NCBI GenBank assembly: GCA_050733215.1
Contig: JBOHSN010000007.1
Location: forward strand, 3,034 to 67,033
DNA: 64,000 nucleotides
Direction of reading: 5' to 3'
DNA from: Gemmatimonadales bacterium
GTDB taxonomy: Bacteria > Gemmatimonadota > Gemmatimonadetes > Gemmatimonadales > GWC2-71-9
The translations under genes were made by a program, and so were the position numbers. This document shows, one piece after another, positions 1-64,000 of this stretch; position 1 is the first letter of the stretch, and each line of letters begins with the position of its first letter. Below the pieces are notes generated by a model. It did no database searches. It saw nothing but the letters and a program-made list of their open reading frames with translations, and was not told where the DNA came from.

Positions 1-1
1 T

Positions 2-1465
2 GCATCGATTCGGGGACTCTACGTCAAGCCGAGGAGTGACTACTGGAGTCGCTGGGTCCCCGAACCGGCGCTGGATCCGAACCAGCCCAACCTGGTCTCG
101 CTCACCCCTCTGGATGAGACTTACCCCAATTTTCCCAACCAGGAAGTGGTCGGCTGGGGACTCAGGGCCATGCGGCTGGATCAGTTGCCGACGCAATACC
201 GAGGGCACGGGGTTCGCGTGGCCGTCGTGGACTCCGGCGTCGCCAAGGGTCACCCGGATCTTCAACCCGTGGTGAAGGGGGGGTATGACACGACCACGCA
301 GAGTCCCGACACTTGGGAGCAAGACGAGATCGGCCATGGATCGCACTGCGCCGGCATCATCGCCGGGTATGAGGACGGCAAGGGGATTCGGGGCATTGCA
401 CCCGGCGCAGAGGTGTTCGCGATCAAGGTCTTTCCGGGCGGCCGGCTCAGCAATCTGATCGACGCCCTGAACCGCTGCGTGGAGCTTCAGGTCGATCTGG
501 TGAACCTCAGCCTCGGCAGCGACCAGCCGTCCGAGCTCTTAGAGGAGAAGGTCCGGCAAATGAAGGAGCTGGGAATCGCCTGCATAGTCGCAGCCGGCAG
601 CTCGGGTGGCCCAGTGCAGTACCCAGCCTCGTCGCCGCATGTCCTGGCCGTGGCGGCAGTCGGGAAGCTGGGAGAGTTTCCGGCGGACAGCTATCACGCG
701 GTAGAAGTCTGGGAGGGCTCACCTGACGGCTCCGAGGAGTACTTCTCGGCCAGGTTCACCTGCTCGGGTCCGGAGATCGACGTGTGTGCTCCTGGAGTCG
801 CCATTCTCTCATGCGTCCCGCCCAACACGTACGGTGTCTGGGATGGCACGTCGCTGGCAGCTCCGCATGTAACCGGTTTGGCTGCCCTGGTGCTGGCCGA
901 TCATCCCGATTTTCAAGGGCCCTTCAGGGTGCGGAACGCCACCCGGGTCGAGCGGCTCTTCCAGATCCTTCGCCAGTCGGCTCGCCCCCTCAACCTTGGC
1001 GACCCGAACCGGACGGGTGCTGGAATGCCGGACGCGGTCAACGCGCTCCTGCTCCCCCAGCCCGAACGAGAGGTCGGGCGGCCCGACGAGCTGCTCCAGA
1101 GATTGCTGGCCATCTTGGAGGGGAGTCAGGCTCCGCCGGCAGACCGCGCGGCGGTGCTCCAACAGGTTCTCATGGCGCTCCAGCAAGCGGGGACCACCCC
1201 GATGCCGGCAGGAGCTCCCGTGCGAGGAGTGGACCTCCGTCTCGCGCTCAAACAGCTCCGAGCGGCGATGCAGCAGGCTGGTCTGCTCCCGAGTAAGGGC
1301 AGACGTGCCGCACTGTACGCAATGCAACACGCGCGTGCTGGGGGGCAGGCGGGCGCGCCGCAGCGGCCGGGGGGAGCACCGGCCGCCGCTGGGAGCTCTG
1401 CGCCTGGGAACGGTTGGCCGATGCGCCAGCTGACGGAGACGATGCACCAGGCCGGGCTGCTCTAG
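2..1465 (+). CDS. Subtilisin-like serine peptidase (S8 family), 5'-partial
   Basis: Reading frame is open back to the window start. Catalytic triad motifs VAVVDSGV, HGSHCAGIIAG and GTSLAAPHVTGLAAL. Ala/Gln-rich C-terminal tail. Confidence 0.9.
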   Translation, partial: ASIRGLYVKPRSDYWSRWVPEPALDPNQPNLVSLTPLDETYPNFPNQEVVGWGLRAMRLDQLPTQYRGHGVRVAVVDSGVAKGHPDLQPVVKGGYDTTTQSPDTWEQDEIGHGSHCAGIIAGYEDGKGIRGIAPGAEVFAIKVFPGGRLSNLIDALNRCVELQVDLVNLSLGSDQPSELLEEKVRQMKELGIACIVAAGSSGGPVQYPASSPHVLAVAAVGKLGEFPADSYHAVEVWEGSPDGSEEYFSARFTCSGPEIDVCAPGVAILSCVPPNTYGVWDGTSLAAPHVTGLAALVLADHPDFQGPFRVRNATRVERLFQILRQSARPLNLGDPNRTGAGMPDAVNALLLPQPEREVGRPDELLQRLLAILEGSQAPPADRAAVLQQVLMALQQAGTTPMPAGAPVRGVDLRLALKQLRAAMQQAGLLPSKGRRAALYAMQHARAGGQAGAPQRPGGAPAAAGSSAPGNGWPMRQLTETMHQAGLL

Positions 1466-1474
1466 ATCGCCGGA

Positions 1475-1512
1475 GGCGGCTCGCGACCCGGAGCGCGGGC
1501 CGCCTTTCCTTC
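1475..1512 (+). terminator. Possible intrinsic terminator after the peptidase gene
   Basis: Imperfect GC-rich hairpin GGCGGCTCGCG...CGCGGGCCGCC followed by TTTCCTTCCC, 10 nt past the stop codon. Confidence 0.4.
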
Positions 1513-1639
1513 CCTATTCCATCGCGTGCCATCCCGATGCCCCGGCGTGCCATCCCGGACCTACTTCCTCTCCCGCACCGGCGGAGTTGGGGGCGTCGAC
1601 CGATGCTGCCGAAGCCGGCCGACCATCACGTTCTCGTCG

Positions 1640-1865
1640 CGCTGAAACCGGAGGCCACGCAGCGGCCAACGACGAGACCAACAAAAGGCCCACGGTTGTT
1701 CACGTGGGCATGCCCCTCCTGCGTGGCTTGTACCAGCACTCTCCTGATCCAGAGAGGCCATTCTAGCCCGCCGAATTCCGGCAATTTGTCACACTTACGC
1801 GAGTTCGTGTCCCCCGCTGCCGGAGTTTGTTGCTTACATGTTGGACTTTGCTGTGCGTCCGCCGC
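1640..1865 (-). repeat. tRNA-Gln-like repeat unit A: diverged core 1711-1754, hairpin+T-run 1688-1709, conserved arm 1755-~1865
   Basis: Core keeps CTCTGGATCAGGAGAGT and AGGAGGGGCA, but the T arm is degenerate. The low-coordinate flank (hairpin GCCCACG..CGTGGGC + TTTTGTTGG, then GGCCGCTGCGTGGCC) is shared with the copy at 47286-47347. The arm aligns with copies B and E. Confidence 0.7.
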
Positions 1866-1933
1866 TCAAATGCCGAGGTCTGATTGCATGTCAGTGCCCC
1901 GCGGCGATCGTTACCTCTGCGTGCGCCGAGCGC

Positions 1934-2932
1934 CTATTTACGAGTCCAGAGCGTGGCGTGCTGCCCACTCTCCCCCACGATCTCGCCGCGTGGGTTGATG
2001 CCCCAGGCTATGCAGCAGCTGCTGCCGCTCAGCGTACCCAGATCCGTCATGACGCCACTGACCCAGACGAACGGGTGCTGCTGCCCCTCGGTCGTTTCGC
2101 TATACCCCACGACCACCCCCGCGTGGTTGATGCCTGTGGCGATGCTGAAGCTGCCGCCCAGCGTGCCCAGATCGGTCATCACGCCCTTCGACCAAAGAAA
2201 GGCGTGGGACTGCCCTTTGGCTGTCAGGCTCTCGCCCACAACGTCTCCACGGGGGTTGATACCCCAGGCCCTACTGAAGCCGCCGCCTAGCGTGCCCAGA
2301 TCCGTAATGACCCCCTTCTCCCAAACAATGGCATGGGTCTCACCCACTGCCGTCTCGCTGGAGCCTGCGATCTGTCCTGCGGGATTGATGCTCGGTGCTC
2401 CCAGCGCCCCCAGATCGGTCATGACACCTTTCTGCCAGAGAAAGGTGTGTCCCGGGCCAGTCGGCGTCCCGCTAAAGCCCACCACCTGGCCCGCGGGGTT
2501 GATGTCATTTGCTTCACTGGAAGTCCCGCCGAGGGTGCCGAGGTCTATCATGACCCCTTCCGACCAGAGAAAGGCGTGGAGCAGCCCTCCGGCGGTGAGG
2601 CTCTGGCCGACGACGTCTCCCCGGGGGTTAATGCTCCAGGCTTCGCTGTCGCCGCCGCCGAGGGTGCCCAGGTCGATCATGGTCTCCTTCGACCAGAGAA
2701 AGGCGTGCCGCTGCCCGCCCGTGGTCTCGCTCCAGCCCACGATCACCCCAGCAGGGTTGATGCGTCGAGCGAGGCTGGAGCTACCGCCGAGCGTACCCAG
2801 GTCCACCGCGGTATACGCCCCGGCGGCCTTGGCGAGGGTCGGACTGCCGGGCTCGGTCGGGGTTGGCTCGGAGGAGGTGCACGCCAGTAGCGCCAGCGCC
2901 AGGCTGGCGGAGAGTCCAGTCCGTGATCGCAT
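1934..2932 (-). CDS. HAF-family extracellular repeat lipoprotein
   Basis: About seven ~42-aa tandem repeats (HAFLWskGVMtDLGTLGG...A.gINp.G.VVG.S). Lipoprotein-type signal MRSRTGLSASLALALLAC. A TTG at 2992 would add 20 aa. Confidence 0.85.
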   Translation of the reverse strand: MRSRTGLSASLALALLACTSSEPTPTEPGSPTLAKAAGAYTAVDLGTLGGSSSLARRINPAGVIVGWSETTGGQRHAFLWSKETMIDLGTLGGGDSEAWSINPRGDVVGQSLTAGGLLHAFLWSEGVMIDLGTLGGTSSEANDINPAGQVVGFSGTPTGPGHTFLWQKGVMTDLGALGAPSINPAGQIAGSSETAVGETHAIVWEKGVITDLGTLGGGFSRAWGINPRGDVVGESLTAKGQSHAFLWSKGVMTDLGTLGGSFSIATGINHAGVVVGYSETTEGQQHPFVWVSGVMTDLGTLSGSSCCIAWGINPRGEIVGESGQHATLWTRK

Positions 2933-3126
2933 GGGATCCCATTCCTGCCGATCCGCGAGCGGGCTCGGATCAGGCGATGGGAGGAACCCCAAACACGCCG
3001 CCCACGTGCGAGCCCTGAAAGGGGCTGCTGGGCTGCCGGCGTGACGAACCGCGACGATGCAAGGGGCCGCGTTGCATCTGCCGGCCCATCTTCAGTAATA
3101 TGACGACCGGCGTCGCAAATGTGGAT

Positions 3127-3312
3127 GGCGCCGCATCGGATTTGCCGATGCGGCGCTTTCAATTGCCCTCCTGGGCTCGAACCAGGACTCTCCTGATCCA
3201 GAGGGGCCACAGTAAGCAGCTGAATGCCAGCAACTTGCAATCATACACTCGAGCTCTTGTCACCCGCTGCTGGAGTTTTGCTGGTTTCATGCGGACTCTT
3301 GCTGTACCCCAA
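3127..3312 (-). repeat. tRNA-Gln-like repeat unit B: core 3164-3203, arm 3204-~3312, 12-bp perfect hairpin 3127-3156
   Basis: Core matches the consensus with a 1-nt deletion in the acceptor strand. The arm aligns with unit A over ~110 nt (e.g. GTCACCCGCTGCTGGAGTTTTGCTGG vs GTCCCCCGCTGCCGGAGTTTGTTGC). Confidence 0.75.
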
Positions 3313-3685
3313 AACGGCCGCTCGTGGACCAGGGGACAGTCGAGCGGCTCCTGGCCGTCGCCCCCGGGGTGCACGCGTTCCTCGCTGCGACGATCCACAT
3401 CACGGTGACCAGGCGCCGTCGGCGTGGCGCCATTTGCCAGCTCCAACCATAGCGATCTCGATTTCGAGCGGAAGCTAGATCCGCTGGCGGGCGGCGAGCG
3501 ACAAGGCGCGGAAGACCCGCGTGGTTTCGGCGAGCACATCCCGGCATCGGCGAGCAATATCTGTTTCCGCATCCGAGGCAGCAGCGCCGCCGGGGCGAGG
3601 CGGTGACGCCGCACCTCGCGTCGTACTGGCTCACGCGGGCCTACCTTCGCTCCCTCCGAGGTTGCTGTCCAACGTGCAACGCCGG

Positions 3686-4882
3686 TCAGGCGGTATTCTC
3701 CCGCACCACCTCTCCCACAAGCCCCATCGCATCCCGCAGCTGGCGGTCCGACAGGTAAGGTGCAGGACCGAGCCGGAGGACCTCACCGCGGGCATCGGTC
3801 CAGACCCCACGTGCATGGAGGCTCCGCACCAGAGCGGCCGCGACCGGGGATCGGAGCGCGAGGAAACCGCCAACCTCGTCGAGCGGGCAGGCACGGTCGC
3901 GGCTCAGGATCGCGGGGTCGAGATCCAGCGCGTCGAACGTCGAGGCGAGCAGCCCGATTTGATGCTGGCTCACCTCCCGCAGGAGCTGAGGCGTGAGCCC
4001 ACGCTCACGGAAGAAGTCGAACACCCGGGCGGCGCGGTAATGGCTGGTCGGATCGTAGGTAGCGCCGGCGAACCGGTCGCCTCCCTGTCCATAGGCTACT
4101 CGCTCCGCGCGCTGCCGATCGGTCAGGACGGTGAACTCGCTGAACCACCCCGTCACCACCGGCCGAAGGCCAGTGTCCGGCGGGAACCTCAGAAAGCAGT
4201 TTCCCTCTCCCAGCTGGCAGTACTTGTACCCGCCGCCCACGACGAAGGCGTCGCCCAGTCCCTCGTCGGCGAGCGAGAACGGCACGACGTTGAGCGCGTG
4301 ATAGGCATCCACCAGCAGCCGGCTCCCGTGGCGCCGGCAACTCGCCGCCACGTCGGCAAGCCCCCGGGCAATGCGCCCGGTGTCGAAGAAAACGGCTGAG
4401 ACGAGTACCAGGGCCGTGCGATCGTCCACCGCGTGGCTGAGTCGGGTCGCCAGCGATTCGAGCGGAGCCTCGGGAACACGGACTATGGTGAAACCCTCCT
4501 CCTCGAGGCGGTCGAGCTGCCGGCGGATGCTGTGGAATTCGCCGTCGGTAGTGAGCAACCGGGGGCGCGTCTTTAGCGGCAGGGCGGAGAGGAGGCGGAC
4601 CACCAGCTCGTGGGTGTTCGCCCCCAGCGCGACCGAGCCTCCCGCGTCTCCGAGCAGCCTGGCGAATCCCTCGCGGACCTGCTCCGCCTGAGCGAACGCA
4701 TGCTCCCACTTGTCGTCCACGTAGCGCGCCGCGTCCAGCCAAGCTCCCATATGGCCGTCGAAGCCACAGTCCGGCCAGGCCTGGTGGGAGTGCCCGGTGA
4801 GCAGGAGGCGCTCGGATACCCCGAATCGGGAATAGTCGGGCGCGAGGGCGTTGGGGAAGCCGTAGAGGGACCCGGGATGCAT
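3686..4882 (-). CDS. kynU: Kynureninase-like PLP-dependent hydrolase (aminotransferase class V fold)
   Basis: 398-aa ORF with kynureninase-like layout (LTGHSHQAWPD..., GGGYKYCQLGEGNCFL). Lies directly downstream of a tryptophan 2,3-dioxygenase gene. Confidence 0.8.
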   Translation of the reverse strand: MHPGSLYGFPNALAPDYSRFGVSERLLLTGHSHQAWPDCGFDGHMGAWLDAARYVDDKWEHAFAQAEQVREGFARLLGDAGGSVALGANTHELVVRLLSALPLKTRPRLLTTDGEFHSIRRQLDRLEEEGFTIVRVPEAPLESLATRLSHAVDDRTALVLVSAVFFDTGRIARGLADVAASCRRHGSRLLVDAYHALNVVPFSLADEGLGDAFVVGGGYKYCQLGEGNCFLRFPPDTGLRPVVTGWFSEFTVLTDRQRAERVAYGQGGDRFAGATYDPTSHYRAARVFDFFRERGLTPQLLREVSQHQIGLLASTFDALDLDPAILSRDRACPLDEVGGFLALRSPVAAALVRSLHARGVWTDARGEVLRLGPAPYLSDRQLRDAMGLVGEVVRENTA

Positions 4883-4884
4883 AA

Positions 4885-5040
4885 CTATCGGCTATCCGCT
4901 ATCCGCTATCCGCTATTCGGCTATCCGCTATCGGCTATCCGCTATCCGCTCTGGCCGCGGTCATCCCGGGACGGCCGCGGGCACCGAGCGACGGCGGTGA
5001 GAGCGGATAGCGGATAGCCGATAGCGGATAGCGGATAGCC
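4885..5040. repeat. Inverted arrays of a 7-bp tandem repeat (GCTATCC / GGATAGC) forming a ~40-bp-stem hairpin
   Basis: Left array has ~9 units (4885-4951). Right array has ~6 units in inverse orientation (5000-5040). The ~50-nt GC-rich loop contains GGCCGCGG twice. The structure fills the whole kynA-kynU intergenic space. Confidence 0.9.
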
Positions 5041-5042
5041 CA

Positions 5043-5822
5043 TTAAAGCTCCGTCCGGATCGCCCAGAGGTCCGGAAACAGCGGCTGGTTCAGCGTGGCG
5101 AGCAAATAGTCCGCCCCCGCGCTTCCCCCGGTGCCGCGGCGGGTCCCGATCGTACGCTGCACCATCTTCACGTGCCGGTAGCGCCACTCCATGAGCCCTT
5201 CATCGAGATCCACCAGCCGCTCGCACAGTTCAGCCAACGCCGGTTGGGTGCGGTACACTGCGATCAGCACCTCTCGGAGGGCGGAAGAGGACTCCACCCG
5301 CCGGGTGACATCCCGCTCGAGGTCGGTCCGGGGCACCGGGACGCCGCTGGCGGCCAGGTGGTGCAGGAAGGTATCCCACAGCGAGGCGGACTTCAGGCGG
5401 TGCTCCAACCGCCGGCGGGCCTCGCTGCCGACCGGGTAGCGCTCCAGCGCCTTCGGGTGCTTCCAGCCCAGCGCGAACTCGAGCTCTCGGAACTGAAACG
5501 ACTGGAATCCGCTCCCGGCCTCCAGCCGATCCCGGAACGACAGGAACTCGAGCGGAGTCATCGTCTCCAGGATGTCGAGCTGGGCGACCATCACCTTGAG
5601 GATGGTCAGGATGCGCTTCAGCGTCTGCCGCGCGCGGGCGCCGTCGTTGCGTGAGAGCAGCTCCTGGAGGTGGTCCAGCTCGTGAAGGACCTCCTTGAAC
5701 CAAAGCTCGTACACCTGATGGATCACGATGAAGAGCATCTCGTCGTGCTCCGGTCCCTCCGACAGGGGACACTGGAGCGCGAGCAGCTCATCGATTTTCA
5801 GGTACTCGGCGTACGAAGGCAT
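5043..5822 (-). CDS. kynA: Tryptophan 2,3-dioxygenase
   Basis: 259-aa ORF with typical bacterial TDO sequence: YAEYLKIDELL, FIVIHQVYELWFK, SGFQSFQFRELEF, WRYRHVKMVQRTIG. Confidence 0.9.
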   Translation of the reverse strand: MPSYAEYLKIDELLALQCPLSEGPEHDEMLFIVIHQVYELWFKEVLHELDHLQELLSRNDGARARQTLKRILTILKVMVAQLDILETMTPLEFLSFRDRLEAGSGFQSFQFRELEFALGWKHPKALERYPVGSEARRRLEHRLKSASLWDTFLHHLAASGVPVPRTDLERDVTRRVESSSALREVLIAVYRTQPALAELCERLVDLDEGLMEWRYRHVKMVQRTIGTRRGTGGSAGADYLLATLNQPLFPDLWAIRTEL

Positions 5823-5993
5823 CGTGAAGTCTCGGAATGGCTAGGGAGCTTCGGCGCTTCTGAGAGCGTAGCCTGTGCGGGGCGAGCACGGAAGGGGTTC
5901 CGGCGTGGGGCCGAATCATGCTTGCGAGACCGCACTTCCCTGTCGTATTCGTTCCCATCCCGCCGCACGCCTCCACCACAACCCGGCCGGTCG

Positions 5994-6986
5994 ATGCTGA
6001 ACTACATCTGGGCAGGTCTGATCATCTCCAGCTTCGTCTTCGCCCTGGGCTACGACGTCCGCGACATCACCGGGGACAGGTACCGGAACGGCCAGCCGCT
6101 CCCGGTGCAGCTGGCCTTCCCCGAGGGCTACGACCCCGCCGCCCGCCGCGTGCCGGTGGAGATCCGGATCGAGCCCCGTCAGTACGCGAGCTTCTACCGG
6201 ACGGAGCAGGTGCCCGCCGCGAGCTATCCCGGCTACCTGCTGCAGACGCAGGAAGCGACGCAGCTCCGCTTCGGCGCCGGCGCCAAGCTCCCCGAACCTC
6301 TCGCTACCATCGGCAAGGTCTCGCGCTCGCGCGACGAGGAGCTTCAGGGCCGGCTCGTCGGATTCAAGCCGGCGCCCGCCACGGCGACTGCCGGAGTGGT
6401 CTTCGAGCCGGTCCGGTTCGTGAAGCTGAACGCCATCGCCGACGCGGCGCTGAACTTCGCGAAGACCGGGGCGGAGATCGCACTCGGTCTCATCGGCGTG
6501 CTGGCCCTTTTCCTCGGCGTGCTCAAGATCGCCGAGGACTCGGGGATCGTCTTCGCGCTGGTGAAGCTGGTCCGGCCCATTCTGCGACCCCTGTTTCCCG
6601 GAGTGCCGCCCGACCATCCCGCGCTGGGGATGATCGCTCTCAACCTCACCGCCACCGTCTTCGGGCTGGGCAACGCGGCGACCCCCTTCGGCATCAAGGC
6701 CATGGAGGAGCTCCAGAAGCTGAATCCCTCGGAGGACACCGCCACCAATTCCATGGTCATGCTCCTGGCAATCAACACCGCCGGCATCCAGCTGGTCCCC
6801 CCGGTGCTCCTCCTGGCGCTCATGGGCACGCAGATCAACCCGCTCATCTTCCCGATTCTCACCACGACGTTGCTGGGGTTCATCGTCGCCATCGTGGCCG
6901 CCAGGCTGCTCGGCCGGCTCCCGGGCTATCGCGCGTCCGATCCCAACCGGAACCCGCCGCGGCAGCCCGCGGCCGTGGAGGCGTGA
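5994..6986 (+). CDS. spmA: Nucleoside-recognition-domain membrane protein (SpmA-like)
   Basis: ATG at 5994 (MLNYIWAGLIISSF...). Multi-pass membrane protein paired with a SpmB-like gene. The upstream part of track ORF 5670.. is antisense to kynA. Confidence 0.75.
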   Translation: MLNYIWAGLIISSFVFALGYDVRDITGDRYRNGQPLPVQLAFPEGYDPAARRVPVEIRIEPRQYASFYRTEQVPAASYPGYLLQTQEATQLRFGAGAKLPEPLATIGKVSRSRDEELQGRLVGFKPAPATATAGVVFEPVRFVKLNAIADAALNFAKTGAEIALGLIGVLALFLGVLKIAEDSGIVFALVKLVRPILRPLFPGVPPDHPALGMIALNLTATVFGLGNAATPFGIKAMEELQKLNPSEDTATNSMVMLLAINTAGIQLVPPVLLLALMGTQINPLIFPILTTTLLGFIVAIVAARLLGRLPGYRASDPNRNPPRQPAAVEA

Positions 6987-6993
6987 GGCCGCC

Positions 6994-7539
6994 ATGGACA
7001 CCGCGCGCAACGCCATCAGTCTCCTCTCCTACTTCGTCATCCCGGTCATCCTGGTGGGCTTCCCCCTCTACGGTCTCTACAAGCGGGTTCCGGTCTACGA
7101 GAGCTTCGTCGAGGGTGCCAAGGAGGGATTTCAGGTCGCCGTCCGCATCATCCCCTACCTCGTGGCGATCCTCTTCGCCATTGCGATGTTCCGCGCCAGC
7201 GGCGCCATGGAGGCCCTGACCCAGGCACTCGATCCGGTGCTGGGCCTGATCGGCTTCCCGGCCGAGCTGCTGCCGATGGCCATCATCCGCTCCCTCTCGG
7301 GCTCGGGCTCGGCGGCGCTGGTGGTGGACATGATCAACCAGTACGGCGAGGACTCGATCCTCGTGAAGATGGCCGCCGTGATGTACGGGTCCAGCGAGAC
7401 CACCTTCTACGTGATCGCGGTGTACTTCGGGGCGGTGAACATCAGGAAGACGCGCCACGCGGTGCCGGCGGGGCTCCTCGCGGACTTCGCCGCCATGGTC
7501 ATCGCAGTCTGGACGGTGCGGCTGCTGTTCCCCGGATGA
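6994..7539 (+). CDS. spmB: Nucleoside-recognition-domain membrane protein (SpmB-like)
   Basis: 181-aa hydrophobic ORF 8 nt after spmA. Motifs IIRSLSGSGSAA and YGSSETTFYVIAVYFG. Confidence 0.75.
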   Translation: MDTARNAISLLSYFVIPVILVGFPLYGLYKRVPVYESFVEGAKEGFQVAVRIIPYLVAILFAIAMFRASGAMEALTQALDPVLGLIGFPAELLPMAIIRSLSGSGSAALVVDMINQYGEDSILVKMAAVMYGSSETTFYVIAVYFGAVNIRKTRHAVPAGLLADFAAMVIAVWTVRLLFPG

Positions 7540-7731
7540 CGCTCGCCGCTCGACATGGCGACGGCCGTCGCCCCCGGAGAGCAGTTCGCAGGCGGGATAA
7601 GCCAGTGACGCGGCGATCGTCCAGGCGATCGGTCGGTACATGAGATCCTCGCGGTATGGTGCGTTACCGCGAGTATCGCTTCCCGGGAGCGGCTGTCAAA
7701 AAGGTGTGTCGGAAGTGACCCGATTGTTCGG

Positions 7732-8049
7732 CTACACCTCCAGCTTACGGATTCGGCGCGGCAGCCGAGCCTCTTCCAGCGCCAACCCTGCCCGGTCGCA
7801 CCGCGCGTCAACCAGGCACTCGAGCCGCTCGATCATCCCGTAGCCCAGCAGGACCGTGGCGTAGATGCCCAAACTGACGCCCGGATCACCCTGTTCGATC
7901 TTGTATAGAGTCGAACGCGAGATCGACGCGCGATCGGCCGCATACGCCATCGGCATCCGGCGCCGCCGCCGGAGATTCTTGAGGTCCGCGCCCAGCTTCG
8001 CGAGAGCTTGGGTGACGCGCGGCGGGAGTGGTGATCGCGCCTTTCTCAC
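7732..8049 (-). CDS. XRE-family HTH regulator (HipB/y4mF-like antitoxin type)
   Basis: HTH segment MAYAADRASISRSTLYKIEQG. GTG start overlaps the upstream ORF's stop (GTGA). No partner toxin gene downstream. Confidence 0.7.
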   Translation of the reverse strand: MRKARSPLPPRVTQALAKLGADLKNLRRRRRMPMAYAADRASISRSTLYKIEQGDPGVSLGIYATVLLGYGMIERLECLVDARCDRAGLALEEARLPRRIRKLEV

Positions 8050-8231
8050 GACCGTCTCGCAACTCGGCCGTTATCTCGCGTAAGGTGTGCAATAATGAAC
8101 TCGATGTGCTTGCCGCCTGGGAACGGGACAGGCACGCTCCCTGATCGTCGCCACGGTGCCAGTTTAGACCCCGCGCCCGCACCAGTCCAATCCAATTCCC
8201 GCAGCAGGTGCCGAATTTCCGAGGAGATCAT
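8046..8231 (-). CDS. Small hypothetical protein (61 aa), translationally coupled on both sides
   Basis: ATGA overlap with the upstream pseudogene's end and GTGA overlap with the XRE gene. No recognisable domain. Confidence 0.35.
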
Positions 8232-9430
8232 GACTTACGCGCCCGCAATCCGGAGCGACTCCGGTCTTGCGCTGCCGCCAGCTCGGCGCTCGCCGCCCTG
8301 ACCTTCTCGAGCAGCGCCTCGAAGCGTGGCTCGCCCCGCAGGCCGTCCAGGAGCCAGTCGTGCTCGGCGAGGAACGGGTAGTTCAGCATGCCGAGCCCGA
8401 ACTCGCGCTCGAGGCAGTCCAAGGCAAGCTCCTTCTCGCCTGCCAGCGCATAGTAGTGCGCGAGCTCGCGCGCGAACATCTCCGTGCCTCGTGCGGCGGC
8501 CTCGAACGCGGGCGTGATCGCGCGCAGGGCATCGTGGGACTCGCCGCGCAGCCCATGGGCGAGGGAGCGAGCCCAGGACGCGAAGGCGGTTCCCAGGAAG
8601 CGGTCGGCCGCGGCGTCGAGCACGGCGGTGGCTTCCTCGAGCCGGCGGTCATACGCCAGCGCCCAGCCGAGGCACACTGCGGCGAGCGGACCCTCCGGGT
8701 CCATTCGTGAAGCGGCGATAGGGCTCGACGGCGTCCGCGGAGCGTCCCTCCAGAACGGCAACGAAGCCCTGCATGCCCTGAGTGAGCGGCGTGAGCGGGT
8801 CGAGCTCGAGAGCGCGCTCCAGGAGTGCGCGCGCGTCCGCGTTGCGGCCGCCGTGTCCGTAGACGTAGCCGAGCAGGAGGAGGGTGTCCGGGTCGTCGGG
8901 CTCGAGTAGGCCATCGCGATGTAAAGCCGACTCCCCTCGAGGTCCCCGGCCCCAGCTGTGTCGACCCGATCTCGTAAACGACCCCGATGTTGGGGTGGTC
9001 CAGTGCCGAGGCGGCCCGGGCTTCGCTCTTCAGACGCGCTTGGGCCTCCGGGTCTGCAGTGAGATGAAAAGGAAGAAACTTGAGGGCCACCAGCCGATCG
9101 AGCGCGAGGTCACGGGCCTTGTAGACCACGCCCATTCCCCCGCCGCCGAGGCGCTCGAGGATCTCGTAATGACAACGACCTGCCCGGCAGGCAGGATCGC
9201 CTCTGAAAGGGCCAGGATCGCCGTCGGAAGGACCTGCTCTCGCAACCAGTCGAGGAAGTCCGGCGCAGCGGCGTGGGAGGCGAGCAGGGAGGTCAGCTCA
9301 GCACGGAGCTCGGCGTCGCTGCCGCAGGCTTTCTCGACGAAGGCGGCGCGACTCTCCGGCGACAGCCGAGCGCTCGTTCGAGTAACTCCAGCAGACGCGG
9401 TCGGTCCGCCCCGCTGCGGGCATCGGTCAT
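8228..9430 (-). pseudogene. Frameshifted, internally deleted Hanks-type Ser/Thr kinase with TPR-like C-terminus
   Basis: At least four frame changes are needed: MTDA..ELLERALG, then [29 protein letters not shown], then [32 protein letters not shown]. The catalytic core is then missing. The TPR-like tail is split over two frames and ends [28 protein letters not shown]. Confidence 0.8.
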
Positions 9431-9595
9431 ACGTGAGAGACTAGGAGGGCATCGCCCGATCGCAAAAGACTACAGACCCTCCACCCCCCTGCAATGCGTT
9501 CGTCTCGGCACCCCCGGCCCATACGGAAGAAGCTCCCGCGGCTCCAGCGGGGGCTCGCGAAGTAGGTCCCCCAGTCGCTTCGCTGAGGGGGAAGC

Positions 9596-10009
9596 TCAGG
9601 CCTTCAAGGTCACCGACTCGAGTGCGAGTTCCGATACCCGAGCGAACTCCCGCCTGTTCGTGCTCATGATCGTCAGGGAATGCGCCAGGGCGGTGGCCGC
9701 GATCCAGAGGTCGTGAGCCCCGATTAAGCGCCCCACCGCCTCCAGATCCGCCCAGAGCTTGGCGTGAACCCGAGCAGTCGTCAGATCGAGCTCGAGAATC
9801 GGAAAGGCCGCGAGCACCGCCTCCACAAAGGCGGAGCGGGTGAGGCGCCGCCTGGGAGTATCGGCGCGGTGAACACCGTGGAGCAACTCGCTCGCCGTGA
9901 TGGTGGAGAGATAGGTCAGGTCGAGCCGTCCCGCCGTGACCGCGCCCAGGTCGAGCTGGCCCCGCTCGGCCGCGATGATGATGGAGCTGTCGAGGAGAAT
10001 GCCGCTCAC
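9596..10009 (-). CDS. vapC: PIN-domain toxin VapC
   Basis: 137 aa. LLDSSIIIAAERG N-terminus and DLWIAATALAHSLTIMSTNRREF C-terminus. 4-nt overlap with the antitoxin gene. Confidence 0.9.
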   Translation of the reverse strand: MSGILLDSSIIIAAERGQLDLGAVTAGRLDLTYLSTITASELLHGVHRADTPRRRLTRSAFVEAVLAAFPILELDLTTARVHAKLWADLEAVGRLIGAHDLWIAATALAHSLTIMSTNRREFARVSELALESVTLKA

Positions 10010-10284
10010 CGCGCCCAGGGGTCGCGGATCGGCTGAGCGTCGAGCGCCGCGCGGCCCGACTCGACATCTGCCTCGAAGGCCGCGGCGTCATCAGGATCGA
10101 GATGAGGGAAGGAGGCAAAAAGGGCGGGCAAGTCCGCTAGTGGCACGCCAGTATTTACCGGGCGCAATTCGGCCACGGGGCGGTTTCCCCGAAGGAGCAC
10201 GTATCGCTCCCGCCGGAACAGAACCCGATTGATGTAGTCCGAGAAGTGCCGAGCCACTTCGGTCACAGTGCGGGAGATCGGCAT
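10006..10284 (-). CDS. vapB: Phd/YefM-type antitoxin (VapB)
   Basis: 92 aa. N-terminus ISRTVTEVARHFSDYINRV...VLLRGNRPVAELRP is typical of Phd/YefM antitoxins. Confidence 0.85.
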   Translation of the reverse strand: MPISRTVTEVARHFSDYINRVLFRRERYVLLRGNRPVAELRPVNTGVPLADLPALFASFPHLDPDDAAAFEADVESGRAALDAQPIRDPWAR

Positions 10285-10294
10285 GACTCATATT

Positions 10295-10309
10295 ATCAGA
10301 TTATCTGAT
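10295..10309. promoter_or_regulatory. Candidate VapB operator palindrome
   Basis: Perfect 15-bp palindrome ATCAGAT-T-ATCTGAT, 11 nt upstream of the vapB start, in a locally AT-rich patch. Confidence 0.5.
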
Positions 10310-10329
10310 GTCGCACAACTCCTCGTCAC

Positions 10330-10469
10330 GCCGAGGCGGGTCGCTGCCCTTTTCGGCCCACCATCGAGACCCATTCGACCGGCTCGCTCAGGCAGACATC
10401 GAGGGGCTCACCCTGGTGACTCGAAACCGGGTCGTCGGACGATACGCCGTGGGGGTCATCGAGGCCTGA
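10330..10469 (+). pseudogene. C-terminal remnant of a second PIN-domain toxin
   Basis: In-frame HRDPFDRLAQADIEGLTLVTRNRVVGRYAVGVIEA* resembles the H.DPFDR..AQA...L.LVT C-terminus of PIN toxins. No N-terminal part and no start codon. Confidence 0.4.
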
Positions 10470-10581
10470 AACCCACTCAATCCGTGCGGTGCTTCCAGAG
10501 ATCGGCGAGTGCGGCGCAACCGACTCCTTTCGCGTGAGAGCGAGCTGCGATGGAGGCCGTGCATTCGGCGGCCTCGTCAGG

Positions 10582-12858
10582 CTACCGCAGGCGGGGGGTG
10601 TAGCGGTTCAGCGTCGCGTAGGACGGCGGCCAGGGGAGGGTGTGACCCAGGTCAGCGGCCGCATGCCGGGTCCAGTAGGGGTCCCACAGGTGAGCCCGCG
10701 CCAGCACCACCAGATCGGCGCGGCCAGCCGCCAGGATGGTGTTGACGTCGGCCGGCGACGAGATGTTTCCCACGGTCATCGTGGGCACCCGCGCTTCGTG
10801 CCGGATCCGATCACTGAAGGGAGTCTGGAACTGGCGGCCGTAGACCGGCTTCCCCTCAGCGACGGTCTGCCCCGCAGAGACGTCCACGATATCGGCCCCG
10901 GCGGCGACGACCATCCGGGCTACCTCCACCGCGTCGTGCGGCTCCATCCCGCCCGGCGCCCAGTCCACGGCCGAGATCCTGACAGACAGCGGTCTGGCCT
11001 GGGGCCACTCGGCGCGGACCCGGGTCACGATTTCCAGCGGGTAACGCATGCGGTTGGCCAGGGATCCACCGTACTCGTCGGTTCGCCGGTTGGTGAGGGG
11101 CGAAATGAACGAGGCCAGGAGGTACCCGTGCGCCAGGTGCAGCTCCAGCAAGTCGAACCCGGCGGCGTCGGCCATCCTGGTGGCGCGGACAAAGTCGGCG
11201 CCCACCTGGTCCATGTCGCCCCGGGTCATCTCTCTGGGCGTCTGGTTGTGGGGCCGGTAGGGGATGGGAGACGCCGCGATCAGCGGCCAGTTCCCTTTGG
11301 CCAGCGGCTCATCCTCGCCTTCCCAGGGCACCCGGGTCGAGCCTTTCCTGCCCGCGTGCGCCAGCTGGATGCCGATCTTGGCCTCGCTCTCCTGGTGCAC
11401 GAACTCCACGATCCGCTGCCACCCGCGGACGTGGTCCGGGAGATACATCCCGGTGCAGCCGGGGGAGATCCGGGCCTCGCGGCTCACGTCGGTCATCTCG
11501 GTCATCACCAACCCGGCGCCGCCGATCGCCCGGCTGGCGAGGTGCACCAGGTGCCAATCATTCGGAAGCCCGTCGTCCGCCCGGTACTGGCACATCGACG
11601 ACACCACGATCCTGTTAGGCAGCACCAGCTCTCGAAGCCGGTAGGGCGTAAACAACGGTGGAGGGGCGGGATCGACCGTCACAGGGCGCCCGCTCTGCCT
11701 GCCAGCCTGCTCGGCGAACCAGCGGTCCACCTGCATCACCAGCGCGGGATCGCGCAGCTTCAGGTTTTCGTGGGTGATGCGGAGGCTCCGGGTGAGCAGG
11801 GTGAAGGCGAACTGGAGCGGCTCGGTGTCATGGTAGCGTTCCGCCGATTCGAACCACTCGAGGCTTGCCTGGGCCGCGCGCTGGAGACTCTCCACCTGGG
11901 GCCGCCGGCCGGCCTCGTAGCTGGCGAGCGCAGCGGGAATCGATGCTTCGGTCTTGAGCGCCGCCGCCAGTGCAATGGCGTCCTCCATCGCCAGCTTGGT
12001 GCCCGAGCCCACCGAGAAGTGCGCCGTATGGGCGGCGTCGCCCAGCAGCACGACGTTCCCCGAATGCCAGCGGGCGTTCCGGACGGTGGGGAACCGCCGC
12101 CAGATGGAGCGGTTGGCCAGGAGCCGGTGGCCGTGCAACTCGTCGTTGAAAAGGTGCTCCAGGTAAGCGACCGTGGCCTGCTCGTCAGTCTCGTCGAGGC
12201 CGCTCGCCTTCCAGGTCTCCTCCCGGGCCTCGACGATGAAGGTCGAGCGACCCGGGGCATACTGGTAGGCATGGGTGCGCCAGAGCCCGACCGGCGAAGG
12301 CTTGAAGTAGAAGGTGAAAGCGGGAAAGGGACGGGTGCTGCCGAGCCAGACGAAGCGGTTCTGGCGCCAATCGAGGTGAGGTTGGAACTGATCCGACAGC
12401 CGGTCGCGGATCAGGCTGGCGGCGCCGTCGGCGGCGACGATCAGATCGGCGGCGGGAAGACCGCAGTCGGTAAGGTCTCGGATCTCCCGCTGCCAATGAA
12501 CCTCGACCCCGAGCGATTGCGCCCGTCTTGCGAGCAGCTCCAGCAGGGTCTTCCGTTCCAGTCCGGAGAAGCGATGCCCCGTCGACCGCATGACGGTGTC
12601 GCGGTAGTGGATCTCGATATCCTCCCACCGCGCCGCGGCAGCGGCCATCGCCTGGTTGGTCTCGGGATCGGCCTCGCCGACGTTCTCGAGGGTCTCGTCG
12701 GAGAACACCACTCCGAAGCCGAACGTGTCCTCGACCCGGTTCCGCTCGTAGACCGTCACCTGGTGGCGGGGGTCGTGGCACTTGAGCAGGATGGCGAGAT
12801 AGAGGCCGGCGGGCCCCGCCCCCACAATGGTGACGTTCACCTGGTGGCCGGCTCCCAC
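10582..12858 (-). CDS. Two-domain flavoprotein: FAD monooxygenase fused to OYE-type reductase (2-aminobenzoyl-CoA monooxygenase/reductase or salicylyl-CoA 5-hydroxylase type)
   Basis: 758 aa. N-terminal [14 protein letters not shown] and [23 protein letters not shown]-terminal OYE TIM-barrel motifs [26 protein letters not shown]. Confidence 0.85.
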
Positions 12859-14294
12859 GCCGGGGCCACCAGCCGCCGGCGGCCGTCGGCGGTGCGGGGC
12901 GTATCGTCCCCGTCGAGAACCAGGTGGTCCCAGAGCTTGCAGGTCACCTGCTTGTGCACCTGATCGAGGCCCTCGCAGTAGTTGGTGAAGACACAGCGCC
13001 GCACCTCTTGCCCCAAGCCCAGTCTGAGCTTCCGGAACCAGTCGGGGTCAGCCAGGCTCTGCCGGGCGGACGCGATGATGTCCGCCACGCCGGTCCGGAG
13101 CAACTCCTCGGCCTGCTCGAAGGTCGAGATGCCGCCCGATAGGACCACCGGCGTCCGGCACCCCACGGCGTGCACCGCCTCCCGCACGGCGCGGACGGCC
13201 TCCCGGTTCCGGCCGAACGGTCCTCGTTCATCCGACCGCACGGTCGGCATGCACTCGTAGCCACTGGGCCCCGTGTAGGGATAGCTGGCCCAGCCCACCC
13301 GCGGCTGCTTGGCGTCCTCGAACTTGCCCCCGCGAGAGAGCGAGAGGTAGTCCATCCGGGCCCGCGCAAACTCGGCTCCGAACCAGGCCGCATCCTCCGC
13401 GGTGTTTCCTCCCGGAATGCATTCCTCGGCCAGGAACCGGCATCCCACCACGAATCGCTGGCTCACCGCGCCTCGCACCGCGCGATAGACCTCGAGCGGC
13501 AATTTCACCCGATTCGCCCGGGACCCCCCGTAGCCATCGTCCCGCTGGTTCAGCGCGGAGAGAAACGACGCCATGGTGTAGGCGTGGGCGTAGTGCAGCT
13601 CCACTCCGTCGAACCCCGCCTCTTCGGCCCGCGCCGCCGCTCGAGCGAACAATCCCGGCAGTACCCGTGGCAGCTCCCGAATGTGCGGCAGCCCGGTATC
13701 GGTAACCCGCTCCCGCTCGCCGAATCGCACGCTCTCGAGCTCCCGCTCATCCAGAAACTCGGGCCACGCCTCCTCGGGCAATCGCGCCAGCGCCTCCCGG
13801 ATGGCGTCGTCGCTGCCTGGCAACAGCGCGCGGTGCCGGTCGGTGATACTCAAGAACTCGCGGAAGTATCGCTCCGGCTCCGGCCGGCGGCGGATCCGGA
13901 GGAAATCGATGATCTGGATGAACAGCCGAGTGCGTCCGCCGCTCGACTGACGGACGGTGCGCACCAGCTCCGCGAGGCCGGGGATGAACCGATCGTGCCC
14001 GATCCGGAGCAGCGGACCGCTGGGAATGTCCCGGATTCCGGTCGCCTCGACGACCAGCGCCCCGGGTTGTCCCCGCGCGAAACGCTCGTACCACGCCAGG
14101 ACCTCAGGGGTCACCAGCCCGTCGTCGGTAGCCCGCCAGGGCACCATGGCCGGAACCCAGGTGCGCTCGGTCAGCTCGAGCCGGCCGGAGCGGAGGGGGC
14201 TGAACCAGAGCGATCGGCCCGCCTCTTCCGCCGTGGGAGGGTGCGTCCCCGGGATGGGATGTTTGACGAAGGGGTCAGGGTGCCACATAGCCAC
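12837..14294 (-). CDS. NADH:flavin oxidoreductase (Old Yellow Enzyme family)
   Basis: 485 aa. [25 protein letters not shown] motif. Overlaps the downstream monooxygenase/reductase gene by 22 nt. Codons ~24-48 are duplicated at 19188-19263. Confidence 0.85.
14149..14224. repeat. Direct repeat copy 1 (inside the OYE 5' coding region)
   Basis: 76 nt with 3 mismatches to 19188-19263, followed by ~20 nt of weaker similarity. Confidence 0.9.
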
Positions 14295-14546
14295 ATGCGC
14301 ATCAGATGCGGGCCATCATCCTAGCGCCCGCACAAACATTAGTTCTGCAACGTTCCTCAACGCACGGTCCCGCCTAAGCGGAGCTTGGGGCACTCCCGCC
14401 AGTCGGCTGAATGCGCGGTTAGGCTGCAGCCCCACTTGCCAAGTCAGGTCGGGCTCTGGGGCGGCAGTCCGGCAGGACGCGAAAGATACTCGTCTACAGC
14501 GGCCTGCCCAGCCGGAGTAAGCGGGCGCCCCCGTGAGGTCGGTAGT

Positions 14547-16178
14547 TCAACTCCTCGCCCCCTCGGTCGCCCGGATGAGCCCAGGCAGGAGGCAAAGACG
14601 GAGGGTCAGCCACCACAGATACATCACCGGCCACGCGTAGAACTCCCCGTCGTTCATGAGTCCGTGCGCCATCCGATTTCGAATGTTCCCGCCAGCTGGC
14701 TCCACCGTCAGTCCCTGAAGCGCGAACACTACGTCCTCTCCCAGCACCTCCTTCAGACGCGGCAGGTAGAGGAGCTTGTTGAGACCGAACTCCGGCTGCA
14801 GACCGTACCGGTCCAAGCCGGAAACCCTCTCCCCCACTCGTTGTAGAAGCACACGGATGGCATGCTCGACCTGCGGCGCCAAGAGATGCGTTGCCTGAAC
14901 CGGATCTCCATAGAACCCCGCCACCAGCCCGTCGGCAAAGAGCCGTTCTCGTCCCCGCGGGACCAACTGGTTGAACTCCAGCAGTGGGAGAAGATCACCC
15001 GCTGCGAGCGGGTGATCGCTCAGAATCTGACGCCGCATGGGATCGATGATCATTTGTGGCAATGTGTCATGGTATTGTGCCGCGAGAGCGAGCATTTCCA
15101 TTCGCAGCGCGGCCTCGCGTTCGGATGGATCATCCGACGCCAGCGAAGCCTGACGGGCCACGACTTTCCCTTCGGTGCTGAAGAAGACCTTCGGAAAGAG
15201 CGACATCAGGAGGTACTGCTTGGCGTGTTCCTCGGACGTCTCCCTGAGCCGAGCGACAGTCGGAACCGGCGGGTAATTCGCGAAGACGAGCAGAGCTTCG
15301 AGCGCCTCCGCTACGTATGCCTCGGCGACCGCCAGCAGATGTGAGCGCTGCTCCTCCGGGTCCTTGGCTCGACCGGCCCACTCGGCCGCTAACGCCCAGT
15401 ATTCACGGGCGCGATGGAATTCCTTGATCCCGAGGGCACGCTGAGCAATGTCGGCGGCCATCGTGGCGTACCGTGCGCCGTCTTCCGTCCTCATTTCCAG
15501 CAGCAGGCGCATCAGCTTGGCGCAGAGGAAGCCTGTGTCCACCGGGGCCAACCGGGCGAGCAGCTCCTGGATGAACCCCACGACTCGCCGCAGCTCCTCG
15601 TTCCCACGACCGAGCTGCAGGGCGATGATTAGGGCGCGCTGCAGGGCCGGAAACTCCTCAGGCCACCCCCCGGGGTCGATCTGGTCAGCGAGGCTCAGGT
15701 ACGCGGTCACCGCGACCTTTGCCGCGCGATGGGCCCGGATCCGCACCCAAGCCACGTCGCCCAATCGGGCTCGAACGCGCGGGTCAGCCGTGTTCTCCGC
15801 CAGCTCGGAGAAAGTCTCGACCGCTTCCTGGCTCAAGTCCTCGATGCCGCCTGTTCGAAAGCCCTGGGTCACCATCCACGGGGTGAACGGATCGTTGGGA
15901 CGATCGACGCGAAACCCAAGGGAACAGACGTCGGCGAGGCTTTGGAAGACTGCAGCCGTGACGTTGTCGCCAGCACCCGCGGCGTGGCGCGCTTCCTCGC
16001 CGAAACGGCCTGCGAGCTCGTACAGCCGGCGGAACGGCGCCCTTGCTACGATCGCTTGCCAGTCGACGGTCGCGAAGTCGGCGAAGGTCGGTCGTGGCAT
16101 CGGGTCGGTGCGGTCGTCCGCGGTGCCTGGATTGGGAGCGGACATGTCAACTTCGACCTTTCCGGGTAGGGCAACCAT
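14547..16178 (-). CDS. Large hypothetical protein with C-terminal HEPN-like Rx4H motif (DUF4209-like)
   Basis: 543 aa, mostly alpha-helical by composition. GGNIRNRMAHG is encoded at 14664-14693. An alternative ATG lies at 16145. Confidence 0.6.
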   Translation of the reverse strand: MVALPGKVEVDMSAPNPGTADDRTDPMPRPTFADFATVDWQAIVARAPFRRLYELAGRFGEEARHAAGAGDNVTAAVFQSLADVCSLGFRVDRPNDPFTPWMVTQGFRTGGIEDLSQEAVETFSELAENTADPRVRARLGDVAWVRIRAHRAAKVAVTAYLSLADQIDPGGWPEEFPALQRALIIALQLGRGNEELRRVVGFIQELLARLAPVDTGFLCAKLMRLLLEMRTEDGARYATMAADIAQRALGIKEFHRAREYWALAAEWAGRAKDPEEQRSHLLAVAEAYVAEALEALLVFANYPPVPTVARLRETSEEHAKQYLLMSLFPKVFFSTEGKVVARQASLASDDPSEREAALRMEMLALAAQYHDTLPQMIIDPMRRQILSDHPLAAGDLLPLLEFNQLVPRGRERLFADGLVAGFYGDPVQATHLLAPQVEHAIRVLLQRVGERVSGLDRYGLQPEFGLNKLLYLPRLKEVLGEDVVFALQGLTVEPAGGNIRNRMAHGLMNDGEFYAWPVMYLWWLTLRLCLLPGLIRATEGARS

Positions 16179-16248
16179 GATCCCGAGTAGGGTGATTAAG
16201 TTGTAACATGACTTGGGCTTGCGGCCCCAGGGCCAAGCCTTGCGATGG

Positions 16249-16262
16249 CCATAGATCTATGG
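16249..16262. promoter_or_regulatory. Candidate operator in the divergent promoter region
   Basis: Perfect 14-bp palindrome CCATAGATCTATGG in the AT-rich 130-bp spacer between the HEPN-like gene and the Xre-RES operon. Confidence 0.45.
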
Positions 16263-16309
16263 TATATTAACGGTAACTAACAGCAGGATATACCGCTAAG
16301 CTGGAGTAT

Positions 16310-17116
16310 ATGATGCCCCCAGCCAAGAAACCACTCCCCGACGCGGTCGCTAGCGGCGTGGATGCGCTTGCCACCCTGGTCGCCGAACGCAGCAAGTCGG
16401 CCGAGAGTCCCAGTGGCGTGTGGTTCAAGCTGCCCAAGCATCCCGCTCGTCTGGCAAAAGGCGAGTTGCTCATCGCGGTCATCGAGGACAATGCGGTCGT
16501 AGTGCGCACCGTGCGCAGACCCCCCGGGCTCAGAGTCGGAGGCTGGTCCAACGCCGTTCGCGCGAGCTACGTCGCCCAGCGCCTCGGGGATATCGAGACC
16601 ACGGTGGGCCAGGTCCTGAATGCGGCCCTCGGCGGGGCGTCTGAATCGAGTGTCCTGACGGAGGACGAGGAACGCGTTCTAGCCTCGGGCGATTTGGACA
16701 CTTCATCGCTCCCGGTGGAGGATGCAGAGCCGATCACCCGGGCCGCACTCGAGTATGCGCACCTGCTTCAATCCAGCCTAAGCGTCGACGAAGCCGCGAA
16801 ACGGCTGGACGTGGACCCCAGCCGAATCCGGCAGCGTCTCGCCGGTGAATCGCGTACTCTGTATGGGGTGAAAGAGGGGAAGAGCTGGCGACTGCCGCGA
16901 TTTCAGTTCGCCGGACGAAAACCGGTGCCGGGAGTCGACCGGGTCATTGCGGCGCTTCCGGCGGATCTGCATCCCGTCGCGGTGTGGCGGTGGTTCACGA
17001 CTCCGCATCCCGACTTGTGCGCGGACGCCGAGGAGGAGCAGCCGATCTCGCCCCTCGACTGGCTGCGAACCGGACGGCCGCCGGAAGTAGTCGCGGAAAT
17101 CGCCCGCGGGGCCTGA
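16310..17116 (+). CDS. Xre-like antitoxin of a RES toxin (HTH + toxin-binding domain) with ~120-aa N-terminal extension
   Basis: C-terminal half SLSVDEAAKRLDVDPSRIRQRL...WRLPRFQF...HPVAVWRWFTTPHPDL matches the Xre/MbcA/ParS antitoxin architecture. A RES gene follows 13 nt downstream. Confidence 0.75.
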   Translation: MMPPAKKPLPDAVASGVDALATLVAERSKSAESPSGVWFKLPKHPARLAKGELLIAVIEDNAVVVRTVRRPPGLRVGGWSNAVRASYVAQRLGDIETTVGQVLNAALGGASESSVLTEDEERVLASGDLDTSSLPVEDAEPITRAALEYAHLLQSSLSVDEAAKRLDVDPSRIRQRLAGESRTLYGVKEGKSWRLPRFQFAGRKPVPGVDRVIAALPADLHPVAVWRWFTTPHPDLCADAEEEQPISPLDWLRTGRPPEVVAEIARGA

Positions 17117-17129
17117 GTCGCCGCTGGCG

Positions 17130-17756
17130 GTGGCCAAGTTTCCCGAGCCGCCTTCGGTGGCCACGCTCGCCGCGGTTCATCCGGACCGTGCTGTCGTCCC
17201 CCAGAGCACTAGGCTCTGGCGAATCTACTTTGCCGGGGGTGCTTACCCCGTCGCCTGGAATGCCTTTCGGGATTTCGGTCCTACGAACAGCCGGTTCGAC
17301 CATCATCTCCCACCAAGCGCGGTACAGGACCGGGGCATTCTCTACGCGGCTACAAACGGAATGACGCCGTTCGCGGAGGTCTTTCAGGAGACCCGCGTGA
17401 TCGACCGGCGCCGAAACGCACCCTGGTTGGTGGCGTTCGATTTGGGCCGGCCGCTCGAGCTCCTCGATCTCACCGATAGCTGGCCGACTCGCGCGGGGGC
17501 ATCCATGGCCATCAATTCCGGGCCACGGCCCAAAGCCCGCCGGTGGTCGCAACGGATCTACGAGGCGTACCCGACGATCGAGGGCCTGTCGTATCCCTCC
17601 TCCATGGACGGCAACCGTCCCGCCGTGGCGCTGTACGAGCGGGCGCTGGACGCCTTGCCCGCGCGGCCCGTTTTCCACCGGGCGCTTGCGGACCCGGCAC
17701 TTTCGGTCGCCGTGATTCGGGCTGCGCGGAGGTTTGGCTATGCCGTCGTGGGATGA
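17130..17756 (+). CDS. RES-domain toxin (MbcT/ParT-like)
   Basis: 208 aa, GTG start. R/E/S signature positions in NSRFDHH, TPFAEVF and LSYPSSMDG. Confidence 0.8.
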   Translation: MAKFPEPPSVATLAAVHPDRAVVPQSTRLWRIYFAGGAYPVAWNAFRDFGPTNSRFDHHLPPSAVQDRGILYAATNGMTPFAEVFQETRVIDRRRNAPWLVAFDLGRPLELLDLTDSWPTRAGASMAINSGPRPKARRWSQRIYEAYPTIEGLSYPSSMDGNRPAVALYERALDALPARPVFHRALADPALSVAVIRAARRFGYAVVG

Positions 17757-18302
17757 CCTGATTCTACTCCCCGCTCACGACCGGGTCCACCGATTGCTGA
17801 CGCTTCAGCACTCATAGGCGCGCCCGCTTCCAGCGCTGGCTCATCTCGATCACTCCGTCCCGACACGTCTGCGCGATAACTGCTGCCGCTGTGAAGGGGG
17901 CCGAGGGCGAGGCGACCTGAGAGGCCGTAGAGTATTGGGCCACAATGCGAGTTCGCACACGCAGTCGTGGCCTGAAATCGGGAAGGGAGCGTCGTTGCGC
18001 TCACCGTTCGAGTTCATGGTGCAGATGGGGCGAATAGGTGTCGGCTGCTAGCGGTAGGAGCCTAGCCTGTTCGCATACTGCCGACGAGAACCGGAACAGC
18101 ATCTTGAGTCGGCGTATTTTGCCACGAGAATACTCCTACCTCTAAGCGCGCTTCCCTGATGGCATTCGCCGGCTCGGAAAAGATCCGGAAGCGAAATGGA
18201 TGGTTTCTTATTTGCGCAACCGAGGGCCAAGGCTGAACGGATAGGACAGGGCACCAGCCTGACTAACACTCCTAGGACATCGTAAGCGCGAGCGGTACCG
18301 TC

Positions 18303-19016
18303 ATGGCTGTCAAGGTGAATCCGATGAAACTGGGCGGCAATTGGGCAGTGCGCTTTGGTGTTGGGTCGCGCGACGGCCCGAAGTCTGGCGTGTGGCGGAG
18401 GTGGACACCTGCACGCAAGAGCGATGTGTATATCGCGATCCGCTCATACACAGGTATCATGAAGGTCAGCCTACACGAGTCAGGGGAGTGCTTTGTCGCC
18501 CTAACCGAGCAGTTCGCCGAGCGCAATCCCACAGCCCTCGTCGGGAGGTCGCGGCGATTCGATCAGTGGAAGAGGGTCACTCATGCCGGCTCCCAACTGT
18601 GAGTAGGCTTTAGGCTCGCGTTCCCCGGAAACGAGCTGCGCCTGTTCCGTTCTCCAGATGATCAGGACGACAAAGTCAAGTGGATCGATGCTCCCCCGAG
18701 CGACTACTCTGTCGAAGTGGGCTGCATTTTCACTGGTCAGTGCTATTCGAGCGACGAGTGGCCGCTCAGACGGCAAGGTATCCATCTGCTCGACTGGACG
18801 TTGCTACCAAACGGTGAGGTGTTCTGGGTCCTCTTCACAGTGCATCCGACCTTCCGGTTCGTCGAGGCTACAGTGCGTCGGACACAAGAAGAGATGCGGG
18901 GGCCATGCGCCGTTACGATTGGCGATCTGGACTTGGATTCTCCCAGCGCCAGGATCGTAGTCCCTGGCATTGACTCTTCAGGGGTACGCGTGTTCACGGA
19001 TGTCGCTTTTACATAG
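18303..19016 (+). pseudogene. Low-GC orphan ORF (238 codons) interrupted by a single in-frame TGA at 18600-18602
   Basis: Track ORFs 18303..18602 and 18717..19016 are in the same frame, with no other stop between them. No recognisable domain. GC is visibly lower than the surroundings. Confidence 0.5.
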
Positions 19017-19054
19017 CACGATTGCGGGACCCTGACCTGGCTCTGCAGCAGCAA

Positions 19055-19690
19055 TCAGACGGGCCGCTCCGACTTCCGAATCCAAACGGGTTGGTCAGGT
19101 TTCCGCCTCCAGGTGCGCAACTGAGCGGCCGTAAGCTCCCGCACTTCTACCAGCGGTTCGGGGTCGCTCGATGCTCTGCGCAGCAAGGCCGGAACCCAGG
19201 TGCGCTCGGTCAGCTCGAGCCGGCCCGAGCGGAGGGGGCTGAACCAGAGCGACCGGGCCGCCTGATCCGGCGGAGGGTTCACCAGGCAGATCCACGCATA
19301 GCTGCCTGCCTCCAGGTACTGTGTCGCGTTTGACTCGCCGTGCGGGTCGGCCACGCCTGGGCCGCCGAGCCGCTTTGCCCACTCCGGCCGTGGACCGACC
19401 GTGCGGAACGCTTCGCTGTACGCCTGGAGGAAGTCGTCCAATGTCCTGCCGCCCTCGAGCTTGATCAGCTGCGCCATGTGGAACTGTTCGCTGTTGTTCA
19501 CCATGCGGAAGGTGGTGAACCCTGCCGGGATCGTGTCAGGTGCCTCGAACGCGTAATCGATGGCGGTCAAGATGACCACGGTCGGGGCGGCGGCCGCGTT
19601 GGGGTGAGGCGCCTCATTACCCGCCGTGCAGGCGGCGACCAATGCGACGATCGCGATCAGCGGGGCAGGGGTGGTGGAGTGTGCAGACAT
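19055..19690 (-). CDS. Secreted lipoprotein (cupredoxin-like hypothetical) with a chimeric C-terminus
   Basis: Signal/lipobox LIAIVALVAAC. After ...AWICLVNPPPD the ORF runs into the duplicated OYE segment and unrelated sequence, so the native 3' end appears to be lost. Confidence 0.5.
   Translation of the reverse strand: MSAHSTTPAPLIAIVALVAACTAGNEAPHPNAAAAPTVVILTAIDYAFEAPDTIPAGFTTFRMVNNSEQFHMAQLIKLEGGRTLDDFLQAYSEAFRTVGPRPEWAKRLGGPGVADPHGESNATQYLEAGSYAWICLVNPPPDQAARSLWFSPLRSGRLELTERTWVPALLRRASSDPEPLVEVRELTAAQLRTWRRKPDQPVWIRKSERPV
19188..19263. repeat. Direct repeat copy 2 (displaced fragment of the OYE 5' region)
   Basis: 76 nt with 3 mismatches to 14149-14224. Encodes [24 protein letters not shown], as in the OYE N-terminus. 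Confidence 0.9.
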
Positions 19691-19783
19691 GGCGGTCCTC
19701 CTTCAGTGAAGGAGCCCTTATTCTGGGGCGTACAACCTGACACAAAGTGCAACAGCGTGTCATGCCGTGTCGCTTTCATCAGC

Positions 19784-20782
19784 TCACTTTCCGTGGTGCC
19801 TCGCGATCTCGTCCTTGCTGAGCCGGAGAAAGCGAGCAGCGTTGTCGTAGAAGATGTCGCGCTTCTGCTCCTCACTCAGGAACGGCGCCTTCTCGACGAT
19901 CGCGATGGCGGGCTCGATAACCCCCGGCCAGTTCATCTGGTCCGAACCGAACATCACCCGCTTCTCGAACCCGGCATCGATGAGCCTCTCGAGCTGCCCG
20001 TAGAAGTACGCTCGGGGGTAGAACCACTGGATCCCACCGATGTCGACGTACAGCTGGGGGTAGGCTCCGAGCATCGCGATCATCTCGTCGATCAGGGGGG
20101 ACCCGTAGTGCATCACGGAGACGCGCAGCCGGGGATGACGAATCAACACTTCCTCCAGCAGATATGGGCTCGTCAACCGGGCGCGGTACGTCGGAATAAG
20201 GTAGGCCGCTCCGGGCGGCCCCTCGCCCATGTGGATGGCGACCGGCACGTCGAGCGCCTCCGCCAGGGCCCAGTACGGCTCCATCCGTTCGTCGTCGGGT
20301 GCGATCCCAACGTATTGGTTTGACACCTCGCCAAAGATGGCGAAGGGCCCGTCCTTGAACAGGCGACGCAGCGAGTCCGGGGACATCTCGTCACGGCCAA
20401 GCTGAAACTGAATGCTGGGAATGAACCGACCCGGCGCTGGCTTGTACCACCGGCGCACACGTTCTGGCGTGCCGCTCAAGACTCCGATGATATTGCGCCG
20501 CTCTAGAACGGCGATCGTTTGCTCCATGACCGCCTCGTCAGTCATGGGTGACCAGATGGGATCGGAGCACGGAGGATCCTTCGCCACTGCGCTGAAGACG
20601 CCCCTGTTCGGATCCAGAGGGGGAGCATGAGGCAGAAGGGGCACGCACAGACCCAGGGGTGGTGGCCCGTTCCCGTCCGCGGGCGAGGCGTGCAGGTGCA
20701 TCTCGATGATTGGAAGACGCTGCTGCGCGCGTGCGTGAGGCGGCACGAGTAGGAGGGCCAGCCCGAGTACGAGCAGTCTCAT
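19784..20782 (-). CDS. Secreted amidohydrolase-family (amidohydrolase_2-like) metal hydrolase
   Basis: 332 aa. Signal peptide MRLLVLGLALLLVPPHARA. IIEMHLHA metal motif and a C-terminal FGSDQ...FYDNAARFL pattern. Confidence 0.7.
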   Translation of the reverse strand: MRLLVLGLALLLVPPHARAQQRLPIIEMHLHASPADGNGPPPLGLCVPLLPHAPPLDPNRGVFSAVAKDPPCSDPIWSPMTDEAVMEQTIAVLERRNIIGVLSGTPERVRRWYKPAPGRFIPSIQFQLGRDEMSPDSLRRLFKDGPFAIFGEVSNQYVGIAPDDERMEPYWALAEALDVPVAIHMGEGPPGAAYLIPTYRARLTSPYLLEEVLIRHPRLRVSVMHYGSPLIDEMIAMLGAYPQLYVDIGGIQWFYPRAYFYGQLERLIDAGFEKRVMFGSDQMNWPGVIEPAIAIVEKAPFLSEEQKRDIFYDNAARFLRLSKDEIARHHGK

Positions 20783-20991
20783 GATCGTCCCAGCTGTCGA
20801 GTCAGGCCGCGGGGAGAATGGTCAGCGGCATAACGAAATGCAGATCAGCTGCAAGCTCTCAAGCTCGCGCCCGCACAAGTGTACGTTTCATTGACCGCCA
20901 CCGATGAGCCGTGCCCACGCGGAACTCGTCACGGTCCGGCTTGTCAGCTGCAATTGCGGGTTAGACGCCAAGCCGGCGCGATCTGGGCTAA

Positions 20992-21348
20992 TTAGGCAGC
21001 GGTTGGCGACTTGCCCGCCCGGCGCAGCGCCGGGAGCCGCTTGATCTGCCGGATCCGCCGGGCCTCGGGCGAGCGGCTCGCCTGGTAGAGATCCCAGGCC
21101 ATCTGGAGGTTCAGCCAGAACTGGGCCTCCATCCCGAACAGTTGCTCCAGACGGAGCGCCGTGTCCGGCGTGACGCCGCGCTTGCCATGAATCAGTTCGT
21201 TCACCCGGGGATAAGAGACCCCGAGACGCTCGGCCAATTCCCGCTGGGTAAGGGCGAGGGGCTTGAGGAATTCCTCGAGCAGCATCTGCCCGGGGTGTGT
21301 GGGAGGTCGATTGGTGGGAATTCGCACCATGCTAGACCCCTTTGTCAC
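20992..21348 (-). CDS. higA: HigA-family antitoxin (XRE HTH)
   Basis: HPGQMLLEEFLKPLALTQRELAERLGVSYPRVNELIHGKRGVTPDTALRL is a canonical HigA sequence. Confidence 0.9.
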   Translation of the reverse strand: MTKGSSMVRIPTNRPPTHPGQMLLEEFLKPLALTQRELAERLGVSYPRVNELIHGKRGVTPDTALRLEQLFGMEAQFWLNLQMAWDLYQASRSPEARRIRQIKRLPALRRAGKSPTAA

Positions 21349-21350
21349 GC

Positions 21351-21644
21351 TCAGTGGTAATCGGCGATCTCGACATCTGCCGGCCCGGCATCTGTCCAGT
21401 CGAAGCAGATGCGGAGTTGGTCGTTGATCCGGATACTAAACTGTCCGGCTCGGTCTCCCTTCAGGGACTCCAGGCGATTGCCCGGTGGGACTCGAAGCGA
21501 GACCAAGCTCACCGCGGCATTCAGCAGGTCGAGCTTGCGCCGGGCGATTGCCCAGAGACTCGACGGGCACGCACGCCTGGCGGCCTTGGTGTCGCGACCA
21601 TGAAAGACGTCCTCCGTGCCAGCATCGGCAAAGGTGACGATCAC
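21351..21644 (-). CDS. higB: HigB-family toxin (RelE/ParE superfamily)
   Basis: 97 aa. LESLKGDRAGQFSIRINDQLRICFDW motif. Lies immediately upstream of higA. Confidence 0.9.
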   Translation of the reverse strand: MIVTFADAGTEDVFHGRDTKAARRACPSSLWAIARRKLDLLNAAVSLVSLRVPPGNRLESLKGDRAGQFSIRINDQLRICFDWTDAGPADVEIADYH

Positions 21645-21729
21645 CGGCGCCGCGGCGTCCAGGTCATGCCGGGAATATAACGGATAGCGTTACACGTGCT
21701 AGGCCCCGACCCCACGGGTCGGCCTGACG

Positions 21730-22872
21730 TTACTTGAGCAACTCCCCCGCGATGATCAACTGCTGGATCTCCGTCGTCCCCTCGTAAATCCGGAGCGCCC
21801 GTACCGCGCGGTACAGCCGGTCCACCGGGTGAGCGGCCAGCACTCCCCGTCCGCCGATAAGCTGCACCGCGTCGTCCACCGCCCGCTGGGCCATCTCCGT
21901 GGCGAAGGACTTGGCCATGGCCGCTTCACTCGTGATCCGTTCCTGGCCCTGGTCCTTCTCATACGCCGCCCGATAGGTCAAGAGCCGGGCGGCCGTAAGA
22001 TCTGTGGCCATTCGCGCGAGCTTCTGCTGCACCAGTTGGAACTTCGCCAGCGGCGTCCCGAACTGCTCCCGCTGCTTCACGTGGGCCAGCGACTCGGCGA
22101 GCGCGCGCGCGGCCATCCCGCAGGCCGCGGCGGCCACCGTGGGCCTCAACCGGTCGAGGGTCGCGAGGCCGAGCCCGTAGCCGCGTCCCTCGGTGCCCAA
22201 CAGCGCATCGGCCGGAACCCGGCAATCTTCGAACGCGATCTCCCCCAACGGATGCGGGGCACTCAGCACCTGCGGACCTGCGAACCGAAGCCCCGGGCTA
22301 TCAGCCGGTACCAGGAAGCAACTGATTCCCTTGGCACCCTTGGCTCGGTCGGTGGAGGCGAACACGATGTAGAGATCGGCGATGCCCGCGTTGGAGATCA
22401 GGGTCTTGGTCCCATCGAGTACGTATCCCGCTCCGTCGCGCCGCGCGGTGGTGCTGATGCCGGCCACGTCCGACCCTGCCTCGGACTCGGTCATCGCGAA
22501 GGCGGTCATCACCTTTCCCTGGGCGATCGGCCCGAGCCAACGGTCCTTCTGGGCAGGCGAGCCGCCCAACAGAATCGGCGTGGTGCCCAGCCCCTGCAGG
22601 GCGAACACCGCGTCGGCGAGCGGTGACGCTGCTGCGAGCGCCTCGCGCATCAGGCAGCACCCGCGGACATCTAGATCGAGAATCGGCTGGAGCCAGCCCC
22701 CCGCCCCCCCACCGAGCAGCCCAAGCAGGGCCCGCGCCTCCCTCCGGGCGTCGGCGTCTTCGACAGGTTCAGGGCGCTTGGCGATCTCGCCCATCGCGAG
22801 GCCGCTGGCCCGCTCGGCGAGCGCTGTGTGATGCGGTTCGAGAAAGGTGCGGATCAGTCTCGTGTCCGGCAT
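21730..22872 (-). CDS. Acyl-CoA dehydrogenase
   Basis: 380 aa. [24 protein letters not shown] and a [18 protein letters not shown]-terminus. Confidence 0.9.
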
Positions 22873-22875
22873 GGC

Positions 22876-23676
22876 CTACTCGAACTTCGGGTCGCGCTTG
22901 GCGCGGAAGGCTTCGTAGGCCTCGCGGAAGTTGGGATTCTGCATGCAGGCGGCCTGGGCCTGGGCCTCCCACTCGATGGCGGAAACCAGATCCATCGCGG
23001 CCTCCTGGTTGAGCGCCTGCTTGGTGACTCCAAGGGCCGCCGACGGTCCTCGCGCCAGTCGGGCGGCGAAGTCGGTCGCCTCTGCCATCAACCGCTCGCC
23101 TGCTACCACCCGATTGTAGAGCCCGATCTCGGCGGCGCGCTCGGCGGTGATGAAATCCCCCAGCATGAGGAGCTCGCTCGCATGCGCCAGGCCGACGATC
23201 CGGGGCAGGAGCCAGGCCGCCCCCATGTCGGCGCCGCTGAGTCCCACCCGCGTAAAGAGAAAGGCTATCTTGGCGCTCTCGGCCGCGATCCGGATGTCGC
23301 TGGCCGCCGCGATGACTGCCCCCGCGCCAGCCACAGTCCCATTGAGCGCCGCCACGACCGGGCGGCGACACTGGCGAATGGAAAGAATGAGATCGCCGGT
23401 GAGACGGGTGAACTCGAGCAACCCCGCGGCATCCCTCGAGAACAGCGCGCCGATGATGTCCTCCACGTCTCCGCCGGTGCAGAAGGCTCGGCCGGTGCCG
23501 GTGATGATGACGGCACGAACGCCGGGCTCGGTGTCGAGCGCGCGGAAGGTGTCCCTGAGCTCGGTGTAGACCTCGAAGGTGAGCGCGTTGAGCCGCTCGG
23601 GCCGGTTGAGCGTAATGGTCGCGACGGCGCTCGCCGGATCAACACTGTAGAGGAACGATCTGGGTTTGAGGAACAT
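22876..23676 (-). CDS. Enoyl-CoA hydratase/isomerase (crotonase family)
   Basis: 266 aa. ITLNRPERLNAL, FCTGGDV, AALNGTVAGAGA. Confidence 0.9.
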   Translation of the reverse strand: MFLKPRSFLYSVDPASAVATITLNRPERLNALTFEVYTELRDTFRALDTEPGVRAVIITGTGRAFCTGGDVEDIIGALFSRDAAGLLEFTRLTGDLILSIRQCRRPVVAALNGTVAGAGAVIAAASDIRIAAESAKIAFLFTRVGLSGADMGAAWLLPRIVGLAHASELLMLGDFITAERAAEIGLYNRVVAGERLMAEATDFAARLARGPSAALGVTKQALNQEAAMDLVSAIEWEAQAQAACMQNPNFREAYEAFRAKRDPKFE

Positions 23677-23740
23677 CAGTGCGCTCGCTCAACGAGATTC
23701 AGCGTTACAGCCTCTCCACAGCCCCCACGACCGTTCCCTT

Positions 23741-23849
23741 TCACCACGGAAGGGCACGGAGAAGGCACGGAGGACCACATTGTCACTGTTTCATTGCGCG
23801 TTCCGTGCTCCCTCCGTGTCCTCCGTGTCCTCCGTGTCTCCGTGGTGAA
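23741..23849. repeat. Inverted arrays of CACGGAG / CTCCGTG short tandem repeats (long imperfect hairpin)
   Basis: Left arm TCACCACGGAAGGGCACGGAGAAGGCACGGAGGACCAC. Right arm TTCCGTGCTCCCTCCGTGTCCTCCGTGTCCTCCGTGTCTCCGTGGTGAA. The outer 11 nt are perfectly complementary. Confidence 0.85.
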
Positions 23850-23897
23850 TTGTCGTGTCTTCAGTGTTCCGTGGCAAACGGGAAGGGTAGTGAGGCG

Positions 23898-24266
23898 TCA
23901 GTGCCCCTTCAGCTCGACCAGCAGCACATGGGTGGATCCGGTTCCTTTGTATTCGCTCGCGTGGGTTTCCGGTTCGTGCCAGGTCGCCTGGCCGCTCTTG
24001 GCCGTCTGCTCGGTCACCTTCCCGTCTGCGGACGTGAACTTGGTCTTGCCCGCGCCCGAGATACTGTAGCTGATGTAGGCGGGATGCGAATGCAGCGGGA
24101 CCTTTACGCCGGCGCTGCTATGAAAGTCGAGCACGCGCACGCGCTCGTTTTCCAGCAGCACAGTGAAGCGGTCCGGGGCCACCTTGACCGGATCTTGCGC
24201 CTGGACCGTGCCCGCCGCGAACAGCAGAACAAGAGCGAGGCTTGACGCTGCTACCCGTGGTGACAT
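23898..24266 (-). CDS. Secreted cupin-domain protein
   Basis: Start at MSPRVAASSLALVLLFAAGTVQA, preceded by GAAGGAGG. Cupin His motif PLHSHPAY. The gene is bracketed by 26-bp perfect direct repeats. Confidence 0.75.
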   Translation of the reverse strand: MSPRVAASSLALVLLFAAGTVQAQDPVKVAPDRFTVLLENERVRVLDFHSSAGVKVPLHSHPAYISYSISGAGKTKFTSADGKVTEQTAKSGQATWHEPETHASEYKGTGSTHVLLVELKGH

Positions 24267-24307
24267 GTTGACCTCCTTCGTTGCGTGTCTAGGTGAACTC
24301 ATGAACA

Positions 24308-24333
24308 CGTGTCCTCCGTGTCTCCGTGGTGAA
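24308..24333. repeat. Second copy of the 26-bp repeat CGTGTCCTCCGTGTCTCCGTGGTGAA
   Basis: Identical to 23824-23849, same orientation, 484 bp apart. Confidence 0.9.
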
Positions 24334-24356
24334 ACTCATGCGCCGAAACTCAAACG

Positions 24357-25538
24357 TCATCTGCCGAGCACCGCGGTCGCTTCGATCTCCACCACCGCCT
24401 CTGGGTCCACCAACGACTTCACCTCCACCAGCGCCATCGCCGGGTAGTGCGTCCCCATCCGGCGCCGGTACACCTCGCCCAACGGCTTGAGGCTGGCGCG
24501 GTACTGCGCCATGTCGGTGACATAGATCGTGAATCGCCCGATGTCCCCCGGCTCGCCGCCGGCCTGGCGGAGCACGACAAGCACGTTGCCCAACGCCCGG
24601 TCGAACTGGCTGACGAAATCAGCGGCCGGCACTCGACCCGAGCCGTCGCGCGCGGTCTGCCCCGCGATGAAGAGCGTCCTGACCCCCGCCGGCGCCAGCA
24701 TCCCGTGGTTCCACCCTCGGGGCGCGCCGAGCTCCTCGGGGTTGACGATCGCGAAGCGGCTGCTCATCGGGTCTCTCCCGTCCAGGACCAGGGTCTCCCC
24801 ATTGGGGGGATCGGTGACAGCAGCGGCCGAGAGCGACACCACCGCCGCCGCCACCTCCGCCGCCGAGATCAGCCGAGTCTGGCCCTCCGAAGCGAGGGCC
24901 GCCGCCAGCGCCTCTTCCCGGGTGCGGCCGGTCTTGGCCACGATCCGGGCCACGGTCTCGGCGGTCATCTCGGTATCCACGAAGCCGGGGCACACCGCGT
25001 TCACCGTGACGCCGGTGCCCGCCACCTCCGCAGCCGCCGACCGGGTGAGACCCACCAGCGCATGCTTGGCCGCGGAGTAGGCCGCGAGATACTTGCCGCC
25101 TCGGAGCCCCGCCGTCGAAGCCACATTGACCACCCTGCCCCACCGCCGCTCGAGCATTCCTGGAAGAAAGGCGCGGGTGCAGAGGAAAGCGCCGGTGGCG
25201 TTGACGGCCATGAGGCGGTTCCACTCGTCGAGCGAGGTCCGGACGACGGGCATCGACGCGGCGGCGCCGGCGTTGTTGACCAGCACCGCAACCGGTCCCA
25301 GCTCGGCGGCTTCGCGGGAGAGGTTCTCCACGCTCGCTTCGCTGGTCACGTCGCAGACCACCGCCTTTGACTCATGCCCCAGCGCCACCAGCTCGGCGGT
25401 CTGCCGCTCGATCTGGTCTCGATTGCGGGCGGCGACCACCACACCGAGACCGGCGTCCGCAAGCGCTCGGGCGGTCGCAGCTCCAATCCCCCGGCCGGCT
25501 CCAGTCACCACCGCCACCCGACCGGCCAGGGGATTCAT
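24357..25538 (-). CDS. Fusion protein: short-chain dehydrogenase/reductase + RidA (YjgF/L-PSP) domain
   Basis: N-terminal VVTGAGRGIGAA...YSAAKHAL. C-terminal ~125 aa (IAGQTARDG...RFTIYVTDM...PAMALVEVKSLV...VEIEATAV) is typical of RidA. Confidence 0.85.
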   Translation of the reverse strand: MNPLAGRVAVVTGAGRGIGAATARALADAGLGVVVAARNRDQIERQTAELVALGHESKAVVCDVTSEASVENLSREAAELGPVAVLVNNAGAAASMPVVRTSLDEWNRLMAVNATGAFLCTRAFLPGMLERRWGRVVNVASTAGLRGGKYLAAYSAAKHALVGLTRSAAAEVAGTGVTVNAVCPGFVDTEMTAETVARIVAKTGRTREEALAAALASEGQTRLISAAEVAAAVVSLSAAAVTDPPNGETLVLDGRDPMSSRFAIVNPEELGAPRGWNHGMLAPAGVRTLFIAGQTARDGSGRVPAADFVSQFDRALGNVLVVLRQAGGEPGDIGRFTIYVTDMAQYRASLKPLGEVYRRRMGTHYPAMALVEVKSLVDPEAVVEIEATAVLGR

Positions 25539-26302
25539 TTCACCTGCCCGGTCCTAGCGCCGAGCTCGGCCTGGACCGCTTCGTCGAGAATCGCGCCGAG
25601 GACTTCGATGGTGGCGCGGCCTTCCTCGGCGGTCGCCTGGGCCGGATGCCCGAAGTAGGCCCGGTCGCCGCCCGCCTCCTCGAAGCTCTGCTTGCCATCC
25701 CGGATGGCACGGAAAAGCGACGCCGGGTTCGGTGGCAGCGCTGCCCTGGTGGCCTCGCGCACCAGCTCCGGGCGTTCGGCCAGCACCATCGAAGTCTCGA
25801 ATTGGCCGGCGTGGCAGGCGCCGCTCTTGAACTCGTCGCTCAGCCGGAGGGCCCACGGCTTGGCGGCGAGGTTGGGAAACGCCACTGCCAGCCCGAGGTT
25901 GCGTCGAATCATGTCTGCGGCCGCTTCCACCGAGGCGAGGTGTCCCGGATCGAGATGCGCGTTGGCGATGGCCAGCACGCCGAATCCATGCCGAGCGAGG
26001 CTGCCGGCGATATCCAGCACCGTCGCAGTGACCGTCTCCGGGCGGAGCGAAACCGTTCCGGCGAAACCCTGCGCAAAAGCCGCCGCGGTGTAGGTCAGAG
26101 GCGGAAGCACTACTACCCTCAAGCCGCGAGCGGCCAGCCGGGCGGCGCCCGCACGCGCCATCGCCTGGGCGATGATCACGTCGGTCTCCAGCGGCAGGTG
26201 CGGACCGTGCGCCTCGATGGCGCCCACCGGCAGGATGGCAACGGATCTCGGGCCGGCGGCGTCCCGTGCCTCCTCCCAGGTCATTGCGGCAAGCGGTTGC
26301 AC
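25535..26302 (-). CDS. Creatininase-family amidohydrolase
   Basis: 255 aa. LPVGAIEAHGPHLPLETD, ANAHLDPGH and GACHAGQFETS motifs. Confidence 0.8.
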   Translation of the reverse strand: MQPLAAMTWEEARDAAGPRSVAILPVGAIEAHGPHLPLETDVIIAQAMARAGAARLAARGLRVVVLPPLTYTAAAFAQGFAGTVSLRPETVTATVLDIAGSLARHGFGVLAIANAHLDPGHLASVEAAADMIRRNLGLAVAFPNLAAKPWALRLSDEFKSGACHAGQFETSMVLAERPELVREATRAALPPNPASLFRAIRDGKQSFEEAGGDRAYFGHPAQATAEEGRATIEVLGAILDEAVQAELGARTGQVK

Positions 26303-26347
26303 GGTTATCGTGTCCTCACCGCTCTGTCCCAGCCGGGGATTTCAGCC

Positions 26348-27877
26348 ATGACTGTCGAGGGTCAGGCGCAACTCAACATCGCCGACTTCTTTCTCGATGC
26401 CCGGGTGCGCGAAGGCCGGGGCGACCGGACCGCGCTCATTACCGATGCCGGACGGTTGAGCTACCGAGAGGTTCAGGCGCTGGCCAACCGCTATGCCAAC
26501 CTGCTCAGTTCGGCGGGAGTGTCTCCGGAACAGCGCGTCATCATCGCCCTGCCAGACGGGCCCGACTACGTGGCGGCGCTGTTCGGCATCCTGAAGATCG
26601 GCGCCGTCGTAGTGATGGTCAACCCGGAGCTCAAGCCCGACGCGATCGAGTACTTCTTCGAGTACAGCCGCGCCGTAGTGGCGCTGGTAGCCGCGGAGCG
26701 GGCCGACGCATTTCGCGCCGCGGCCGGCCGGGGTGCACATGCGCCCGCGTTGCTGGTCGTGGGCCTCGGCGATTGGAAATCGCGCCTCGATGTGGCACCG
26801 GAGACCTGGCGGAACTTTCCCACGCACCCTGACGACGCCGCCATCTGGCTCTTCTCCGGCGGCACCACCGGCCGCCCCAAGGCCGCGGTGCAGCCGCATC
26901 GCTCGTTCGTCAACACGGCGCAGTGCTACGCCGGCCAAGTCCTCTGCTACACCGAGGACGACGTGACGCTCTCGGTTCCTAAACTCTATTTCGGCTACGC
27001 GACCGGCTCCAATCTCCTCTTTCCCTTCGCCGCCGGCGCCGCCAGCGTGCTGTTCGACGACCGCTGCACCGCAGAAGTCATCTTCAGCCGAATCGCGCGA
27101 TGCCGGCCGACCATCCTGATCACCGTCCCCACGATGATCAACCAGATGGTGAGTCATCCGGAGGCCGGCCGCCAGGACCTCTCCTCCTTACGACTGGCGA
27201 CTTCCGCGGGAGAGGGGTTGCCCGAAGAGCTGCACGCCAGGTGGGACCGGACTTTCGGGGTTCCGCTCCTCGACGGCCTCGGCACCGCGGAGATGTGGCA
27301 CATCTTCCTCTCCAATCGACTGGGCCGGGTTCGCCGTGGGACGCTGGGCGAGGTGGTGCCCGGCTTCGAGATCAGGGTGGCGGACGAGGAGGGTCGGGAG
27401 GTGCCTGACGGGACGATCGGGCACCTCTGGGTGCGGGGCGGGTCGCGGGCCCTGGGCTATTGGCAACAGCTGGACAAGAGCCAGACCTGCTTCCGGGGTG
27501 AGTGGGTGGTTACGGGCGACCTGGTCCGGCGTGACGCCGACGGCTACTACGGCTATGGCGGCCGAGCCGACGAGCTGCTCAAGGTGTCGGGCAGATGGCT
27601 CTCCCCCACCGAGGTGGAAGGCTGCCTGCTGCTCCACCCGGCGGTGTCGCAGGTGGCGGTGGTGGGCGTGGCCGACGCGAATGGCCTGGTCAAGCCGTAT
27701 GCCTACGTCGTCCCTCGCGAGCGCCGCGACGGCCTGGCGGAGGAGCTCAAGGCCTTCGTGCGCGATCGGCTGGAGCCGTACAAGCATCCCCGCGAGGTGA
27801 TCTTCCTCGACGCCCTCCCGACCACGCACCTGGGGAAGGTGGACCGGGGCCAGCTCAGGGCGGGACCGGGGCACTGA
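26348..27877 (+). CDS. Aryl-CoA ligase of the benzoate/2-aminobenzoate-CoA ligase family
   Basis: ATG at 26348. AMP-binding motifs LFSGGTTGRPKA and GDLVRRDADGYYGYGGRADELLKVSG. The upstream part of track ORF 25367.. is antisense to the creatininase gene. Confidence 0.85.
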   Translation: MTVEGQAQLNIADFFLDARVREGRGDRTALITDAGRLSYREVQALANRYANLLSSAGVSPEQRVIIALPDGPDYVAALFGILKIGAVVVMVNPELKPDAIEYFFEYSRAVVALVAAERADAFRAAAGRGAHAPALLVVGLGDWKSRLDVAPETWRNFPTHPDDAAIWLFSGGTTGRPKAAVQPHRSFVNTAQCYAGQVLCYTEDDVTLSVPKLYFGYATGSNLLFPFAAGAASVLFDDRCTAEVIFSRIARCRPTILITVPTMINQMVSHPEAGRQDLSSLRLATSAGEGLPEELHARWDRTFGVPLLDGLGTAEMWHIFLSNRLGRVRRGTLGEVVPGFEIRVADEEGREVPDGTIGHLWVRGGSRALGYWQQLDKSQTCFRGEWVVTGDLVRRDADGYYGYGGRADELLKVSGRWLSPTEVEGCLLLHPAVSQVAVVGVADANGLVKPYAYVVPRERRDGLAEELKAFVRDRLEPYKHPREVIFLDALPTTHLGKVDRGQLRAGPGH

Positions 27878-27982
27878 AGAAACGCGAACCATCCACCGCG
27901 CGCCAGATCGTGGGTTTCCCGTGCCGAAACTCCGGCTCGTGTCCGGGCGTAGCATGAACTGTCACCACACGTCGAGCCGCCC

Positions 27983-30106
27983 ATGGTTTCACCCCTGCTT
28001 GTCGCCATGGCACTGCTTTACCCGCAGTCGCCGGAGCCGAATACCGCGCTGGTCAACGGGAATTGGCTCCACGCCAGCGGGTTCCGGCCCGACACGTTCT
28101 ACGCGGTGGGACCGACGCTCACCCGACGCCGACCGGAGCGGGTCGATACCGTCATCGATCTGGCGGGTGGATACGTGGTCCCCGCCGCCGGTGATGCGCA
28201 CCAGCACCGCTTCAACGATCCAGAGAAGATCGCCGACGAGACCCGTCGGTTCCTTCGTGACGGCGTGTTCTACGTCATGGTGCAGGACGCGATCGTCGAG
28301 CCTGGTCCCGAGGTCCTCCGCCGGGTGAACACCCCGGAAGGCGTGGACGTGGTGTACACCCGTGCCCCGCTCCTCGCCTCGACCCACGGCCTGCCCGGAT
28401 TCTTCCAGCGTCTGGCCGCGCAGGGGATCTTCGGCTCGCGCCGCACGGCGCGCGAGCTCGACGGTCATGCATTCGTGGTGATCGACACCCCGGCCGACCT
28501 CGAGGCCAAATGGCCGGCGGTGCTCCGGGCCAACGCCGACTTCATCAAGGTCATTCTCGCCTTCTCCGAGGACTTGCCCCGCCGTCGCACCCCGGCCTTT
28601 CTCGCGGACTCCGCCCATGCCATGGCCCGCCCAGGACTGGATCCCGCGCTCCTGGAGCCGATCGTGGCTCGCGCCCACGGGGCGGGGCGCAGGGTCTCGG
28701 TGCACGTCGAGACTGCGCAAGACTTCGCGGTGGCCGTCCGCGCGGGCGCGGACCTGATCGCGCACCTGCCCGGGTGGCACGTCGGCCCGACCGCGGGCTT
28801 CCCAGACACTTCGCTGGGTCACTGGCTGATCCGGGAAGAGGACGCGGCGCGGGCCGCACGGCAGGGAACGACGGTCATCACCACGATCCTGCCGAAACCG
28901 TTCTTCGACAACGAGCGTCTGGGCGACCGGTTCGCCCGGGTGCAGCGGGAGAACCTCAGCCTGCTCCACCGTCATGGGGTGCCGATCGCGCTTGGCGCCG
29001 ATGGGGACGAGACCGCCTTGGGTGAGCTGCGGTCGATCCGCCGGCTCGAAGTGTTCGACAACGCGACCCTGCTCCGGATGCTGGTCGAGAACACGCCGCG
29101 GACGATCTTTCCCTCCCGCCGGATAGGCCGACTCGAAGAAGGATACGAGGCCAACCTCCTCGTGCTCGGCGGAGATCCGCTAGCCGATCTGGAGCGCCTG
29201 AGCGATGTGCGGCTTCGCATGAAGCAAGGGAGGCTGCTCGTCCTCCTCCCATCCTCCAGGTCCGCGCAGGAGGCCGACTCGGCCAGCTTCTCGGCCACGC
29301 GTGTGGCCGGACCAGTCCACTTTCTCCGTGCGGACCGCGGCCCGACGTTCGACAACGCCGTCGCCTCGATCGGCGCCGACGGTACGCTCCTGGTGGATGC
29401 GGCGTACGCCGCGACGGCCGACTCGCTGCTGGCGGCCTTGACGCGAGCCGGCGGAACCGGCCCGCAGATCCTGATCAACACCCACTACCACCACGCCGGC
29501 GGTAACGCCGGACTCGGCCGCGGCTCGGTCATCATCGGCCACAGCAACACGCGGCGCCGGATGCGGCAGCCGACCCGGATGTACGGCATGATGCCGATCG
29601 GCCCCTGGTCCGATTCCGCGCTCCCCGCAGTAGAGGTCGACACCGGGCTCACGCTCCACTTCAACGGGGAGGAGATCCGCCTGCTCCACTTCCCGCGCGC
29701 CCATACCGACGGCGACTTGGTGGTGTTCTTCATCGGTTCGGGGGTAGTGGCCACGGGCGACCTGTACGTGCCCATGCTCGGCCCCTGCGACTGGGCCAAC
29801 GGCTGCCACTGGGACGACTACGTGTCGGGAATCCGCCGGCTGACGGCGCTAGTCCCCTCGGATGCCGTGATTCTGCCCGGGCACGGACCGCCGAGCACCC
29901 CGGCCGAGCTGCGCGAGTTCGCGGGGCTGCTGGGAGACGTCACCGCCCGGTTGCGCCGGGCGATGGCCGCTGGGCGGAGCCGGGAGCAAGTCGTGGCGGA
30001 GGGACTCCCCGCCCGCTACGCTGCCTGGGCGCGACGCGGCATTCCGGCCGATTTCTTCCTGGGCAACGCGTACGACGCGATGCGAGCCGGGGCAGAGTCG
30101 GAGTAG
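27983..30106 (+). CDS. Fusion protein: amidohydrolase-superfamily domain + metallo-beta-lactamase-fold domain
   Basis: 707 aa. N-terminal half has an amidohydrolase pattern (GDAHQH..., VHVETAQD, LGADGD). C-terminal half is MBL-like (INTHYHHAGGN, HFPRAHTDGDLVVFF, LPGHGP) with an atypical metal motif. Confidence 0.65.
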   Translation: MVSPLLVAMALLYPQSPEPNTALVNGNWLHASGFRPDTFYAVGPTLTRRRPERVDTVIDLAGGYVVPAAGDAHQHRFNDPEKIADETRRFLRDGVFYVMVQDAIVEPGPEVLRRVNTPEGVDVVYTRAPLLASTHGLPGFFQRLAAQGIFGSRRTARELDGHAFVVIDTPADLEAKWPAVLRANADFIKVILAFSEDLPRRRTPAFLADSAHAMARPGLDPALLEPIVARAHGAGRRVSVHVETAQDFAVAVRAGADLIAHLPGWHVGPTAGFPDTSLGHWLIREEDAARAARQGTTVITTILPKPFFDNERLGDRFARVQRENLSLLHRHGVPIALGADGDETALGELRSIRRLEVFDNATLLRMLVENTPRTIFPSRRIGRLEEGYEANLLVLGGDPLADLERLSDVRLRMKQGRLLVLLPSSRSAQEADSASFSATRVAGPVHFLRADRGPTFDNAVASIGADGTLLVDAAYAATADSLLAALTRAGGTGPQILINTHYHHAGGNAGLGRGSVIIGHSNTRRRMRQPTRMYGMMPIGPWSDSALPAVEVDTGLTLHFNGEEIRLLHFPRAHTDGDLVVFFIGSGVVATGDLYVPMLGPCDWANGCHWDDYVSGIRRLTALVPSDAVILPGHGPPSTPAELREFAGLLGDVTARLRRAMAAGRSREQVVAEGLPARYAAWARRGIPADFFLGNAYDAMRAGAESE

Positions 30107-30160
30107 CCGCGAGCCGGGGCGCGGGCTTGCGCTCCCGGCTTCGATCAGGCCGAGGATTCG

Positions 30161-30290
30161 CCACGGCCTGGCGGAGGAGCTCAAGGCCTTTGTGCGCGGC
30201 CGGTTGGAGCCGTACAAGCATCCGCGCGAGGTGTATTCGTCGATTCCCTCCCGACCACGCATCTGGGAAAGGTGGACCGGGGCCAGCTCG
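30161..30290 (+). pseudogene. Remnant of an aryl-CoA ligase 3' end
   Basis: About 130 nt, ~80% identical by eye to 27728-27857 (GLAEELKAFVR.RLEPYKHPREV...GKVDRGQL), with a 1-nt deletion that breaks the frame. Confidence 0.8.
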
Positions 30291-30566
30291 GGGCGCCTTC
30301 GAGTGGCTGAAATCGACTGCCTCGCGCGCCCTCCGTGCTGACATATCCGCAGCCCTCGAGCGTGCCAAACCGACCACGCAGTCACACCTAGCTGGCGCTG
30401 CCCGGCCGAACCCGATCCCACCGCCTTGACGACCCCCGTACCGAGCGGTACGGTATCGCCGACTCCACAGCACCTCTCAGAGAACAAGGGCAAACCCAGT
30501 GAGCCGGTTATTGCGATGCCGGCCGTATGTATTCGCAAGCTTCCCTGACGAAGAAGGAGGTAGTCT

Positions 30567-30959
30567 ATGCGTTTACATCAATGGATATCGGCTCGGGTGA
30601 GCAAGGGGGTCGTCGTAGCCGCTGGGTTGGTCTTGTCAGGCGGATTGATTGTGTTTGTCGAAGAAGCAAGCAGTTCTCCGGTGTCGGCGGAGAAACAGGG
30701 CAAAATCGAAGCCAGTATCTTTGCTTATGATGGTAAGGACTTTGTTCGAACCAAGACCACGTTGGTTACCAAGGAGGGAAAACCCGCCACCAATACAAAA
30801 CTCGAGCATGACACTCCAGCATATAAGGCATTGGTCCAAAAACACTCGTACACCGGGGACGCCACTGTATTTGGCCGGAAATACGACGCCAACTATGCAC
30901 CGCTCACTAGTGAAGACGGCCGCTTGACAGGCGCTCTGTTTGTTGCCGTCGCAAAGTAA
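30567..30959 (+). CDS. Small secreted stand-alone Cache-like sensor-domain protein
   Basis: 130 aa with an N-terminal TM/signal segment. FAYDGKDFVRTKTTLVTKEGKPATNTKL...YTGDATVFGRKYDANYAPLTSEDGRLTGALFVAV resembles the periplasmic Cache domain of chemoreceptors. Low-GC context, GGAGG RBS. Confidence 0.55.
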   Translation: MRLHQWISARVSKGVVVAAGLVLSGGLIVFVEEASSSPVSAEKQGKIEASIFAYDGKDFVRTKTTLVTKEGKPATNTKLEHDTPAYKALVQKHSYTGDATVFGRKYDANYAPLTSEDGRLTGALFVAVAK

Positions 30960-31203
30960 GAGATGGACGTCGCTCGTCGGCGCGAACCGGGTTGACAGCC
31001 GAGTCTCGGCGCCGGATGCATCATATCCATCTGAGCGTTGCCATAGACTAGCGATTGCCGCCGCGTAATGGATGTTCAACCTGCGGGCTTGACCAGCCCG
31101 CAGAGCGTCAGCATCTGCGACCCAGGGCTACTACTCGTTAGAGCGGCGTCCGTGCGCTCCGCTCCTAATCGGTGACGGACGATCCATCGGATCGAATGGT
31201 GAC

Positions 31204-31617
31204 CTGAGCCCCGCTGCGAGCAGGCGAGTTCGCCCCGGCGCTCGACCGTGCCAAGCTGCTGCTGGCTCTGGTCGAGATCAGATTCGCTTGCGGGGAGATC
31301 GCCGCCGCCGCCGAGGGAGCATCAGAGCTGGAGACGATCACCACGACCTACACGTCACCCGCGCTCGTGGCCTCGGCAGCTCTCGCGCGCGGCAGGGTCG
31401 AGCTCGCGCGTGGCCAGGCGGAGGAGGCCATGTTGCATCTCCGGCGCGCCTGCCGGATCTGGGCCGAAATCGACTGCCGATCGAGCTCGCACAAACCAGG
31501 CTCCTGCTGTCTCATGCGTACTCGACTCGGGGCAATACCGACGAGGCGGAGTTGGAGGAGCGTGCGGCGCAGGCAGCCATGGATCGCATCGGGGCCGGAG
31601 CGCTCCGACGCGAATGA
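31204..31617 (+). pseudogene. C-terminal remnant of a large TPR/LuxR-type regulator, frameshifted
   Basis: ...AALARGRVELARGQAEEAMLHLRRACRIWAEID then a frame shift to PIELAQTRLLLSHAYSTRGNTDEAELEERAAQAAMDRIGA. No N-terminal part. Confidence 0.65.
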
Positions 31618-31648
31618 ATGATCCCGAATTAGCCCCTCACCCCAGCAT

Positions 31649-31689
31649 TGCCCCTCCTGGGCTCGAACCAGGACTCTCCTGATCCAGAG
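31649..31689 (-). repeat. tRNA-Gln-like repeat C (core only)
   Basis: Exact 41-nt consensus core, 20 nt downstream of the stop of the cupin gene at 31710. Confidence 0.85.
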
Positions 31690-31709
31690 CGACTCGGGGA
31701 TGTCGTCAG

Positions 31710-32192
31710 CTACGCTATTGGGCGATGGATCTCGAGGCCGTGGCGCTTTCCCGCGGCTGCCAGTGTGTCGAAGTCGGGCAGTGGTCCCGGGCTGGGGAGC
31801 GTGCGTGCCGTGGCCTTCTCTCCTACCTCGTTGAAGAAGTCCTCGATGCCGGGACGGTCGTAGATCACCAGAGCCCGGGCCGGGAGCGTGGTCGGGTTAT
31901 CCATCCATTCGAGCGTGCCTTCGGGGAAATAGAGGAAGTCCCCCGGCGCCGCCTCGAGCACCTGGTCATCCACGTGGTACCGAATCGTGCCCTCGAGAAC
32001 ATAGACCGCTTCGCCGCAGTCGTGGCGATGGGGTGGCGCTCCCGGCTTACCAGGTGGATATGTCATCTCGACGACGGTCAAATGGCCTCCGGTATCCTGC
32101 CCGGTGGCCTTGATCTCGAAGAGCGAGCCGAGTACCCAAAGCGGCTTCCCCTCGTTCTTCCGGGCGACGGTCGCGTGTAGGACGGTGGTCAT
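31710..32192 (-). CDS. Cupin-domain protein
   Basis: 160 aa. PPHRHDCGEAVYVLEGT cupin motif. Confidence 0.75.
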   Translation of the reverse strand: MTTVLHATVARKNEGKPLWVLGSLFEIKATGQDTGGHLTVVEMTYPPGKPGAPPHRHDCGEAVYVLEGTIRYHVDDQVLEAAPGDFLYFPEGTLEWMDNPTTLPARALVIYDRPGIEDFFNEVGEKATARTLPSPGPLPDFDTLAAAGKRHGLEIHRPIA

Positions 32193-32590
32193 GCTGGTAT
32201 CCCCCTTCCTCGGAACTGCAGATCAAACCGTGGCTCTTGGGGCCGACGGTCCCGCAACAGGCCGGCGCGGGTCAAGGGACCGCCGCGTCTAAGCTCGCCC
32301 GCGGTCCCCACCTGTCAAGGCGGTGATCAGCGGGCCTGGTCGTTGCCCGGTGCGGGGTGCCGCTTGCGCAGCCACCGGCGAACTTGAACGCCTAGGCCTT
32401 CGCAAGCGTGTGCATCTCGTCCGCCTCCTGCGCCCACGTCGTCCTGAGGAAATGGCGGAGCTCCTTGGCCACGCCGGGATCCTCTTTGAACGTCTATCGC
32501 CCGGAGTGACCCGACGGCCGAGCAGCGCGCTTCGTAAACCAATCGGGGGGTTCAAGACCAACGCCGCGGCCGAAGCCGCGGCGGTGCTCC

Positions 32591-32606
32591 AGTTGCCCCT
32601 CCTGGG
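32591..32606 (-). repeat. 16-nt remnant of the tRNA-like core (acceptor strand + T-stem)
   Basis: AGTTGCCCCTCCTGGG is identical to the end of copy E (57336-57351). The similarity stops there. Confidence 0.5.
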
Positions 32607-32674
32607 TGGGGGTGGCTGGTTCGCGGGGCTGATCGGACCGTCCACGCAAGGACTACACGGATGCCCCGACCCCC

Positions 32675-33997
32675 TCACGAACGGTGGGCATCGAGTTGCT
32701 CGAGCGCACCTCGCAGCCGAACCAGCAGGTCTCCAATAGCGCTTTCAGAAACGCTGCCCACGGAGAGCCGGAACCACCCTGGCTCACCGTGGAAGCCGAA
32801 GGCCTCAAACGGCACCGCCGCGAGGCCGGCTCGCTCAAGCAGAAAGCACCTGATGGCCTCCGTCGGATCCACGGCCGGCCCCGCGAGGCCGCGTCCCTCT
32901 CGCGAGCCGAACCGCACGCTCAGGTACATGGCGCCCGCTGGCGCTACCGCCTCGACGGGCAACCCGTCCCGCCGCAAGGCCAGCATACCGGCGTGGAGCC
33001 GGTCGAGGCGACGCTGGAGACCGAGTTGCATGGTGCGACGGGCCGCGGCGACAGCTTCGGTGTCGGCGAGCATCTCCGCCGTGGCGACCTGCACCGGCCG
33101 CGGAGCCCAGGCACCGACGTGGCCCAGCAATGCGCTGAACTGGGCCGCGAGATGCGCCGGAGCGCAGACCCAGCCGACCCGCAACCCGGTCGCCGCAAAA
33201 GCCTTGGAGATGCCGTCCACCAGAATGGTGTAAGGCGCCATCTCAGGCCTGAGCGCCTGCGGGATGACGTGCGAGCGGCCGCCGAAGGTCAGCATCCAGT
33301 ACACCTGATCATAGAGGAGACAGAGCGGCGGCTCCTCCGGCGAGCGCCGCGCGTTCTCCTCCAGGATGGCGTCGCAGATGGCTTCGAGGGTCGCCCGGTC
33401 GAAGGCGGTGCCGCTGGGGTTGACCGGCGAGTTGAGCACCAGGAGTCGCGCGCCGCGTAGGCGGCTGGCCAGCATGGCCGCGGTCGGAAGGAACGCCGTG
33501 TCACTGCCGCACTGGATCGGAACCGGGGTGGCTCCGGCCAGCTCGCAGTAGTGGTCGTTGTTCCAGGACGGCACCGGGAAGACGACCCGGTCGCCCCGAT
33601 CCACCGTAAGCTGATAGGCGGCGAACAGCCCGGGCCGGGCACCGCCGGTGACCACGATAGACGCAGGGGCGATCGAAAGCCCGAACTCCCGGGCATAGAG
33701 CGCCGAGATCTGCTCCCGCAGCGCGAGGATCCCCGCGGCAGGTGGATAGTTCGTCTCGCCGCGGCGAAGCGCGCCCTCGATCCGCTCGAGCAGCAGCCGG
33801 GGGATGGGGAACTCGCGCGGATCGAAATCGCCGATGCTGAGATTGCAGATCTGCCGTCCGCTCGCCTGCAGCGCGCGGACCTCGTCGGCGATCGCCAGAA
33901 TGCGCGACCCGACGAGGCCGGCGAAGCGGCCGCGAGCCGCCTCCCGGGGTGGAGGCTGCTCCGTCTCCGGGCCTGCCCCGCCCGCCGTCGATGTCAT
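32675..33997 (-). CDS. PLP-dependent aminotransferase (class I/II)
   Basis: 440 aa. NLSIGDFD, NSPVNPSG and the Lys motif VDGISKAFAATGLRVGW. Confidence 0.85.
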   Translation of the reverse strand: MTSTAGGAGPETEQPPPREAARGRFAGLVGSRILAIADEVRALQASGRQICNLSIGDFDPREFPIPRLLLERIEGALRRGETNYPPAAGILALREQISALYAREFGLSIAPASIVVTGGARPGLFAAYQLTVDRGDRVVFPVPSWNNDHYCELAGATPVPIQCGSDTAFLPTAAMLASRLRGARLLVLNSPVNPSGTAFDRATLEAICDAILEENARRSPEEPPLCLLYDQVYWMLTFGGRSHVIPQALRPEMAPYTILVDGISKAFAATGLRVGWVCAPAHLAAQFSALLGHVGAWAPRPVQVATAEMLADTEAVAAARRTMQLGLQRRLDRLHAGMLALRRDGLPVEAVAPAGAMYLSVRFGSREGRGLAGPAVDPTEAIRCFLLERAGLAAVPFEAFGFHGEPGWFRLSVGSVSESAIGDLLVRLRGALEQLDAHRS

Positions 33998-36042
33998 GGG
34001 GCCGAAGACTTCCGCTGCACCAGCGTCAGGATGGTGTAGACGGCGACCGGCTCAGCGTTCTGATTGGTGACCTCCACATCCCAGGCGACCACGCCCTGCG
34101 GTGCCTGGCCGTCGGGCGTTTCCTTGGCCGTCTTCTGCTTGCAGGTGAGTCGCGCACGGATGGTGTCGCCGGGGTAGACCGGCTTCACGAAGCGGAGGTT
34201 GTCCAACCCGTAGTTGGCCAGCACCGGTCCGGGTGCGGGGTCGACGAAGAGACCCGCCGCAGCGGAGAGGACGAAGTATCCGTGGGCCACCCGCCGCTCG
34301 AAGAGCGAGGCCTTCGCCGCGGCATCGTCCATGTGGGCGTAGAAGAAGTCGCCGCTGATGCCCGCGAAGTTGACCACGTCCGCCTCGGTCACGGTCCGGC
34401 CGTGGGTGAGCCACGTCTCGCCGATGCGCAGCTCCTCGAAGTGCTTGCGGAAGGGGTGGATCCCGTCACTCAGCTGAGGGGCTCCTTTCACCCACTCCCG
34501 TCCGACGGCGGTCAGGGTGGCGGGCGTCCCCTGGATCGCGGAGCGCTGCATGTAATGGAGGACGCCGCGCACGCCGCCCATCTCCTCGCCACCTCCGGCG
34601 CGCCCGGGCCCGCCGTGGATCAGATGGGGCAGCGGCGAGCCATGCCCCGTGGACTCCTTCGCGTTATGGCGATTGAGGACCATGAGCCGCCCATGGTACG
34701 CGGCGGTGCCGAGCACGACGTCACGCGCCACCGAGTCGTCGGCGGTGACCACCGAGCCGCAGAGGCTCCCCCGGCCGAGCCGGGCGAGCGCGATCGCCTC
34801 GTCCAGCGCGCGGTACGGCATCACGGTGTTCACCGGGCCAAACGCCTCCACGTCGTGCGGCTCGGATTTACGGAACGGTGCATCGCAGTAGTAGAGGAGC
34901 GACGGAAAGAACGCGCCTTTCGCCGGGTCGGCGCCCACGACTTCGAAGCGCTCCGGATCGCCGTGGACGCGCTCGCACGAGGCGGCGATCCGATTCGCGC
35001 TGTCGCTGACCTCGCTCACCTGTGCGCGGCCCGCCAGCGGCCCCATCCGGACGCCTTCCACCGACGGGTCACCCAGAGTGGCGCCGGCGAGCCGCTTCGA
35101 GAGCGCTCGGACCACGTCCTCGGTCATCCCTTCCGGCACGATGGTCCGCCGGATAGCAGTACACTTCTGTCCCGCCTTCACCGTCATCTCTTTCACGACC
35201 TCTTTGACGAAGAGATCGAACTCCTCCGAGCCCGGCCCGGCATCCGGGCCAAGGATGCAGTAGTTGAGCGAGTCGGCTTCGAGGTTGAACCGGACCGACT
35301 CGCCGATCACGCGCGGGTGACTCTTGAGCTTCCGACCAGTCGCGGCTGACCCGGTGAAGGTGACCACGTCCTGGCAGGTTAGATGGTCGAGCAGGTCGCC
35401 GACCCCGCCGCAGATGATCTGGAGCGCACCCTCGGGGAGAATCCCCGCGTCCAGCATCGTGCGCGCCAGCCGCTCGGCGAGGAACGAGGTCACCGTGGCC
35501 GGCTTCACGATGGCGGGCATCCCGGCGAGGAAGGTGGGAGCGAGCTTCTCCAGCATCCCCCAGCAGGGGAAATTGAAGGCGTTGATGTGAACCGCCACGC
35601 CCTCGAGCGGCACGCACAGGTGGCGGCCGAGGAACGTTCCTCCCTTCGAGATCCGTTCGACCGAGCCGTCGATATAGAACGTCTCGTCGGGGAACTCGCG
35701 GCGCCCCTGGCTTGCGTAGACGAAGAACGTGTTGATGCCGCCTTCGATGTCGATCCACGAGTCGGCCTTCGTCGCACCGGTCCCGGTCGAGACCTGATAG
35801 AGCCCCTCCTTGTGCTCCATCAGGTGCTGCGCCATGGCCTTGAGCATCCGAGCCCGCTGGTGGAATGTCATCGTCCGGAGCTTGGGTCCTCCGACGCGGC
35901 GGGCATACTCCAGCATCCCCTTGAAGTCCAGGCCCTCGCTGGTCGCCTCGGCGATCTTCTCGCCCGTCACGGCGTGGAACAGCTCGGTCGGCGGGCCGGT
36001 CCCCGTGACCCAGTGACCCTGCGCATAACTCTGCAACCGCAT
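33994..36042 (-). CDS. paaZ: Bifunctional aldehyde dehydrogenase / MaoC hydratase PaaZ
   Basis: 682 aa. N-terminal ALDH ([25 protein letters not shown]). C-terminal hot-dog domain. Confidence 0.9.
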
Positions 36043-36045
36043 AGT

Positions 36046-36666
36046 TCAGTCTCCGTCGGCCGGCAGAGCCGGCCTCGTCTCGTGCCACGTCTGATAGGCC
36101 GTCGGCTGCTCGGGACGCTCGAGCGGCGGCTCGCGGAGCGGCTCACAGGGCCGGAGCGAGCCCCGCAGCCGCTCGGGCAGCGACTGGTAGAGCCGGGTGC
36201 CCGCGGTCTTCCAGTCGAGCATGGCGTCCGACACCTCCTTCAGCACTCGGGCCGGATTCCCGGCGACGACGGTGCGCGGCGGGATGATCATGTCGGCCGG
36301 GACGAAGCTCAGCGCGCCCACCATCGATTCGGCGCCCACCACCGCCCGATCCATCACTACCGCGTTCATGCCCACCAGCGCGTTCCGGCCGATCCGGGCC
36401 CCGTGGATCACCGCCCCGTGCCCGATGTGCGCGCCGGCCTCGAGCACGACGGTCACGCCGGGGAACATATGAATGGTGCAGTTCTCCTGGACGTTGCAGC
36501 CGTCCTCGATGACCACGCCGCCCCAGTCGCCGCGAATTGCCGCACCCGGTCCGACGTACACCTCCCGCCCGATCACGACGTTGCCGGTCACCGTGGCATT
36601 GGGATGGATGAACGCGGATTCATGGACCACCGGGATGAAACCCTCGAAGGCGAAGACGTTGGTCAC
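36046..36666 (-). CDS. paaY: Hexapeptide-repeat protein PaaY
   Basis: 206 aa. Close resemblance to E. coli PaaY (IHPNATVTG.V.IG..VYVGP.A..RGD..., LVGMNAVVMD.AV.G). Confidence 0.85.
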   Translation of the reverse strand: MTNVFAFEGFIPVVHESAFIHPNATVTGNVVIGREVYVGPGAAIRGDWGGVVIEDGCNVQENCTIHMFPGVTVVLEAGAHIGHGAVIHGARIGRNALVGMNAVVMDRAVVGAESMVGALSFVPADMIIPPRTVVAGNPARVLKEVSDAMLDWKTAGTRLYQSLPERLRGSLRPCEPLREPPLERPEQPTAYQTWHETRPALPADGD

Positions 36667-36672
36667 CGAGCT

Positions 36673-37890
36673 TCACACCCGGGCGATGATGGTCGCCATG
36701 CCCTGCCCCACGCCGACGCACATCGTGCAGAGGGCGTACCCCTTGCCGGTCTCCTTGAGCTCGTGCGCCGCGGTGAGCAGCAGCCGCGCACCGGACATGC
36801 CGAGCGGGTGACCCAGGGCGATGGCGCCGCCGTTGGGATTAAGTCGGGGATCCCGGTCGTCGAGACCGAGCTGCCGGGTGCAGGCGAGCACCTGAGTCGC
36901 GAAGGCTTCATTGAGCTCGATGACATCCAGGTCGGGGAGGGTGAGCCTGGTCTTCGCCAGGAGCTTCCGCGTCGCGGGAACCGGTCCGAGTCCCATGGTC
37001 CGGGGCTCTACGCCCGCGACCGCGGTCGCGACGATGCGGGCCAGCGGGGTGAGGCCGTAGTCGTGCACGGCGCGCTCCGAGGCCAGCAGCAACGCGCAGG
37101 CGCCGTCGTTGATCCCCGACGAGTTGCCGGCGGTCACGCTTCCCTCGCCGTCGGTCCGGAACGCCGGCTTGAGCTTGCTGAGCCCCTCCAGGCTCGAGTC
37201 CGGACGCGGGAACTCGTCTTGCGCGAAGATACGGGCAGGCTCGCCCCGGGAGGCTCCGGGCACCGGGACGGACACGATCTCGGGCTGGAAGCGGCAGCGT
37301 TTCTGGCTGGCAGCAGTCTTCTGCTGCGACCACAGAGCGAACCCGTCCTGGTCTGCCCGGTTGATGCGGAGCTCCGTCGCCACATGCTCCGCGGTCTGTC
37401 CCATGGAATCCACGCCGTAGAGCTCGCGCATCCGGTGATTCACGAAGCGCCAGCCCATGCTGGTGTCGAACAGCTCCGCGTTGCGGGCGAAGGCCTGACT
37501 CGATTTGGACAGTACGTAGGGCGCGCGGGTCATTTGCTCGACGCCGCCGGCGATATAGAGGTCGCCGTCGCCCTGGCGCACGGCGCGGCTCGCGTTCGCC
37601 ACCGCGCTCATGCCGCTGGCGCACAGCCGATTGACCGTCTCGCCCGGCACCGAGACCGGCAGCCCGGCGAGAAGCAGCGCCATCCGGGCGACGTTGCGGT
37701 TGTCTTCGCCCGCCTGGTTGGCGCACCCCAGCACCACGTCGGCGATACGCTCCCGGTCCAGACCCGGGTGACGCTCGAGCAGCTTGGCGATGACGTGCGC
37801 CGCGAGATCGTCGGCCCGTACGTGAGCCAGACTCCCGCCAAAGCTGCCAATTGGCGTACGCACGCCGTCAACGAGAAATACAGGCTTCAT
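36673..37890 (-). CDS. paaJ: 3-oxoadipyl-CoA / 3-oxo-5,6-dehydrosuberyl-CoA thiolase
   Basis: 405 aa thiolase. VNRLCASGM, NEAFATQ, GGAIALGHPLGMSGAR, CVGVGQG. Confidence 0.9.
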   Translation of the reverse strand: MKPVFLVDGVRTPIGSFGGSLAHVRADDLAAHVIAKLLERHPGLDRERIADVVLGCANQAGEDNRNVARMALLLAGLPVSVPGETVNRLCASGMSAVANASRAVRQGDGDLYIAGGVEQMTRAPYVLSKSSQAFARNAELFDTSMGWRFVNHRMRELYGVDSMGQTAEHVATELRINRADQDGFALWSQQKTAASQKRCRFQPEIVSVPVPGASRGEPARIFAQDEFPRPDSSLEGLSKLKPAFRTDGEGSVTAGNSSGINDGACALLLASERAVHDYGLTPLARIVATAVAGVEPRTMGLGPVPATRKLLAKTRLTLPDLDVIELNEAFATQVLACTRQLGLDDRDPRLNPNGGAIALGHPLGMSGARLLLTAAHELKETGKGYALCTMCVGVGQGMATIIARV

Positions 37891-38015
37891 TGCCGCTCAC
37901 GCAGAAGGCCAACAACGACTTCAGAGCCACAGAAATGTAGATATATTGTTCACCCTTGTCAGGTTTCCGGACGAGCGCGGCGGCTACGCACCGCTCCGTC
38001 GCGAGAGGACCTCGG

Positions 38016-38801
38016 ATGACCTATCGGTTCATTCTGTTCGAGATCGATCAGGGCGTCGCGCGCATCACGTTGAACCGACCCGACGTCCTCAACAGCATCC
38101 ATACGGCGATGTCCGGCGAGCTCCAGGACGCCCTGGCCCGGACCGAGCGGGAGCGGGAGATCCGGGCCGTGCTCCTGACCGGGGCGGGACGCGGGTTCTG
38201 TGCCGGCCAGGACCTGGACGAAGTGCGACCTGGCGCGGCGGTAGATGATTTCGCGGCGCACGCGCGGAAGGTCTACACGCCGCTGGTGCGGGGGCTCCGC
38301 ACGCTCGAGAAGCCGGTGGTTTGTGCCGTGAACGGGGTCGCCGCCGGGGCCGGGGCCAATCTCGCCCTGGCGTGCGACCTGGTCCTGGCCGCAGAGGAAG
38401 CCTCGTTCGTCCAGGCGTTCGCGAAGATCGGCTTGGTGCCGGACACGGGCGGCAGCTTTTTTCTTCCGCGACTGGTGGGGCTCGCCCACGCGACCGCGCT
38501 TACGATGTTGGGCGAGAAAGTTACTGCGCGGCAGGCGGTGGAAATCGGGTTGATCTACCGGGCGTGTCCCGCCGCGACCCTTCAGGACGAAGCGTCGAAG
38601 CTCGCCATCCACCTGGCGACGCAACCGACGCTCGGCCTCGGATTCACCAAGCGGCTGCTGAACGCGGCCCTGATCAACGACCTCGATACCCAGCTCGAGC
38701 TCGAGGCCGATCTCCAGGGCGCAGCCGGGCGCACGGCGGACTACGCCGAGGGAGTGGCGGCCTTCCTCGCGAAGCGGAGGCCGGTGTTCACCGGACAATG
38801 A
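38016..38801 (+). CDS. paaG: 1,2-epoxyphenylacetyl-CoA isomerase (crotonase) PaaG
   Basis: ATG at 38016. Near-collinear motif match to E. coli PaaG (TGAGRGFCAGQDL, VCAVNGVAAGAGA, HLATQPT.GLG, DY.EGV.AFLAKR.P.FTG). Confidence 0.85.
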   Translation: MTYRFILFEIDQGVARITLNRPDVLNSIHTAMSGELQDALARTEREREIRAVLLTGAGRGFCAGQDLDEVRPGAAVDDFAAHARKVYTPLVRGLRTLEKPVVCAVNGVAAGAGANLALACDLVLAAEEASFVQAFAKIGLVPDTGGSFFLPRLVGLAHATALTMLGEKVTARQAVEIGLIYRACPAATLQDEASKLAIHLATQPTLGLGFTKRLLNAALINDLDTQLELEADLQGAAGRTADYAEGVAAFLAKRRPVFTGQ

Positions 38802-38804
38802 CCG

Positions 38805-39992
38805 GTGCGAGCCTCCGACTCAGAAACCGCTTCCGTGGGCGTACTCGGCGCGGGTACGATGGGCAGCGGCATCGCGCAGGTCGCCGCCGTCGCGGGACAC
38901 CGGGTCATCCTGCAGGATGTCGATGAGGCGGCCGTGGCCCGAGCGCGCGCCGGGATCGACAAGGCGCTCGCGCGGGACACCGAGAAGAACCGCTTGACAC
39001 CGTCGGCCGCCGAGGCGGCGCGGGGGCGCGTCCAGTATGTCGCGAGGGTCGAGCTGAGCGCGTTCGCGCCCTGCCAGCTCGTCATCGAGGCGATTGTCGA
39101 GCAGCTGGGGCCCAAGCGCGAGAGCTTCGCGGCGCTCGAACGGGTGGTCGCGCCGGAGGCGATGCTCGCGACCAACACCTCGGCCCTGTCGATCACGAGC
39201 ATCGCCGGCGCCTGCCAGCGTCCGGAGCGGGTGCTCGGTCTTCACTTCTTCAATCCCGCGCCCGTCATGCCCCTGGTCGAGGTCGTGCGAGGGCACGCGA
39301 CCTCCGAAGCCCTGATCGATACCGTCTGCACCATGGTCCAGCGCTGGGGCAAGACCACCGTGGTCGCCGCGGATACGCCAGGCTTCATCGTCAACCGGAT
39401 CGCCCGACCGTTTTACGGCGAGGCGCTCCGGATCCTGGACGAGGGCATCGCCGACTGCGCCACCATCGACTGGGCGATGCGGACCCTCGGCGGGTTCCGA
39501 ATGGGACCGTTCGAGCTGATGGACCTGATCGGCAACGACGTGAACTTCGCGGTGACGTCGGCAGTGTACGAGGGGTTCTTCTTCGATCCCCGCTACAAGC
39601 CCTCGCTCACCCAGCGGCGCCTGGTCGATGCCAACCTGCTCGGACGCAAGACCGGCCGGGGCTATTACGACTACCGTGACGGCGCGGTCCGGCCGGCGCC
39701 GAAGGAGGATGAGGTCCTCGGGCGTTCGATCCTGGACCGGATCCTGACGATGCTGATCAACGAGGCGGTAGACGCGGTCTTCTGGGGCGTGGCCACGCCG
39801 GCGGACATCGACATCGCGATGGTCAAGGGGGTCAACTACCCGAGAGGGCTCATCGCCTGGGCGGAGAACCTCGGGTATCGCGTCACGCTCGAGCGCCTGG
39901 AAGCCCTGCAGGCGGAATACGGGGAGGATCGCTACCGGCCGAGCCCGCTCCTCCGGCGGCTGGCCGCGTCCGGTGGAACGCTTCGCGGGTGA
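38805..39992 (+). CDS. paaH: 3-hydroxyacyl-CoA dehydrogenase PaaH
   Basis: GTG start. VGVLGAGTMGSGIA Rossmann motif. LHFFNPAPVMPLVEV, GFIVNR. Confidence 0.85.
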   Translation: MRASDSETASVGVLGAGTMGSGIAQVAAVAGHRVILQDVDEAAVARARAGIDKALARDTEKNRLTPSAAEAARGRVQYVARVELSAFAPCQLVIEAIVEQLGPKRESFAALERVVAPEAMLATNTSALSITSIAGACQRPERVLGLHFFNPAPVMPLVEVVRGHATSEALIDTVCTMVQRWGKTTVVAADTPGFIVNRIARPFYGEALRILDEGIADCATIDWAMRTLGGFRMGPFELMDLIGNDVNFAVTSAVYEGFFFDPRYKPSLTQRRLVDANLLGRKTGRGYYDYRDGAVRPAPKEDEVLGRSILDRILTMLINEAVDAVFWGVATPADIDIAMVKGVNYPRGLIAWAENLGYRVTLERLEALQAEYGEDRYRPSPLLRRLAASGGTLRG

Positions 39993-40444
39993 GCCCCTTG
40001 CCGGGTGACTTGGGGCAGCGTGCGGCCGCCGTCGTCCGCCACATGCTGGCGCACGACGCTTTCAGCCGATGGTTGGGCGTGGAGATCGCCGATCTGGGTC
40101 CGGCCCGGGTGACGCTGCGTATGGCAGTGCGCGAGGACATGATCAACGGATTTGGAGTGTGCCACGGCGGGGTGACGTTCGCCCTCGCCGACAGCGCGCT
40201 GGCCTTCGCCAGCAACACGGGAGGAAAGGTGACCGTCAGCATCGAGAACAGCATGACCTACCCCGCCACGGTTCGGGTCGGCGACGTGCTGCTGGCGGAT
40301 GCGGAGGAGGAGGCGAGCAGCCAGCGTTTGGCGTACTACCGGGTACGGGTCACCAAGGATGACGGCGCCGTGGTCGCACTCTTCCGGGGCACGGTGTTCC
40401 GCACCGACCGGGAGCACGACGTGGGGCGATATGGGAGTGAGTGA
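39989..40444 (+). CDS. paaI: Hot-dog thioesterase PaaI
   Basis: 151 aa. NGFGVCHGGVTFALADSA motif typical of PaaI. Confidence 0.85.
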   Translation: MSPLPGDLGQRAAAVVRHMLAHDAFSRWLGVEIADLGPARVTLRMAVREDMINGFGVCHGGVTFALADSALAFASNTGGKVTVSIENSMTYPATVRVGDVLLADAEEEASSQRLAYYRVRVTKDDGAVVALFRGTVFRTDREHDVGRYGSE

Positions 40445-42536
40445 AGCGAGCGCGCCGGGCACCGCCGGGGTCGGTCACCTGATCGACTGGAAGCGGGTGC
40501 TCTACTTCAGCCTCGCCTCGCGGGCGCTGGACCAGATCGAGGAGTCCCGCCTCGTCCCCGAGCAAAAGGTGCTGTACCAATTCTCGGCCCGGGGGCACGA
40601 GATGGCTCAGGTCATCCTGGGAAGCCTGTTGGACCATCCGCACGATGCCGTGAGCGCCTACTATCGGTCCAGACCGATCCTCCTCACGCTGGGCCTCTCG
40701 CTCGAGGACGCATTCGCCGGGCCGATGGGGAAGTCGGGCGGCTTCAGCAACGGGCGCGACATCGGTGTGGTCTGCAACCTGCCGAGGTCGGACGGCGCCA
40801 TCGTGCTCCCCATGTCTGGGGACGTCGGCTCCCAGTACACGCCGGCTGCCGGGTGGGCGCAGGGGGTTCTCTACCATCGTCACGTCCTGGGCGACCGCCG
40901 CTACGAGGGCTCGATCGCCGTCGTGCTGGGCGGCGAGGCTTCCGTCGCCACCAACGGGTTCTGGTCGGCGCTGACGATCGCCACGACGCTGACCCTGCCG
41001 CTGCTCTTCTATATCGAGGACAACGGCTACGGCATCTCCGTTCCGTCCAGCTTCCAGACTCCGGGCGGCGATATCGCGGCCAACCTCGCGTCGTTCCGAA
41101 ATCTCCTGGTGCGGAACGGCGACGGCTCCGAGCCCACCGAGGCCGCCCGGCTGCTCCAGGAGACGGTGGCCCACGTTCGGGCGGACAAGGGCCCCGCCCT
41201 GCTCCGGCTCGTCGTGCCGCGGTTGAGCGGGCACTCGGCGCAGGACACCCAGGCGTACAAAAGCAAGGAGCGCCTCGCGCAGGAGCAGGCCAGCGATCCG
41301 CTGCCCAAGCTGTATCGGTTCCTTCGGGCGGGTGTGCTCTCGGAGTCGGACATCGCGGCGATCGAGGCCCAGGTCACGGCGGACGTTGACGCGGGGCTCG
41401 CCGCCGCGCTGGCCCGGCCGGAGCCCGAGCCGTTCGGGGTGACCCGGTACGTCTACGCCCACACCCTGCCCGATGGAACCCCTGAGCTGCAACTCATCGG
41501 CGGGCTCGCGCCGGCGGGACATCGCTTTCCGCCGGGAAGCGAGGTGGCGCGACCCGAGCCGACCCGCATCAACCTGCTCACCGCCATCCGGCGGACGCTG
41601 GAGCACGAGCTTGCCACCAACCCCAAGATGCTGGTCTTCGGAGAGGATGTGGGCCCCAAGGGTGGCGTGCACGCTGCCACGATGGGGCTACAGACCGCGT
41701 TCGGCGAGCGGCGGGTGTTCGACACCAGCCTCTCGGAGGAGGGGATCGTCGGTCGCGCGGTCGGCCTGGCGCTCTGCGGCCTGCTGCCGGTGGCGGAGAT
41801 TCAGTTCCGGAAGTACGCCGACCCCGCCACCGAACAGCTCAACAACTGCGGCACGATCCGGTGGCGGACGCACAACCGCTTCGCTGCTCCCATCGTGGTG
41901 CGGCTGCCCGGTGGGTACGCGCCGAGATGCGGGGATCCATGGCACAGCGTCTGTGGCGAGGTGCAATGGGCGCACGCCACCGGATGGCAGGTCTGTGTCC
42001 CGTCGAATGCGGAGGACGCCGTGGGTCTGCTGCGCGCGGTTCTCCGGAGCAACAACCCGACGATCTTCTTCGAGCACCGGGCGCTGCTCGACGGGGCATC
42101 GGCTCGGCGGCCATATCCCGGGGACGACTTCGTGCTCCCGCTCGGCAAGGCCAAGGTCGTACTGGCTGGTGACCGGCTCACGGTGGTGACCTGGGGTGCC
42201 ATGCTGGAACGCTGCGAGCGGGCGGCGCGCGAGCTCGAGGGATCGATCGAGGTGCTCGACCTCCGCACCGTGGCGCCCTGGGACCGAGCCGCCGTGCTCG
42301 CCTCGGTCCGCAAGACCCGGCGCTGCCTGATCGTCCACGAAGACACGCTCACCGCCGGGTTCGGCGCGGAGATCGCCGCCGTGTTGGCGGAGGAGGCGTT
42401 CGTAAGCCTCGACGCGCCGGTCTCCCGGCTCGCGATTCCGGACGTCCCGACGCCACACAACGCCGGGCTGATGAATGCCGTGCTGCCCAGCGTCGAGGCG
42501 ATCGCGGCCAAGATGCGGGACCTGCTCGAGTTCTGA
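40431..42536 (+). CDS. Fused E1 alpha/beta subunit of a 2-oxoacid dehydrogenase complex
   Basis: ATG at 40431 (701 aa). TPP-binding alpha part (LGGEASVATNGFWSALTIA...IEDNGYGISV). Beta part (FGEDVGPKGGV..., FDTSLSEEGIVGRAVGLA). Confidence 0.85.
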   Translation: MGVSEASAPGTAGVGHLIDWKRVLYFSLASRALDQIEESRLVPEQKVLYQFSARGHEMAQVILGSLLDHPHDAVSAYYRSRPILLTLGLSLEDAFAGPMGKSGGFSNGRDIGVVCNLPRSDGAIVLPMSGDVGSQYTPAAGWAQGVLYHRHVLGDRRYEGSIAVVLGGEASVATNGFWSALTIATTLTLPLLFYIEDNGYGISVPSSFQTPGGDIAANLASFRNLLVRNGDGSEPTEAARLLQETVAHVRADKGPALLRLVVPRLSGHSAQDTQAYKSKERLAQEQASDPLPKLYRFLRAGVLSESDIAAIEAQVTADVDAGLAAALARPEPEPFGVTRYVYAHTLPDGTPELQLIGGLAPAGHRFPPGSEVARPEPTRINLLTAIRRTLEHELATNPKMLVFGEDVGPKGGVHAATMGLQTAFGERRVFDTSLSEEGIVGRAVGLALCGLLPVAEIQFRKYADPATEQLNNCGTIRWRTHNRFAAPIVVRLPGGYAPRCGDPWHSVCGEVQWAHATGWQVCVPSNAEDAVGLLRAVLRSNNPTIFFEHRALLDGASARRPYPGDDFVLPLGKAKVVLAGDRLTVVTWGAMLERCERAARELEGSIEVLDLRTVAPWDRAAVLASVRKTRRCLIVHEDTLTAGFGAEIAAVLAEEAFVSLDAPVSRLAIPDVPTPHNAGLMNAVLPSVEAIAAKMRDLLEF

Positions 42537-42550
42537 CCGAGGACCCCGGA

Positions 42551-43714
42551 ATGGCAGAGCTGATCGCGATCTCGGCCCCGGCCGACCAGGCAGAAGGGAC
42601 CGAGATGATCGTCGGAACCTGGTTCAAGAAGGTGGGCGACTCCGTTACCGAGAACGAGCCGCTGCTCGAGATCACCACCGATAAGGTGACCATGGAGGTC
42701 GCTGCGCCCGCTACGGGCATCCTACGCGAGATCCTCAAGTCGACGGAGCAGGCGCTCGAGCCGGGTGAGGTGCTGGGCCGGATCGAGGCGGGTGCGGCGG
42801 TGTTGGCCGCGCCCGCTCCGGCACGCGAGCCGGCCTCGACCGGCACGCCCGTGTCTCAAGCCGAGCTGACCCCGCCCGTCCGCCGCCTGCTGGCTGAGCA
42901 CGGATTGAACGCGGTTCAGATCACCGGCACGGGCCGAGGGGGGCGGATCACAGTGCAGGATGTCGAGGCCTATATCGCCTCGCGCGCGGGTGCCCCCGCC
43001 AAGGCCGAGCCGGGTGCCTTGCCGAGCCGACGGGTGCCCCACACAGCGATGCGCCGCAGCATTGCGCAGCACCTGACCCAGAGCGTCGCGGTGGCGCCGC
43101 ACGTCACCGCCGTCTTCGAAGCCGATCTCTCCGCAATCGTCGCCCACCGCGAGGCCCATCACGCCGCTTTCGAGGCGGACGGGGTCAAGCTCACCTACAC
43201 GGCCTACTTCGTCCGCGCCAGCGTCGCCGCGCTCCAGGCGGTGCCGGAAGTGAACAGCCGGTGGCACGACGACGCGCTGGAGCTGTTCGAGGACTGCAAC
43301 ATCGGGGTCGCCACTGCGCTCCCGCAGGGTGGCCTCATCGTGCCGGTCATCCATCGCGCCCAGGCGCTCGACCTGCGGGCCACCGCCAAGCGGCTGCAGG
43401 ATCTGACCCAGCGAGCCCGCAGCGGCACGCTCGCCCCGAGGGACGTGCAGCAGGGTACCTTCTCGATCTCGAATCACGGCGTGAGCGGCAGTCTCATCGC
43501 CGCGCCGATCATCATTCCGCAGCCGCAGTCAGCGATCCTGGGCGTCGGCAAGCTGGAGCGGCGACCGGTGGTGCGGGAGCGGGGCGGCGAGGCGACGGTG
43601 GAGCTGCGGCCGATGTGCTACGTGACGCTCACCATCGACCACCGAGCGCTCGATGGCTTTCAGGCGAACGCGTTCTTGACCCGATGGGTGGAGGAAATCG
43701 AGCGCTGGGCCTAG
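42551..43714 (+). CDS. Dihydrolipoamide acyltransferase (E2)
   Basis: Lipoyl domain EITTDKVTMEV. Subunit-binding domain PPVRRLLAEHGL..GTGRGGRITVQDV. Catalytic TIDHRALDG. Confidence 0.9.
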   Translation: MAELIAISAPADQAEGTEMIVGTWFKKVGDSVTENEPLLEITTDKVTMEVAAPATGILREILKSTEQALEPGEVLGRIEAGAAVLAAPAPAREPASTGTPVSQAELTPPVRRLLAEHGLNAVQITGTGRGGRITVQDVEAYIASRAGAPAKAEPGALPSRRVPHTAMRRSIAQHLTQSVAVAPHVTAVFEADLSAIVAHREAHHAAFEADGVKLTYTAYFVRASVAALQAVPEVNSRWHDDALELFEDCNIGVATALPQGGLIVPVIHRAQALDLRATAKRLQDLTQRARSGTLAPRDVQQGTFSISNHGVSGSLIAAPIIIPQPQSAILGVGKLERRPVVRERGGEATVELRPMCYVTLTIDHRALDGFQANAFLTRWVEEIERWA

Positions 43715-44220
43715 ATCGCCTTGAACTCCTCGAAGGGCTGGTGGCAGTGGTGGCAGTAGTGGATCGCTTTACAGGCGGTGGACCCGAACTCGCTCTTCCG
43801 TTCGGTGTTCGAGGAGCCGCAGTAGGGGCAGGCGGCGTGCCGGACCGCCGGACCGAGAGGAACGAGCGGCTGTTCGGCCGGGGCCCGGCCGGGTGGCGCG
43901 ATGCCGTAGGCCCTGAGCTTCGCTTTGGCGTCGTCGCTCAGCCAGTCGGTGGTCCACGCCGGCGAGTACACCGTGCGGAGCTCGACCCGGTCGTAGCCGC
44001 TCGCCTGGAGCGCGGTCACGATCTCGTGCTCGATCACACGCATCGCGGGACAGCCTGAGTAGGTCGGCGTCACGTCCACCGTCACCACCCCGTCGGGCCT
44101 CAGCTCCACCCTCCGAACGATCCCGAGGGCGACGATATCCAAGGCCGGAACCTCGGGATCCGGAATGCCGCGCAACACCTCGAGCAGGGCGGCCGTTTCA
44201 CCGCTGGCGCGACTCACCAC
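43711..44220 (-). CDS. paaD: Phenylacetyl-CoA epoxidase subunit PaaD
   Basis: 169 aa. TPTYSGCPAM and a C-terminal Cys cluster CPYCGS...HYCHHC. Confidence 0.85.
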   Translation of the reverse strand: MVSRASGETAALLEVLRGIPDPEVPALDIVALGIVRRVELRPDGVVTVDVTPTYSGCPAMRVIEHEIVTALQASGYDRVELRTVYSPAWTTDWLSDDAKAKLRAYGIAPPGRAPAEQPLVPLGPAVRHAACPYCGSSNTERKSEFGSTACKAIHYCHHCHQPFEEFKAI

Positions 44221-44960
44221 TTTGCCCCCGGGTGCGACCGCGCGAGGATTTGCATCTCGTCCAGCAGGTGGCCCAGGTGCTCGGTGTGCCGCCCCTGGCG
44301 TCCGCCGGAGTGCATGTACCCGTCGGCTGGGAGCGTGAGGGTCGCGCGGCGAACGACGTCACTCACGACTTCACGCCAGGCGGGCGCGAGCGCTGCCGGA
44401 TCGGGTGCAATTGCCTCGGCGAGCAGCCGATCCACCTCGTCGGCGGCGAAGAGCTCTCCCGTGTAAGGCCAGAGCTCGTCCACGGCCGTCTGCGTTCGCC
44501 GATGACTCTCCTCCGTGCCGTCCCCCAGCCGGAGCACCCACTCCCCGCTGTGGCGGACGTGATAGCGGGCCTCCTTGTGTGCCTTGGCCGCGATGCCGGC
44601 AAGCTCAGGGTGGGCCGCCTGCTGGAGCCCATCCAACAGCAGCACGCTCCAGGCATCGAAGAGAAACTGCCGCATGATGGTGCGGCCATAGTCGCCGTTG
44701 GGGAGCTCGGCCAGCTTGACGTTGCGATAGTCGATGGCGTCCCGGAAGTAGGCCAGGGCGTCCTCATCGCGCCCCTTCCCCTCGACCTGTCCGGCCAGCC
44801 GGAGAAAGTGCGTCGCTTGACCGATGAGGTCGAGCGCGATGTTGGCCAGCGCGATGTCCTCCTCAAGGACGGGGCCGTGGGCGCACCATTCGGACAGCCG
44901 GTGGCCCAGGACCAGGCGATCGTCGCCCAGCCGGAGGAGATACTCGAAGAGGCCGTCCAC
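44214..44960 (-). CDS. paaC: Phenylacetyl-CoA epoxidase subunit PaaC
   Basis: 248 aa. LGDDRLVLGHRLSEW and EEDIALANIALDLIGQA. Confidence 0.85.
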   Translation of the reverse strand: MDGLFEYLLRLGDDRLVLGHRLSEWCAHGPVLEEDIALANIALDLIGQATHFLRLAGQVEGKGRDEDALAYFRDAIDYRNVKLAELPNGDYGRTIMRQFLFDAWSVLLLDGLQQAAHPELAGIAAKAHKEARYHVRHSGEWVLRLGDGTEESHRRTQTAVDELWPYTGELFAADEVDRLLAEAIAPDPAALAPAWREVVSDVVRRATLTLPADGYMHSGGRQGRHTEHLGHLLDEMQILARSHPGAKW

Positions 44961-44975
44961 AGAAGACCCTGGCGC

Positions 44976-45287
44976 TTATACCCGGACGCCACGGGGCGTC
45001 CGATAGAACTGCGGGTGACGGTAGGGTTTGTCGTCGGCGGGATCGAAGAATGGGCCGCGCTCGCCCGGGCTCGACGCGACGATCGCCGCGCTCGGCACGA
45101 CCCAGATGCTCACCACCTCGCCCCGCCGTGCGTAGACGTCGCGGGCGTTTTGCAGTGCGAGCTCCGCGTCCGCCGCATGCACGCTCCCAGCGTGCTCGTG
45201 CGGCGCGCCGTCTTTCGCCTGGGTGAATACCTCCCAGAGCGGCCACTGGTCGCTGGAGATGTCGGACTCCTTGACTCCGGTGGCCAT
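44976..45287 (-). CDS. paaB: Phenylacetyl-CoA epoxidase subunit PaaB
   Basis: 103 aa. WPLWEVF...H.GSVHA.D...AL..ARDVY.RR pattern. Confidence 0.85.
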   Translation of the reverse strand: MATGVKESDISSDQWPLWEVFTQAKDGAPHEHAGSVHAADAELALQNARDVYARRGEVVSIWVVPSAAIVASSPGERGPFFDPADDKPYRHPQFYRTPRGVRV

Positions 45288-45314
45288 GCGTCCCAGTCCC
45301 TGGTCGCTCCGGCT

Positions 45315-46343
45315 TCAGGCCGCGGGCGCCGTACTCCGGCGGCGCTGCTTCTCGGCGTAAGCCGCCGCTGCCTCGCGCACCCAGGCGCCCTGGTCGTGCG
45401 CAGCGCGCCGGGCGGCGAGGCGCTCCCGGTTGCACGGGCCGTTGCCGCTGATGACCTGCTGGAACTCCGCCCAGTCGATCTCGCCGAACTCCCAGTGCTT
45501 GGTCTCGGCGTTGTAGCGGAGCTTCGGATCGGGCAACGTGAGCTTCACCGCCTGCGCCTGCGCCACTGTCAGATCGACGAAGCGCTGCCGGAGCTCGTCG
45601 TTGCTGAACCGCTTCACCCGCCAGCGGAGCAGGTCGGGGCTGTTGGCGGAGTTGGTGTCGCTGGGGCCGAACATCATCAGGGTCGGCCACCACCACCGGT
45701 TGACCGCGTCCTGCACCATCGCGCGCTGCGCGGGCGTGCCGTCGGCCAGCGTGGCGACGATCTCGTAGCCCTGGCGCTTGTGGAAGTTCTCTTCCTTGCA
45801 GATGCGGACCATCGCGCGCGCGTACGGTCCGTACGAAGCCTTGGCCAGCACGGTCTGGTTCACGATCGCCGCGCCATCGACGAACCAGCCGATCACCCCG
45901 ATGTCTGCCCAGGTCAGGGTCGGGTAGTTGAAGATGCTGGAATACTTCGCCTTGCCGCTCAAGAGCTGGTCAATAAGCTCGCTGCGGTCCACGCCCAGCG
46001 TCTCGGTGGCGCAATAGATGTAGAGCCCGTGGCCCGCCTCGTCCTGGACCTTGGCGAGCAGGCACAACTTGCGCCGCAGGGACGGGGCGCGAGTGATCCA
46101 GTTGCCTTCCGGAAGCATGCCCACGATCTCCGAGTGGGCGTGCTGCGACATCATGCGGACCAGCTGGCGGCGGTACCGCTCTGGCATCCAGTCCTTGGGC
46201 TCGATCGTCTCGCCTGCGTCGATGCGGGCCTCGAAGGCGGCGTTCTCGGCGGAGTCCTCGATGGGCGACGTGGAAGCGGACACCTCAGCCTGCCTGTTGG
46301 ATTTAGAGCGACGCCCCTGGCCGCTGGAGTGGTCCTGGGGCAC
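45315..46343 (-). CDS. paaA: Phenylacetyl-CoA epoxidase catalytic subunit PaaA
   Basis: Collinear with E. coli PaaA ([40 protein letters not shown]). ~30-aa N-terminal extension, so the start is uncertain. Confidence 0.9.
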
Positions 46344-46394
46344 CCGCTAGGTTGCAGTTGCAATTGTATCAGACCCCTTCAGGGAAGGGAAGCC

Positions 46395-47168
46395 GTGACC
46401 CAGCGGACGACGCACGACTCGGGCACCGTGGCCACGCGCGTGGCAGACGGCGTCGGCAACGTGACCTTCACCCATCCGAAAGGGAACTCACTGCCGGGCG
46501 CCCTGCTCGCCGAGCTGGCGTCGCACATCACGGCGCTGGGACAGGACCCGCGAGCGAGTGTGATCGTGCTCCGGAGCGAGGGCACCGGCGCCTTCTGCGC
46601 GGGCGCGTCCTTCGCCGAGCTGTCCGCGATCGCCGACGTCGAGACCGGGACCCGGTTCTTCATGGGATTCGCGAACCTGATCAACGCGATGCGGGAGTGC
46701 CCGAAGCTCATCGTCGCCCGGGTGCACGGCAAGGTGGTTGGCGGGGGTGTCGGGATGGTAGCAGCGTCCGATTATGCGCTCGCCACCACCGCGGCACAGG
46801 TGAAGCTCAGCGAGCTCGCCCTCGGGATCGGTCCGTTCGTAGTCGGCCCCGTTATCGAGCGCAGGATGGGGATGGGGAACTACGCCGCCCTGGGCATCGA
46901 TGCAGCCGCGTGGCGGAGCGCGGAGTGGGCCCTCCAGCGCGGGCTCTATGCCGAGCTGCACGAGGACATCGCGGCGCTGGACGCGCGCCTCACGGCGTTG
47001 CTACGGCAGCTCGCGGCGTCCAGTCCCGGGGCGATGGCGGCGATGAAGAGAGTTTTCTGGGAGGGGACGGAGCACTGGCGGGAGCTGCTGGTCGCGCGAG
47101 CGCGGCTGAGCGGGACGCTGGTGATTTCCCGCTTCGCTCAGCAGGCGATCGAGAGCCGCTCCACTTAG
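46395..47168 (+). CDS. Enoyl-CoA hydratase/isomerase-family protein (divergent)
   Basis: GTG at 46395 preceded by AGGGAAGGGAAG. AFCAGASF and VHGKVVGGGVGM crotonase motifs. The 5' 720 codons of track ORF 44232.. are antisense to paaA-D. Confidence 0.75.
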   Translation: MTQRTTHDSGTVATRVADGVGNVTFTHPKGNSLPGALLAELASHITALGQDPRASVIVLRSEGTGAFCAGASFAELSAIADVETGTRFFMGFANLINAMRECPKLIVARVHGKVVGGGVGMVAASDYALATTAAQVKLSELALGIGPFVVGPVIERRMGMGNYAALGIDAAAWRSAEWALQRGLYAELHEDIAALDARLTALLRQLAASSPGAMAAMKRVFWEGTEHWRELLVARARLSGTLVISRFAQQAIESRST

Positions 47169-47229
47169 AGCTGGCCCACGGACGACGCGCCGCTCCCGAG
47201 CACGCCAAGAAGCGTGTCGCAGATAGACG

Positions 47230-47259
47230 AAGCCCGGCACGACCTAAGTCGCCGGGCTT
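47230..47259. terminator. Hairpin terminator after the crotonase gene
   Basis: AAGCCCGGC-(12 nt)-GCCGGGCTT followed by GATTG, 60 nt past the stop. Confidence 0.5.
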
Positions 47260-47262
47260 GAT

Positions 47263-47455
47263 TGCCCCCTCCTGGGCTCGATCCGAAGGCCACGCAGCGG
47301 CCGAAGGACGAGACCAAACAAAACGCCCACGGTTGTTCACCGTGGGCATTGCCCCTCCTGGGCTCGAACCAGGACTCTCCTGATCCAGAGTCGTACCGCT
47401 GGGGTAGCGGTTCCGGCCAAGTTGCCCGGAAACGGTCACTTGCCGAGCATCGGTG
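47263..47455 (-). repeat. Composite tRNA-like locus D: T-loop-type fragment (47263-47302), hairpin+T-run (47325-47347), full core D2 (47350-47390), arm (47391-~47455)
   Basis: D2 is the exact 41-nt core. The segment 47286-47347 is homologous to 1646-1709. Confidence 0.8.
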
Positions 47456-47620
47456 CCCGCTTCCCTGCCCTAAAATGTCCGGTTATGCCCGGAGAGGGGC
47501 GCTGAGTGGCGTTGCGCCAGAATTGTCTAGGTCGCTGGCGCGTCTATGGACGCTGTTTGCCGCTGGTGGGGATCGTTACCAGGAGCGTTACTACCCCTTG
47601 CGCTCGAGTCGCCACGCGCG

Positions 47621-47636
47621 TATGATGATCATCATA
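47621..47636. promoter_or_regulatory. Candidate TetR operator
   Basis: Perfect 16-bp palindrome TATGATGATCATCATA abutting the tetR ATG. Confidence 0.6.
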
Positions 47637-48229
47637 TGAACGCCGCCACCTCGAGACGACCCGCCCCCAACCGCAAGGAAGCCACCCACGACCGCATCGT
47701 GGAGACCGCCGCCCGCGCCATCCGGCGCAGCGGCTACGGCGGCACGGCCGTGGCCGAGATCATGAAGGAGGCCGGCCTCACGCATGGCGGCTTCTACGCC
47801 CACTTCGAGTCGCGCGCGGGGATGCTGGCCGAGGCGGCCGACCGGGCGGGCGCCGACGGGATGGCCGTGCTGGCGCGGGTGGCCGCCGCGGCACCGCCCA
47901 AGAAGGCGCTCGAGGCCATGCTCCGCGCCTATCTCTCGAAGGAGCATGTGGAAGGCGTCGAGACGGGGTGCGCGATCGCCGCGCTGGGCTCGGAAATGCC
48001 GCGCCAGGCGCCCAAGGTGCGGCGGGCCGCCACCCGCCGGATCAAGGAGATGATCGATCTGGTCGCGCGCCAGTCGCCCGACTGGGGGCAGCCGGGCGCG
48101 CACGAGCGGGCGCTCGTCACTGTGGCCACGGCGCTCGGGGCGTTGGTCCTGGCCCGCGCCGTGGACGACCCCAAGCTCTCCGACGCGCTGCGCGAGGCGG
48201 CGCTGAACCACCTCACCCCAACAGGCTGA
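47636..48229 (+). CDS. TetR-family transcriptional regulator
   Basis: 197 aa. HTH region IVETAARAIRRSGYGGTAVAEIMKEAGLTHGGFYAHF. Confidence 0.85.
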   Translation: MNAATSRRPAPNRKEATHDRIVETAARAIRRSGYGGTAVAEIMKEAGLTHGGFYAHFESRAGMLAEAADRAGADGMAVLARVAAAAPPKKALEAMLRAYLSKEHVEGVETGCAIAALGSEMPRQAPKVRRAATRRIKEMIDLVARQSPDWGQPGAHERALVTVATALGALVLARAVDDPKLSDALREAALNHLTPTG

Positions 48230-48270
48230 TACCCCCATGGAACGGTGCCGAGGTTGCGTTTGTTTAGAAA

Positions 48271-48286
48271 TATGATGCTCATCATA
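48271..48286. promoter_or_regulatory. Second candidate TetR operator
   Basis: TATGATGCTCATCATA (15/16 palindromic) upstream of the SDR gene, also followed directly by an ATG. Confidence 0.55.
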
Positions 48287-48327
48287 TGCGGGCACAGGAA
48301 TTAACCTCAACGGAAAGGGAGCACGGT

Positions 48328-49155
48328 ATGTCAGGCAATCTGGAGCAGCGGACTCGGCCCGCGGCGATCGTGACGGGCGCATCGGGAGGGATCGGAGAGG
48401 CGACCGCGCGAGCGCTTTACGCGGCGGGCTACCGGGTGTTCGGCACCTATCGCCGGCCCCCGGCGACGAGGTCGCCGGGTATCGAGTACCTGGCGTGCGA
48501 TGTGACCAGTGACGAGTCGGTCGCGGCCGCGGTGGGTCAGGTGCTGGAGAAGGCCGGCCGGATCGATCTCTTGGTGAACAACGCGGGCGTTGGCCTGGTG
48601 GCGGGCGCGGAGGAATCATCGCTGGAGCAGGCGAAGTCCCTCTTCGAAGTCAATCTCTTCGGTGTGATTCGCCTGACCAAGGCCGTCCTTCCCGTCATGC
48701 GTCGGCAGCGGGCGGGACGGGTTGTCAACCTCAGCTCGGTCATGGGCCTGATCCCGGCGCCGTTCATGGCCCTGTACGCAGCCAGCAAGCACGCCGTGGA
48801 AGGTTATTCCGAGTCGCTGGACCATGAGATCAGAGGCTCGGGGATCAGAGTGGTGCTGGTCGAGCCCGCCTACACGCGGACTTCCTTCGAGGGCAATGTC
48901 TACCAGGCAGACCAGCAGCTCGACGTCTATCAGTCGGCACGAACGAACGCCCAGGGAGTCCTGCGGGACGGGATGAAGACTGCTGACACGCCGGAGCTGG
49001 TCGCGAGCGCGGTGGTGAAGGCCTCCACCGCGGTCAATCCGCTCCGCCGCTACACCGCAGGACGGGCCGCGCGCCAGATCAGCCTCCTTCGGCGCTTCGT
49101 TCCCGCGTCTGCGTTTGACAAGAGTCTGCGGAAGCAGATGCGCCTGCCCGCATAG
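48328..49155 (+). CDS. Short-chain dehydrogenase/reductase
   Basis: Start MSGNLEQ preceded by AAAGGGAG. TGASGGIG, NNAG, YAASKHA. An alternative ATG lies at 48286. Confidence 0.85.
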   Translation: MSGNLEQRTRPAAIVTGASGGIGEATARALYAAGYRVFGTYRRPPATRSPGIEYLACDVTSDESVAAAVGQVLEKAGRIDLLVNNAGVGLVAGAEESSLEQAKSLFEVNLFGVIRLTKAVLPVMRRQRAGRVVNLSSVMGLIPAPFMALYAASKHAVEGYSESLDHEIRGSGIRVVLVEPAYTRTSFEGNVYQADQQLDVYQSARTNAQGVLRDGMKTADTPELVASAVVKASTAVNPLRRYTAGRAARQISLLRRFVPASAFDKSLRKQMRLPA

Positions 49156-49317
49156 GTCAGATTGACGGAGGTGGGCCCTGGGCCGCTGGAGCCGCTTGCC
49201 AGCGGCCATGCGTGGGTTAGGCATCTTACGACGCGCTCGCGCGAAGCTATTGCGCGGCCTGCACCCGAGTGGAATACTGCGCACTAGTCACACTCCCATC
49301 GCGAGCGCCTAGCCACC

Positions 49318-49839
49318 GTGTCCCGTGAACGCCCGCGCCACCCCCCAACGCTCGCAGTCTCCCTGCAGGTTAACGGCGCTCCACGCGAGGTAGAGCTGGA
49401 TGCTCGCGTCACGCTGCTCGACGCGCTTCGCGACCATCTCGGGCTGACGGGCACCAAGAAGGGGTGCGACCAGGGGACATGTGGCGCGTGCACGGTGTTG
49501 CTCGACGGCAGGCGGGTGCTGTCGTGCCTCACGCTCGCCGCGACCTGCGACGGGCGCGACGTCGAGACGATCGAGGGACTGTCGGCGAACGGGCACCTGC
49601 ACCCACTGCAGTCGGCGTTCGCGTCGTGCGACGCGCTGCAGTGCGGCTACTGCACGCCGGGGCAGATCATGTCGGCGGTGGCGCTGCTCCGCGAGGGGCG
49701 GGCGGGCTCCAACGCGGAGATCCGCGAGTACATGAGCGGGAACCTCTGCCGGTGCGGGGCCTACGCGGGCATCGTGGCGGCGATCCGCGAGGTCGCGGCG
49801 GGCACCGCGTCGGAAGGAGGCGGCGATGCGCGCCTTTGA
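49318..49839 (+). CDS. [2Fe-2S]-binding small subunit of a xanthine dehydrogenase/aldehyde oxidase-family enzyme
   Basis: CDQGTCGACTV and CGYCTPGQIM...GNLCRCGAY cluster motifs. Confidence 0.9.
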   Translation: MSRERPRHPPTLAVSLQVNGAPREVELDARVTLLDALRDHLGLTGTKKGCDQGTCGACTVLLDGRRVLSCLTLAATCDGRDVETIEGLSANGHLHPLQSAFASCDALQCGYCTPGQIMSAVALLREGRAGSNAEIREYMSGNLCRCGAYAGIVAAIREVAAGTASEGGGDARL

Positions 49840-50821
49840 GTACGTCAGGGCCGCCGACGTCGGGCAGGCAGTCGCCCTGGTGAGCGCCGACCGCGACGCC
49901 GCGTACCTCGCCGGCGGGACGACGCAGCTCGATCTCATGAAGGACGGCGTGCTCGCGCCCGAGCGTCTGGTCGACATCTCCCGCCTGTCGCTGCGCGGCG
50001 TGGCGTCGAGAGGGGAGGCGGTGGTCATCGGCGCGATGACGACGATGGAGGAGGCGGCGACCGACCCGACGATCGCCGAGCGGCTCCCGCTCGTGCGGGA
50101 GGCGCTGCTGCTCAGCGCCTCCGTGCAGCTCCGCAACATGGCGACGATGGGCGGCAACCTCCTGCAGCGCACGCGCTGCCGCTACTTCCGCGATCCCACA
50201 GTCTCGTGTAACCGGCGGCTGCGGGGCTCGGGGTGTAGCGCGCTCGCGGGCCATCACCGGATGCACGCCATCCTCGGCACCAGCGACCACTGCATCGCGA
50301 CCCATGCCTCGGATGTCGCGGTCGCGCTCGTGGCCCTGGATGCCGTCGTGCGCACGACCGGACCCGGGGGCGAGCGTCAAATCCCGCTAACGCAACTGCA
50401 TCTGCCGCCGGGCGAGACGCCGGACGTCGAGACGGTCCTCGCGCACGGTGAGCTGATCACCGGGATCGAGGTCCCGCTGCCGCCCCGCGGCGCGCGCTCG
50501 GGCTACCTCAAGGTGCGCGACCGCGCCTCCTATGAGTTCGCGCTGGCGTCGGCCGCGGTCGTGCTGGTGATGGACCAGGGCGTGATCGTTGACGCCCGTG
50601 TGGGCCTGGGCGGGGTCGCCACGGTCCCGTGGCGGGCCGTCGCGGCGGAGCGGGTGCTGCGTGGGGCGGCGACGACGACGGACGTCTTTCGCACCGCCGC
50701 CGAGGCGGCGCTCGAGGGAGCGGTGGCGCGTCGCGACAACGCCTTCAAGATCGAGCTGGCCAAACGCACGCTCGTGCGCGAGCTGTCGATCCTCGCGGAG
50801 GCACGCGATGTCGAGTCCTGA
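49826..50821 (+). CDS. FAD-binding medium subunit of the molybdo-flavoenzyme
   Basis: 331 aa. AYLAGGTTQLDLMK and NMATMGGNLLQRTRC. Overlaps both neighbouring subunit genes. Confidence 0.85.
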   Translation: MRAFEYVRAADVGQAVALVSADRDAAYLAGGTTQLDLMKDGVLAPERLVDISRLSLRGVASRGEAVVIGAMTTMEEAATDPTIAERLPLVREALLLSASVQLRNMATMGGNLLQRTRCRYFRDPTVSCNRRLRGSGCSALAGHHRMHAILGTSDHCIATHASDVAVALVALDAVVRTTGPGGERQIPLTQLHLPPGETPDVETVLAHGELITGIEVPLPPRGARSGYLKVRDRASYEFALASAAVVLVMDQGVIVDARVGLGGVATVPWRAVAAERVLRGAATTTDVFRTAAEAALEGAVARRDNAFKIELAKRTLVRELSILAEARDVES

Positions 50822-53177
50822 CCGCGCCGGCGCACTCCCGCTCGTCGGGCCTTCGGAGGACCGGATCGACGGCCCCGCGAAGGTGGCCGGCGCCGCGCTG
50901 TACCCGTCCGACGTCCACCTGCCGCGTCTCGCGCACGCGGCCCTCGTCCGGAGCACCATCGCGAGTGGCCGCATCCGGCGCATCGGCACCGAAGCCGCCG
51001 GCGAGGCGTCAGGCGTGGTCGCGGTCATCACCCACACCAACGCCCCGAGGCTCGCGCGCGGACCCACCGGCCAGCGCTTCATGCGCGGGCCCGTGGGCCA
51101 GCTCGTCCTGATGACCGCGCTCCACCGCCATTCGGTCGGCCAACTGATGATGACCACGCCGTCGCCGGCGTCGCCCCTCCAGGACGATCGGATCCTGCAT
51201 TACGGCCAGCCGGTCGCGGTCGTGGTGGCGGAGTCGGGCGAGCAGGCCGTCGCCGCCGCCCGGCTCGTCGAGGTCGAGTACGACCGCGACCCGGAGCCGC
51301 CGCTGCTCGATCTCGACGATCCGCGCGCGGAGGTGCTGACCAATCCCTGGAACCTGGACATGGCGCGCGGGAACGTCGGCGCCGCGCTGGCAGCCGCCCA
51401 GGTGCGGATCGACGCCTCCTACGCCACGCCGGACGAGACCAATAATCCGCTCGGCCTCTTCGCGACTGTCGCCGCGTGGGACGGCGGCCGGCTTACGGTC
51501 CACGACACGACGCAGTGGCCGTACGGCGTCCGCGAGACGCTCGCGAGGGTCTTCGAGCTGCCCGAGGACCACGTCCGCGTGCTGGCGCCCTTCGTCGGCG
51601 GCGCATTCGGCGCGGGGCTCCGGGCGTGGCCGCACGTCATCCTCGCCGCGCTCGCGGCCCGCGTGGTGGCTCGACCGGTGAAGCTCGGGCTGACGCGGGC
51701 GGAGATGTTCACCTCCGTCGGGCACCGCCCGCGCACGCGGCAGCGCGTCAGGCTCGGCGCGACGCGCCGCGGCGAGCTGGTGGCGATCGATCACGAGGCG
51801 ACCTCCTCCACCGCCCGCGAGGACGACAACATCGAGCTCGTCGCCTTCGGCGCCGCTAAGGCGTACGCCTGTCCCAACGTCGCGACGCATGATCGACAGG
51901 TCCGGCTCCACATCCCCTGCCCGGGTTTCATGCGCGCGCCGGGGGAGGCGCAGGGCAACTTCGCCCTGGAGTCGGCGATGGACGAGCTGGCGTACGCGCT
52001 GGGCATGGATCCGCTCGAGCTGCGCATGCGCAATGACGCCGCGGTGGAGCCGCAGAGCGGTCTGCCCTGGTCGAGCCGGGCGCTGCACGAGTGCTACCGG
52101 CAGGGCGCCGAGCGGTTCGGCTGGTCGGAGAGGAGCGCTGAGCCGCGCTCGATGCGCTACGGGCGCATGCTTGTCGGTTTCGGCATGGCGGAAGTGGCCT
52201 TCCAGTTCTTCCAGGCCCCGTGCGCGGCACGCGCGTCGATCGACCGGGACGGGCACGCGTACGTGCGCAGCGCCGCCACTGACATCGGCACGGGGACGCG
52301 CACCGTGATGACGCGGTTGAGCGCGGACCTCCTTGGCCTGTCGGTGGGGCGGGTCCGCTTCGAGCTGGGCGACACGGACCTGCCGATGGCGCCGTGGGCG
52401 GGGGGCTCCGGCCTCACCGCCGCGCTCGGCTCCGCGGTGCATGGGGCCTGCGGGCGCCTTGTGCAGCGCTTCCTCGACGTGGTGAAGGACGACGACGGCT
52501 CGCCGCTGAAGGGCTGCACCCTCGAGCAGGTCACCACCACCGGCGGCCGCATCGTGCGCGCCGAGGATCCCGCGCGGGGCGAGACATACACGGACATCCT
52601 CGCGCGGCACGGGCTCGAGGGGTTGAGCGCGGACGGCGAGAGCGGCACGCCCGCCGCAATGCTCGTGCAGGGGATCGTGTCCTCCGCGGCACGATTTGGC
52701 CGCCTCGTGCCGGCGGTCGCGCGGAAGATCGGCGCGCACGCGCCTGCCCCCGCTTTCGCCGTCAAGTTCGTGGAAGTGCACGTCGATCCCGATCTCGGCA
52801 CGGTGCGCGTGGCACGCGTCCTCTCGGCGATCGACGCGGGGCGCATCCTCAACGAGAAGCTGGCGCGGAGTCAGATCGTCGGCGGCACGGTGGGCGGCAT
52901 CGGGATGGCGCTGCTCGAGGAGACGCTCACGGACCCGGGCACCGGCCGCATCGCCAACGCGACCCTCGGAGACTACCTCATCCCGGTCAACGCCGACGTG
53001 CCCGAGATGGACGTCCTCTTCGTCGGCGAGCCGGATCCCATGACACCCATCGGGACGAAGGGGGTGGGCGAGATCGGGCTCGTGGGCATCGCCGCCGCCA
53101 TCGCCAACGCAGTCTTCCATGCGACGGGGCGGCGCGTACGCTCGCTACCCATTGGGCTGGAGCAGATCCTTCCGTGA
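50808..53177 (+). CDS. Molybdopterin-binding large subunit of the molybdo-flavoenzyme
   Basis: ATG at 50808 (789 aa). RIDGPAKVAGAALY N-terminus, GGAFG, GTKGVGEIGLVG near the C-terminus. Confidence 0.85.
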   Translation: MSSPDRAGALPLVGPSEDRIDGPAKVAGAALYPSDVHLPRLAHAALVRSTIASGRIRRIGTEAAGEASGVVAVITHTNAPRLARGPTGQRFMRGPVGQLVLMTALHRHSVGQLMMTTPSPASPLQDDRILHYGQPVAVVVAESGEQAVAAARLVEVEYDRDPEPPLLDLDDPRAEVLTNPWNLDMARGNVGAALAAAQVRIDASYATPDETNNPLGLFATVAAWDGGRLTVHDTTQWPYGVRETLARVFELPEDHVRVLAPFVGGAFGAGLRAWPHVILAALAARVVARPVKLGLTRAEMFTSVGHRPRTRQRVRLGATRRGELVAIDHEATSSTAREDDNIELVAFGAAKAYACPNVATHDRQVRLHIPCPGFMRAPGEAQGNFALESAMDELAYALGMDPLELRMRNDAAVEPQSGLPWSSRALHECYRQGAERFGWSERSAEPRSMRYGRMLVGFGMAEVAFQFFQAPCAARASIDRDGHAYVRSAATDIGTGTRTVMTRLSADLLGLSVGRVRFELGDTDLPMAPWAGGSGLTAALGSAVHGACGRLVQRFLDVVKDDDGSPLKGCTLEQVTTTGGRIVRAEDPARGETYTDILARHGLEGLSADGESGTPAAMLVQGIVSSAARFGRLVPAVARKIGAHAPAPAFAVKFVEVHVDPDLGTVRVARVLSAIDAGRILNEKLARSQIVGGTVGGIGMALLEETLTDPGTGRIANATLGDYLIPVNADVPEMDVLFVGEPDPMTPIGTKGVGEIGLVGIAAAIANAVFHATGRRVRSLPIGLEQILP

Positions 53178-53436
53178 CGAACCGCGCACCCAAACCGCCT
53201 TGGCCGACGGTTCGCACCCGGTCTTCGAGCAGAGCGTCGACGTCAACGCGTGACTGCGGTTGCGACCCGGCCGCTCAGCGACACCATGGATGACGCCGGG
53301 CGGATGCGCGGCTCATGCTTTTCCCGGATCCCGAGCATGGCTCGCATTTCCAGTTTCCGGAAGAGTGTGCCGAAGCGGCCGCCCGCTTCCTCGCCGCTGA
53401 CTGACTGATCTTCGATCAGCCGTCGCAAGCGATAGC

Positions 53437-54831
53437 ATGGACCCTCGCACACGCGCACTCCTCGAAGCGCCGATCGCCACGACGCTGCTCCGGCTTGCCG
53501 CGCCGAACGTGCTGGTGATGGTCGTGCAGGCGGCCGTTGGCCTCGTTGAAACCTATTTCATCGGCAAACTCGGCACCGATGCGCTCGCCGGCGTTGCGCT
53601 GGTGTTCCCCGTCGTGATGTTGATGCAAATGATGTCCGCTGGCGCCATGGGCGGCGGCATCACCTCGGCCATTGCGCGCGCCTTGGGCGGCGGGCGGCGC
53701 GGCGAAGCCGATGACCTCGCGCTGCACGCGCTCGTGATCGCGCTCGTCTTCGGGATTGGGTTCATGCTCGGCGTGCTGGGCGGGGGTCGCGCGCTCTACC
53801 AGGCGATGGGCGGTGCCGGGCGTGCTCTTGATGCCGCGTTGGCGTACTCGAACCTGGTATTCGCCGGCGCGGTGGTCGTCTGGCTGTTCAACTCCCTCGC
53901 CGCCGTCATCCGTGGCACCGGCAACATAGCGCTTCCGGCGGCAGTGATCTGCGTGGGTGCTCTGATCGCGATTCCCATGTCGCCGGCGCTCATCTTCGGT
54001 TGGGGACCTTTTCCGAAGCTCGGGATCGCGGGCGGTGCGGCCGCGCTCGTCTCCTATTACGCATTGGGAAGCGCCGCGCTCGCGGCTTATCTCTGGTCGG
54101 GAAGGAGCATGCTGCGACCGTCGCTGCGCGCAGTGCGCTTTCGCTGGCCACTCTTTCGCGACATCCTGCGCGTCGGCGCCATGGCGGCGCTGGTCACGGT
54201 GTCCACCAATCTCACGATCATGATCGGCACCTCGCTCGCCGGCCATTTCGGGCCGGCTGCGATCGCCGGCTATGGCACGGGCGCGCGCCTCGAATATTTG
54301 CTCGTCCCGCTCGTCTTCGGGCTTGGCGCTCCTCTCGTCGCCATGGTCGGCACGAGCATCGGAGCGGGTATGCGCGACCGCGCGCTGCGTACAGCATGGA
54401 TAGGCGCCGCCATCGCCACGGCGCTGACGGAAGCGATCGGTCTCGCAGCAGCAGCGTTTCCGGCGGCCTGGCTCTCTCTTTTCGATACGAACCCGGCCAT
54501 GCTTGACGTGGGATCGCGCTACCTGCGCGTCGTGGGCCCGTTCTACGGGCTGCTGGGACTCGCGCTTGCGCTGTATTTCGCTTCGCAAGGCGCCGGCCGA
54601 TTACTGTGGCCTTTGATCGCCAACCTGACGCGGCTCGCGATCGCAGCCCTCATCGGCTGGCTCGCGCTGCGTTGGAGCGGGAACCTGTCGCACGTATTCG
54701 CCGCGCAGAGTCTGGCGCTCGTCGCGTTCGGACTCATCAATGCCGCGGCAGTCGCCGGCGGAGCCTGGTTCGGTCGGCTACCCTGGCCGTGGAGCGCGGC
54801 CGCCATGCTGCAAAGGAGATCGCCAACGTGA
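53437..54831 (+). CDS. MATE-family efflux transporter
   Basis: 464 aa, ~12 hydrophobic segments. N-terminal LLRLAAPNVLVMVVQAAVGLVETYFIG. Confidence 0.85.
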   Translation: MDPRTRALLEAPIATTLLRLAAPNVLVMVVQAAVGLVETYFIGKLGTDALAGVALVFPVVMLMQMMSAGAMGGGITSAIARALGGGRRGEADDLALHALVIALVFGIGFMLGVLGGGRALYQAMGGAGRALDAALAYSNLVFAGAVVVWLFNSLAAVIRGTGNIALPAAVICVGALIAIPMSPALIFGWGPFPKLGIAGGAAALVSYYALGSAALAAYLWSGRSMLRPSLRAVRFRWPLFRDILRVGAMAALVTVSTNLTIMIGTSLAGHFGPAAIAGYGTGARLEYLLVPLVFGLGAPLVAMVGTSIGAGMRDRALRTAWIGAAIATALTEAIGLAAAAFPAAWLSLFDTNPAMLDVGSRYLRVVGPFYGLLGLALALYFASQGAGRLLWPLIANLTRLAIAALIGWLALRWSGNLSHVFAAQSLALVAFGLINAAAVAGGAWFGRLPWPWSAAAMLQRRSPT

Positions 54832-55277
54832 GTGGAAGATATCTCGAGGACTTCGCCGTGGGCCGGGTCTACGGCTCCGGGCGCATCAAAGTCGAAAAGG
54901 AGGGCATCAAGGCGTTTGCCGCCGAATTCGATCCGCAGCCTTTCCACCTCGACGAAGACGCCGCTCGCCGCACCATCTTCGGCGGCTTGGCCGCGAGCGG
55001 CTGGCATACCGCGGCGCTCACGATGCGCCTACTCGTCGAGAGCGAGCTCAAACCCGCCGGCGGCATCGTCGGCACCGGCTTCGACGAATTTCGGTGGCCG
55101 CTGCCGGTGCGGCCTGGCGACGAGCTGCGCGTCGAGAGCGAGGTGCTCGACGTCCGGCCCTCGACATCGCGCCCGCATCAGGGAGTGATCAAGGTGCGCA
55201 CCACGACCCGCAACCAGAAGGGCGAGGCCGTACAGGTGGCCGTCGGAAACCTCATCGTGCCCCGCCGGCAGGCCTAG
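54828..55277 (+). CDS. MaoC-like (R)-hydratase / hot-dog protein
   Basis: GTG start overlapping the MATE stop (GTGA), AAAGGAG RBS. FAAEFDPQPFHLDEDAA motif. Confidence 0.8.
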   Translation: MSGRYLEDFAVGRVYGSGRIKVEKEGIKAFAAEFDPQPFHLDEDAARRTIFGGLAASGWHTAALTMRLLVESELKPAGGIVGTGFDEFRWPLPVRPGDELRVESEVLDVRPSTSRPHQGVIKVRTTTRNQKGEAVQVAVGNLIVPRRQA

Positions 55278-55375
55278 CTTTTATGGATTCCCGGCGCCGT
55301 CAAGACAGCAGTTCGCCTCCGAAGCGCCGAATGGATGAACATGGCTGCAGAGGCTGAGATGATCGTAGCAAGGTG

Positions 55376-56030
55376 TAATGAACGCAGAGGCAATTCAATT
55401 CAAAGGACGCCATGGCTATCGGCACGGCTGGATACACGGCGATGCTGTCCGTGCTGGCGCTCGAACATGGCGGCCTCACACCGCAACGTGGTGACATCCT
55501 CGTGCCCGGCGCCAATGGCGGCGTCGGCTCCATCGCGATCGAGATCCTGTCGGATCTCGGCTATCGCGTGGTCGCGTCGACCGAACGTCTCGAGGAAAGC
55601 GACTATCTGCGCAGCCTCGGCGCGGCGGAGATCATGGAGCGCCGGACGCTTTCGGATCCGGGAGCGCCGATCGCGAGTGAAAGATGGGCCGGCGCGGTGG
55701 ACTCCGTCGGCAGTCGCACGCTGGCGAATGTATTGGCGCAGACGAAATATCGCGGCGTGGTCACAGCCTGCGGCCTGGCTCAGGGCGCGGATCTTCCTGC
55801 ATCGGTCCTGCCGTTCATTCTGCGCAACGTGACTCTTGCCGGCATCGATTCCGTCAATGCCCCGCAGGAGGCCCGCATCCAGGCATGGTCGCGACTGGCG
55901 CGTGATCTGGACTTGAGCAAGCTCGCCCGCACGACGCAAGTGGTCGGCCTCGCAGAGGTGGCCCGCCGTAGTAGGCCGGATGTTCGAAGGGAAAGTCCAG
56001 GGCCGCACAGTCGTCGACGTCAATGCGTGA
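55376..56030 (+). pseudogene. 5'-truncated, frameshifted YhdH/AcuI-type quinone (acrylyl-CoA) reductase
   Basis: Begins mid-domain at KDAMAIGTAGYTAML. The last ~17 codons (MFEGKVQGRTVVDVNA*) lie in a different frame. About 120 N-terminal codons are absent. Confidence 0.75.
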
Positions 56031-56150
56031 CTGTGTTGGGAAGGAGGGTGCGCCGGCTCTGGTGCGCCTATTGCTCCTGTGCCCACGAGCTTTCGCGGCG
56101 GAAGGCAACACTTGATTTGAGACAGGAGAGTTACATGAACACTACGACCG

Positions 56151-56723
56151 TTGCCCACCTGGGTCGATCTGGTGTTGCGGCTGAGCAAATCACCTGTCAT
56201 CAGCATTGCGTGCATCCAAGGTCGTACGCGAGGTGGAGGGAACGAGTTCACGCTCGCATGCGACCTGCGCTATGCGAGTAGCGAGAAGGCGCAGTTCGGA
56301 CAACCGGAGGTGGGCACAGGCATCCTGCCGGGTGGGGGCGGTAGCGAGAGGCTGCCACGGCTGATCGGCCGGGATCGGGCGCTGGAAGCCATTCTGAGCA
56401 GTCAGGATTACAGCGCCGATGTTGCCGAACGCTTTGGGTGGGTGACCCGTGTGCTGCCGCACCGTGAACTCGACTCCTTTGTGGAGACCCTGGCAGCCCG
56501 GCTGTGCGGTTTCGACAAGCAGGCGCTGGCCGGTGCGAAGGCCCAGGTCAACCGCGCGACGCTGCCAACTGACGCGGACTTTGTTGCCTCCTACGCCGAG
56601 TACAGCAGGTCGCTGGCGTGGCCAGGCTTCCAGGCGCGGCGTCCCAGGATCGGAAAGCTGGCCGCCGAACACGGACCGGACTTTGAGCTTCGACTCGGTC
56701 ACTATCTGAGCCTCGCAAACTAA
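56151..56723 (+). pseudogene. 5'-truncated crotonase-family gene remnant
   Basis: Starts inside the fold at ...PVISIACIQGRTRGGGNEFTLACDLRYAS. The N-terminal ~70 aa, including the first oxyanion-hole segment, are missing. Confidence 0.6.
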
Positions 56724-56779
56724 AGCGCGCTGCCCATCCCCTTGATGGCGGCCACTAGCTCTGTGGTAGTGAGGAGCTC

Positions 56780-57013
56780 GTGCGCTTAGAGGTGGGCCCA
56801 TCAATGTCCAGAGCGGCGCGCAGCGCCTCGTGCGAACGCGCAGCAGTGGCATCGCGATTGCGCGAAATCGCTTCTCTCATCGATTCTGGGATCATACGCC
56901 CAGTTGTGGATCGGGTCTTTCCATTCGAAGCGACCAAAGAGGCTTTGGTGTACGTCGAAACAGGACGTGCAAAAGGCAAGGTCATCGTCAAGGTGGGACG
57001 ACTGCAGCATTAG
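56780..57013 (+). pseudogene. C-terminal remnant of a zinc-type/quinone oxidoreductase (MDR family)
   Basis: Only the last ~45 aa are recognisable (LIDSGIIRPVVDRVFPFEATKEALVYVETGRAKGKVIVKV). Confidence 0.6.
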
Positions 57014-57338
57014 GTATTCGAGACGGCGCAAGAGCGAGCGCCGGCCAAGCTGCGCGCCGAGGGACTGAAGTGGGTTCTGGGCAGTATGCCGATCGCAGTG
57101 AAGCGGGAAGACGATGCCTCGACAGCTTCCTTGGACAGTAGCCACGGCCCTTGAACGCATGAACCTGAACCGCCGTCAGCTCATTACCAGCACGCCGATG
57201 AGGCCGCGATGCTGAAAGTGATGGAGTCGCCGGTCCGGCTGGTGAGCCATCGCGCGAACGGCGCACTGGAGAAACGGTAGCAGTGGGCGCAGAAATGAGC
57301 AGGCCCGACACCACCGAAGTAGCGTTGGGCCTTCGAGT

Positions 57339-57445
57339 TGCCCCTCCTGGGCTCGACCAGGACTCTCCTGATCCAGAGGGGCGGCTGCAATCACGTGAAC
57401 TCCACCAACTTGCAGCCATTCACGCGAGTTGGCGGAGACGCCGGC
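57339..57445 (-). repeat. tRNA-Gln-like repeat E: core 57339-57378 + arm
   Basis: Core with a 1-nt deletion in the T loop. The arm shares CAACTTGCA..CA.TCACGCGAG with units A and B. Lies ~110 nt downstream of the stop of the SDR gene at 57489. Confidence 0.8.
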
Positions 57446-57488
57446 GTCTTTCTACTCCACAGTCGCAGCCGTAGCGCCGGCTCGCACG

Positions 57489-58382
57489 CTAGTGTTCTTG
57501 GTCTGTCGCGGTCGTGAGGGAGGTCACTGGTCGGACGGTCTGCCCGGGGGGCTGTACGCGGAGCCGTTGCAGCGGTGCCCGCGTGAGCTCATCGCTCAGC
57601 GTCCGCAACCGCCGTCTCGCGGCTGGATCGTCCGCCTGCTGGAGAGGTCGAGCGGGGCGGTCACCGTCGTAGTAGCGGCCGGTAATCCCGCTGACCAGAC
57701 TCTCCCTCAACAGCCCTACCACCGCGGCGGCGCCGGCGCTCGCCGACCCCCGAGGGCTCACCTCCGACTCACGCACCATCTTGGTGTCGAGAAAGGTTCC
57801 CGGGTGGAGAGCGTTGCACGCGATCTCGGGAAATTCTTCCGCGAGATCGAAGGTGAGCATGATGAGCGCCAGCTTGCTCTGGCGGTACGCCCGCCACCCA
57901 TCGTACGCCCCCGTCAGCATCGGATCCCTGAAGTCGATCGCCGCCTGTCCCGCGGAGGCGACATTGATGATCGCGCGGCTGGGGCGTCCATACCCGAGGA
58001 GCTGGCGTGTCAGCAGAAACGGCGCGAGATAATTGACCGCGAACCGCAGCTCGTATCCGTCCCAGCTCAGTTCGCGTCTGCCGGTGGGCGGGCCCGCTCC
58101 AATGCCGGCATTGTTGATCAGCACGTCCAGCCTGGGAGCTCGTTCCGCCACCTCGCGCGCCAGGCCTGCCGTCTGCTCCAGCGACGCCAGATCGGCCACG
58201 AATCCCTCCACCTCCCCGCCGCCGTCGCGCAGCTCGCGGACCACCTGGCCGACCTTCGCCGGGTTGCGCCCGTGGACCAGCACGCCGGCCCCTTCCCCGG
58301 TCAAGAGGCGGGCGGTGGCCAGCCCGATGCCGTCGGTCGCTCCGGTCACCAGGACCACGAGGTTTCGCAGCACGGACGTCAT
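57489..58382 (-). CDS. Short-chain dehydrogenase/reductase
   Basis: 297 aa. VTGATDGIG, NNAG, YRQSKLA. Confidence 0.85.
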   Translation of the reverse strand: MTSVLRNLVVLVTGATDGIGLATARLLTGEGAGVLVHGRNPAKVGQVVRELRDGGGEVEGFVADLASLEQTAGLAREVAERAPRLDVLINNAGIGAGPPTGRRELSWDGYELRFAVNYLAPFLLTRQLLGYGRPSRAIINVASAGQAAIDFRDPMLTGAYDGWRAYRQSKLALIMLTFDLAEEFPEIACNALHPGTFLDTKMVRESEVSPRGSASAGAAAVVGLLRESLVSGITGRYYDGDRPARPLQQADDPAARRRLRTLSDELTRAPLQRLRVQPPGQTVRPVTSLTTATDQEH

Positions 58383-58389
58383 CGGAATC

Positions 58390-59514
58390 TCAGGCCTCGG
58401 CTTCCTGCTCGAGCGACGCCATATCGATGACGAACCGGTACTTCACGTCGCTTCTCAGCATTCGCTCGTAGGCCTGGTTGATCTGCTGCATCGGGATCAC
58501 CTCCACCTCCGAAACGATGCCGTGCTCGGCGCAGAAATCGAGCATCTCCTGGGTCTCTTGGATCCCGCCGATGATCGAGCCGGCCAACCGGCGGCGCTTG
58601 AACAGGAGACTGGTGAAGTTGGTGGCCGGATGGGGGCGGTCTGGCGCGCCGACCAGGCAAAGGGTGCCGTCGCGCTTGAGCAGTCCCAGATACGCGTCGA
58701 GATCGTGCGGGACGGCCAGCGTATCCAGGATGAAGTCGAGTCCGTTGGCGTGCTTCCGTATTTCATCGGGGTTCTTGGACACGACCACTTCGTCGGCTCC
58801 GAGGCGCTTGGCGTCCGCCGTCTTGCCCGGCGAGGTCGTGAACAGCACCACGTGGGCGCCGAAGGCGTGAGCGAACTGCAAGCCCATGTGGCCCAGGCCG
58901 CCCAGTCCGACGATGCCGACCCTGGAGCCTGCGCCGACGTTCCAGTGGCGGAGCGGCGAGTAGGTCGTAATCCCGGCGCAGAGGAGCGGCGCGGCTCCGG
59001 CCGGGTGGAGCTCTTCCGGCAGCCGGAGCACGAAGCGCTCGTCCACCACGATTCGGTTGGAATACCCGCCGTAGGTCACCGTTCCGGTATGCTTGTCCGG
59101 GCTGTTGTAGGTGAAAGTGATCTCGTTCTGGCAGTACTGTTCCAGCCCGGCGCGACACTCGGCGCACACGCCGCACGCGTCCACCATGCAACCGACGGCG
59201 GCCAGCTCTCCCTCGCGGAATCCCTTCACCTGTTCGCCGACCTGCACCACCCGCCCGACAATCTCGTGGCCGGACACCACTGGATAGATGGTGCGGTTCC
59301 AGTCGCTCCACTCGCTACGGACCGTGTGCAAGTCCGAGTGACAAACCCCGCAGTAGAGGATCTCGATCGCCACGTCTCGCGGGCCTGGCGACCGCCGGTC
59401 GCCGGGCCTCCGGCGTGAAGAGGTCGCGGCGCTGGCCGGCGTCAGCACCGAGTGGTACACCTGGCTGGAGCAGGCCCGCGATGTCCACCCGTCTCCCGAG
59501 ACGCTGCGGCGCAT
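58390..59514 (-). CDS. Zn-dependent NAD(P) alcohol dehydrogenase (YahK/cinnamyl-ADH type) with a non-homologous N-terminus
   Basis: From PGPRDVAIEILYCGVCHSDLH onward it is collinear with YahK-type ADHs. The first ~46 codons of the ORF are antisense to regulator coding sequence and replace the usual ~20-aa N-terminus. May be a pseudogene. Confidence 0.6.
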   Translation of the reverse strand: MRRSVSGDGWTSRACSSQVYHSVLTPASAATSSRRRPGDRRSPGPRDVAIEILYCGVCHSDLHTVRSEWSDWNRTIYPVVSGHEIVGRVVQVGEQVKGFREGELAAVGCMVDACGVCAECRAGLEQYCQNEITFTYNSPDKHTGTVTYGGYSNRIVVDERFVLRLPEELHPAGAAPLLCAGITTYSPLRHWNVGAGSRVGIVGLGGLGHMGLQFAHAFGAHVVLFTTSPGKTADAKRLGADEVVVSKNPDEIRKHANGLDFILDTLAVPHDLDAYLGLLKRDGTLCLVGAPDRPHPATNFTSLLFKRRRLAGSIIGGIQETQEMLDFCAEHGIVSEVEVIPMQQINQAYERMLRSDVKYRFVIDMASLEQEAEA

Positions 59515-60172
59515 CGCGGGCGCGCTGCGGCTCGAGCCGGGAGAGTCCCAGCATCTGCTGACCCTGGCGGGCTACGGGGTCACGGAGTACGGGAACGGCG
59601 CGTCCCGTCCGGGCGCGGTCAGTGACCGACTCCAACGCCTGCTGGATCACCTGGGGATTTGCCCGGCCTGGGTCTACGGCGAGCGCTGGGACATCGTGGC
59701 CTGGAACGAGGCCGCAACCGTGATCCACGGCGACCTCGCCGCGATGCAGGGGATCGAGCGGAATGCACTGTACCAGCTCTATCTGGACCCGCGGAAGCAG
59801 CGGATGCTGGTAGACTGGGAGCTCCATGCGCGGGACTGCGTGGCGAAGCTCCGGGCGGCATACGCCCGCAATGTGGACGACCCCTGGTTCAACGAGCTCG
59901 TCGACCTGCTGCGTGCCCGGAGCGGCGAATTCGCCGAATGGTGGAGCCAGCACGACGTGCAGCTCGTCCAGGACGGTGTGAAGTGCTATGACCATCCGGA
60001 GGTGGGCCGCCTGTCCTTCGACTACACGGTCCTGGACCTGGCCGACGAGCGGTCGGCCTCGCTCCATCTTGTCACCTACCTGCCGGCGCCGGGGACGGAC
60101 ACGCGGGAGAAGATGGAAAGGTTGCTGGCCGCCGCAGGTATCGAGGCCTCGGGTCTGACGGCGACCGTCTGA
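59357..60172 (+). pseudogene. 5'-truncated MmyB-like XRE-family regulator
   Basis: In-frame ...PGLRREEVAALAGVSTEWYTWLEQARDVHPSPETL... (second half of the HTH) plus the ligand-binding domain. No ATG, GTG or TTG lies between the upstream stop (59354) and 59696. Confidence 0.7.
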
Positions 60173-60188
60173 CGTCCCGGACACCAGC

Positions 60189-60330
60189 ATGCCCGTCGGC
60201 ATTCTGGGGTTCGGGGGCGATGGGTGGCAAACTCGGGACACTCTTCGCCCGCGGTCATGAGGTGGTATTCAGCTATTCGCGCAACGGGGAGAGCTGAAGA
60301 AGCTCGCGCAAAACGCTCATGGGAACGCGC
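60189..60330 (+). pseudogene. Frameshifted N-terminal fragment of an NADP-oxidoreductase gene
   Basis: Reads M.VGILG..G.MGGKLGTLFAR.GHEVVFSYSRNGE.LKKLA across two frames. This is an inverted paralogous copy of the N-terminus of the gene at 60473-61126. Confidence 0.65.
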
Positions 60331-60472
60331 GGGCGGGCACACCGAATGAGGCACGCGCAGGAAGCGGATGCTGGAGTTTGCTTGCGCGGATGCTGGAACC
60401 TGTCGTGTTTTGCTCAACCAGATGTCGAAGTGCGCCAATCCCCCTGAATCCGGGTAGAGACGCCGGAGCGAG

Positions 60473-61126
60473 CTATGCCCCGAACCGCTCGAAGCGGTAC
60501 GCCAGCTCGGGGCCGCCTGCCCCCTCGTACGCGAGCTGCGCGACGAGCAGGGCGAACGGCTCGGCGTACCGCGCGATCCGCAGGGGACCGGCGTCCACCG
60601 GATCGAAGCCAACGTCGCGGATCAGCGCCGCGGCCACCTCCTTTGCCTCCGCGTCGTCGCCGCAGTACACCAGGGTCGGCCGGGGGGCGCGGCCCCGGGC
60701 CTCGAACACGCCGAACAGCACCTCGCTGGGCACGGTGCCGAAAGCGGAGACGACCCTGGCGCGCGGCACCTTCCGCGCGAGCTTCTCCGCCCCCGAGGAG
60801 GTCCGGCCAACGACGAACTCAGTGTCGTCCTCGTTCATCGGCAGCGAGCAGCTCACGAGCACTTTGCCCGACACGTCGCCGGCCTGCCGCAGCACGTCGT
60901 CCATCTTGGACCAGTGCACGGCGAGCAGGAGCGCGTCCGCGTCCCGCACGGCCTCGCCCGGGGTGCCGGCCCGAGCCTTGCCTCCGGCGTCCCGCGCCAG
61001 CTCCTCCAGCTTCTTCCGGCGGCGTGAGTAGCTGAAGACCACCTCGTGCCCGGCGCGCGCGAAAAGCGTCCCGAGCTTGCCGCCCATCAGCCCCGAGCCC
61101 AGATTGCCAATTCGCATGCTCCTCAT
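60473..61126 (-). CDS. NADP oxidoreductase, F420-dependent-reductase (NpdG)-like Rossmann protein
   Basis: 217 aa. IGNLGSGLMGGKLGTLFARAGHEVVFSYSR dinucleotide-binding N-terminus. Confidence 0.75.
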   Translation of the reverse strand: MRSMRIGNLGSGLMGGKLGTLFARAGHEVVFSYSRRRKKLEELARDAGGKARAGTPGEAVRDADALLLAVHWSKMDDVLRQAGDVSGKVLVSCSLPMNEDDTEFVVGRTSSGAEKLARKVPRARVVSAFGTVPSEVLFGVFEARGRAPRPTLVYCGDDAEAKEVAAALIRDVGFDPVDAGPLRIARYAEPFALLVAQLAYEGAGGPELAYRFERFGA

Positions 61127-61259
61127 CCCTCCTCGACATGACCACCGCAGCTTAAGCGCGATTGGCTAACCAGGTAGGCCAGAATCTCACCCCGGCCCAG
61201 CGGATGCGCGGGCTGGCTGTTAGCGCGCCTCGAGCTGGGCTCGGCCATCCGGGCCTGTT

Positions 61260-62735
61260 CTATGGATTAGTCCGATTTGGTTTGCGGCGAGGGCGCATGC
61301 TGGCGGCATACAGGTCGCGAAGGGTCCAGAGGACGACGGGGTGACCTGAGCTGAGCGCGTTGGCCTCGAACCCCGACACAAACCCACCAGCTGCCACATA
61401 GAGCAGTGGAGCCTCGGGCCGCAGGGCTGCGTGTGCCCATTTCACGCCGGCAGCCGCTAATCGTTCGAGCGTCGTGAGGTGGTCACGGTGGACATCCAGC
61501 GGAATGGGACGCCGATTCCACTTAATGGCTCCGGTGAGCACGCCGCCGTCACTCAGCACGCTCGCGATGTCGATCTCCAGCGAACGACCCTCACGATCGG
61601 CGCCCTCCCAGCGACTCCACTCGCTGACCATTGGAAGACGATACCGGTCGCGCAGACGAGAGTACGCCTGCTCTACCATGCGCTCGAAGACGTGGCCCAT
61701 GTAGGTATCCAGACGCGGTAGCACCTGCTCGGTCCACACGGCCTTCGGGCTGTAACGAGCCAGTTCGGCCTCGAATGGGGCGACGAAGGTTGTGTGGAAC
61801 ATCTGGGCAGGGTCAGCCAGCCGATAGCGGTAGGGCTCTTTGGGCTTGGCGCCCAAATTCCGATGCGCCTCCACGTACCCAAGAGCGATGAGTCGATCAA
61901 CCTTTTGCCGTAAGGCGGTGTCGGTCGCCATCCCAGCCCGCTGGCCGATCTCGTTGAGCTCGGTCCGGCCATCCGCAATCGCCCTGAGCACGGCGTGGTA
62001 GCTCGCCACATCGCGCAATCCTTGCTCCTGTAGGAGCGCGGTCTCGACTTGGGCGCGGACCTCGCCACGCGGGTGCAGGAAGGTGTCGGCCACATTCTGG
62101 GCGAGCGACCGGCCGGGGCGCACGGCCGCGAGGTACCGCGGAATGCCGCCGAATACCCCGTAGGCAGCGGCGCGATCGCGGAGCGAGCGGAAGCTGGCCA
62201 TCTCGCCGGCGTGGAAGTAATCGAAGGGGCGGAGTTCGGTCCGCCAGTGGAACCGGCCATAGAGGGGAGCGGCACCCGCGTCCAATGCCTCCATTGTGCG
62301 GGTGGCCGAACCGGAGAGGGCCAGCACCAGAGGCCGGGCCGGGCGACGCTGCTCCCAGACGGCGTTGAGCTCCGAGGCGACACCAGCCAAGTCCTGCTCC
62401 GACTCGCCGAGGTACTGGAACTCGTCCAGGACGACGGCGAGCGGGGCCGGCGCTTGCAGTTCGAGCAACAGCCGGAACGCCGTCCGCCAGGTAGGATAGT
62501 CCTCCGGGTTCAGCGCCTGGTCGCTCCACCGGGCCACCTCCGCCACGAGGGCCAGTCGGTTCTGGGCCGGCGTGGTATTCGCCGCTGTGAAGTAGAACGT
62601 ATTGGCAGTCGGCCAGACGTTGGTCAGGAGGTAGGTCTTCCCTACGCGCCGCCGGCCGTAGAGCAGCACAAGGCGTGGCTCTCCGGCTTCAAGAAATGCC
62701 CCGAGTTCTGCCCGTTCCCGATCCCGATCGATCAT
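61260..62735 (-). CDS. AAA-type ATPase with C-terminal DUF234-like domain (archaeal-ATPase family)
   Basis: Start taken at MIDRDRERAEL (track ORF starts at 62768). Walker A GRRRVGKT and Walker B VVLDEFQ. The central region looks winged-helix-like. Confidence 0.75.
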   Translation of the reverse strand: MIDRDRERAELGAFLEAGEPRLVLLYGRRRVGKTYLLTNVWPTANTFYFTAANTTPAQNRLALVAEVARWSDQALNPEDYPTWRTAFRLLLELQAPAPLAVVLDEFQYLGESEQDLAGVASELNAVWEQRRPARPLVLALSGSATRTMEALDAGAAPLYGRFHWRTELRPFDYFHAGEMASFRSLRDRAAAYGVFGGIPRYLAAVRPGRSLAQNVADTFLHPRGEVRAQVETALLQEQGLRDVASYHAVLRAIADGRTELNEIGQRAGMATDTALRQKVDRLIALGYVEAHRNLGAKPKEPYRYRLADPAQMFHTTFVAPFEAELARYSPKAVWTEQVLPRLDTYMGHVFERMVEQAYSRLRDRYRLPMVSEWSRWEGADREGRSLEIDIASVLSDGGVLTGAIKWNRRPIPLDVHRDHLTTLERLAAAGVKWAHAALRPEAPLLYVAAGGFVSGFEANALSSGHPVVLWTLRDLYAASMRPRRKPNRTNP

Positions 62736-62765
62736 GAGGCCTGCCATTACAAGTATGGTTGAATA

Positions 62766-62793
62766 CAAGTATAATTGTATACAATCGTACTTG
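62766..62793. promoter_or_regulatory. AT-rich near-palindrome upstream of the ATPase gene
   Basis: CAAGTATAATTGTA|TACAATCGTACTTG (12/14 arm match) plus direct repeat TACAAGTAT at 62748 and 62764. Strikingly AT-rich for this window. Confidence 0.5.
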
Positions 62794-63129
62794 CAATGCC
62801 AGGCCGTCTACCTGGCGCGGGCCCGCCGAATCGGAGTAGGCTGCCGCGAGCGCTAGCGGACAGCCGTCTCGCCCACGCGTTTAGACGCGCGTGGGCGACG
62901 GAGCGGAAGGATCTCCCCTTGAAGGAGTCGCCGCGGCCGGTGGGTGGCGCGACACCACCACGCTGCTCCGTTATCCGCAACCCGATCCCCACACGATGCG
63001 GGCGGTCGTTGATTTCGAGACTCCCGTGCCGAAGTCCCATCGGGTTGTGAGTAACTCACTCAGTTACTGACTCACCCCTCGCAAATAGGCGAAGGCCGTC
63101 AGCCGGATAATCGGCTGCCGCCCTTGAAA

Positions 63130-63156
63130 TGCCCCTCCTGGGCTCGATCCGGAGGC
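63130..63156 (-). repeat. tRNA-like repeat F (T-loop-to-3'-end type)
   Basis: TGCCCCTCCTGGGCTCGA matches the core. It continues as TCCGGAGG like the fragment at 47263-47290, then diverges. Confidence 0.65.
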
Positions 63157-63269
63157 GCCCGCGGACCATGCAACGTCCCGTCCCCACGCAGGACGGCTCG
63201 GGCAGTTAGTGTTCCTGAGCGTCAACAACCCGTAGGCAGACGAGGCCTGCCCCGGCAGCTGACACGCGC

Positions 63270-64000
63270 AGCCAGCGTCATGCGGATCGCCACCTGGAAC
63301 GTGAACTCGCTCAAGGCGCGCCTGGAGAAGGTCTCCTGGTGGCTCGAACGGGTGCGGCCGGACGTGCTGCTGATGCAGGAGACCAAGCTGGCGGATGCGG
63401 AGGCACCAGTGGCGGCATTCCGCGACGCCGGGTATGAGCTGGTCCACCATGGCGAGGGCCAATGGAACGGAGTAGCGATCGCCGCCCGCGACGGTATCGA
63501 CGACGTGGTGACCAACTTCGGCGAACCCCTGCACCAGGCGCGGACCCCGAGCGTCGGTGATGATGAGCCGCTGGCCGAGGCGCGGATGATCGCCGCCACC
63601 TGCGGTGGTATGCGCGTCGTATCCGTGTACGCACCGAACGGAAGGTCGGTCGGCTCACCCTTCTACCAGGCCAAGCTGGCTTGGTACGCTCGTCTCGCCC
63701 ACTGGCTCGTCAGCAAGGCCGATCCCGCGGAGCCCCTGGTGCTCGGGGGGGACTTCAATGTCGCCCCGGATGACAAGGACGTCTGGGATCCGGAGGCCTG
63801 CCGCGGCGGGACCCACGTTTCCCAGCCGGAGCGGGATGCCTTCTTCCGGCTTTGCCGCTGGGGTCTGGTGGACGCCTATCGCCTGCATCGTGCCGACCCG
63901 GGTCGCTACACCTGGTGGGATTACCGCGCTGGAGCCTTCCACAAGAACTTCGGCATGCGGATCGATCACTTCCTGGTCACCCGCCCGCTGGCGGAGCGCA
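63270..64000 (+). CDS. xthA: Exodeoxyribonuclease III, 3'-partial
   Basis: MRIATWNVNSLKARL..., LLMQETK, GGDFNVAP, WWDYR...RIDH. The ORF runs off the window end. Confidence 0.9.

Follow-up and report, generated by a model that had tools for sequence, protein, structure and literature searches.

Partial copies of tRNA-Gln(CUG) in a Gemmatimonadales genome: a likely decayed tandem array of tRNA-targeting integrative elements

Copies of the tRNA 3' part in the window

The window, as we call the whole stretch of 64,000 nucleotides analysed here from a Gemmatimonadales bacterium, carries catabolic operons, toxin-antitoxin pairs and defence-like genes as putative cargo, together with eight pieces that match the 3' end of tRNA-Gln(CUG), all on the minus strand and thus co-oriented. 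The initial annotation had counted at least seven such fragments in the same orientation and no intact tRNA in the 64 kb, and both claims hold, since no intact tRNA is found in the window by ARAGORN, nor by Rfam even at E<=10. The 5' half of the tRNA-Gln gene is absent from the window at up to 3 mismatches.

The core of these pieces is a 41-mer, identical to the stretch from position 32 to 72 in the intact tRNA-Gln(CUG) of Gemmatimonadota. It has two exact minus-strand matches, at 31649-31689 and 47350-47390 (number expected by chance, 0), and one with a 1-nt deletion at 3163-3203, also on the minus strand. Both exact copies had been reported as 41-nt matches; this is right for the first, and at the second the match is exact, but the stretch in common with the tRNA is 43 nt long (47350-47392, minus strand), as it starts from position 30. 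The 18-mer TCGAGCCCAGGAGGGGCA is also present at 57339-57356 and 63130-63147, and with 2 mismatches at 47264-47281 (chance expectation for these matches, 0.01).

The most distal and most diverged copy is the attR-type scar at 1711-1754 (minus strand, positions 32-72; nhmmer with a tRNA profile, E=2e-4), in which sequence reading reveals 4 substitutions and a 3-nt insertion. The copy at 3163-3203, recognised by sequence match, has lost its single nucleotide from the acceptor strand, and the one at 57339-57378 (minus strand, positions 32-72, sequence reading) from the T loop. The exact copy at 31649-31689 lies ~20 nt past the stop codon of a cupin gene, and neither a recognisable arm (no arm matches) nor a hairpin (fold z=+0.2) accompanies it. 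A short piece of 14-16 nt corresponding to tRNA positions 60-73 (32593-32606, minus strand; sequence and folding) is found 3' of an aminotransferase gene, with a 9-bp GC hairpin after it. L050, a close relative, has behind this aminotransferase gene a copy of 50 nt that begins at position 23, then a terminator and a T-loop copy. Such a layout was seen 23 times in related loci, at spacings of 64-144 nt. Two further pieces, both identified by sequence and folding, belong to the T-loop class (positions 55-72, minus strand): the one at 47264-47281 is followed by a hairpin and a stretch resembling the 3' tail of an integrase gene, and the one at 63130-63147 by a hairpin and then an integrase remnant. 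The 43-nt copy at 47350-47392, an exact sequence match, is followed by a terminator typical of native tRNA-Gln. All the deletion copies, the diverged copy and the short pieces of the initial annotation are present in the sequence. By folding, a strong hairpin follows seven of the eight copies and, according to the gene map, a co-oriented gene lies just upstream at five of the seven copy sites.

Short, numerous, close to gene ends and followed by hairpins, in a window with neither an intact tRNA nor an intact integrase, such copies might be taken for a tRNA-derived dispersed repeat of the REP, MITE or SINE type, spread by transposition or replication slippage and unrelated to integration at a tRNA. 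The related loci speak against it.

The tRNA-Gln(CUG) locus across Gemmatimonadota

The intact tRNA-Gln(CUG) gene was found in 85 Gemmatimonadota species and is present in 85 of 119 related loci, a biased sample, since the 24-mer itself served to retrieve these loci, each at most 8 kb long; among the matches listed, 80 of 80 locus titles belong to Gemmatimonadota. The gene opens with TGCCCCT and later continues through CCTGA, CTCTGGA, TCAGG, AGAGT, CCTGG, TTCGAGC, CCAGG and AGGGGCA to a final A. The reading of the window copies as tRNA parts thus proved right in every detail, and the intact gene does have the CCUGA strand and the UGCCCCU 5' end that had been predicted. The parental gene itself, which a search was expected to locate, lies neither in the window nor in the 3,061 nt that follow it on the right, up to the end of the only matching contig.

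Partial copies in the 119 related loci fall into two groups by their start, around position 32 in the anticodon loop and around position 55 in the T loop (27 at position 32, 7 at position 30 and 21 at positions 55-56), so that the two crossover positions suggested beforehand are real start classes across the phylum. No integrase could be linked to the T-loop class among the loci studied. In sources with multiple copies, 88 of 90 are co-oriented, and wherever a genome locus holds the intact tRNA as well as partial copies (17 loci), the latter are always located on its 3' side. Such strict polarity and such discrete starts argue against a dispersed repeat, an alternative that the initial annotation had itself raised and that is disfavoured by these counts.

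P arms and flanks of the copies

Several copies are preceded by a conserved non-coding region, the P arm, which comes in two families. The family-1 arm at 1755-1901 (minus strand; nhmmer with the arm profile, E=2.4e-39) is located directly 5' of the copy at 1711, contains repeated GCAAA(C/G)TCC-like motifs and has 23 BLAST matches, all upstream of fragments and 0 beside an intact tRNA. The arm of the copy at 3163 (3204-3352, minus strand; nhmmer E=6e-41), whose distal part is missing, and that of the copy at 57339 (57379-57516, minus strand; nhmmer E=2.5e-29) have 20 and 11 matches, respectively, again all upstream of fragments. These three arms are homologous to the attR arm of the complete elements in loci L123 and L125, described below. 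The family-2 arm, which accompanies copies starting at position 30, was found by BLAST at 47393-47513 (minus strand) and is 76-85% identical to the arms of L073, L084 and L068. In addition, the distal half of a family-1 arm stands without a core at 60353-60452 (minus strand; nhmmer E=3e-6, profile positions 11-87), and this orphan is the marker of one more lost boundary. Across some 20 species, the non-coding P arm is ~80-86% identical, as high as neighbouring coding DNA, and its conserved motifs form blocks.

The downstream flanks behave differently. The terminator-like hairpin flank at 1642-1710 (minus strand; BLAST and folding) has 4 BLAST matches, all immediately 3' of intact tRNA-Gln genes in other species. 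The P'-type flank at 57182-57338, recognised by folding, a flank match and a weak integrase match, contains a hairpin (57270-57338) and matches what immediately follows the intact tRNA-Gln gene in L049, and the downstream flank of the copy at 47350 matches 9 sites adjoining intact tRNAs. Altogether, the upstream arms of the window have 87 BLAST matches upstream of fragments and 0 adjoining intact tRNAs, whereas its downstream flanks match sites on the 3' side of intact tRNAs (15) as well as of fragments (22). This asymmetry is therefore that predicted for attL and attR ends.

Arms of this kind also bear on the reading of the copies as 3' exons of an intron-split tRNA-Gln or as tRNA-like RNA modules with a function at the 3' ends of mRNAs, the least probable of all the explanations considered. 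Some Gemmatimonadota do have a group I intron between anticodon nucleotides 35 and 36 of tRNA-Gln(CUG) (L028, RF00028 match with E=1.5e-7; L030 and L126 are split alike), and co-oriented genes lie upstream of most copy sites in the window. However, the window copies begin at position 30 or 32 rather than 36, and thus include bases of the 5' exon; the window has no 5' exon and no RF00028 match, and its arms, which give no group I intron or tRNA match even at E<=10, match the attR arms of integrase elements. This reading is largely refuted on these grounds.

Integrase genes, complete elements and remnants

A family of tyrosine integrases (PF00589) with at least 343 homologues is associated with this locus. 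In L026 and L120-L125, an intact integrase gene lies 41-98 nt from the 3' end of the tRNA and convergent with it. Two distinct complete elements were recognised in three loci, with the order tRNA-Gln, integrase, 9-10 kb of cargo, conserved arm and 41-nt copy, and lengths of 9.46 kb (L123; L124 holds the same element) and 10.4 kb (L125).

In the window, Pfam scans of the ORFs revealed no intact integrase or other recombinase, and in this sense the claim that no integrase remains is correct; however, decayed traces of this tRNA-Gln-specific family do persist. One is a frameshifted C-terminal remnant at 62859-63043 (plus strand, profile positions 327-389; hmmsearch i-E 5e-15 and 3.9e-7; tblastn 70-77% identity), which keeps the H-x-x-R motif and the catalytic tyrosine region and is convergent with the copy at 63130, as in intact elements. 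A second pseudogene remnant, in three reading frames, is found at 3297-3653 (plus strand, profile positions 191-321; hmmsearch i-E 6.8e-9, 0.044 and 5.8e-14; tblastn 38% identity to the L026 integrase), with its N terminus, its C terminus and the adjoining core copy all lost. A third candidate, a C-terminal tail at 57182-57253 on the plus strand, is weak (i-E 0.74) but stands at the expected place. The end points of the remnants are ragged.

Integrase remnants adjoining copies, and the homology between the window arms and the attR arms of elements with an integrase, are further points against a dispersed repeat, for which neither terminal inverted repeats nor target duplications were seen; we consider that explanation highly improbable. 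The complete elements in three loci, the homologous arms, the integrase remnants and the arm asymmetry support instead the view of an array of islands at a tRNA-Gln site.

Modules between the copies

Comparison of related loci, a check proposed at the outset, revealed synteny among species 5' of the tRNA, where 62 of 70 segments have a counterpart of 1 kb or more, whereas the 3' side is variable (such counterparts for 17 of 47 and 8 of 46 segments). The window and L050 diverge exactly at the copy. Modules of the window recur beside tRNA-Gln or its copies in other species, at other positions of the array: the HAF module in L025, the TetR-SDR module in L074, L066, L068 and L025, and the aminotransferase block in L050. 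The TetR-to-ECH module is inverted with respect to four other species. Base composition does not set the modules apart (GC 0.65-0.69).

In the related loci, units are small (median 2.4 kb), with diverse cargo of one to three genes, and 25 of the 32 units longer than 300 nt have no trace of an integrase, so that simple decay of autonomous elements may not explain all of them. Many units might instead never have been autonomous, but integrase-less cassettes composed of a P' flank, cargo, a P arm and the 41-nt core, excised and re-inserted in trans by an integrase encoded elsewhere, with the tRNA-Gln locus as their platform. In this they would be similar to cis-mobilisable elements or, in a loose sense, to integron cassettes. 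The conservation of the non-coding arm across species would fit such a process, as would the presence of the same cassette at different array positions in different species (AraC-AKR in L009 and L061; TetR-SDR in L066, L074 and L068; multicopper oxidase in L101 and L125; HAF in the window and L025). However, neither an excision product nor an empty site was seen, loci of 8 kb favour short units, vertical descent with new upstream insertions can account for the shared cassettes, and the ragged-ended integrase remnants mean that decay does occur. From the sequence comparisons, we regard mobilisation in trans as possible but somewhat doubtful. This alternative refines the main explanation and does not exclude accretion.

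Proposed explanation

In our judgement, the window is probably a decayed tandem accretion of integrative elements targeting tRNA-Gln(CUG). According to this proposal, which derives from the structure of the elements, phylum-specific tyrosine integrases would use the anticodon stem-loop of the tRNA gene as their chromosomal attachment site, presumably binding to sites in the arms and exchanging strands in the region where the copies begin. The element would bring a replacement for tRNA positions 32-72, and for this reason the tRNA would stay intact after the insertion, while the displaced original 3' part would come to lie at the far end of the element, behind its ~170-nt P arm. The GC hairpin supplied by the element beside the tRNA would be the one now standing after the copies. 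Each new insertion would move the older elements and their 41-nt copies away from the tRNA, and each large module would have entered as cargo. The 18-nt copies starting in the T loop may indicate a second crossover site, possibly used by a second type of integrase. Later in this putative order of events, the integrase genes would have been deleted or frameshifted, with the cargo and the trapped genes left behind.

Comparison with known systems

Islands formed by tyrosine integrases that target tRNA genes, with anticodon-loop and T-loop sublocation classes, were reportedly described by Williams in 2002 in Nucleic Acids Research. The locus resembles them in the replacement of the tRNA 3' part, the direct repeats beginning in the anticodon or T loop, the integrase adjoining the tRNA and the attP with arms; contrary to them, the integrases of the window are all decayed and the tRNA itself is absent. 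Integron arrays are also similar in being polar arrays of small, mostly single-gene, promoter-poor units that end in a conserved recombination site and adjoin a fixed platform. However, the locus lacks intI, attI, Pc and an attC-type folded site, and its recombination site is a part of a tRNA with long arms, as in lambda-type systems.

The CIMEs of Streptococcus, derived from ICESt1/ICESt3, grow by tandem accretion into arrays with shared att sites, and some elements of this type have no recombination genes of their own and keep functional att ends. Unlike them, the window has no visible conjugation or mobilisation genes. In the tycheposons of Prochlorococcus, repeated integration at one tRNA pushes older elements into the island, and the islands, with fragmented integrases and scattered partial tRNAs, grow by accretion (bioRxiv 10.1101/2020.12.28.424599). 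The window differs from these in its phylum, its integrases and its catabolic, toxin-antitoxin and defence-like cargo, and many very small integrase-less units here keep a conserved arm.

Implications

This kind of genome island is already known; in the literature searched, we found no description of it in the little-studied phylum Gemmatimonadota, nor of tRNA-Gln(CUG) as a target or of its Gemmatimonadota-specific integrase family. As a more speculative extension, which we hold to be rather unlikely, the tRNA-Gln(CUG) locus might be a phylum-wide cassette platform whose small integrase-less units, each with the conserved 170-nt arm and the 41-nt core, are still excised, shuffled and inserted in trans by a dedicated integrase family. 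If so, this platform, based on a tRNA gene and capable of capturing entire catabolic operons, would be a functional analogue of the integron.

Fragments of tRNA-Gln(CUG) in the window

The window carries eight pieces of the 3' part of a tRNA-Gln(CUG) gene, all of them on the minus strand (8/8), in agreement with the initial annotation, which had claimed at least seven co-oriented fragments. Two of them are exact copies of the 41-mer CTCTGGATCAGGAGAGTCCTGGTTCGAGCCCAGGAGGGGCA, at 31649-31689 and 47350-47390 (pattern search, with 0 chance matches expected in each case), the latter starting at tRNA position 30. The same type of search returned a copy with a one-base deletion at 3163-3203, and direct reading confirmed a T-loop deletion copy at 57339-57378, where the last 18 bases of the 41-mer are exact (57339-57356), a diverged copy at 1711-1754, and a piece of 14-16 nt at 32593-32606. 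The remaining two, at 63130-63147 and, with two mismatches, at 47264-47281, comprise the last 18 bases of the 41-mer (tRNA positions 55-72) and are referred to here as the T-loop class. ARAGORN found no tRNA gene in the whole 64 kb, and Rfam gave nothing relevant for the whole window, either at gathering scores or at E<=10, so that the earlier statement that no intact tRNA is present still holds. The 5' half of tRNA-Gln(CUG) is absent from the window at up to three mismatches. A call of these copies as a known RNA family or a tRNA pseudogene was rejected, since neither the window nor the arms alone (the conserved non-coding stretches 5' of the copies) had a relevant Rfam match.

The intact gene in related genomes

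With a single genome taken for each species, a scan for the final 24 bases of the 41-mer yielded at least 119 stretches, and all the titles among those listed (80/80) belong to Gemmatimonadota (Gemmatimonadales and Longimicrobiales). In most of these loci, designated by L numbers, the scan had hit an intact tRNA-Gln(CUG) gene, TGCCCCTTGGTGTAACTGGCAACACGCCTGACTCTGGATCAGGAGAGTCCTGGTTCGAGCCCAGGAGGGGCAA, at its 3' end; tRNA-Ala(CGC) is the usual neighbour, and the window core corresponds to positions 32-72 of the tRNA-Gln(CUG) gene. The CCUGA strand, the UGCCCCU 5' end, and the U1:A72 pair, which had been predicted from the fragments, are all seen in the intact gene of these relatives. No viral contig contained the 41-mer, and a phage origin is therefore without support.

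The window belongs to a Gemmatimonadales genome. A close relative is a Gemmatimonadales MAG (L050), with 92% identity to window 32647-37293. Two window proteins had no exact match on record, but a homologue search led to further sequence: window 51260-64000 is 99.98% identical to contig CDGWEI010000405.1 of the same organism (GCA_975101735.1, L128), where the 3,061 nt past the right end of the window, up to the contig end, encode xthA, a glyoxalase gene, and psuG, and hold no intact tRNA; a metagenome scan to extend past this point returned contigs of 1-2 kb only.

The surroundings of the gene vary. In a Gemmatimonadaceae MAG, tRNA-Gln(CUG) is part of an array of 21 tRNA genes packed in 2.3 kb (L037 5429-7758). 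In ten loci (L012, L013, L020, L023, L039, L041, L051, L057, L123, and L125), tRNA-Ala(CGC) and tRNA-Gln(CUG) are not adjacent but separated by 1.6-6.5 kb, and the 3' end of tRNA-Ala may therefore be a second insertion site. The DNA inserted between both genes in L123 encodes a Cache-domain protein 71% identical to the window ORF 30567-30959.

Some relatives have a group I intron in tRNA-Gln(CUG), between anticodon nucleotides 35 and 36, and an origin of the window copies from such a split gene was considered. However, the window copies begin at position 30 or 32, the 5' exon is missing from the window, and the arms have no intron match (Rfam, E<=10). The intron, of around 225 nt, is found in L028 (7317-7613, minus strand; RF00028 match of 35.3 bits, E=1.5e-7, full model, below the gathering score), and also in L030 and L126, and to our knowledge the classic bacterial intron hosts do not include tRNA-Gln(CUG). 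In L005, a partial intron with the 3' exon (5483-5520) lies 675 nt past an intact intron-less gene. L126 was rejected as an example of accretion, since its tRNA-Gln beside an integrase contains the intron and is otherwise complete.

Copies across the phylum

Full genes account for 85 of the 177 matches in the listed loci and the window. In the same set, partial copies start in the anticodon loop (position 32 in 27 cases, and position 30 in 7) or in the T loop (positions 55-56 in 21 cases), and the two starting regions proposed from the window alone thus reappear as discrete positions among at least 119 loci. Sources with several copies have them co-oriented in 88 of 90 cases, and the partial copies lie 3' of the intact tRNA-Gln in every genome locus having both (17/17), and arrays of the type tRNA plus three copies are common (e.g., L101, L025, L068, and L018). 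The median size of the units above 300 nt is 2.4 kb, a figure pulled down by the 8-kb upper limit on locus length. Between species, the 5' side of the tRNA is syntenic, whereas its 3' side is not: segments of at least 2 kb on the 5' side have a counterpart (at least 1 kb) in some other species in 62 of 70 cases, and on the 3' side this is true of 17 of the 47 first units and 8 of the 46 later ones.

A mini-unit of 64-144 nt, consisting of a terminator hairpin, a short GC hairpin, and a terminal 18-nt T-loop copy, recurs 23 times in related loci, where it immediately follows either the intact tRNA or one of the 41-nt copies (e.g., L001 4912-4997, L025 5798-5939, and window 47264-47392). An old T-loop-class insertion, inherited or carried along, may have left this mini-unit behind.

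Integrase family and complete elements

A phmmer search seeded with an E. coli XerD sequence had as its sole find the P4-like integrase of L034, whose weak second match led to a 410-residue ORF located directly 3' of tRNA-Gln in L026. Fragments of this L026-type integrase occur twice in the window and in 11 further loci, and the family (Pfam PF00589) has at least 343 homologues at E<=1e-10. In six contexts, an intact integrase gene is convergent with an intact tRNA-Gln, 41-98 nt from the tRNA 3' end and with a GC hairpin in between. Two complete elements were recognised, one common to L123 and L124 and the other in L125. In both, tRNA-Gln is followed by the integrase, the cargo (9.5-10.4 kb), a conserved arm, and finally a 41-nt copy that begins at position 32. 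Their cargo is defence-like, with HEPN_AbiU2, STAND ATPase, SLFN_AlbA_2, and DUF4209 among the genes. Judging from these sequences, this integrase family would exchange strands in the anticodon loop, leaving the 41-nt repeat; no integrase tied to the T-loop class was found.

The P4-like integrase of L034 (1100-2527, minus strand), unrelated to the main family, lies just upstream of a copy starting at position 28, and immediately past that copy comes a remnant of the main family, so that the integrase families using tRNA-Gln(CUG) number at least two.

An integrase trace is absent from 25 of the 32 units longer than 300 nt in related loci, and the arms of the units are about as conserved as the adjacent coding DNA. 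Either the integrases decay fast while the arms persist, or many of these units are non-autonomous cassettes moved in trans.

Organisation of the window

In the tRNA orientation, from high to low coordinates, the T-loop-class copy 63130 is followed by a hairpin and a frameshifted integrase C terminus (62859-63043), which retains the H-x-x-R motif together with the catalytic-tyrosine region, and whose position and orientation agree with the intact elements. Then come an orphan distal half of an arm (60353-60452) and copy 57339, which has a family-1 arm (57379-57516), a hairpin flank also found directly after the intact tRNA of L049, and a weak integrase tail (57182-57253). Copy 47350 bears an arm of a second family, common to L073, L084, and L068, and is followed by a terminator of the native-gene type and T-loop copy 47264. 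At the short copy 32593 lies an aminotransferase gene that in L050 precedes a 50-nt copy, then a terminator and a T-loop copy; the two genomes diverge past these aminotransferase-associated copies. The exact copy 31649 has neither a recognisable arm nor a hairpin. The last two copies, 3163 and 1711, each bear a family-1 arm (nhmmer E=6e-41 and E=2e-39, respectively). Between the arm of copy 3163 and the kynureninase gene is a second integrase remnant (3297-3653; profile positions 191-321, in three frames), whose own C terminus and adjoining core are deleted. No intact integrase or other recombinase was detected when the predicted genes of the window were scanned with Pfam, and the earlier statement that no integrase remains is thus correct for intact genes but not for the two remnants.

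These remnants also bear on the other reading that had been put forward, a dispersed REP/MITE-like repeat, which is disfavoured by them as well as by the polarity of the copies, their discrete start positions, and the homology of their arms to integrase elements.

Compared with L074, L066, L068, and L025, the TetR-SDR-Moco dehydrogenase-MATE module (TetR-to-ECH, 47393-57338) is inverted relative to the tRNA copies. The similarity to those loci begins around 45 nt upstream of the TetR start, near 47592 (breakpoint), and the other end of the module holds a truncated enoyl-CoA hydratase gene (approximately 56310-56723, 137 aa). GC content and GC3 do not set the modules of the window apart. Inside the 28-kb module, there are three toxin-antitoxin-like pairs (PIN with Phd/YefM at 9596-10284, RES with an upstream ORF at 16310-17756, and a HigB-like protein with an HTH protein at 20992-21644), a gene for a DUF7380/DUF4209 protein (14547-16178), and a GC drop to 0.62-0.64 across 15-21 kb, which suggests that older mobile DNA is nested there.

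Probable accretion at the tRNA-Gln site

Serial insertion at tRNA-Gln, with older elements being pushed outward, predicts arms upstream of partial copies only (attR), and a post-copy flank that corresponds to the former post-tRNA flank (attL). By BLAST, the upstream arms of the window had 87 matches upstream of fragments and 0 beside intact tRNAs, and for its downstream flanks the matches comprised 15 sites that follow intact tRNAs and 22 that follow fragments. In other species, the hotspot holds three of the window modules at other positions of the array: the HAF gene lies between the tRNA and a copy in L025 (80% amino-acid identity), TetR-SDR immediately follows the intact tRNA in L074 and L066 and is enclosed by two copies in L068, and the aminotransferase block is also present in L050. 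Homologues of the ATPase gene, in three loci with two distinct contexts, have neither tRNA copies nor synteny and are uninformative.

The window is best read as the product of tRNA-targeting tyrosine-integrase elements behaving in their classic manner, by tandem accretion and decay. The proposal of an island array built up at one tRNA-Gln site was essentially right, given the arm asymmetry, the complete elements in relatives, and the integrase remnants.

Family-1 arms contain repeated GCAAA(C/G)TCC-like motifs, predicted from their sequence to be arm-type binding sites, and their conservation rises toward the core. On the other side, a narrow motif built on the integrase-tail portion of the P' flank (the hairpin side after the copy) is enriched, yet it occurs in only around 13% of the copies and was rejected as a general feature. 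The bases just 5' of the core are usually GGCCCC, both in the window (3204-3209 and 57379-57384) and in the family-1 arms of the loci. Joined to the start of the core, they give GCCCCT, complementary to the acceptor 3' strand AGGGGC, so that a single-strand acceptor/T-arm mini-helix could form; however, variants such as GGCGCC and CCCGC break this pairing, and a constraint is therefore not supported.

Comparison and significance

The array recalls the accretion and the cis-mobilisable elements known from streptococci. Essentially the same picture is offered by the tycheposon-built islands of Prochlorococcus, in which one tRNA served repeatedly as the integration site and both integrase fragments and scattered pieces of tRNAs are present (bioRxiv 10.1101/2020.12.28.424599). 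For Gemmatimonadota, no published account of islands at tRNA-Gln emerged from a literature search. The most interesting feature is the existence of many small integrase-less units with conserved arms.

Gemmatimonadota are abundant in soil and count few cultured species, and we know of almost no described mobile elements in them. New for this phylum are a conserved integration hotspot, the tRNA-Gln(CUG) gene, the integrase family that appears to use it, and the anatomy of the attachment site, with its 41-nt core, arm of around 170 nt, and hairpin flank. Together, they enable the automatic annotation, in hundreds of metagenome-assembled genomes, of islands and their cargo (among which catabolic operons, defence genes, and toxin-antitoxin pairs were observed here), and they suggest a candidate integrase/att pair for genetic tools in Gemmatimonadota. 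For the window itself, accretion at tRNA-Gln would explain why the kynurenine, aminobenzoyl-CoA-type, phenylacetate, and molybdenum-dehydrogenase blocks are neighbours despite being unrelated catabolic units, and the boundaries of these modules are likely recombination points.

What the first reader, a model, noticed from the sequence alone, without database searches (positions are those of the whole stretch)
3204..3312. Conserved ~70-110 nt arm next to four tRNA-like cores, with a covarying small hairpin; four cores sit just 3' of minus-strand stop codons
Units A (1755-~1865), B (3204-~3312), E (57379-~57445) and partly D2 (47391-~47455) share sequence beyond the tRNA-derived core. The plus-strand consensus is ..CCAGAG-N20-25-..GC-AAYTTG-..CA..AC.CGAG...
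Inside it is a 4-bp/5-nt hairpin whose stem changes by paired substitutions:
- B: GCTG-AATGC-CAGC (3219-3231);
- A: GCCG-AATTC-CGGC (1770-1782);
- E: GTG-AACTC-CAC (57395-57405).
Four cores lie closely downstream of minus-strand genes. The distance from stop codon to core is ~180 nt for HAF, ~480 nt for kynU, 20 nt for the cupin at 31710 and ~110 nt for the SDR at 57489. A and D are followed by a hairpin plus T-run.
Two readings fit: shared attP-arm sequence of related integrating elements, or a transcribed tRNA-like 3'-UTR element acting as a processing or stability signal.
Basis: partly seen in the sequence, partly recalled or inferred. Interest (0 to 1): 0.65.

Follow-up and report, generated by a model that had tools for sequence, protein, structure and literature searches.

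The report
Integration scars at a tRNA-Gln hotspot
The "tRNA-like cores with a shared arm" are leftover 3' halves of a glutamine tRNA gene, each joined to the conserved end of a mobile DNA island that once inserted there, so this is a known kind of integration scar and not a new structured RNA.

Summary
The shared sequence is real. The cores are the last 42 nt of tRNA-Gln(CUG), from the anticodon loop to the discriminator base, read on the minus strand. The window holds five of them plus two shorter ones, all in one orientation.

The arm beside cores A, B and E (type 1) and beside D2 (type 2) recurs next to the same core in more than 117 loci, almost all from Gemmatimonadales metagenome-assembled genomes (MAGs). 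These copies usually lie in arrays that end at an intact tRNA-Gln gene.

An intact relative (L128) shows the full layout. In order it has a displaced core, the arm, cargo genes, an excisionase-like gene, a 420-aa tyrosine integrase, a second arm with the same 11-nt repeats, a hairpin and the intact tRNA-Gln gene. The arm is therefore the integrase-distal attP arm (P').

The arm is built from phased repeats. The hexamer TGCYGG recurs every 10-12 bp, and the motifs ACTCACTCA or GAAACNGTAGCA also occur in the integrase-proximal arm. The window keeps three integrase fragments, at 3309-3653, 57185-57247 and 62832-63055.

A longer complementarity does pass the shuffle test, but the same T/C change also occurs together in direct repeats, which cannot pair. 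Closeness to minus-strand stop codons is true in this window but is not a family trait.

Verdict: a new member of a known kind, of modest interest.

The parts
1688..1709 (-). Terminator-like hairpin just 3' (tRNA sense) of core A. It is the same module as the one before D2.
   Evidence: The left flank of A matches the D1-D2 spacer.
1711..1754 (-). Core A, a decayed displaced 3' half of tRNA-Gln(CUG).
   Evidence: It is 71% identical to the reference core.
1755..1878 (.). Arm A, a type-1 P' arm. It holds inverted CCGGCA at 1778-1783, CAATTTG at 1782-1788, and TGCYGG-type hexamers at 1818, 1839, 1849 and 1871.
   Evidence: It matches the family consensus at 36 of 50 and 44 of 52 positions in the first two blocks.
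3127..3156 (.). Hairpin left of core B. A GCAAATG motif before it resembles the proximal motif of the family-1 P arm.
3163..3203 (-). Core B, a displaced 3' half of tRNA-Gln(CUG) with a 1-nt deletion.
3204..3308 (.). Arm B (the finding), a type-1 P' arm cut after about 105 nt. It holds inverted CCAGCA at 3227-3232, CAACTTG at 3231-3237, and TGCTGG hexamers at 3268, 3279 and 3300.
3309..3653 (+). Tyrosine-integrase pseudogene fragment covering residues about 193-319 of a 393-394-aa Int. It is frameshifted and carries a stop codon.
   Evidence: PF00589 at E 2.7e-4. BLASTP to P0200 gives 39% identity, E 2e-16. tblastn confirms the extent.
31648..31689 (-). Core C, a perfect 42-nt core with no recognisable arm.
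47219..47259 (.). GCAGATAGACG motif plus hairpin, resembling the proximal part of a family-1 P arm, before short core D1.
   Evidence: Compare the P arm of L129.
47262..47281 (-). Short core D1, running from the tRNA 3' end to the T-loop and followed by TCCGAAGGC.
47326..47346 (-). Terminator hairpin 3' (tRNA sense) of core D2.
   Evidence: The minus strand reads the hairpin followed by CGTTTTGTTTGG.
47349..47390 (-). Core D2, a perfect 42-nt core.
47391..47495 (.). Arm D2, a type-2 P' arm. It holds CAAGTTG at 47418-47424 and TGCCCG hexamers at 47423, 47454 and 47486. It is cut just before the distal GAAAC repeats.
57185..57247 (+). C-terminal integrase remnant reading ..YQHADEAAMLKVMESP..
   Evidence: tblastn.
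57268..57332 (.). Family-2 P arm, made of GGAGAAACGGTAGCA..GCAGAAATGAGC repeats followed by a hairpin at 57301-57332.
   Evidence: The same layout is seen in L118 and L105.
57338..57378 (-). Core E, with a 1-nt deletion in the T-loop.
57379..57430 (.). Arm E, a type-1 P' arm cut after about 50 nt.
   Evidence: It matches the consensus at 40 of 50 positions, then similarity is lost.
62832..63055 (+). C-terminal integrase pseudogene fragment covering residues about 318-391. It includes the HxxR motif and the LLRY tyrosine, and it is frameshifted.
   Evidence: It is 66% identical to P0200 residues 344-378, E 1e-14.
63047..63124 (.). Family-1 P arm reading GTGAGTAACTCACTCAGTTACTGACTCACCCCTCGCAAATAGG, followed by a hairpin.
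   Evidence: It matches the P arm that follows the full-length Int in L129.
63130..63147 (-). Short core F, running from the tRNA 3' end to the T-loop and followed by TCCGGAGGC.

Best explanation
Each unit is the distal junction of a genomic island that integrated into the tRNA-Gln(CUG) gene through a tyrosine integrase.

The 42-nt core is the chromosomal 3' half of the tRNA. It was displaced when the island supplied its own copy of that segment. The 100-150 nt next to the core is the island's integrase-distal attP arm (P').

The arm is a scaffold of short repeats spaced about one DNA helical turn apart. The same repeats occur in the integrase-proximal arm (P).

Repeated integration at the regenerated tRNA, or at older cores, pushes earlier islands outward. 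This leaves a one-directional array of core-plus-arm junctions. In this window the islands have since lost most of their integrase genes and parts of their arms.

**Shown here**
- The identity of the core.
- The family-wide arm and its repeat anatomy.
- The intact layout in relatives.
- The integrase fragments in the window.
- Breaks of gene order at the cores.

**Inferred**
- That the integrase N-terminal domain, or an excisionase-like protein, binds the repeats.
- That strand exchange occurs in the anticodon-loop segment.
- That integration happened repeatedly at this site.
For: **Core identity**
- The core equals the 3' 42 nt of tRNA-Gln(ctg) genes called by ARAGORN in related loci.
- Identity stops exactly at the anticodon loop.

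**Distribution**
- A scan for core + 25-29 nt + CAANTTG hit more than 117 loci, almost all from Gemmatimonadales MAGs (metagenome-assembled genomes) and several per contig.
- In arrays all units share one orientation, with the intact tRNA at the end predicted by the integration model.

**Intact relatives**
- The island in L128 reads, in order: displaced core, type-2-like arm ending in GAAACTACGCCAGAAACTACACC, a gene with toxin-antitoxin-type Pfam domains (Gp49, HTH_37), an RHS-repeat protein gene, an HTH_17 gene, Int of 420 aa, AGAAACTACACGGAAACTACACG, a hairpin, and tRNA-Gln.
- L129 carries a full Int of 394 aa. It is followed by three copies of ACTCAC[TA]CA, then GCAGATAGG, a hairpin and tRNA-Gln.
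- The type-1 arm carries TTTACTCACTCAAATG.

**Repeat anatomy**
- In the type-1 arm, TGCYGG hexamers sit at arm positions 66, 76, 88, 98, 120 and 130, with one inverted copy at 25.
- The 11-mer motif has 7 matches, against 0.28 in shuffles.
- Type-2 arms have TGCCCG at 34, 65, 87 and 97.

**Integrase remnants**
- In other loci they always lie 70-140 nt upstream of a core and in the unit's orientation.
- The three window remnants are documented.

**Gene order breaks at the core**
- Of 28 unit pairs with the same cargo (up to 99.7% identity between species-representative MAGs), 24 have unrelated left neighbours.
- Of 19 pairs with the same left neighbour, 14 have unrelated cargo.
Against: - The window holds no intact tRNA-Gln and no intact integrase.
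- No circular form or empty site was seen. The one joint found in the source metagenome is a cross-match to the paralogous D2 locus.
- Most units in other genomes lack any integrase trace. Only 10 of 91 core-to-core intervals have one, and only 42 of 174 cores have a recognisable P-arm motif upstream. Plain decay of complete islands is therefore an incomplete account.
- An 11-bp complementarity inside the arm beats all 500 shuffles.
- Arm sequences are present in contigs from soil RNA libraries.
Confidence: 0.9

Rival explanations
1. A minus-strand RNA, in the same sense as the tRNA, runs from the arm into the tRNA-derived T-arm and acceptor strand. It would act as a tRNA-like 3'-UTR element, for example an RNase P, RNase Z or CCA-adding substrate that sets the 3' ends of the upstream minus-strand genes.
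For: - In type-1 arms the first bases after the core (GGGGCC) complement the acceptor 3' strand. The minus strand can therefore draw a 7-bp acceptor-like stem around the T-arm.
- Variants at these bases are mostly U-G on that strand.
- Cores A and D2 are followed by minus-strand terminators.
- Four window cores lie 21-483 nt downstream of minus-strand stop codons.
- RNA-library contigs contain the arm.
Against:
- The partner strand of the acceptor-like stem never varies, so pairing cannot be tested.
- Type-2 arms lack this complement.
- The gene right of the arm is on the + strand in 32 units and on the minus strand in 15.
- ARAGORN and Rfam find nothing, even at E up to 1.
- No promoter-like site was found.
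- The terminators are the hairpins that follow the real tRNA-Gln gene in intact loci.
Confidence: 0.03
2. The arm is a structured leader on the + strand, either RNA or folded single-stranded DNA, that controls the gene downstream of it. It would fold through the 11-bp pairing GAAUUCCAGCA / UGCUGGAGUUU around an inner hairpin.
For: - The pairing holds in 90.2% of cells. Eight of 11 pairs show double changes, and none of 500 shuffles reached the observed value on any of the five measures.
- G-T cells (136) outnumber A-C cells (33) on the + strand.
- Cargo genes usually start 200-300 nt downstream on the + strand.
Against: - The two arms of the helix are an inverted and a direct copy of a motif that occurs at least six times.
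- The T/C state of that motif changes together in direct repeats, which cannot pair: R1-R1b p 1e-4, R1-R2 p 3.5e-5, R0-R0b p 3e-6.
- The G-T excess comes from three positions that are G-T in the consensus. Derived changes show no strand bias.
- RNAalifold on all 114 copies gives -3.2 kcal/mol and no covarying pair.
- The downstream genes are unrelated to one another: kinases, a permease, an amidase, a sulfatase and an integrase.
Confidence: 0.05
3. The similarity arose from local segmental duplication of one tRNA-flanking segment within this genome, with no site-specific recombination involved.
For: - The left flank of A repeats the D1-D2 spacer.
- All copies in the window share one orientation.
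Against: - The same arms occur in more than 117 loci across many species, with different neighbours on each side.
- Identity ends exactly at the anticodon loop.
- Integrase fragments and arm-type repeats accompany the cores.
Confidence: 0.02

Closest known systems
Genomic islands integrated in tRNA/tmRNA genes by tyrosine integrases (the Islander concept, PMC4383910). My own recollection, not checked here: Williams 2002 classed such sites by position within the tRNA gene, including an anticodon-loop class.
   Same: - The island restores the tRNA gene.
- A displaced 3' fragment marks the far end of the island.
- The identity block runs from the anticodon loop to the tRNA 3' end.
- The integrase gene lies next to the intact tRNA.
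   Different: - This family is specific to tRNA-Gln(CUG) in Gemmatimonadales.
- Its P' arm is unusually well conserved across species.
- Core-to-core distances are short: median 2.4 kb within the 8-kb loci sampled.
- Most units have no integrase.
Tycheposons and tRNA-seeded islands of Prochlorococcus (bioRxiv 10.1101/2020.12.28.424599)
   Same: - Successive integrations at one tRNA push older elements into the island.
- Islands hold partial tRNAs and fragmented integrases.
   Different: - The host phylum is different.
- No replication or packaging genes typical of tycheposons (helicase or primase modules) were seen here.
- Units are much smaller.
attP arms with arm-type sites, as in phage lambda, HP1 and P4-like integrases (my own knowledge, not tested here)
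   Same: - Short direct repeats lie on both sides of the core, at tens to about 150 bp from it.
- The integrase has an extra N-terminal region of about 200 aa. The full-length forms are 390-430 aa.
   Different: - Binding was not tested.
- The motifs (TGCYGG, ACTCACTCA, GAAACNGTAGCA) and their six-fold phasing of about 10.5 bp are specific to this family.
Integron gene cassettes and attC sites
   Same: - One-directional arrays of short units.
- Units often carry a single gene and are shuffled as modules.
   Different: - The recombination site is a tRNA-derived core plus arm, not a folded imperfect palindrome.
- No attC-like structural covariation was found.
- No platform integrase with attI and a cassette promoter was seen.
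- Genes are not all in one orientation.
tRNA-like structures at RNA 3' ends, such as plant-virus TLS and mascRNA
   Same: A T-arm plus acceptor-like stem can be drawn for type-1 units on the minus strand.
   Different: - There is no covariation support.
- Type-2 units lack the stem.
- No tRNA or Rfam hit was found.
- The position relative to genes is not conserved.

Membership tests
tRNA-gene-integrated genomic island (att junction) | The fragment is identical to the 3' part of a real tRNA gene of the lineage. | tested here: met
   Cores C and D2 are 42 of 42 identical to the 3' end of tRNA-Gln(ctg) in L118. In L128 the displaced copy carries the same T-loop variant as the resident tRNA.
tRNA-gene-integrated genomic island (att junction) | The identity block starts at a defined point in the tRNA (anticodon loop or T-loop) and runs to the tRNA 3' end. 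| tested here: met
   Similarity among all copies ends at CCAGAG, which is the anticodon loop, and at the discriminator base. The short cores end in the T-loop.
tRNA-gene-integrated genomic island (att junction) | An intact tRNA gene lies at the other end of the island or array. | tested here: not met
   The 64-kb window holds no tRNA. The feature is met in related loci L011, L022, L048, L087, L115, L118, L128 and L129.
tRNA-gene-integrated genomic island (att junction) | A tyrosine integrase gene lies inside the island, next to the tRNA-proximal end. | tested here: inconclusive
   The window holds only fragments, at 3309-3653, 57185-57247 and 62832-63055. Full-length Int of 420 and 394 aa lies next to the tRNA in L128 and L129.
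tRNA-gene-integrated genomic island (att junction) | The same arm-type repeats occur on both sides of the core. | tested here: met
   GAAACTACAC occurs twice in the P arm, and two copies of the related motif (GAAACTACGCC, GAAACTACACC) lie in the P' arm of L128. ACTCAC[TA]CA occurs in family-1 P arms and in the type-1 arm.
tRNA-gene-integrated genomic island (att junction) | Excision or integration is observed as a circular junction, an empty site, or presence/absence between strains. | tested here: inconclusive
   No true joint was found in the source metagenome contigs. Indirect support comes from gene order breaking at cores between genomes.
Structured RNA element (tRNA-like 3'-UTR or leader) | Base pairs are supported by covariation beyond what relatedness gives. 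| tested here: not met
The long pairing passes the shuffles, but the same change occurs together in direct repeats.
Structured RNA element (tRNA-like 3'-UTR or leader) | The element is recognised as a tRNA, tmRNA or a curated RNA family. | tested here: not met
   ARAGORN found 0 genes. Rfam gave no hit at gathering scores. At E up to 1 only two weak sRNA matches appeared, far below their gathering scores; the better one (DsrA) covers the hairpin left of core B and the start of the core.
Structured RNA element (tRNA-like 3'-UTR or leader) | The element is transcribed with defined ends and on a defined strand. | tested here: inconclusive
   Only unstranded contigs from soil RNA libraries were available. 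The arm is present in them, but they give no ends, and DNA carry-over is possible.
Integron cassette array | An attC-type folded imperfect palindrome closes each cassette. | tested here: not met
   Units are bounded by the tRNA-derived core plus a repeat-built arm. No conserved-structure, variable-sequence site was found.
Integron cassette array | An IntI-type integrase with adjacent attI and cassette promoter. | not tested
   The integrases match PF00589 and have a separate N-terminal region of about 200 aa. The IntI-specific insertion was not examined.

The most novel reading that the evidence does not exclude
The arrays work as a cassette platform anchored at a tRNA gene. Short units, mostly of one gene and without an integrase, would be bounded by the 42-nt tRNA-Gln core and the conserved P' arm. 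Integrases of 390-430 aa encoded elsewhere in the array or genome would cut them out and re-insert them in trans. This would shuffle Ser/Thr kinases, permeases and other genes within and between Gemmatimonadales species, in a way that resembles integrons but uses a different kind of site. The evidence that does not exclude it: a median core-to-core distance of 2.4 kb, only 10 of 91 intervals with an integrase trace, cargo up to 99.7% identical between species with unrelated neighbours, and arms far better kept than the integrase genes.
Probability: 0.25. Interest if true: 0.6.

Novelty: new member of a known kind. Interest (0 to 1): 0.3.

Why it matters
It removes a candidate new RNA from the list and replaces it with a concrete map. 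The first 63 kb of this window form a tRNA-Gln-seeded island graveyard, so the genes between the cores (HAF-repeat protein, kynureninase-like, cupin, TetR, SDR and others) are likely horizontally acquired cargo.

It also defines a recognisable signature for finding such islands in Gemmatimonadales genomes, a soil phylum with few cultured members. The signature is the core, then 27 nt, then CAANTTG, then phased TGCYGG repeats.

If the small integrase-less units prove to be mobile in trans, the family would be a useful natural example of cassette shuffling at a tRNA site.

Tried and rejected
- **tRNA and Rfam scans.** ARAGORN and Rfam on the window and on unit B found nothing relevant.
- **Integrase search with XerC.** This was misleading, because the copies are fragments. 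Motif-based tblastn then found them.
- **A short, catalytic-domain-only integrase.** All 62 word-indexed homologues were 225 aa or shorter, which suggested an Int of about 200 aa. The exhaustive HMMER search then showed full-length relatives of 390-430 aa, so I dropped the idea.
- **The arm as coding sequence.** I considered that it might encode the Int N-terminus. The three 17-mers fall in different frames, and 1-nt indels are common.
- **Reverse-transcription primer-binding site.** The + strand has no complement of CCA before the core.
- **Group II intron inserted after a terminator.** The Rfam scan of the window gave no hit to any RNA family, group II introns included.
- **Promoter in the arm.** The sigma-70 scan found none in 1500-3700.
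- **RNA evidence.** Only unstranded contigs of mixed origin were available.
- **Excision polymorphism.** The single joint in the source metagenome, 1703 to 3166, is the paralogous D2 locus.

Full report

Yes for the shared sequence, no for the covarying hairpin.

The 16-mer CTCTCCTGATCCAGAG occurs five times exactly in the window, always on the + strand. With up to 3 mismatches there are 6 matches, against 0.84 expected, and no shuffle reached 6. Repeat finding and alignment extend this to a core of about 42 nt. The cores lie at:
- 1711-1754 (A, decayed)
- 3163-3203 (B)
- 31648-31689 (C)
- 47349-47390 (D2)
- 57338-57378 (E)

Two shorter copies stop in the T-loop, at 47262-47281 (D1) and 63130-63147 (F).

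Beyond the core, A and B agree at 69 of 104 positions and B and E at 38 of 56. D2 shares only CAANTTG, which sits exactly 27 nt from the core in all four.

So are the hairpin-plus-T-run modules after A and D.

**2. What the core is.**

Read on the minus strand, the core has these parts in order:
- an anticodon loop, CUCUGGA
- the 3' strand of the anticodon stem
- a variable loop
- a T-arm
- an acceptor 3' strand
- a discriminator A

ARAGORN finds no tRNA in the window. In related loci it calls tRNA-Gln(ctg), usually beside tRNA-Ala(cgc). The 3' 42 nt of that gene are identical to cores C and D2. The cores are therefore fragments of the tRNA-Gln(CUG) gene that begin exactly in the anticodon loop.

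**3. What the arm is.**

Almost all are from Gemmatimonadales metagenome-assembled genomes (MAGs), often several per contig.

Two arm types recur, each conserved for about 140-150 nt:
- Type 1, as in window arms A, B and E.
- Type 2, as in D2.

Units lie in one-directional arrays. Where an intact tRNA-Gln is present, it sits at the high-coordinate end, antisense to the units. This is the arrangement predicted if each unit is the far junction of an element integrated into that tRNA.

The clearest case is an intact island in L128. It reads, in order:
- a hairpin
- the displaced core
- a type-2-like arm ending in GAAACTACGCCAGAAACTACACC
- a gene with toxin-antitoxin-type Pfam domains (Gp49, HTH_37)
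- an RHS-repeat protein gene
- an HTH_17 (excisionase-like) gene
- a 420-aa tyrosine integrase
- AGAAACTACACGGAAACTACACG
- a hairpin
- the intact tRNA-Gln, then tRNA-Ala

L129 shows the family-1 counterpart. A 394-aa integrase is followed by three copies of ACTCAC[TA]CA, then GCAGATAGG, a hairpin and the intact tRNA-Gln. The type-1 arm carries TTTACTCACTCAAATG.

In both families, then, the same short motif sits on both sides of the core. This is the classic layout of arm-type sites in an attP.

**4. Anatomy of the arm.**

The type-1 arm is built from one motif, TGCYGGAVTTY:
- Hexamers TGCYGG lie at arm positions 66, 76, 88, 98, 120 and 130, with an inverted copy at 25.
- The spacings are 10, 12, 10, 22 and 10 nt, about one helical turn or a multiple of it.
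- The 11-mer has 7 matches, against 0.28 in shuffles.

Type-2 arms have TGCCCG at 34, 65, 87 and 97. In arm B the hexamers are at 3268, 3279 and 3300, and the inverted copy is at 3227.

**5. The window as a whole.**

Three integrase fragments survive, all on the + strand and each in the expected place:
- 3309-3653, right after arm B. It covers residues about 193-319 of a 393-aa Int (39% identity, E 2e-16). It also gives a weak PF00589 hit.
- 57185-57247. It is followed by GAAACGGTAGCA-type repeats and a hairpin before core E.
- 62832-63055, covering residues about 318-391 (66% identity, E 1e-14). It is followed by an ACTCAC-repeat arm and a hairpin before core F.

Arm B is cut after about 105 nt and arm E after about 50 nt. 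D2 ends just before its distal repeats, and C has no arm. The locus is thus an old array of decayed islands. The intact tRNA is not in the window.

**6. Tests of the RNA readings.**

Of 500 shuffles, 66 do as well. The outer pair is C-C in 56 copies and the third pair is C-A in 57. The apparent paired substitutions in A, B and E were a small-sample effect.

*RNAalifold.* On all 114 copies (+ strand) it finds almost no structure: -3.2 kcal/mol and no covarying pair. On 63 clean copies it draws an 11-bp long-range pairing, GAATTCCAGCA with TGCTGGAGTTT, on either strand.

*The long pairing.* It is 90.2% paired, and no shuffle reached the observed value on any of the five measures. I do not read it as an RNA helix, for two reasons:
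- Its two sides are an inverted and a direct copy of the repeated motif. The T/C state of that motif changes together in direct repeats as well, and those cannot pair: R0-R0b p 3e-6, R1-R1b 1e-4, R1-R2 3.5e-5, R2-R3 8e-4.
- The excess of G-T over A-C cells (136 against 33) comes from three positions that are G-T in the consensus. Derived changes show no strand bias.

*A minus-strand acceptor-like stem.* In type-1 units GGGGCC lies opposite the acceptor 3' strand, so such a stem can be drawn. Its partner never varies, however, and type-2 arms lack it.

*Other checks.*
- The gene to the right of the arm is on the + strand in 32 units, on the minus strand in 15, and unclear in 89. A position 3' of minus-strand genes is therefore not a family trait.
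- Contigs from soil RNA libraries contain arm sequence but give no strand or ends.

**7. Evidence that cores are recombination junctions.**

Among 131 units, 28 pairs share the start of their cargo at 80% identity or more over at least 400 nt. Identity reaches 99.7% between different species representatives. In 24 of these pairs the 400 nt to the left of the core are unrelated.

Conversely, 19 pairs share the left neighbour, and in 14 of them the cargo to the right is unrelated.

The cargo of unit A, the minus-strand HAF-repeat gene, is 82% identical to the cargo of a unit in L007. Gene order therefore breaks at the core.

**8. What remains open.**

- Within the 8-kb loci the median core-to-core distance is 2.4 kb. 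Only 10 of 91 intervals hold any integrase trace, and only 3 hold a full catalytic domain.
- None of the loci from the genome scan holds an uninterrupted full-length integrase; only L087 and L097 show any N-terminal match.
- Only 42 of 174 cores have a recognisable P-arm motif upstream.
- The P' arms and cores are much better kept than the integrase genes.

This fits either recent spread of non-autonomous units moved in trans, or selection on the arm for another role such as expression of the adjacent gene. I could not separate these two.

**9. Comparison with known systems and verdict.**

The features match tRNA-gene-integrated islands as defined for the Islander database (PMC4383910). They also match the picture of tRNA-seeded islands with partial tRNAs and fragmented integrases described for tycheposons (bioRxiv 10.1101/2020.12.28.424599). 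Two literature searches found nothing on such elements in Gemmatimonadota.

I file this as a new member of a known kind. The second reading and the covariation claim are not supported.

Noticed in passing
window 3309-3653 and 62832-63055: The two integrase fragments are complementary. One covers residues about 193-319 and the other about 318-391 of a 393-394-aa Int. Both are on the + strand and they lie 59 kb apart. The codons at the junction differ, so there is no target duplication. This may be one gene split by a large insertion or rearrangement, or a coincidence of roughly 1-2%.
   Followed up: partly
loci L005, L036, L040, L053, L082 and others; window 47262-47290 and 63130-63156: Many cores in other genomes carry one to four tandem inserts of about 23 nt inside the T-loop part of the core. 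Each insert is AGCCGMAGGC plus a small hairpin whose stem varies in a paired way. The window's short cores D1 and F end at the same T-loop point and continue with TCCGRAGGC. Their origin is unexplained. They could mark a second integrase class that uses the T-loop, or a minisatellite.
   Followed up: partly
window 3309 onward; L118 5809-6519: An integrase lacking its first 177-193 residues or so sits directly behind a P' arm in two independent cases, window B and L118-L121. Several database proteins of 224-225 aa start in the same region. This may be a recurrent deletion or a real short form.
   Followed up: partly
window 4888-4959: A tandem heptamer repeat (GCTATCC) shows contig depth of about 1500-4600x in the source cave metagenome, against about 30x around it. 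This points to a very high-copy simple repeat in that community.
   Followed up: no
It is the cargo of unit A, and a related gene follows a type-1 arm in L007.
   Followed up: partly
window 14141-14233 / 19180-19272, and 27725-27862 / 30159-30295: Two further repeat pairs, each 90-92% identical, are unrelated to the cores. I did not annotate either pair.
   Followed up: no
L128 410-1778: A group II intron reverse transcriptase (RVT_1 plus GIIM) lies just outside the displaced-core end of the intact tRNA-Gln island.
   Followed up: no
window 61260-62768 (-): An ATPase_2/DUF234 gene lies just upstream of the integrase fragment before core F. An AT-rich palindromic stretch lies at 62740-62800.
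   Followed up: no

Follow-up and report, generated by a model that had tools for sequence, protein, structure and literature searches.

A tryptophan-fed variant of the aerobic 2-aminobenzoyl-CoA pathway is predicted from a loosened gene cluster in Gemmatimonadales

The aerobic 2-aminobenzoate (abm) cluster is known from Azoarcus (Aromatoleum) evansii (Schuhle et al. 2001, as described in PMC4539516), and an annotated cluster is available for Arthrobacter Rue61a pAL1 (PMC3534580). The chemistry of the ligase and the monooxygenase/reductase is established in other systems. Ralstonia, Thalassospira and Arthrobacter pAL1 all have a Rid gene in their canonical cluster, and Thalassospira has an SDR gene there as well. 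The Thalassospira marina cluster also holds annotated kynU and kynA genes inside it and, at its divergent position, an alpha/beta hydrolase with the HGGYW and GHSAG motifs that are typical of kynurenine formamidases. The NCBI family of the monooxygenase described below also includes a two-domain flavoenzyme from the sdg pathway for salicylate in Streptomyces sp. WA46, and this enzyme reportedly acts on an aryl-CoA.

The window analysed here is a stretch of 64,000 nucleotides from a Gemmatimonadales bacterium (contig JBOHSN010000007.1). Nine pathway genes in it occupy only 11,118 of 24,192 bases, and the remainder of this region is mostly unrelated DNA, namely an spmA/spmB-like pair, three toxin-antitoxin pairs, DUF7380-DUF4209 and an amidohydrolase. 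All genes named in the initial annotation proved to be real and correctly placed. The features are as follows.

3686..4882, minus strand: gene for an atypical, kynU-like kynureninase (PLP fold type I), recognised by profile and predicted fold
5043..5822, minus strand: kynA, tryptophan 2,3-dioxygenase (PF03301, 215.8 bits, above the cut-off; GTGGS loop present)
5994..10266: unrelated DNA in the gap between kynA and the monooxygenase gene (spmA/spmB-like Gate-domain pair, HTH gene, gene fragments, PIN/Phd toxin-antitoxin pair)
10582..12840, minus strand: AbmA-type FAD monooxygenase/OYE reductase of the 2-aminobenzoyl-CoA monooxygenase/reductase type (the longest ORF starts at 12858)
12837..14294, minus strand: stand-alone OYE-family flavoprotein, an optional member (PF00724; helical insert; three invariant C-terminal cysteines)
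14295..21729: 7.4-kb insert (DUF7380-DUF4209 gene, RES toxin-antitoxin pair, chimeric ORF, Amidohydro_2 gene, HigBA)
21730..22872, minus strand: acyl-CoA dehydrogenase of abm clusters (Pfam acyl-CoA dehydrogenase domains; 47% identical to the Thalassospira cluster protein)
22876..23676, minus strand: crotonase-family enzyme (PRK08258) of abm clusters (NF006107, 377 bits, cut-off 330)
23898..24308, minus strand: small inserted cupin-like gene (26-nt direct repeats on both sides; weak Pfam match)
24357..25538, minus strand: SDR fused to a Rid-family domain that lacks the RidA arginine (PF00106 and PF01042)
25535..26302, minus strand: creatininase-family metalloamidohydrolase, candidate N-formyl hydrolase (PF02633, over the cut-off)
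26348..27877, plus strand: aryl-CoA ligase of a distinct subfamily (TIGR02262, 484.8 bits, cut-off 375)

In relatives from several phyla these genes form one compact cluster, with the ligase on one strand and, on the opposite strand, the creatininase, SDR, Rid, crotonase, acyl-CoA dehydrogenase, optional OYE, monooxygenase/reductase, kynA and kynU in this order. Here the cluster is split by about 13 kb of unrelated DNA. In this genome kynA lies 4.7 kb from the monooxygenase. The compact clusters have no counterpart of the stretch 5994..10266; in them kynA comes immediately after the monooxygenase gene. The chimeric ORF of the 7.4-kb insert contains a 93-nt copy of the 5' part of the OYE gene, and the junction between OYE and acyl-CoA dehydrogenase carries other, unrelated inserts or none in close relatives. 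The cupin-like gene was found in only 1 of 80 loci and is not a conserved member of the cluster. An Rfam search gave no match, scans for promoters and terminators remained at chance level, two attC-like sites folded no better than shuffled sequences, and no MarR regulator, looked for as a member of abm clusters, was found in the window.

The linkage of the pathway genes is not due to chance. Around the creatininase gene at 80 loci, many of them on short contigs, the ligase lies within 10 kb in 75, the monooxygenase in 51, a kynU-type gene (some of these canonical) in 45 and kynA in 42; the creatininase goes with the ligase and not with kynA-kynU. Thioesterase and MarR genes, both members of canonical clusters, are mostly absent from this cluster type (1/80 and 2/80 loci), so KynB is not its sole absence. 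A PF03301 search at E 1e-30 was too strict for counts of kynA and served for neighbourhoods only. We also surveyed 200 Gemmatimonadota genomes, each at least 90% complete, with genome G238 left out of the tallies. The monooxygenase type of this locus, one side of a single branch in a quick tree (SH-aLRT 96), was present in 61 genomes, about 30% of those sampled. In these tallies, which cover related genomes that are not independent of each other, 60/61 have the creatininase and 59/61 the atypical kynU, and KynB was found in 0/61 at E ≤ 1e-50 and 8/61 at E ≤ 1e-35. The corresponding values for 22 genomes of the canonical type are 0/22 for the creatininase, 0/22 for the atypical kynU and 14/22 for KynB (18/22 at E ≤ 1e-35). 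Because the genomes are related and the monooxygenase type is one side of a single branch, shared descent may explain why the creatininase, ligase and kynU occur together. The cluster type is also present in Eisenbacteria, Acidobacteriota, Planctomycetota and Myxococcota.

Two marks of an abm cluster, the fused FAD monooxygenase and OYE reductase and the beta-oxidation set of SDR, crotonase and acyl-CoA dehydrogenase with a Rid, are present. The monooxygenase/reductase scores 1109.7 bits against NF006101 (cut-off 1078), whose NCBI name also covers salicylyl-CoA 5-hydroxylase, and its HxAHGY reductase motif is intact. Gentisate 1,2-dioxygenase (TIGR02272) was not found in the genome studied, which is 91% complete. 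That kynA and kynU feed an abm-type 2-aminobenzoyl-CoA module, as had been suggested, is borne out by their contiguity in relatives, the lack of gentisate dioxygenase and the same linkage in Thalassospira marina. A route from tryptophan to anthraniloyl-CoA and on through abm reactions, a known kind of pathway, is very likely encoded here.

KynA scores 272.7 bits against TIGR03036, below the cut-off of 390.7. The kynU-like protein gave no match to TIGR01814 and so falls below the kynureninase family cut-off, and its single sequence matched nothing in the PDB at E 1e-5. As a profile, its best PDB match is the Pseudomonas fluorescens kynureninase 1QZ9 (E 4.8e-20), cysteine desulfurases being at 1e-5 or weaker; its AF2 model (pLDDT 87.6) also has 1QZ9 as the top Foldseek match with a TM of 0.80. 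It carries GHSHQ in place of the canonical GNSLG and FH(S/T)I in place of FPxD. The active site keeps the PLP lysine, an Asp/His pair, Trp59, Trp246, Thr275 and Arg365, of which Trp59 and Thr275 align with residues that set the specificity of P. fluorescens KynU for kynurenine rather than its 3-hydroxy derivative.

The region contains no kynurenine formamidase, in agreement with the initial annotation. Elsewhere in the genome three cyclase-family genes score 62-69 bits against TIGR03035 (cut-off 223) and were rejected as KynB, being far below the cut-off. A signal-peptide-like start marks one of the three, another neighbours an NCS1-like transporter, and the third is without two motif histidines. 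TIGR03035 had no match in 14 control genomes either, including ones with a kynureninase, which indicates that absence of KynB is common. A search of the same genome with one query revealed no formamidase of the alpha/beta-hydrolase type. Within the same family, kynA of another operon type adjoins a KynB cyclase and has a kynurenine-monooxygenase-like neighbour in 2 of 3 cases.

The creatininase-family protein is probably a deformylase, judging from its family and its partners. Its binuclear metal ligands E30/H32/D41/H116/D118/H164/E169 are kept in 84/85 homologues, and it stays under the equivalog cut-offs for creatininase (92.5 of 235 bits), MftE (105.7 of 172) and IolN (36.1 of 245). The ligase gene is divergent from it at 45 nt from its start, and the two face each other in 57 of 62 ligase-led loci. 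Hydrolysis of an aryl formamide, with removal of formate, is proven for one member of the creatininase family, BrbF of Sinorhizobium meliloti (PMC9478397). A literature search, mostly of non-subscription papers, returned nothing relevant on a creatininase with kynurenine formamidase or on this ligase with kynureninase.

The top PDB matches of the ligase are benzoate-CoA ligases, followed by the anthranilate-CoA ligase AuaEII, and salicylate-AMP ligases lag far behind (E 1e-44 vs 1e-115). It is 34% identical to the verified pAL1 anthranilate-CoA ligase, compared with 51-53% for the ligases of canonical clusters, and was not orthologous to the verified anthranilate-CoA ligases of abm clusters. 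These are more distant from it in sequence than benzoate-CoA ligases are. At the pocket position occupied by Ala227 in BadA and by Thr in anthranilate ligases, it carries Gly.

The SDR-Rid fusion is full length and stop-free in 4 other genomes of the genus, which rules out an assembly error. The two genes are separate in 49/63 loci and fused in 14/63, so the fusion is not a requirement of the pathway, and its junction retains an ATGA. Both genes are present in canonical abm clusters and are not special to this locus as had been thought. The Rid domain shares the fold (PF01042) and the conserved C-terminal glutamate (Glu120) with RidA deaminases. However, it has Met at the position of Arg105 (YPAMALVE vs HKPARSCVEV in YabJ-type RidA), and Arg was found there in 0/72 Rid homologues. 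Arg105 is needed for RidA-type deamination, and the Rid4-7 group, likewise without Arg, is predicted to lack deaminase activity (PMC4433059, PMC5619798). The earlier proposal of RidA-type ammonia release from an enamine is therefore rejected, although release from a thioester substrate by another mechanism is possible. The second OYE has a TIM-barrel fold with thermophilic-type OYEs as top matches and the His-x-x-His-x-Tyr motif of FMN-binding old yellow enzymes; H234/H237/Y239 and C434/C440/C452 are invariant in 16 sequences. It occurs in 13 of the 200 genomes, all of this cluster type. It does not replace a dead reductase domain, as the OYE motif of the monooxygenase is intact. The reported overlap of the two genes exists, but it is probably an ordinary 4-nt GTGA overlap with the monooxygenase starting at 12840, relatives aligning from residue 6-7. 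Being minority features, the fusion and the second OYE (13/61 genomes) cannot be essential late steps.

Based on gene identities, motifs, synteny and co-occurrence, from which we infer every substrate, above all that of deformylation, we propose a variant abm pathway fed by tryptophan, its cluster loosened by inserted DNA. KynA would form N-formylkynurenine, which the atypical kynureninase most likely cleaves directly to L-alanine and N-formylanthranilate. The creatininase, paired with its own ligase subfamily, would strip the formyl group either before or after formation of the CoA ester, so that anthraniloyl-CoA results. This would then be hydroxylated and reduced by the two-domain flavoenzyme to 2-amino-5-oxocyclohex-1-ene-carbonyl-CoA, and Rid, SDR, crotonase and acyl-CoA dehydrogenase, the standard abm set, would carry out beta-oxidation-like ring processing. 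The second OYE may serve as an accessory ene-reductase that is optional to the pathway, while the SDR-Rid fusion may simply be a by-product of the coupling of its two genes. As a whole, with deformylation by the creatininase after kynureninase, this is the explanation we favour and hold to be reasonably likely. Action of the predicted deformylase after kynureninase, taken alone, is a tentative placement. A stricter version, a widespread route built from three undescribed subfamilies in which the kynureninase is made for N-formylkynurenine, the ligase activates N-formylanthranilate and the creatininase deformylates N-formylanthraniloyl-CoA, seems quite unlikely; our literature search found no report of deformylation on this thioester.

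Could the creatininase instead be a third, unrelated N-formylkynurenine formamidase that acts in textbook order between KynA and KynU? The distributions of creatininase and KynB are complementary, one locus (L063) consists of ligase, creatininase, kynA and kynU with no other abm gene on its contig, and formamide hydrolysis has a precedent in the family (PMC9478397). Against this, the tightest partner of the creatininase is the ligase, and where kynU or kynA-kynU persists without abm genes the creatininase is gone too (0/13). In these 13 genomes the atypical kynU is present, a creatininase of this subfamily is not, no abm gene reaches the threshold, and KynB occurs in only 1; the single-contig genome G224 combines kynA-kynU with a complete lack of PF02633 genes. 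We regard this reading as unlikely, and action before kynureninase as equally so for the predicted deformylase.

The initial annotation had placed the creatininase after the monooxygenase/reductase, together with Rid and the second OYE as further late enzymes. In that position it would hydrolyse the enamine, a lactam or a C-C bond of the ring. The creatininase does track the abm genes (60/63 genomes) and heads their transcription unit, and a CoA thioester, having no free carboxylate, could be a fitting substrate for a Rid without Arg. IolN, a ring C-C hydrolase, belongs to the same family and gives a weak match here. Nevertheless, canonical clusters run the same late genes without a creatininase, 48/61 genomes of the type were found without the second OYE, and the formyl group is left unexplained. 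A late role is improbable, and that of an upstream deformylase is more likely. Far less probable is a CoA module for salicylate or another benzoate, like sdg, with the kynurenine genes as chance neighbours. The NCBI family name, a ligase not of the AbmG type and the 4.7-kb distance of kynA would agree with it; the position of kynA and kynU right behind the monooxygenase in many compact clusters of different phyla, the intact reductase motif, the gentisate dioxygenase not found and the low scores of salicylate-AMP ligases speak against it.

The novelty shifts from the late steps, where it mostly weakens, to the upstream part, with its atypical kynureninase, other ligase and creatininase-like hydrolase. 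If our reading holds, it explains the formyl step without KynB in these largely uncultured bacteria, provides a function for a large subfamily of creatininases that currently goes by the label 'creatinine amidohydrolase', and flags a kynureninase subfamily missed by TIGR01814. The small fixed gene set makes the late steps of the 2-aminobenzoyl-CoA pathway, including the role of the Arg-less Rid, testable in vitro.

Compared with bacterial KynA-KynB-KynU systems (P. fluorescens, 1QZ9), the locus shares the tryptophan dioxygenase and the kynureninase fold; here KynB is absent, and the kynureninase is about 22-24% identical (24% to the annotated Thalassospira KynU) and without Asp in the FPxD motif. 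The PF02633 fold and the full set of metal ligands are shared with BrbF and P. putida creatininase. The protein has Asp118 where creatininase has Glu, and differs from BrbF, to which it is likened by family and description, in its separate subfamily and tryptophan/aryl-CoA context. Unlike what is reported of the sdg system, the locus has no salicylate-AMP-type ligase, gentisate dioxygenase was not found, and beta-oxidation and kynurenine genes are present. Against the abm clusters of Ralstonia, Thalassospira marina and pAL1, the monooxygenase/reductase is 52-54% identical (54% to Thalassospira, 52% to pAL1), the crotonase 50-53% (Ralstonia and Thalassospira), the acyl-CoA dehydrogenase 47%, the SDR 40% and the Rid 40-44%, the canonical Rids also being without Arg105. 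An aryl-CoA ligase is common to both, but that of this locus belongs to another subfamily (34-36% identical) with Gly-Tyr in place of Thr-Phe/Tyr. Added to the canonical scheme are a creatininase, an atypical kynureninase, an optional second OYE and, in some lineages, the fusion of SDR and Rid.

The initial annotation had proposed a linkage of kynurenine genes with a CoA-dependent module, and the nine genes named in it are all real, with the coordinates given here.

Pathway genes in the window
26348-27877, opposite orientation to the others: ligase (45 nt between it and the creatininase start)
26302-25535, minus strand: creatininase family
25538-24357, minus strand: SDR-Rid
23676-22876, minus strand: crotonase
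22872-21730, minus strand: acyl-CoA dehydrogenase
14294-12837, minus strand: second old yellow enzyme (OYE)
end at 10582, minus strand: two-domain monooxygenase/reductase
5822-5043, minus strand: kynA
4882-3686, minus strand: kynU

The source genome (3.97 Mb, 91% complete, with the window on its contig C7) has uncultured Gemmatimonadales as closest named relatives. The linkage is real, as the genes are contiguous in relatives of the family and recur together, each with the frequency given below, in 80 genome loci gathered via the creatininase gene, all from MAGs. In the relative G034, the order is creatininase, SDR, Rid, crotonase, dehydrogenase, OYE, monooxygenase, kynA and kynU, with the ligase divergent. 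The 80 loci span Gemmatimonadota, Eisenbacteria, Acidobacteriota, Planctomycetota and Myxococcota/delta groups; a count of neighbours revealed ligase in 75, SDR in 65, Rid in 63, crotonase in 62, dehydrogenase in 58, monooxygenase in 51, a kynU-type gene in 45, kynA in 42, the second OYE in 17 and a cyclase gene in none. In the window, the nine genes occupy 11,118 of 24,192 bases. The remainder is unrelated DNA, including a Gate-domain spmA/spmB-like pair, a DUF7380-DUF4209 gene, an amidohydrolase and a small cupin-like gene, and toxin-antitoxin pairs (PIN/Phd, RES, HigBA) lie amid the pathway genes. Since the relatives are contiguous and the dehydrogenase-OYE junction holds other inserts, or none, in close relatives, the 24-kb spread is secondary.

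Two related integron attC-like elements, 74% identical over 50 nt, lie in a 7.4-kb insert; that at 20826-20968 has TAAC...GTTA ends and that at 14284-14426 the GTTA end only. The genome encodes an integron integrase over the cut-off (locus L262, G000:C89), and the sites folded no better than shuffles. The inserted cupin-like gene is flanked by identical 26-nt direct repeats (23824-23849 and 24308-24333), a repeat found elsewhere in close relatives. The kynA-kynU gap (4885-5043) is filled by two inverted, REP-like arrays in which a 7-nt unit, CCGCTAT or a variant of it, repeats. A protein of ~43-residue repeats (1934-2992, minus strand) has a 71-nt direct repeat on either side, at 1718 and at 3167, of which the contig has more copies.

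The SDR-RidA fusion had been proposed to suit release of ammonia from an enamine intermediate. The fusion is genuine, as 4 of 17 further genomes from the genus carry it at full length, ruling out an assembly error. In 4 of 5 relatives inspected the SDR stop and Rid start overlap, and ATGA is retained at the junction in the window, so a small frameshift would explain the fusion. However, it is no special feature: SDR and Rid form one gene in 14 loci and two in 49, and both also occur in the canonical clusters of the aerobic 2-aminobenzoyl-CoA (abm) pathway. In addition, the Rid domain reads YPAMALVE against HKPARSCVEV in YabJ-type RidA, and none of 72 homologues carries the RidA arginine, on which imine deaminase activity is reported to depend (PMC4433059, PMC5619798), so this domain does not qualify as a RidA. 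The Rids of the Ralstonia, Thalassospira and pAL1 canonical clusters likewise lack the arginine. Such domains, here and equally in canonical clusters, may still release ammonia, since a CoA thioester would lack the carboxylate to which the arginine binds.

The overlap of the second OYE with the monooxygenase gene is present, but the OYE stop and the GTG at 12840 make up GTGA, so it probably represents ordinary translational coupling. In the second OYE itself the His-x-x-His-x-Tyr motif is intact; it also has a helical insert and, in the C-terminal part, three invariant cysteines, whose spacing resembles that of three of the four Fe-S ligands in FadH-type reductases, the model being of low confidence there. 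Its predicted structure best matches thermophilic-type OYEs. Among 200 genomes, 13 carry it, every one with the window cluster type; it is a dedicated yet optional accessory reductase. The reductase motif of the monooxygenase is also intact. It is split in two at L055 and G208:C3:900807-902247 by frameshift, sequencing error or decay. A 93-nt copy of its 5' part (19180-19272, 91% identical to 14141-14233) lies in a chimeric ORF (19055-19690, minus strand), joined in frame to an unrelated, signal-peptide-like N-terminal part; this ORF is probably a rearrangement scar.

The unusual features of the cluster are found in the upstream steps of its pathway: kynU, ligase and creatininase. KynU matched neither TIGR01814 nor, in single-sequence searches, the PDB; for both profile and predicted fold its best match was the P. 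fluorescens kynureninase (E 4.8e-20; TM 0.80). It keeps the PLP lysine, the Asp/His pair, Trp59, Trp246, Thr275 and Arg365, whereas GHSHQ replaces GNSLG and the FPxD aspartate is gone. Six genomes of family f7 (L154-L157, L165, L166) have this atypical kynureninase and no kynA in the surrounding 20 kb read. The ligase shares 34% identity with the verified pAL1 ligase, compared with 51-53% for canonical cluster ligases, and has Phe-Gly-Tyr in place of Phe-Ala-Tyr in BadA and Phe-Thr-Phe/Tyr in AuaEII or AbmG-types. The creatininase-family protein, with a full metal-ligand set in 84 of 85 homologues, fits none of the named equivalogs. The proven formamidase BrbF belongs to the creatininase family (PMC9478397).

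In a sample of 200 Gemmatimonadota genomes with completeness of 90% or more (the unpublished G238 left out), monooxygenases were sorted into two types by their identity to the window protein (≥56% versus ≤54%); the features counted played no part in this split, which matches a quick tree on a subset (SH-aLRT 96). The 61 window-type genomes contained the creatininase in 60 (that of G214 counted from its locus), atypical kynU in 59, and KynB, the cyclase-type kynurenine formamidase, in none at E≤1e-50 and 8 at E≤1e-35, whereas the corresponding numbers in the 22 canonical-type genomes were 0, 0, 14 and 18; kin are not independent in these counts, the cluster type may have been inherited as a single unit, most window-type clusters also lack MarR and thioesterase, and KynB absence is widespread in general. 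None of 50 further creatininase-cluster genomes, partly overlapping this sample, had KynB over the cut-off, and the best match among them adjoins a second kynA. In the window's family, the cyclase adjoins kynA genes beside a kynurenine-monooxygenase-like gene. The divergent slot of the Thalassospira cluster encodes an alpha/beta hydrolase with formamidase-type motifs. Together with BrbF, these observations point to the creatininase-family protein as a candidate for deformylation.

The position of this step may be read from gene association. In 57 of 62 loci with DNA upstream of the ligase, the gene diverging from it is the creatininase. Thirteen genomes carry atypical kynU without the creatininase of the cluster subfamily; in none does an abm monooxygenase reach the threshold (G251 carries a fragment of it at the end of a contig), and only one has KynB. 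G224, a genome in a single contig, carries kynA-kynU but lacks any creatininase-family gene. A formamidase whose step lies between KynA and KynU would be expected to stay with both, whereas the creatininase tracks the ligase and is missing from these genomes, which makes action before kynureninase less likely. Deformylation after kynureninase is therefore the simplest reading, and we tentatively prefer it: the atypical kynureninase would cleave N-formylkynurenine, as kynureninases are known to do in a side reaction, and the formyl group would be removed afterwards, at the ligase step. The initial annotation had listed the creatininase among candidate late-step enzymes; deformylation is favoured, a ring step being unlikely and any other role improbable.

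Downstream of the ligase, a 699-aa fusion of an amidohydrolase and a metallo-beta-lactamase-fold domain (28007-30106, plus strand) follows directly and is unconserved in related loci. In six close relatives (L056, L057, L059, L060, L062, L073), the ligase is followed by a FadB-like gene that shares 38-42% identity with that of the Thalassospira cluster; the window has none there, and a 35% homologue lies on contig C8. A phenylacetate (paa)-like cluster 6 kb past the ligase (33994-46283), with a PaaZ-type aldehyde dehydrogenase-MaoC fusion and paaA-D/G/H/I/J/Y-like genes read from sequence, would provide a second CoA-dependent aerobic aromatic route near the abm-type cluster.

In the known pathway, anthranilate is converted to 2-aminobenzoyl-CoA, a flavoenzyme forms 2-amino-5-oxocyclohex-1-ene-carbonyl-CoA, and beta-oxidation enzymes follow (PMC4539516). 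In Arthrobacter pAL1, the verified anthranilate-CoA ligase adjoins a flavoenzyme of the monooxygenase/reductase type (PMC3534580). The window flavoenzyme scores over the NF006101 cut-off and shares 52-54% identity with the pAL1 and Thalassospira proteins; crotonase, dehydrogenase, SDR and Rid share 40-53% with their canonical counterparts. That the module serves salicylate instead of anthranilate is unlikely, because no gentisate dioxygenase was found in the 91% complete genome, salicylate-AMP ligases score far under benzoate and anthranilate ligases against the window ligase, and kynA-kynU usually abut the monooxygenase. The initial observation is confirmed and its interpretation partly supported, the features it stressed being ordinary or optional. 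The core is the known pathway, and since the Thalassospira marina canonical cluster contains kynU and kynA, the kynurenine link is not new. The cluster is an altered version of that pathway, and its value lies in three uncharacterised subfamilies, of kynU, ligase and creatininase, that travel together.
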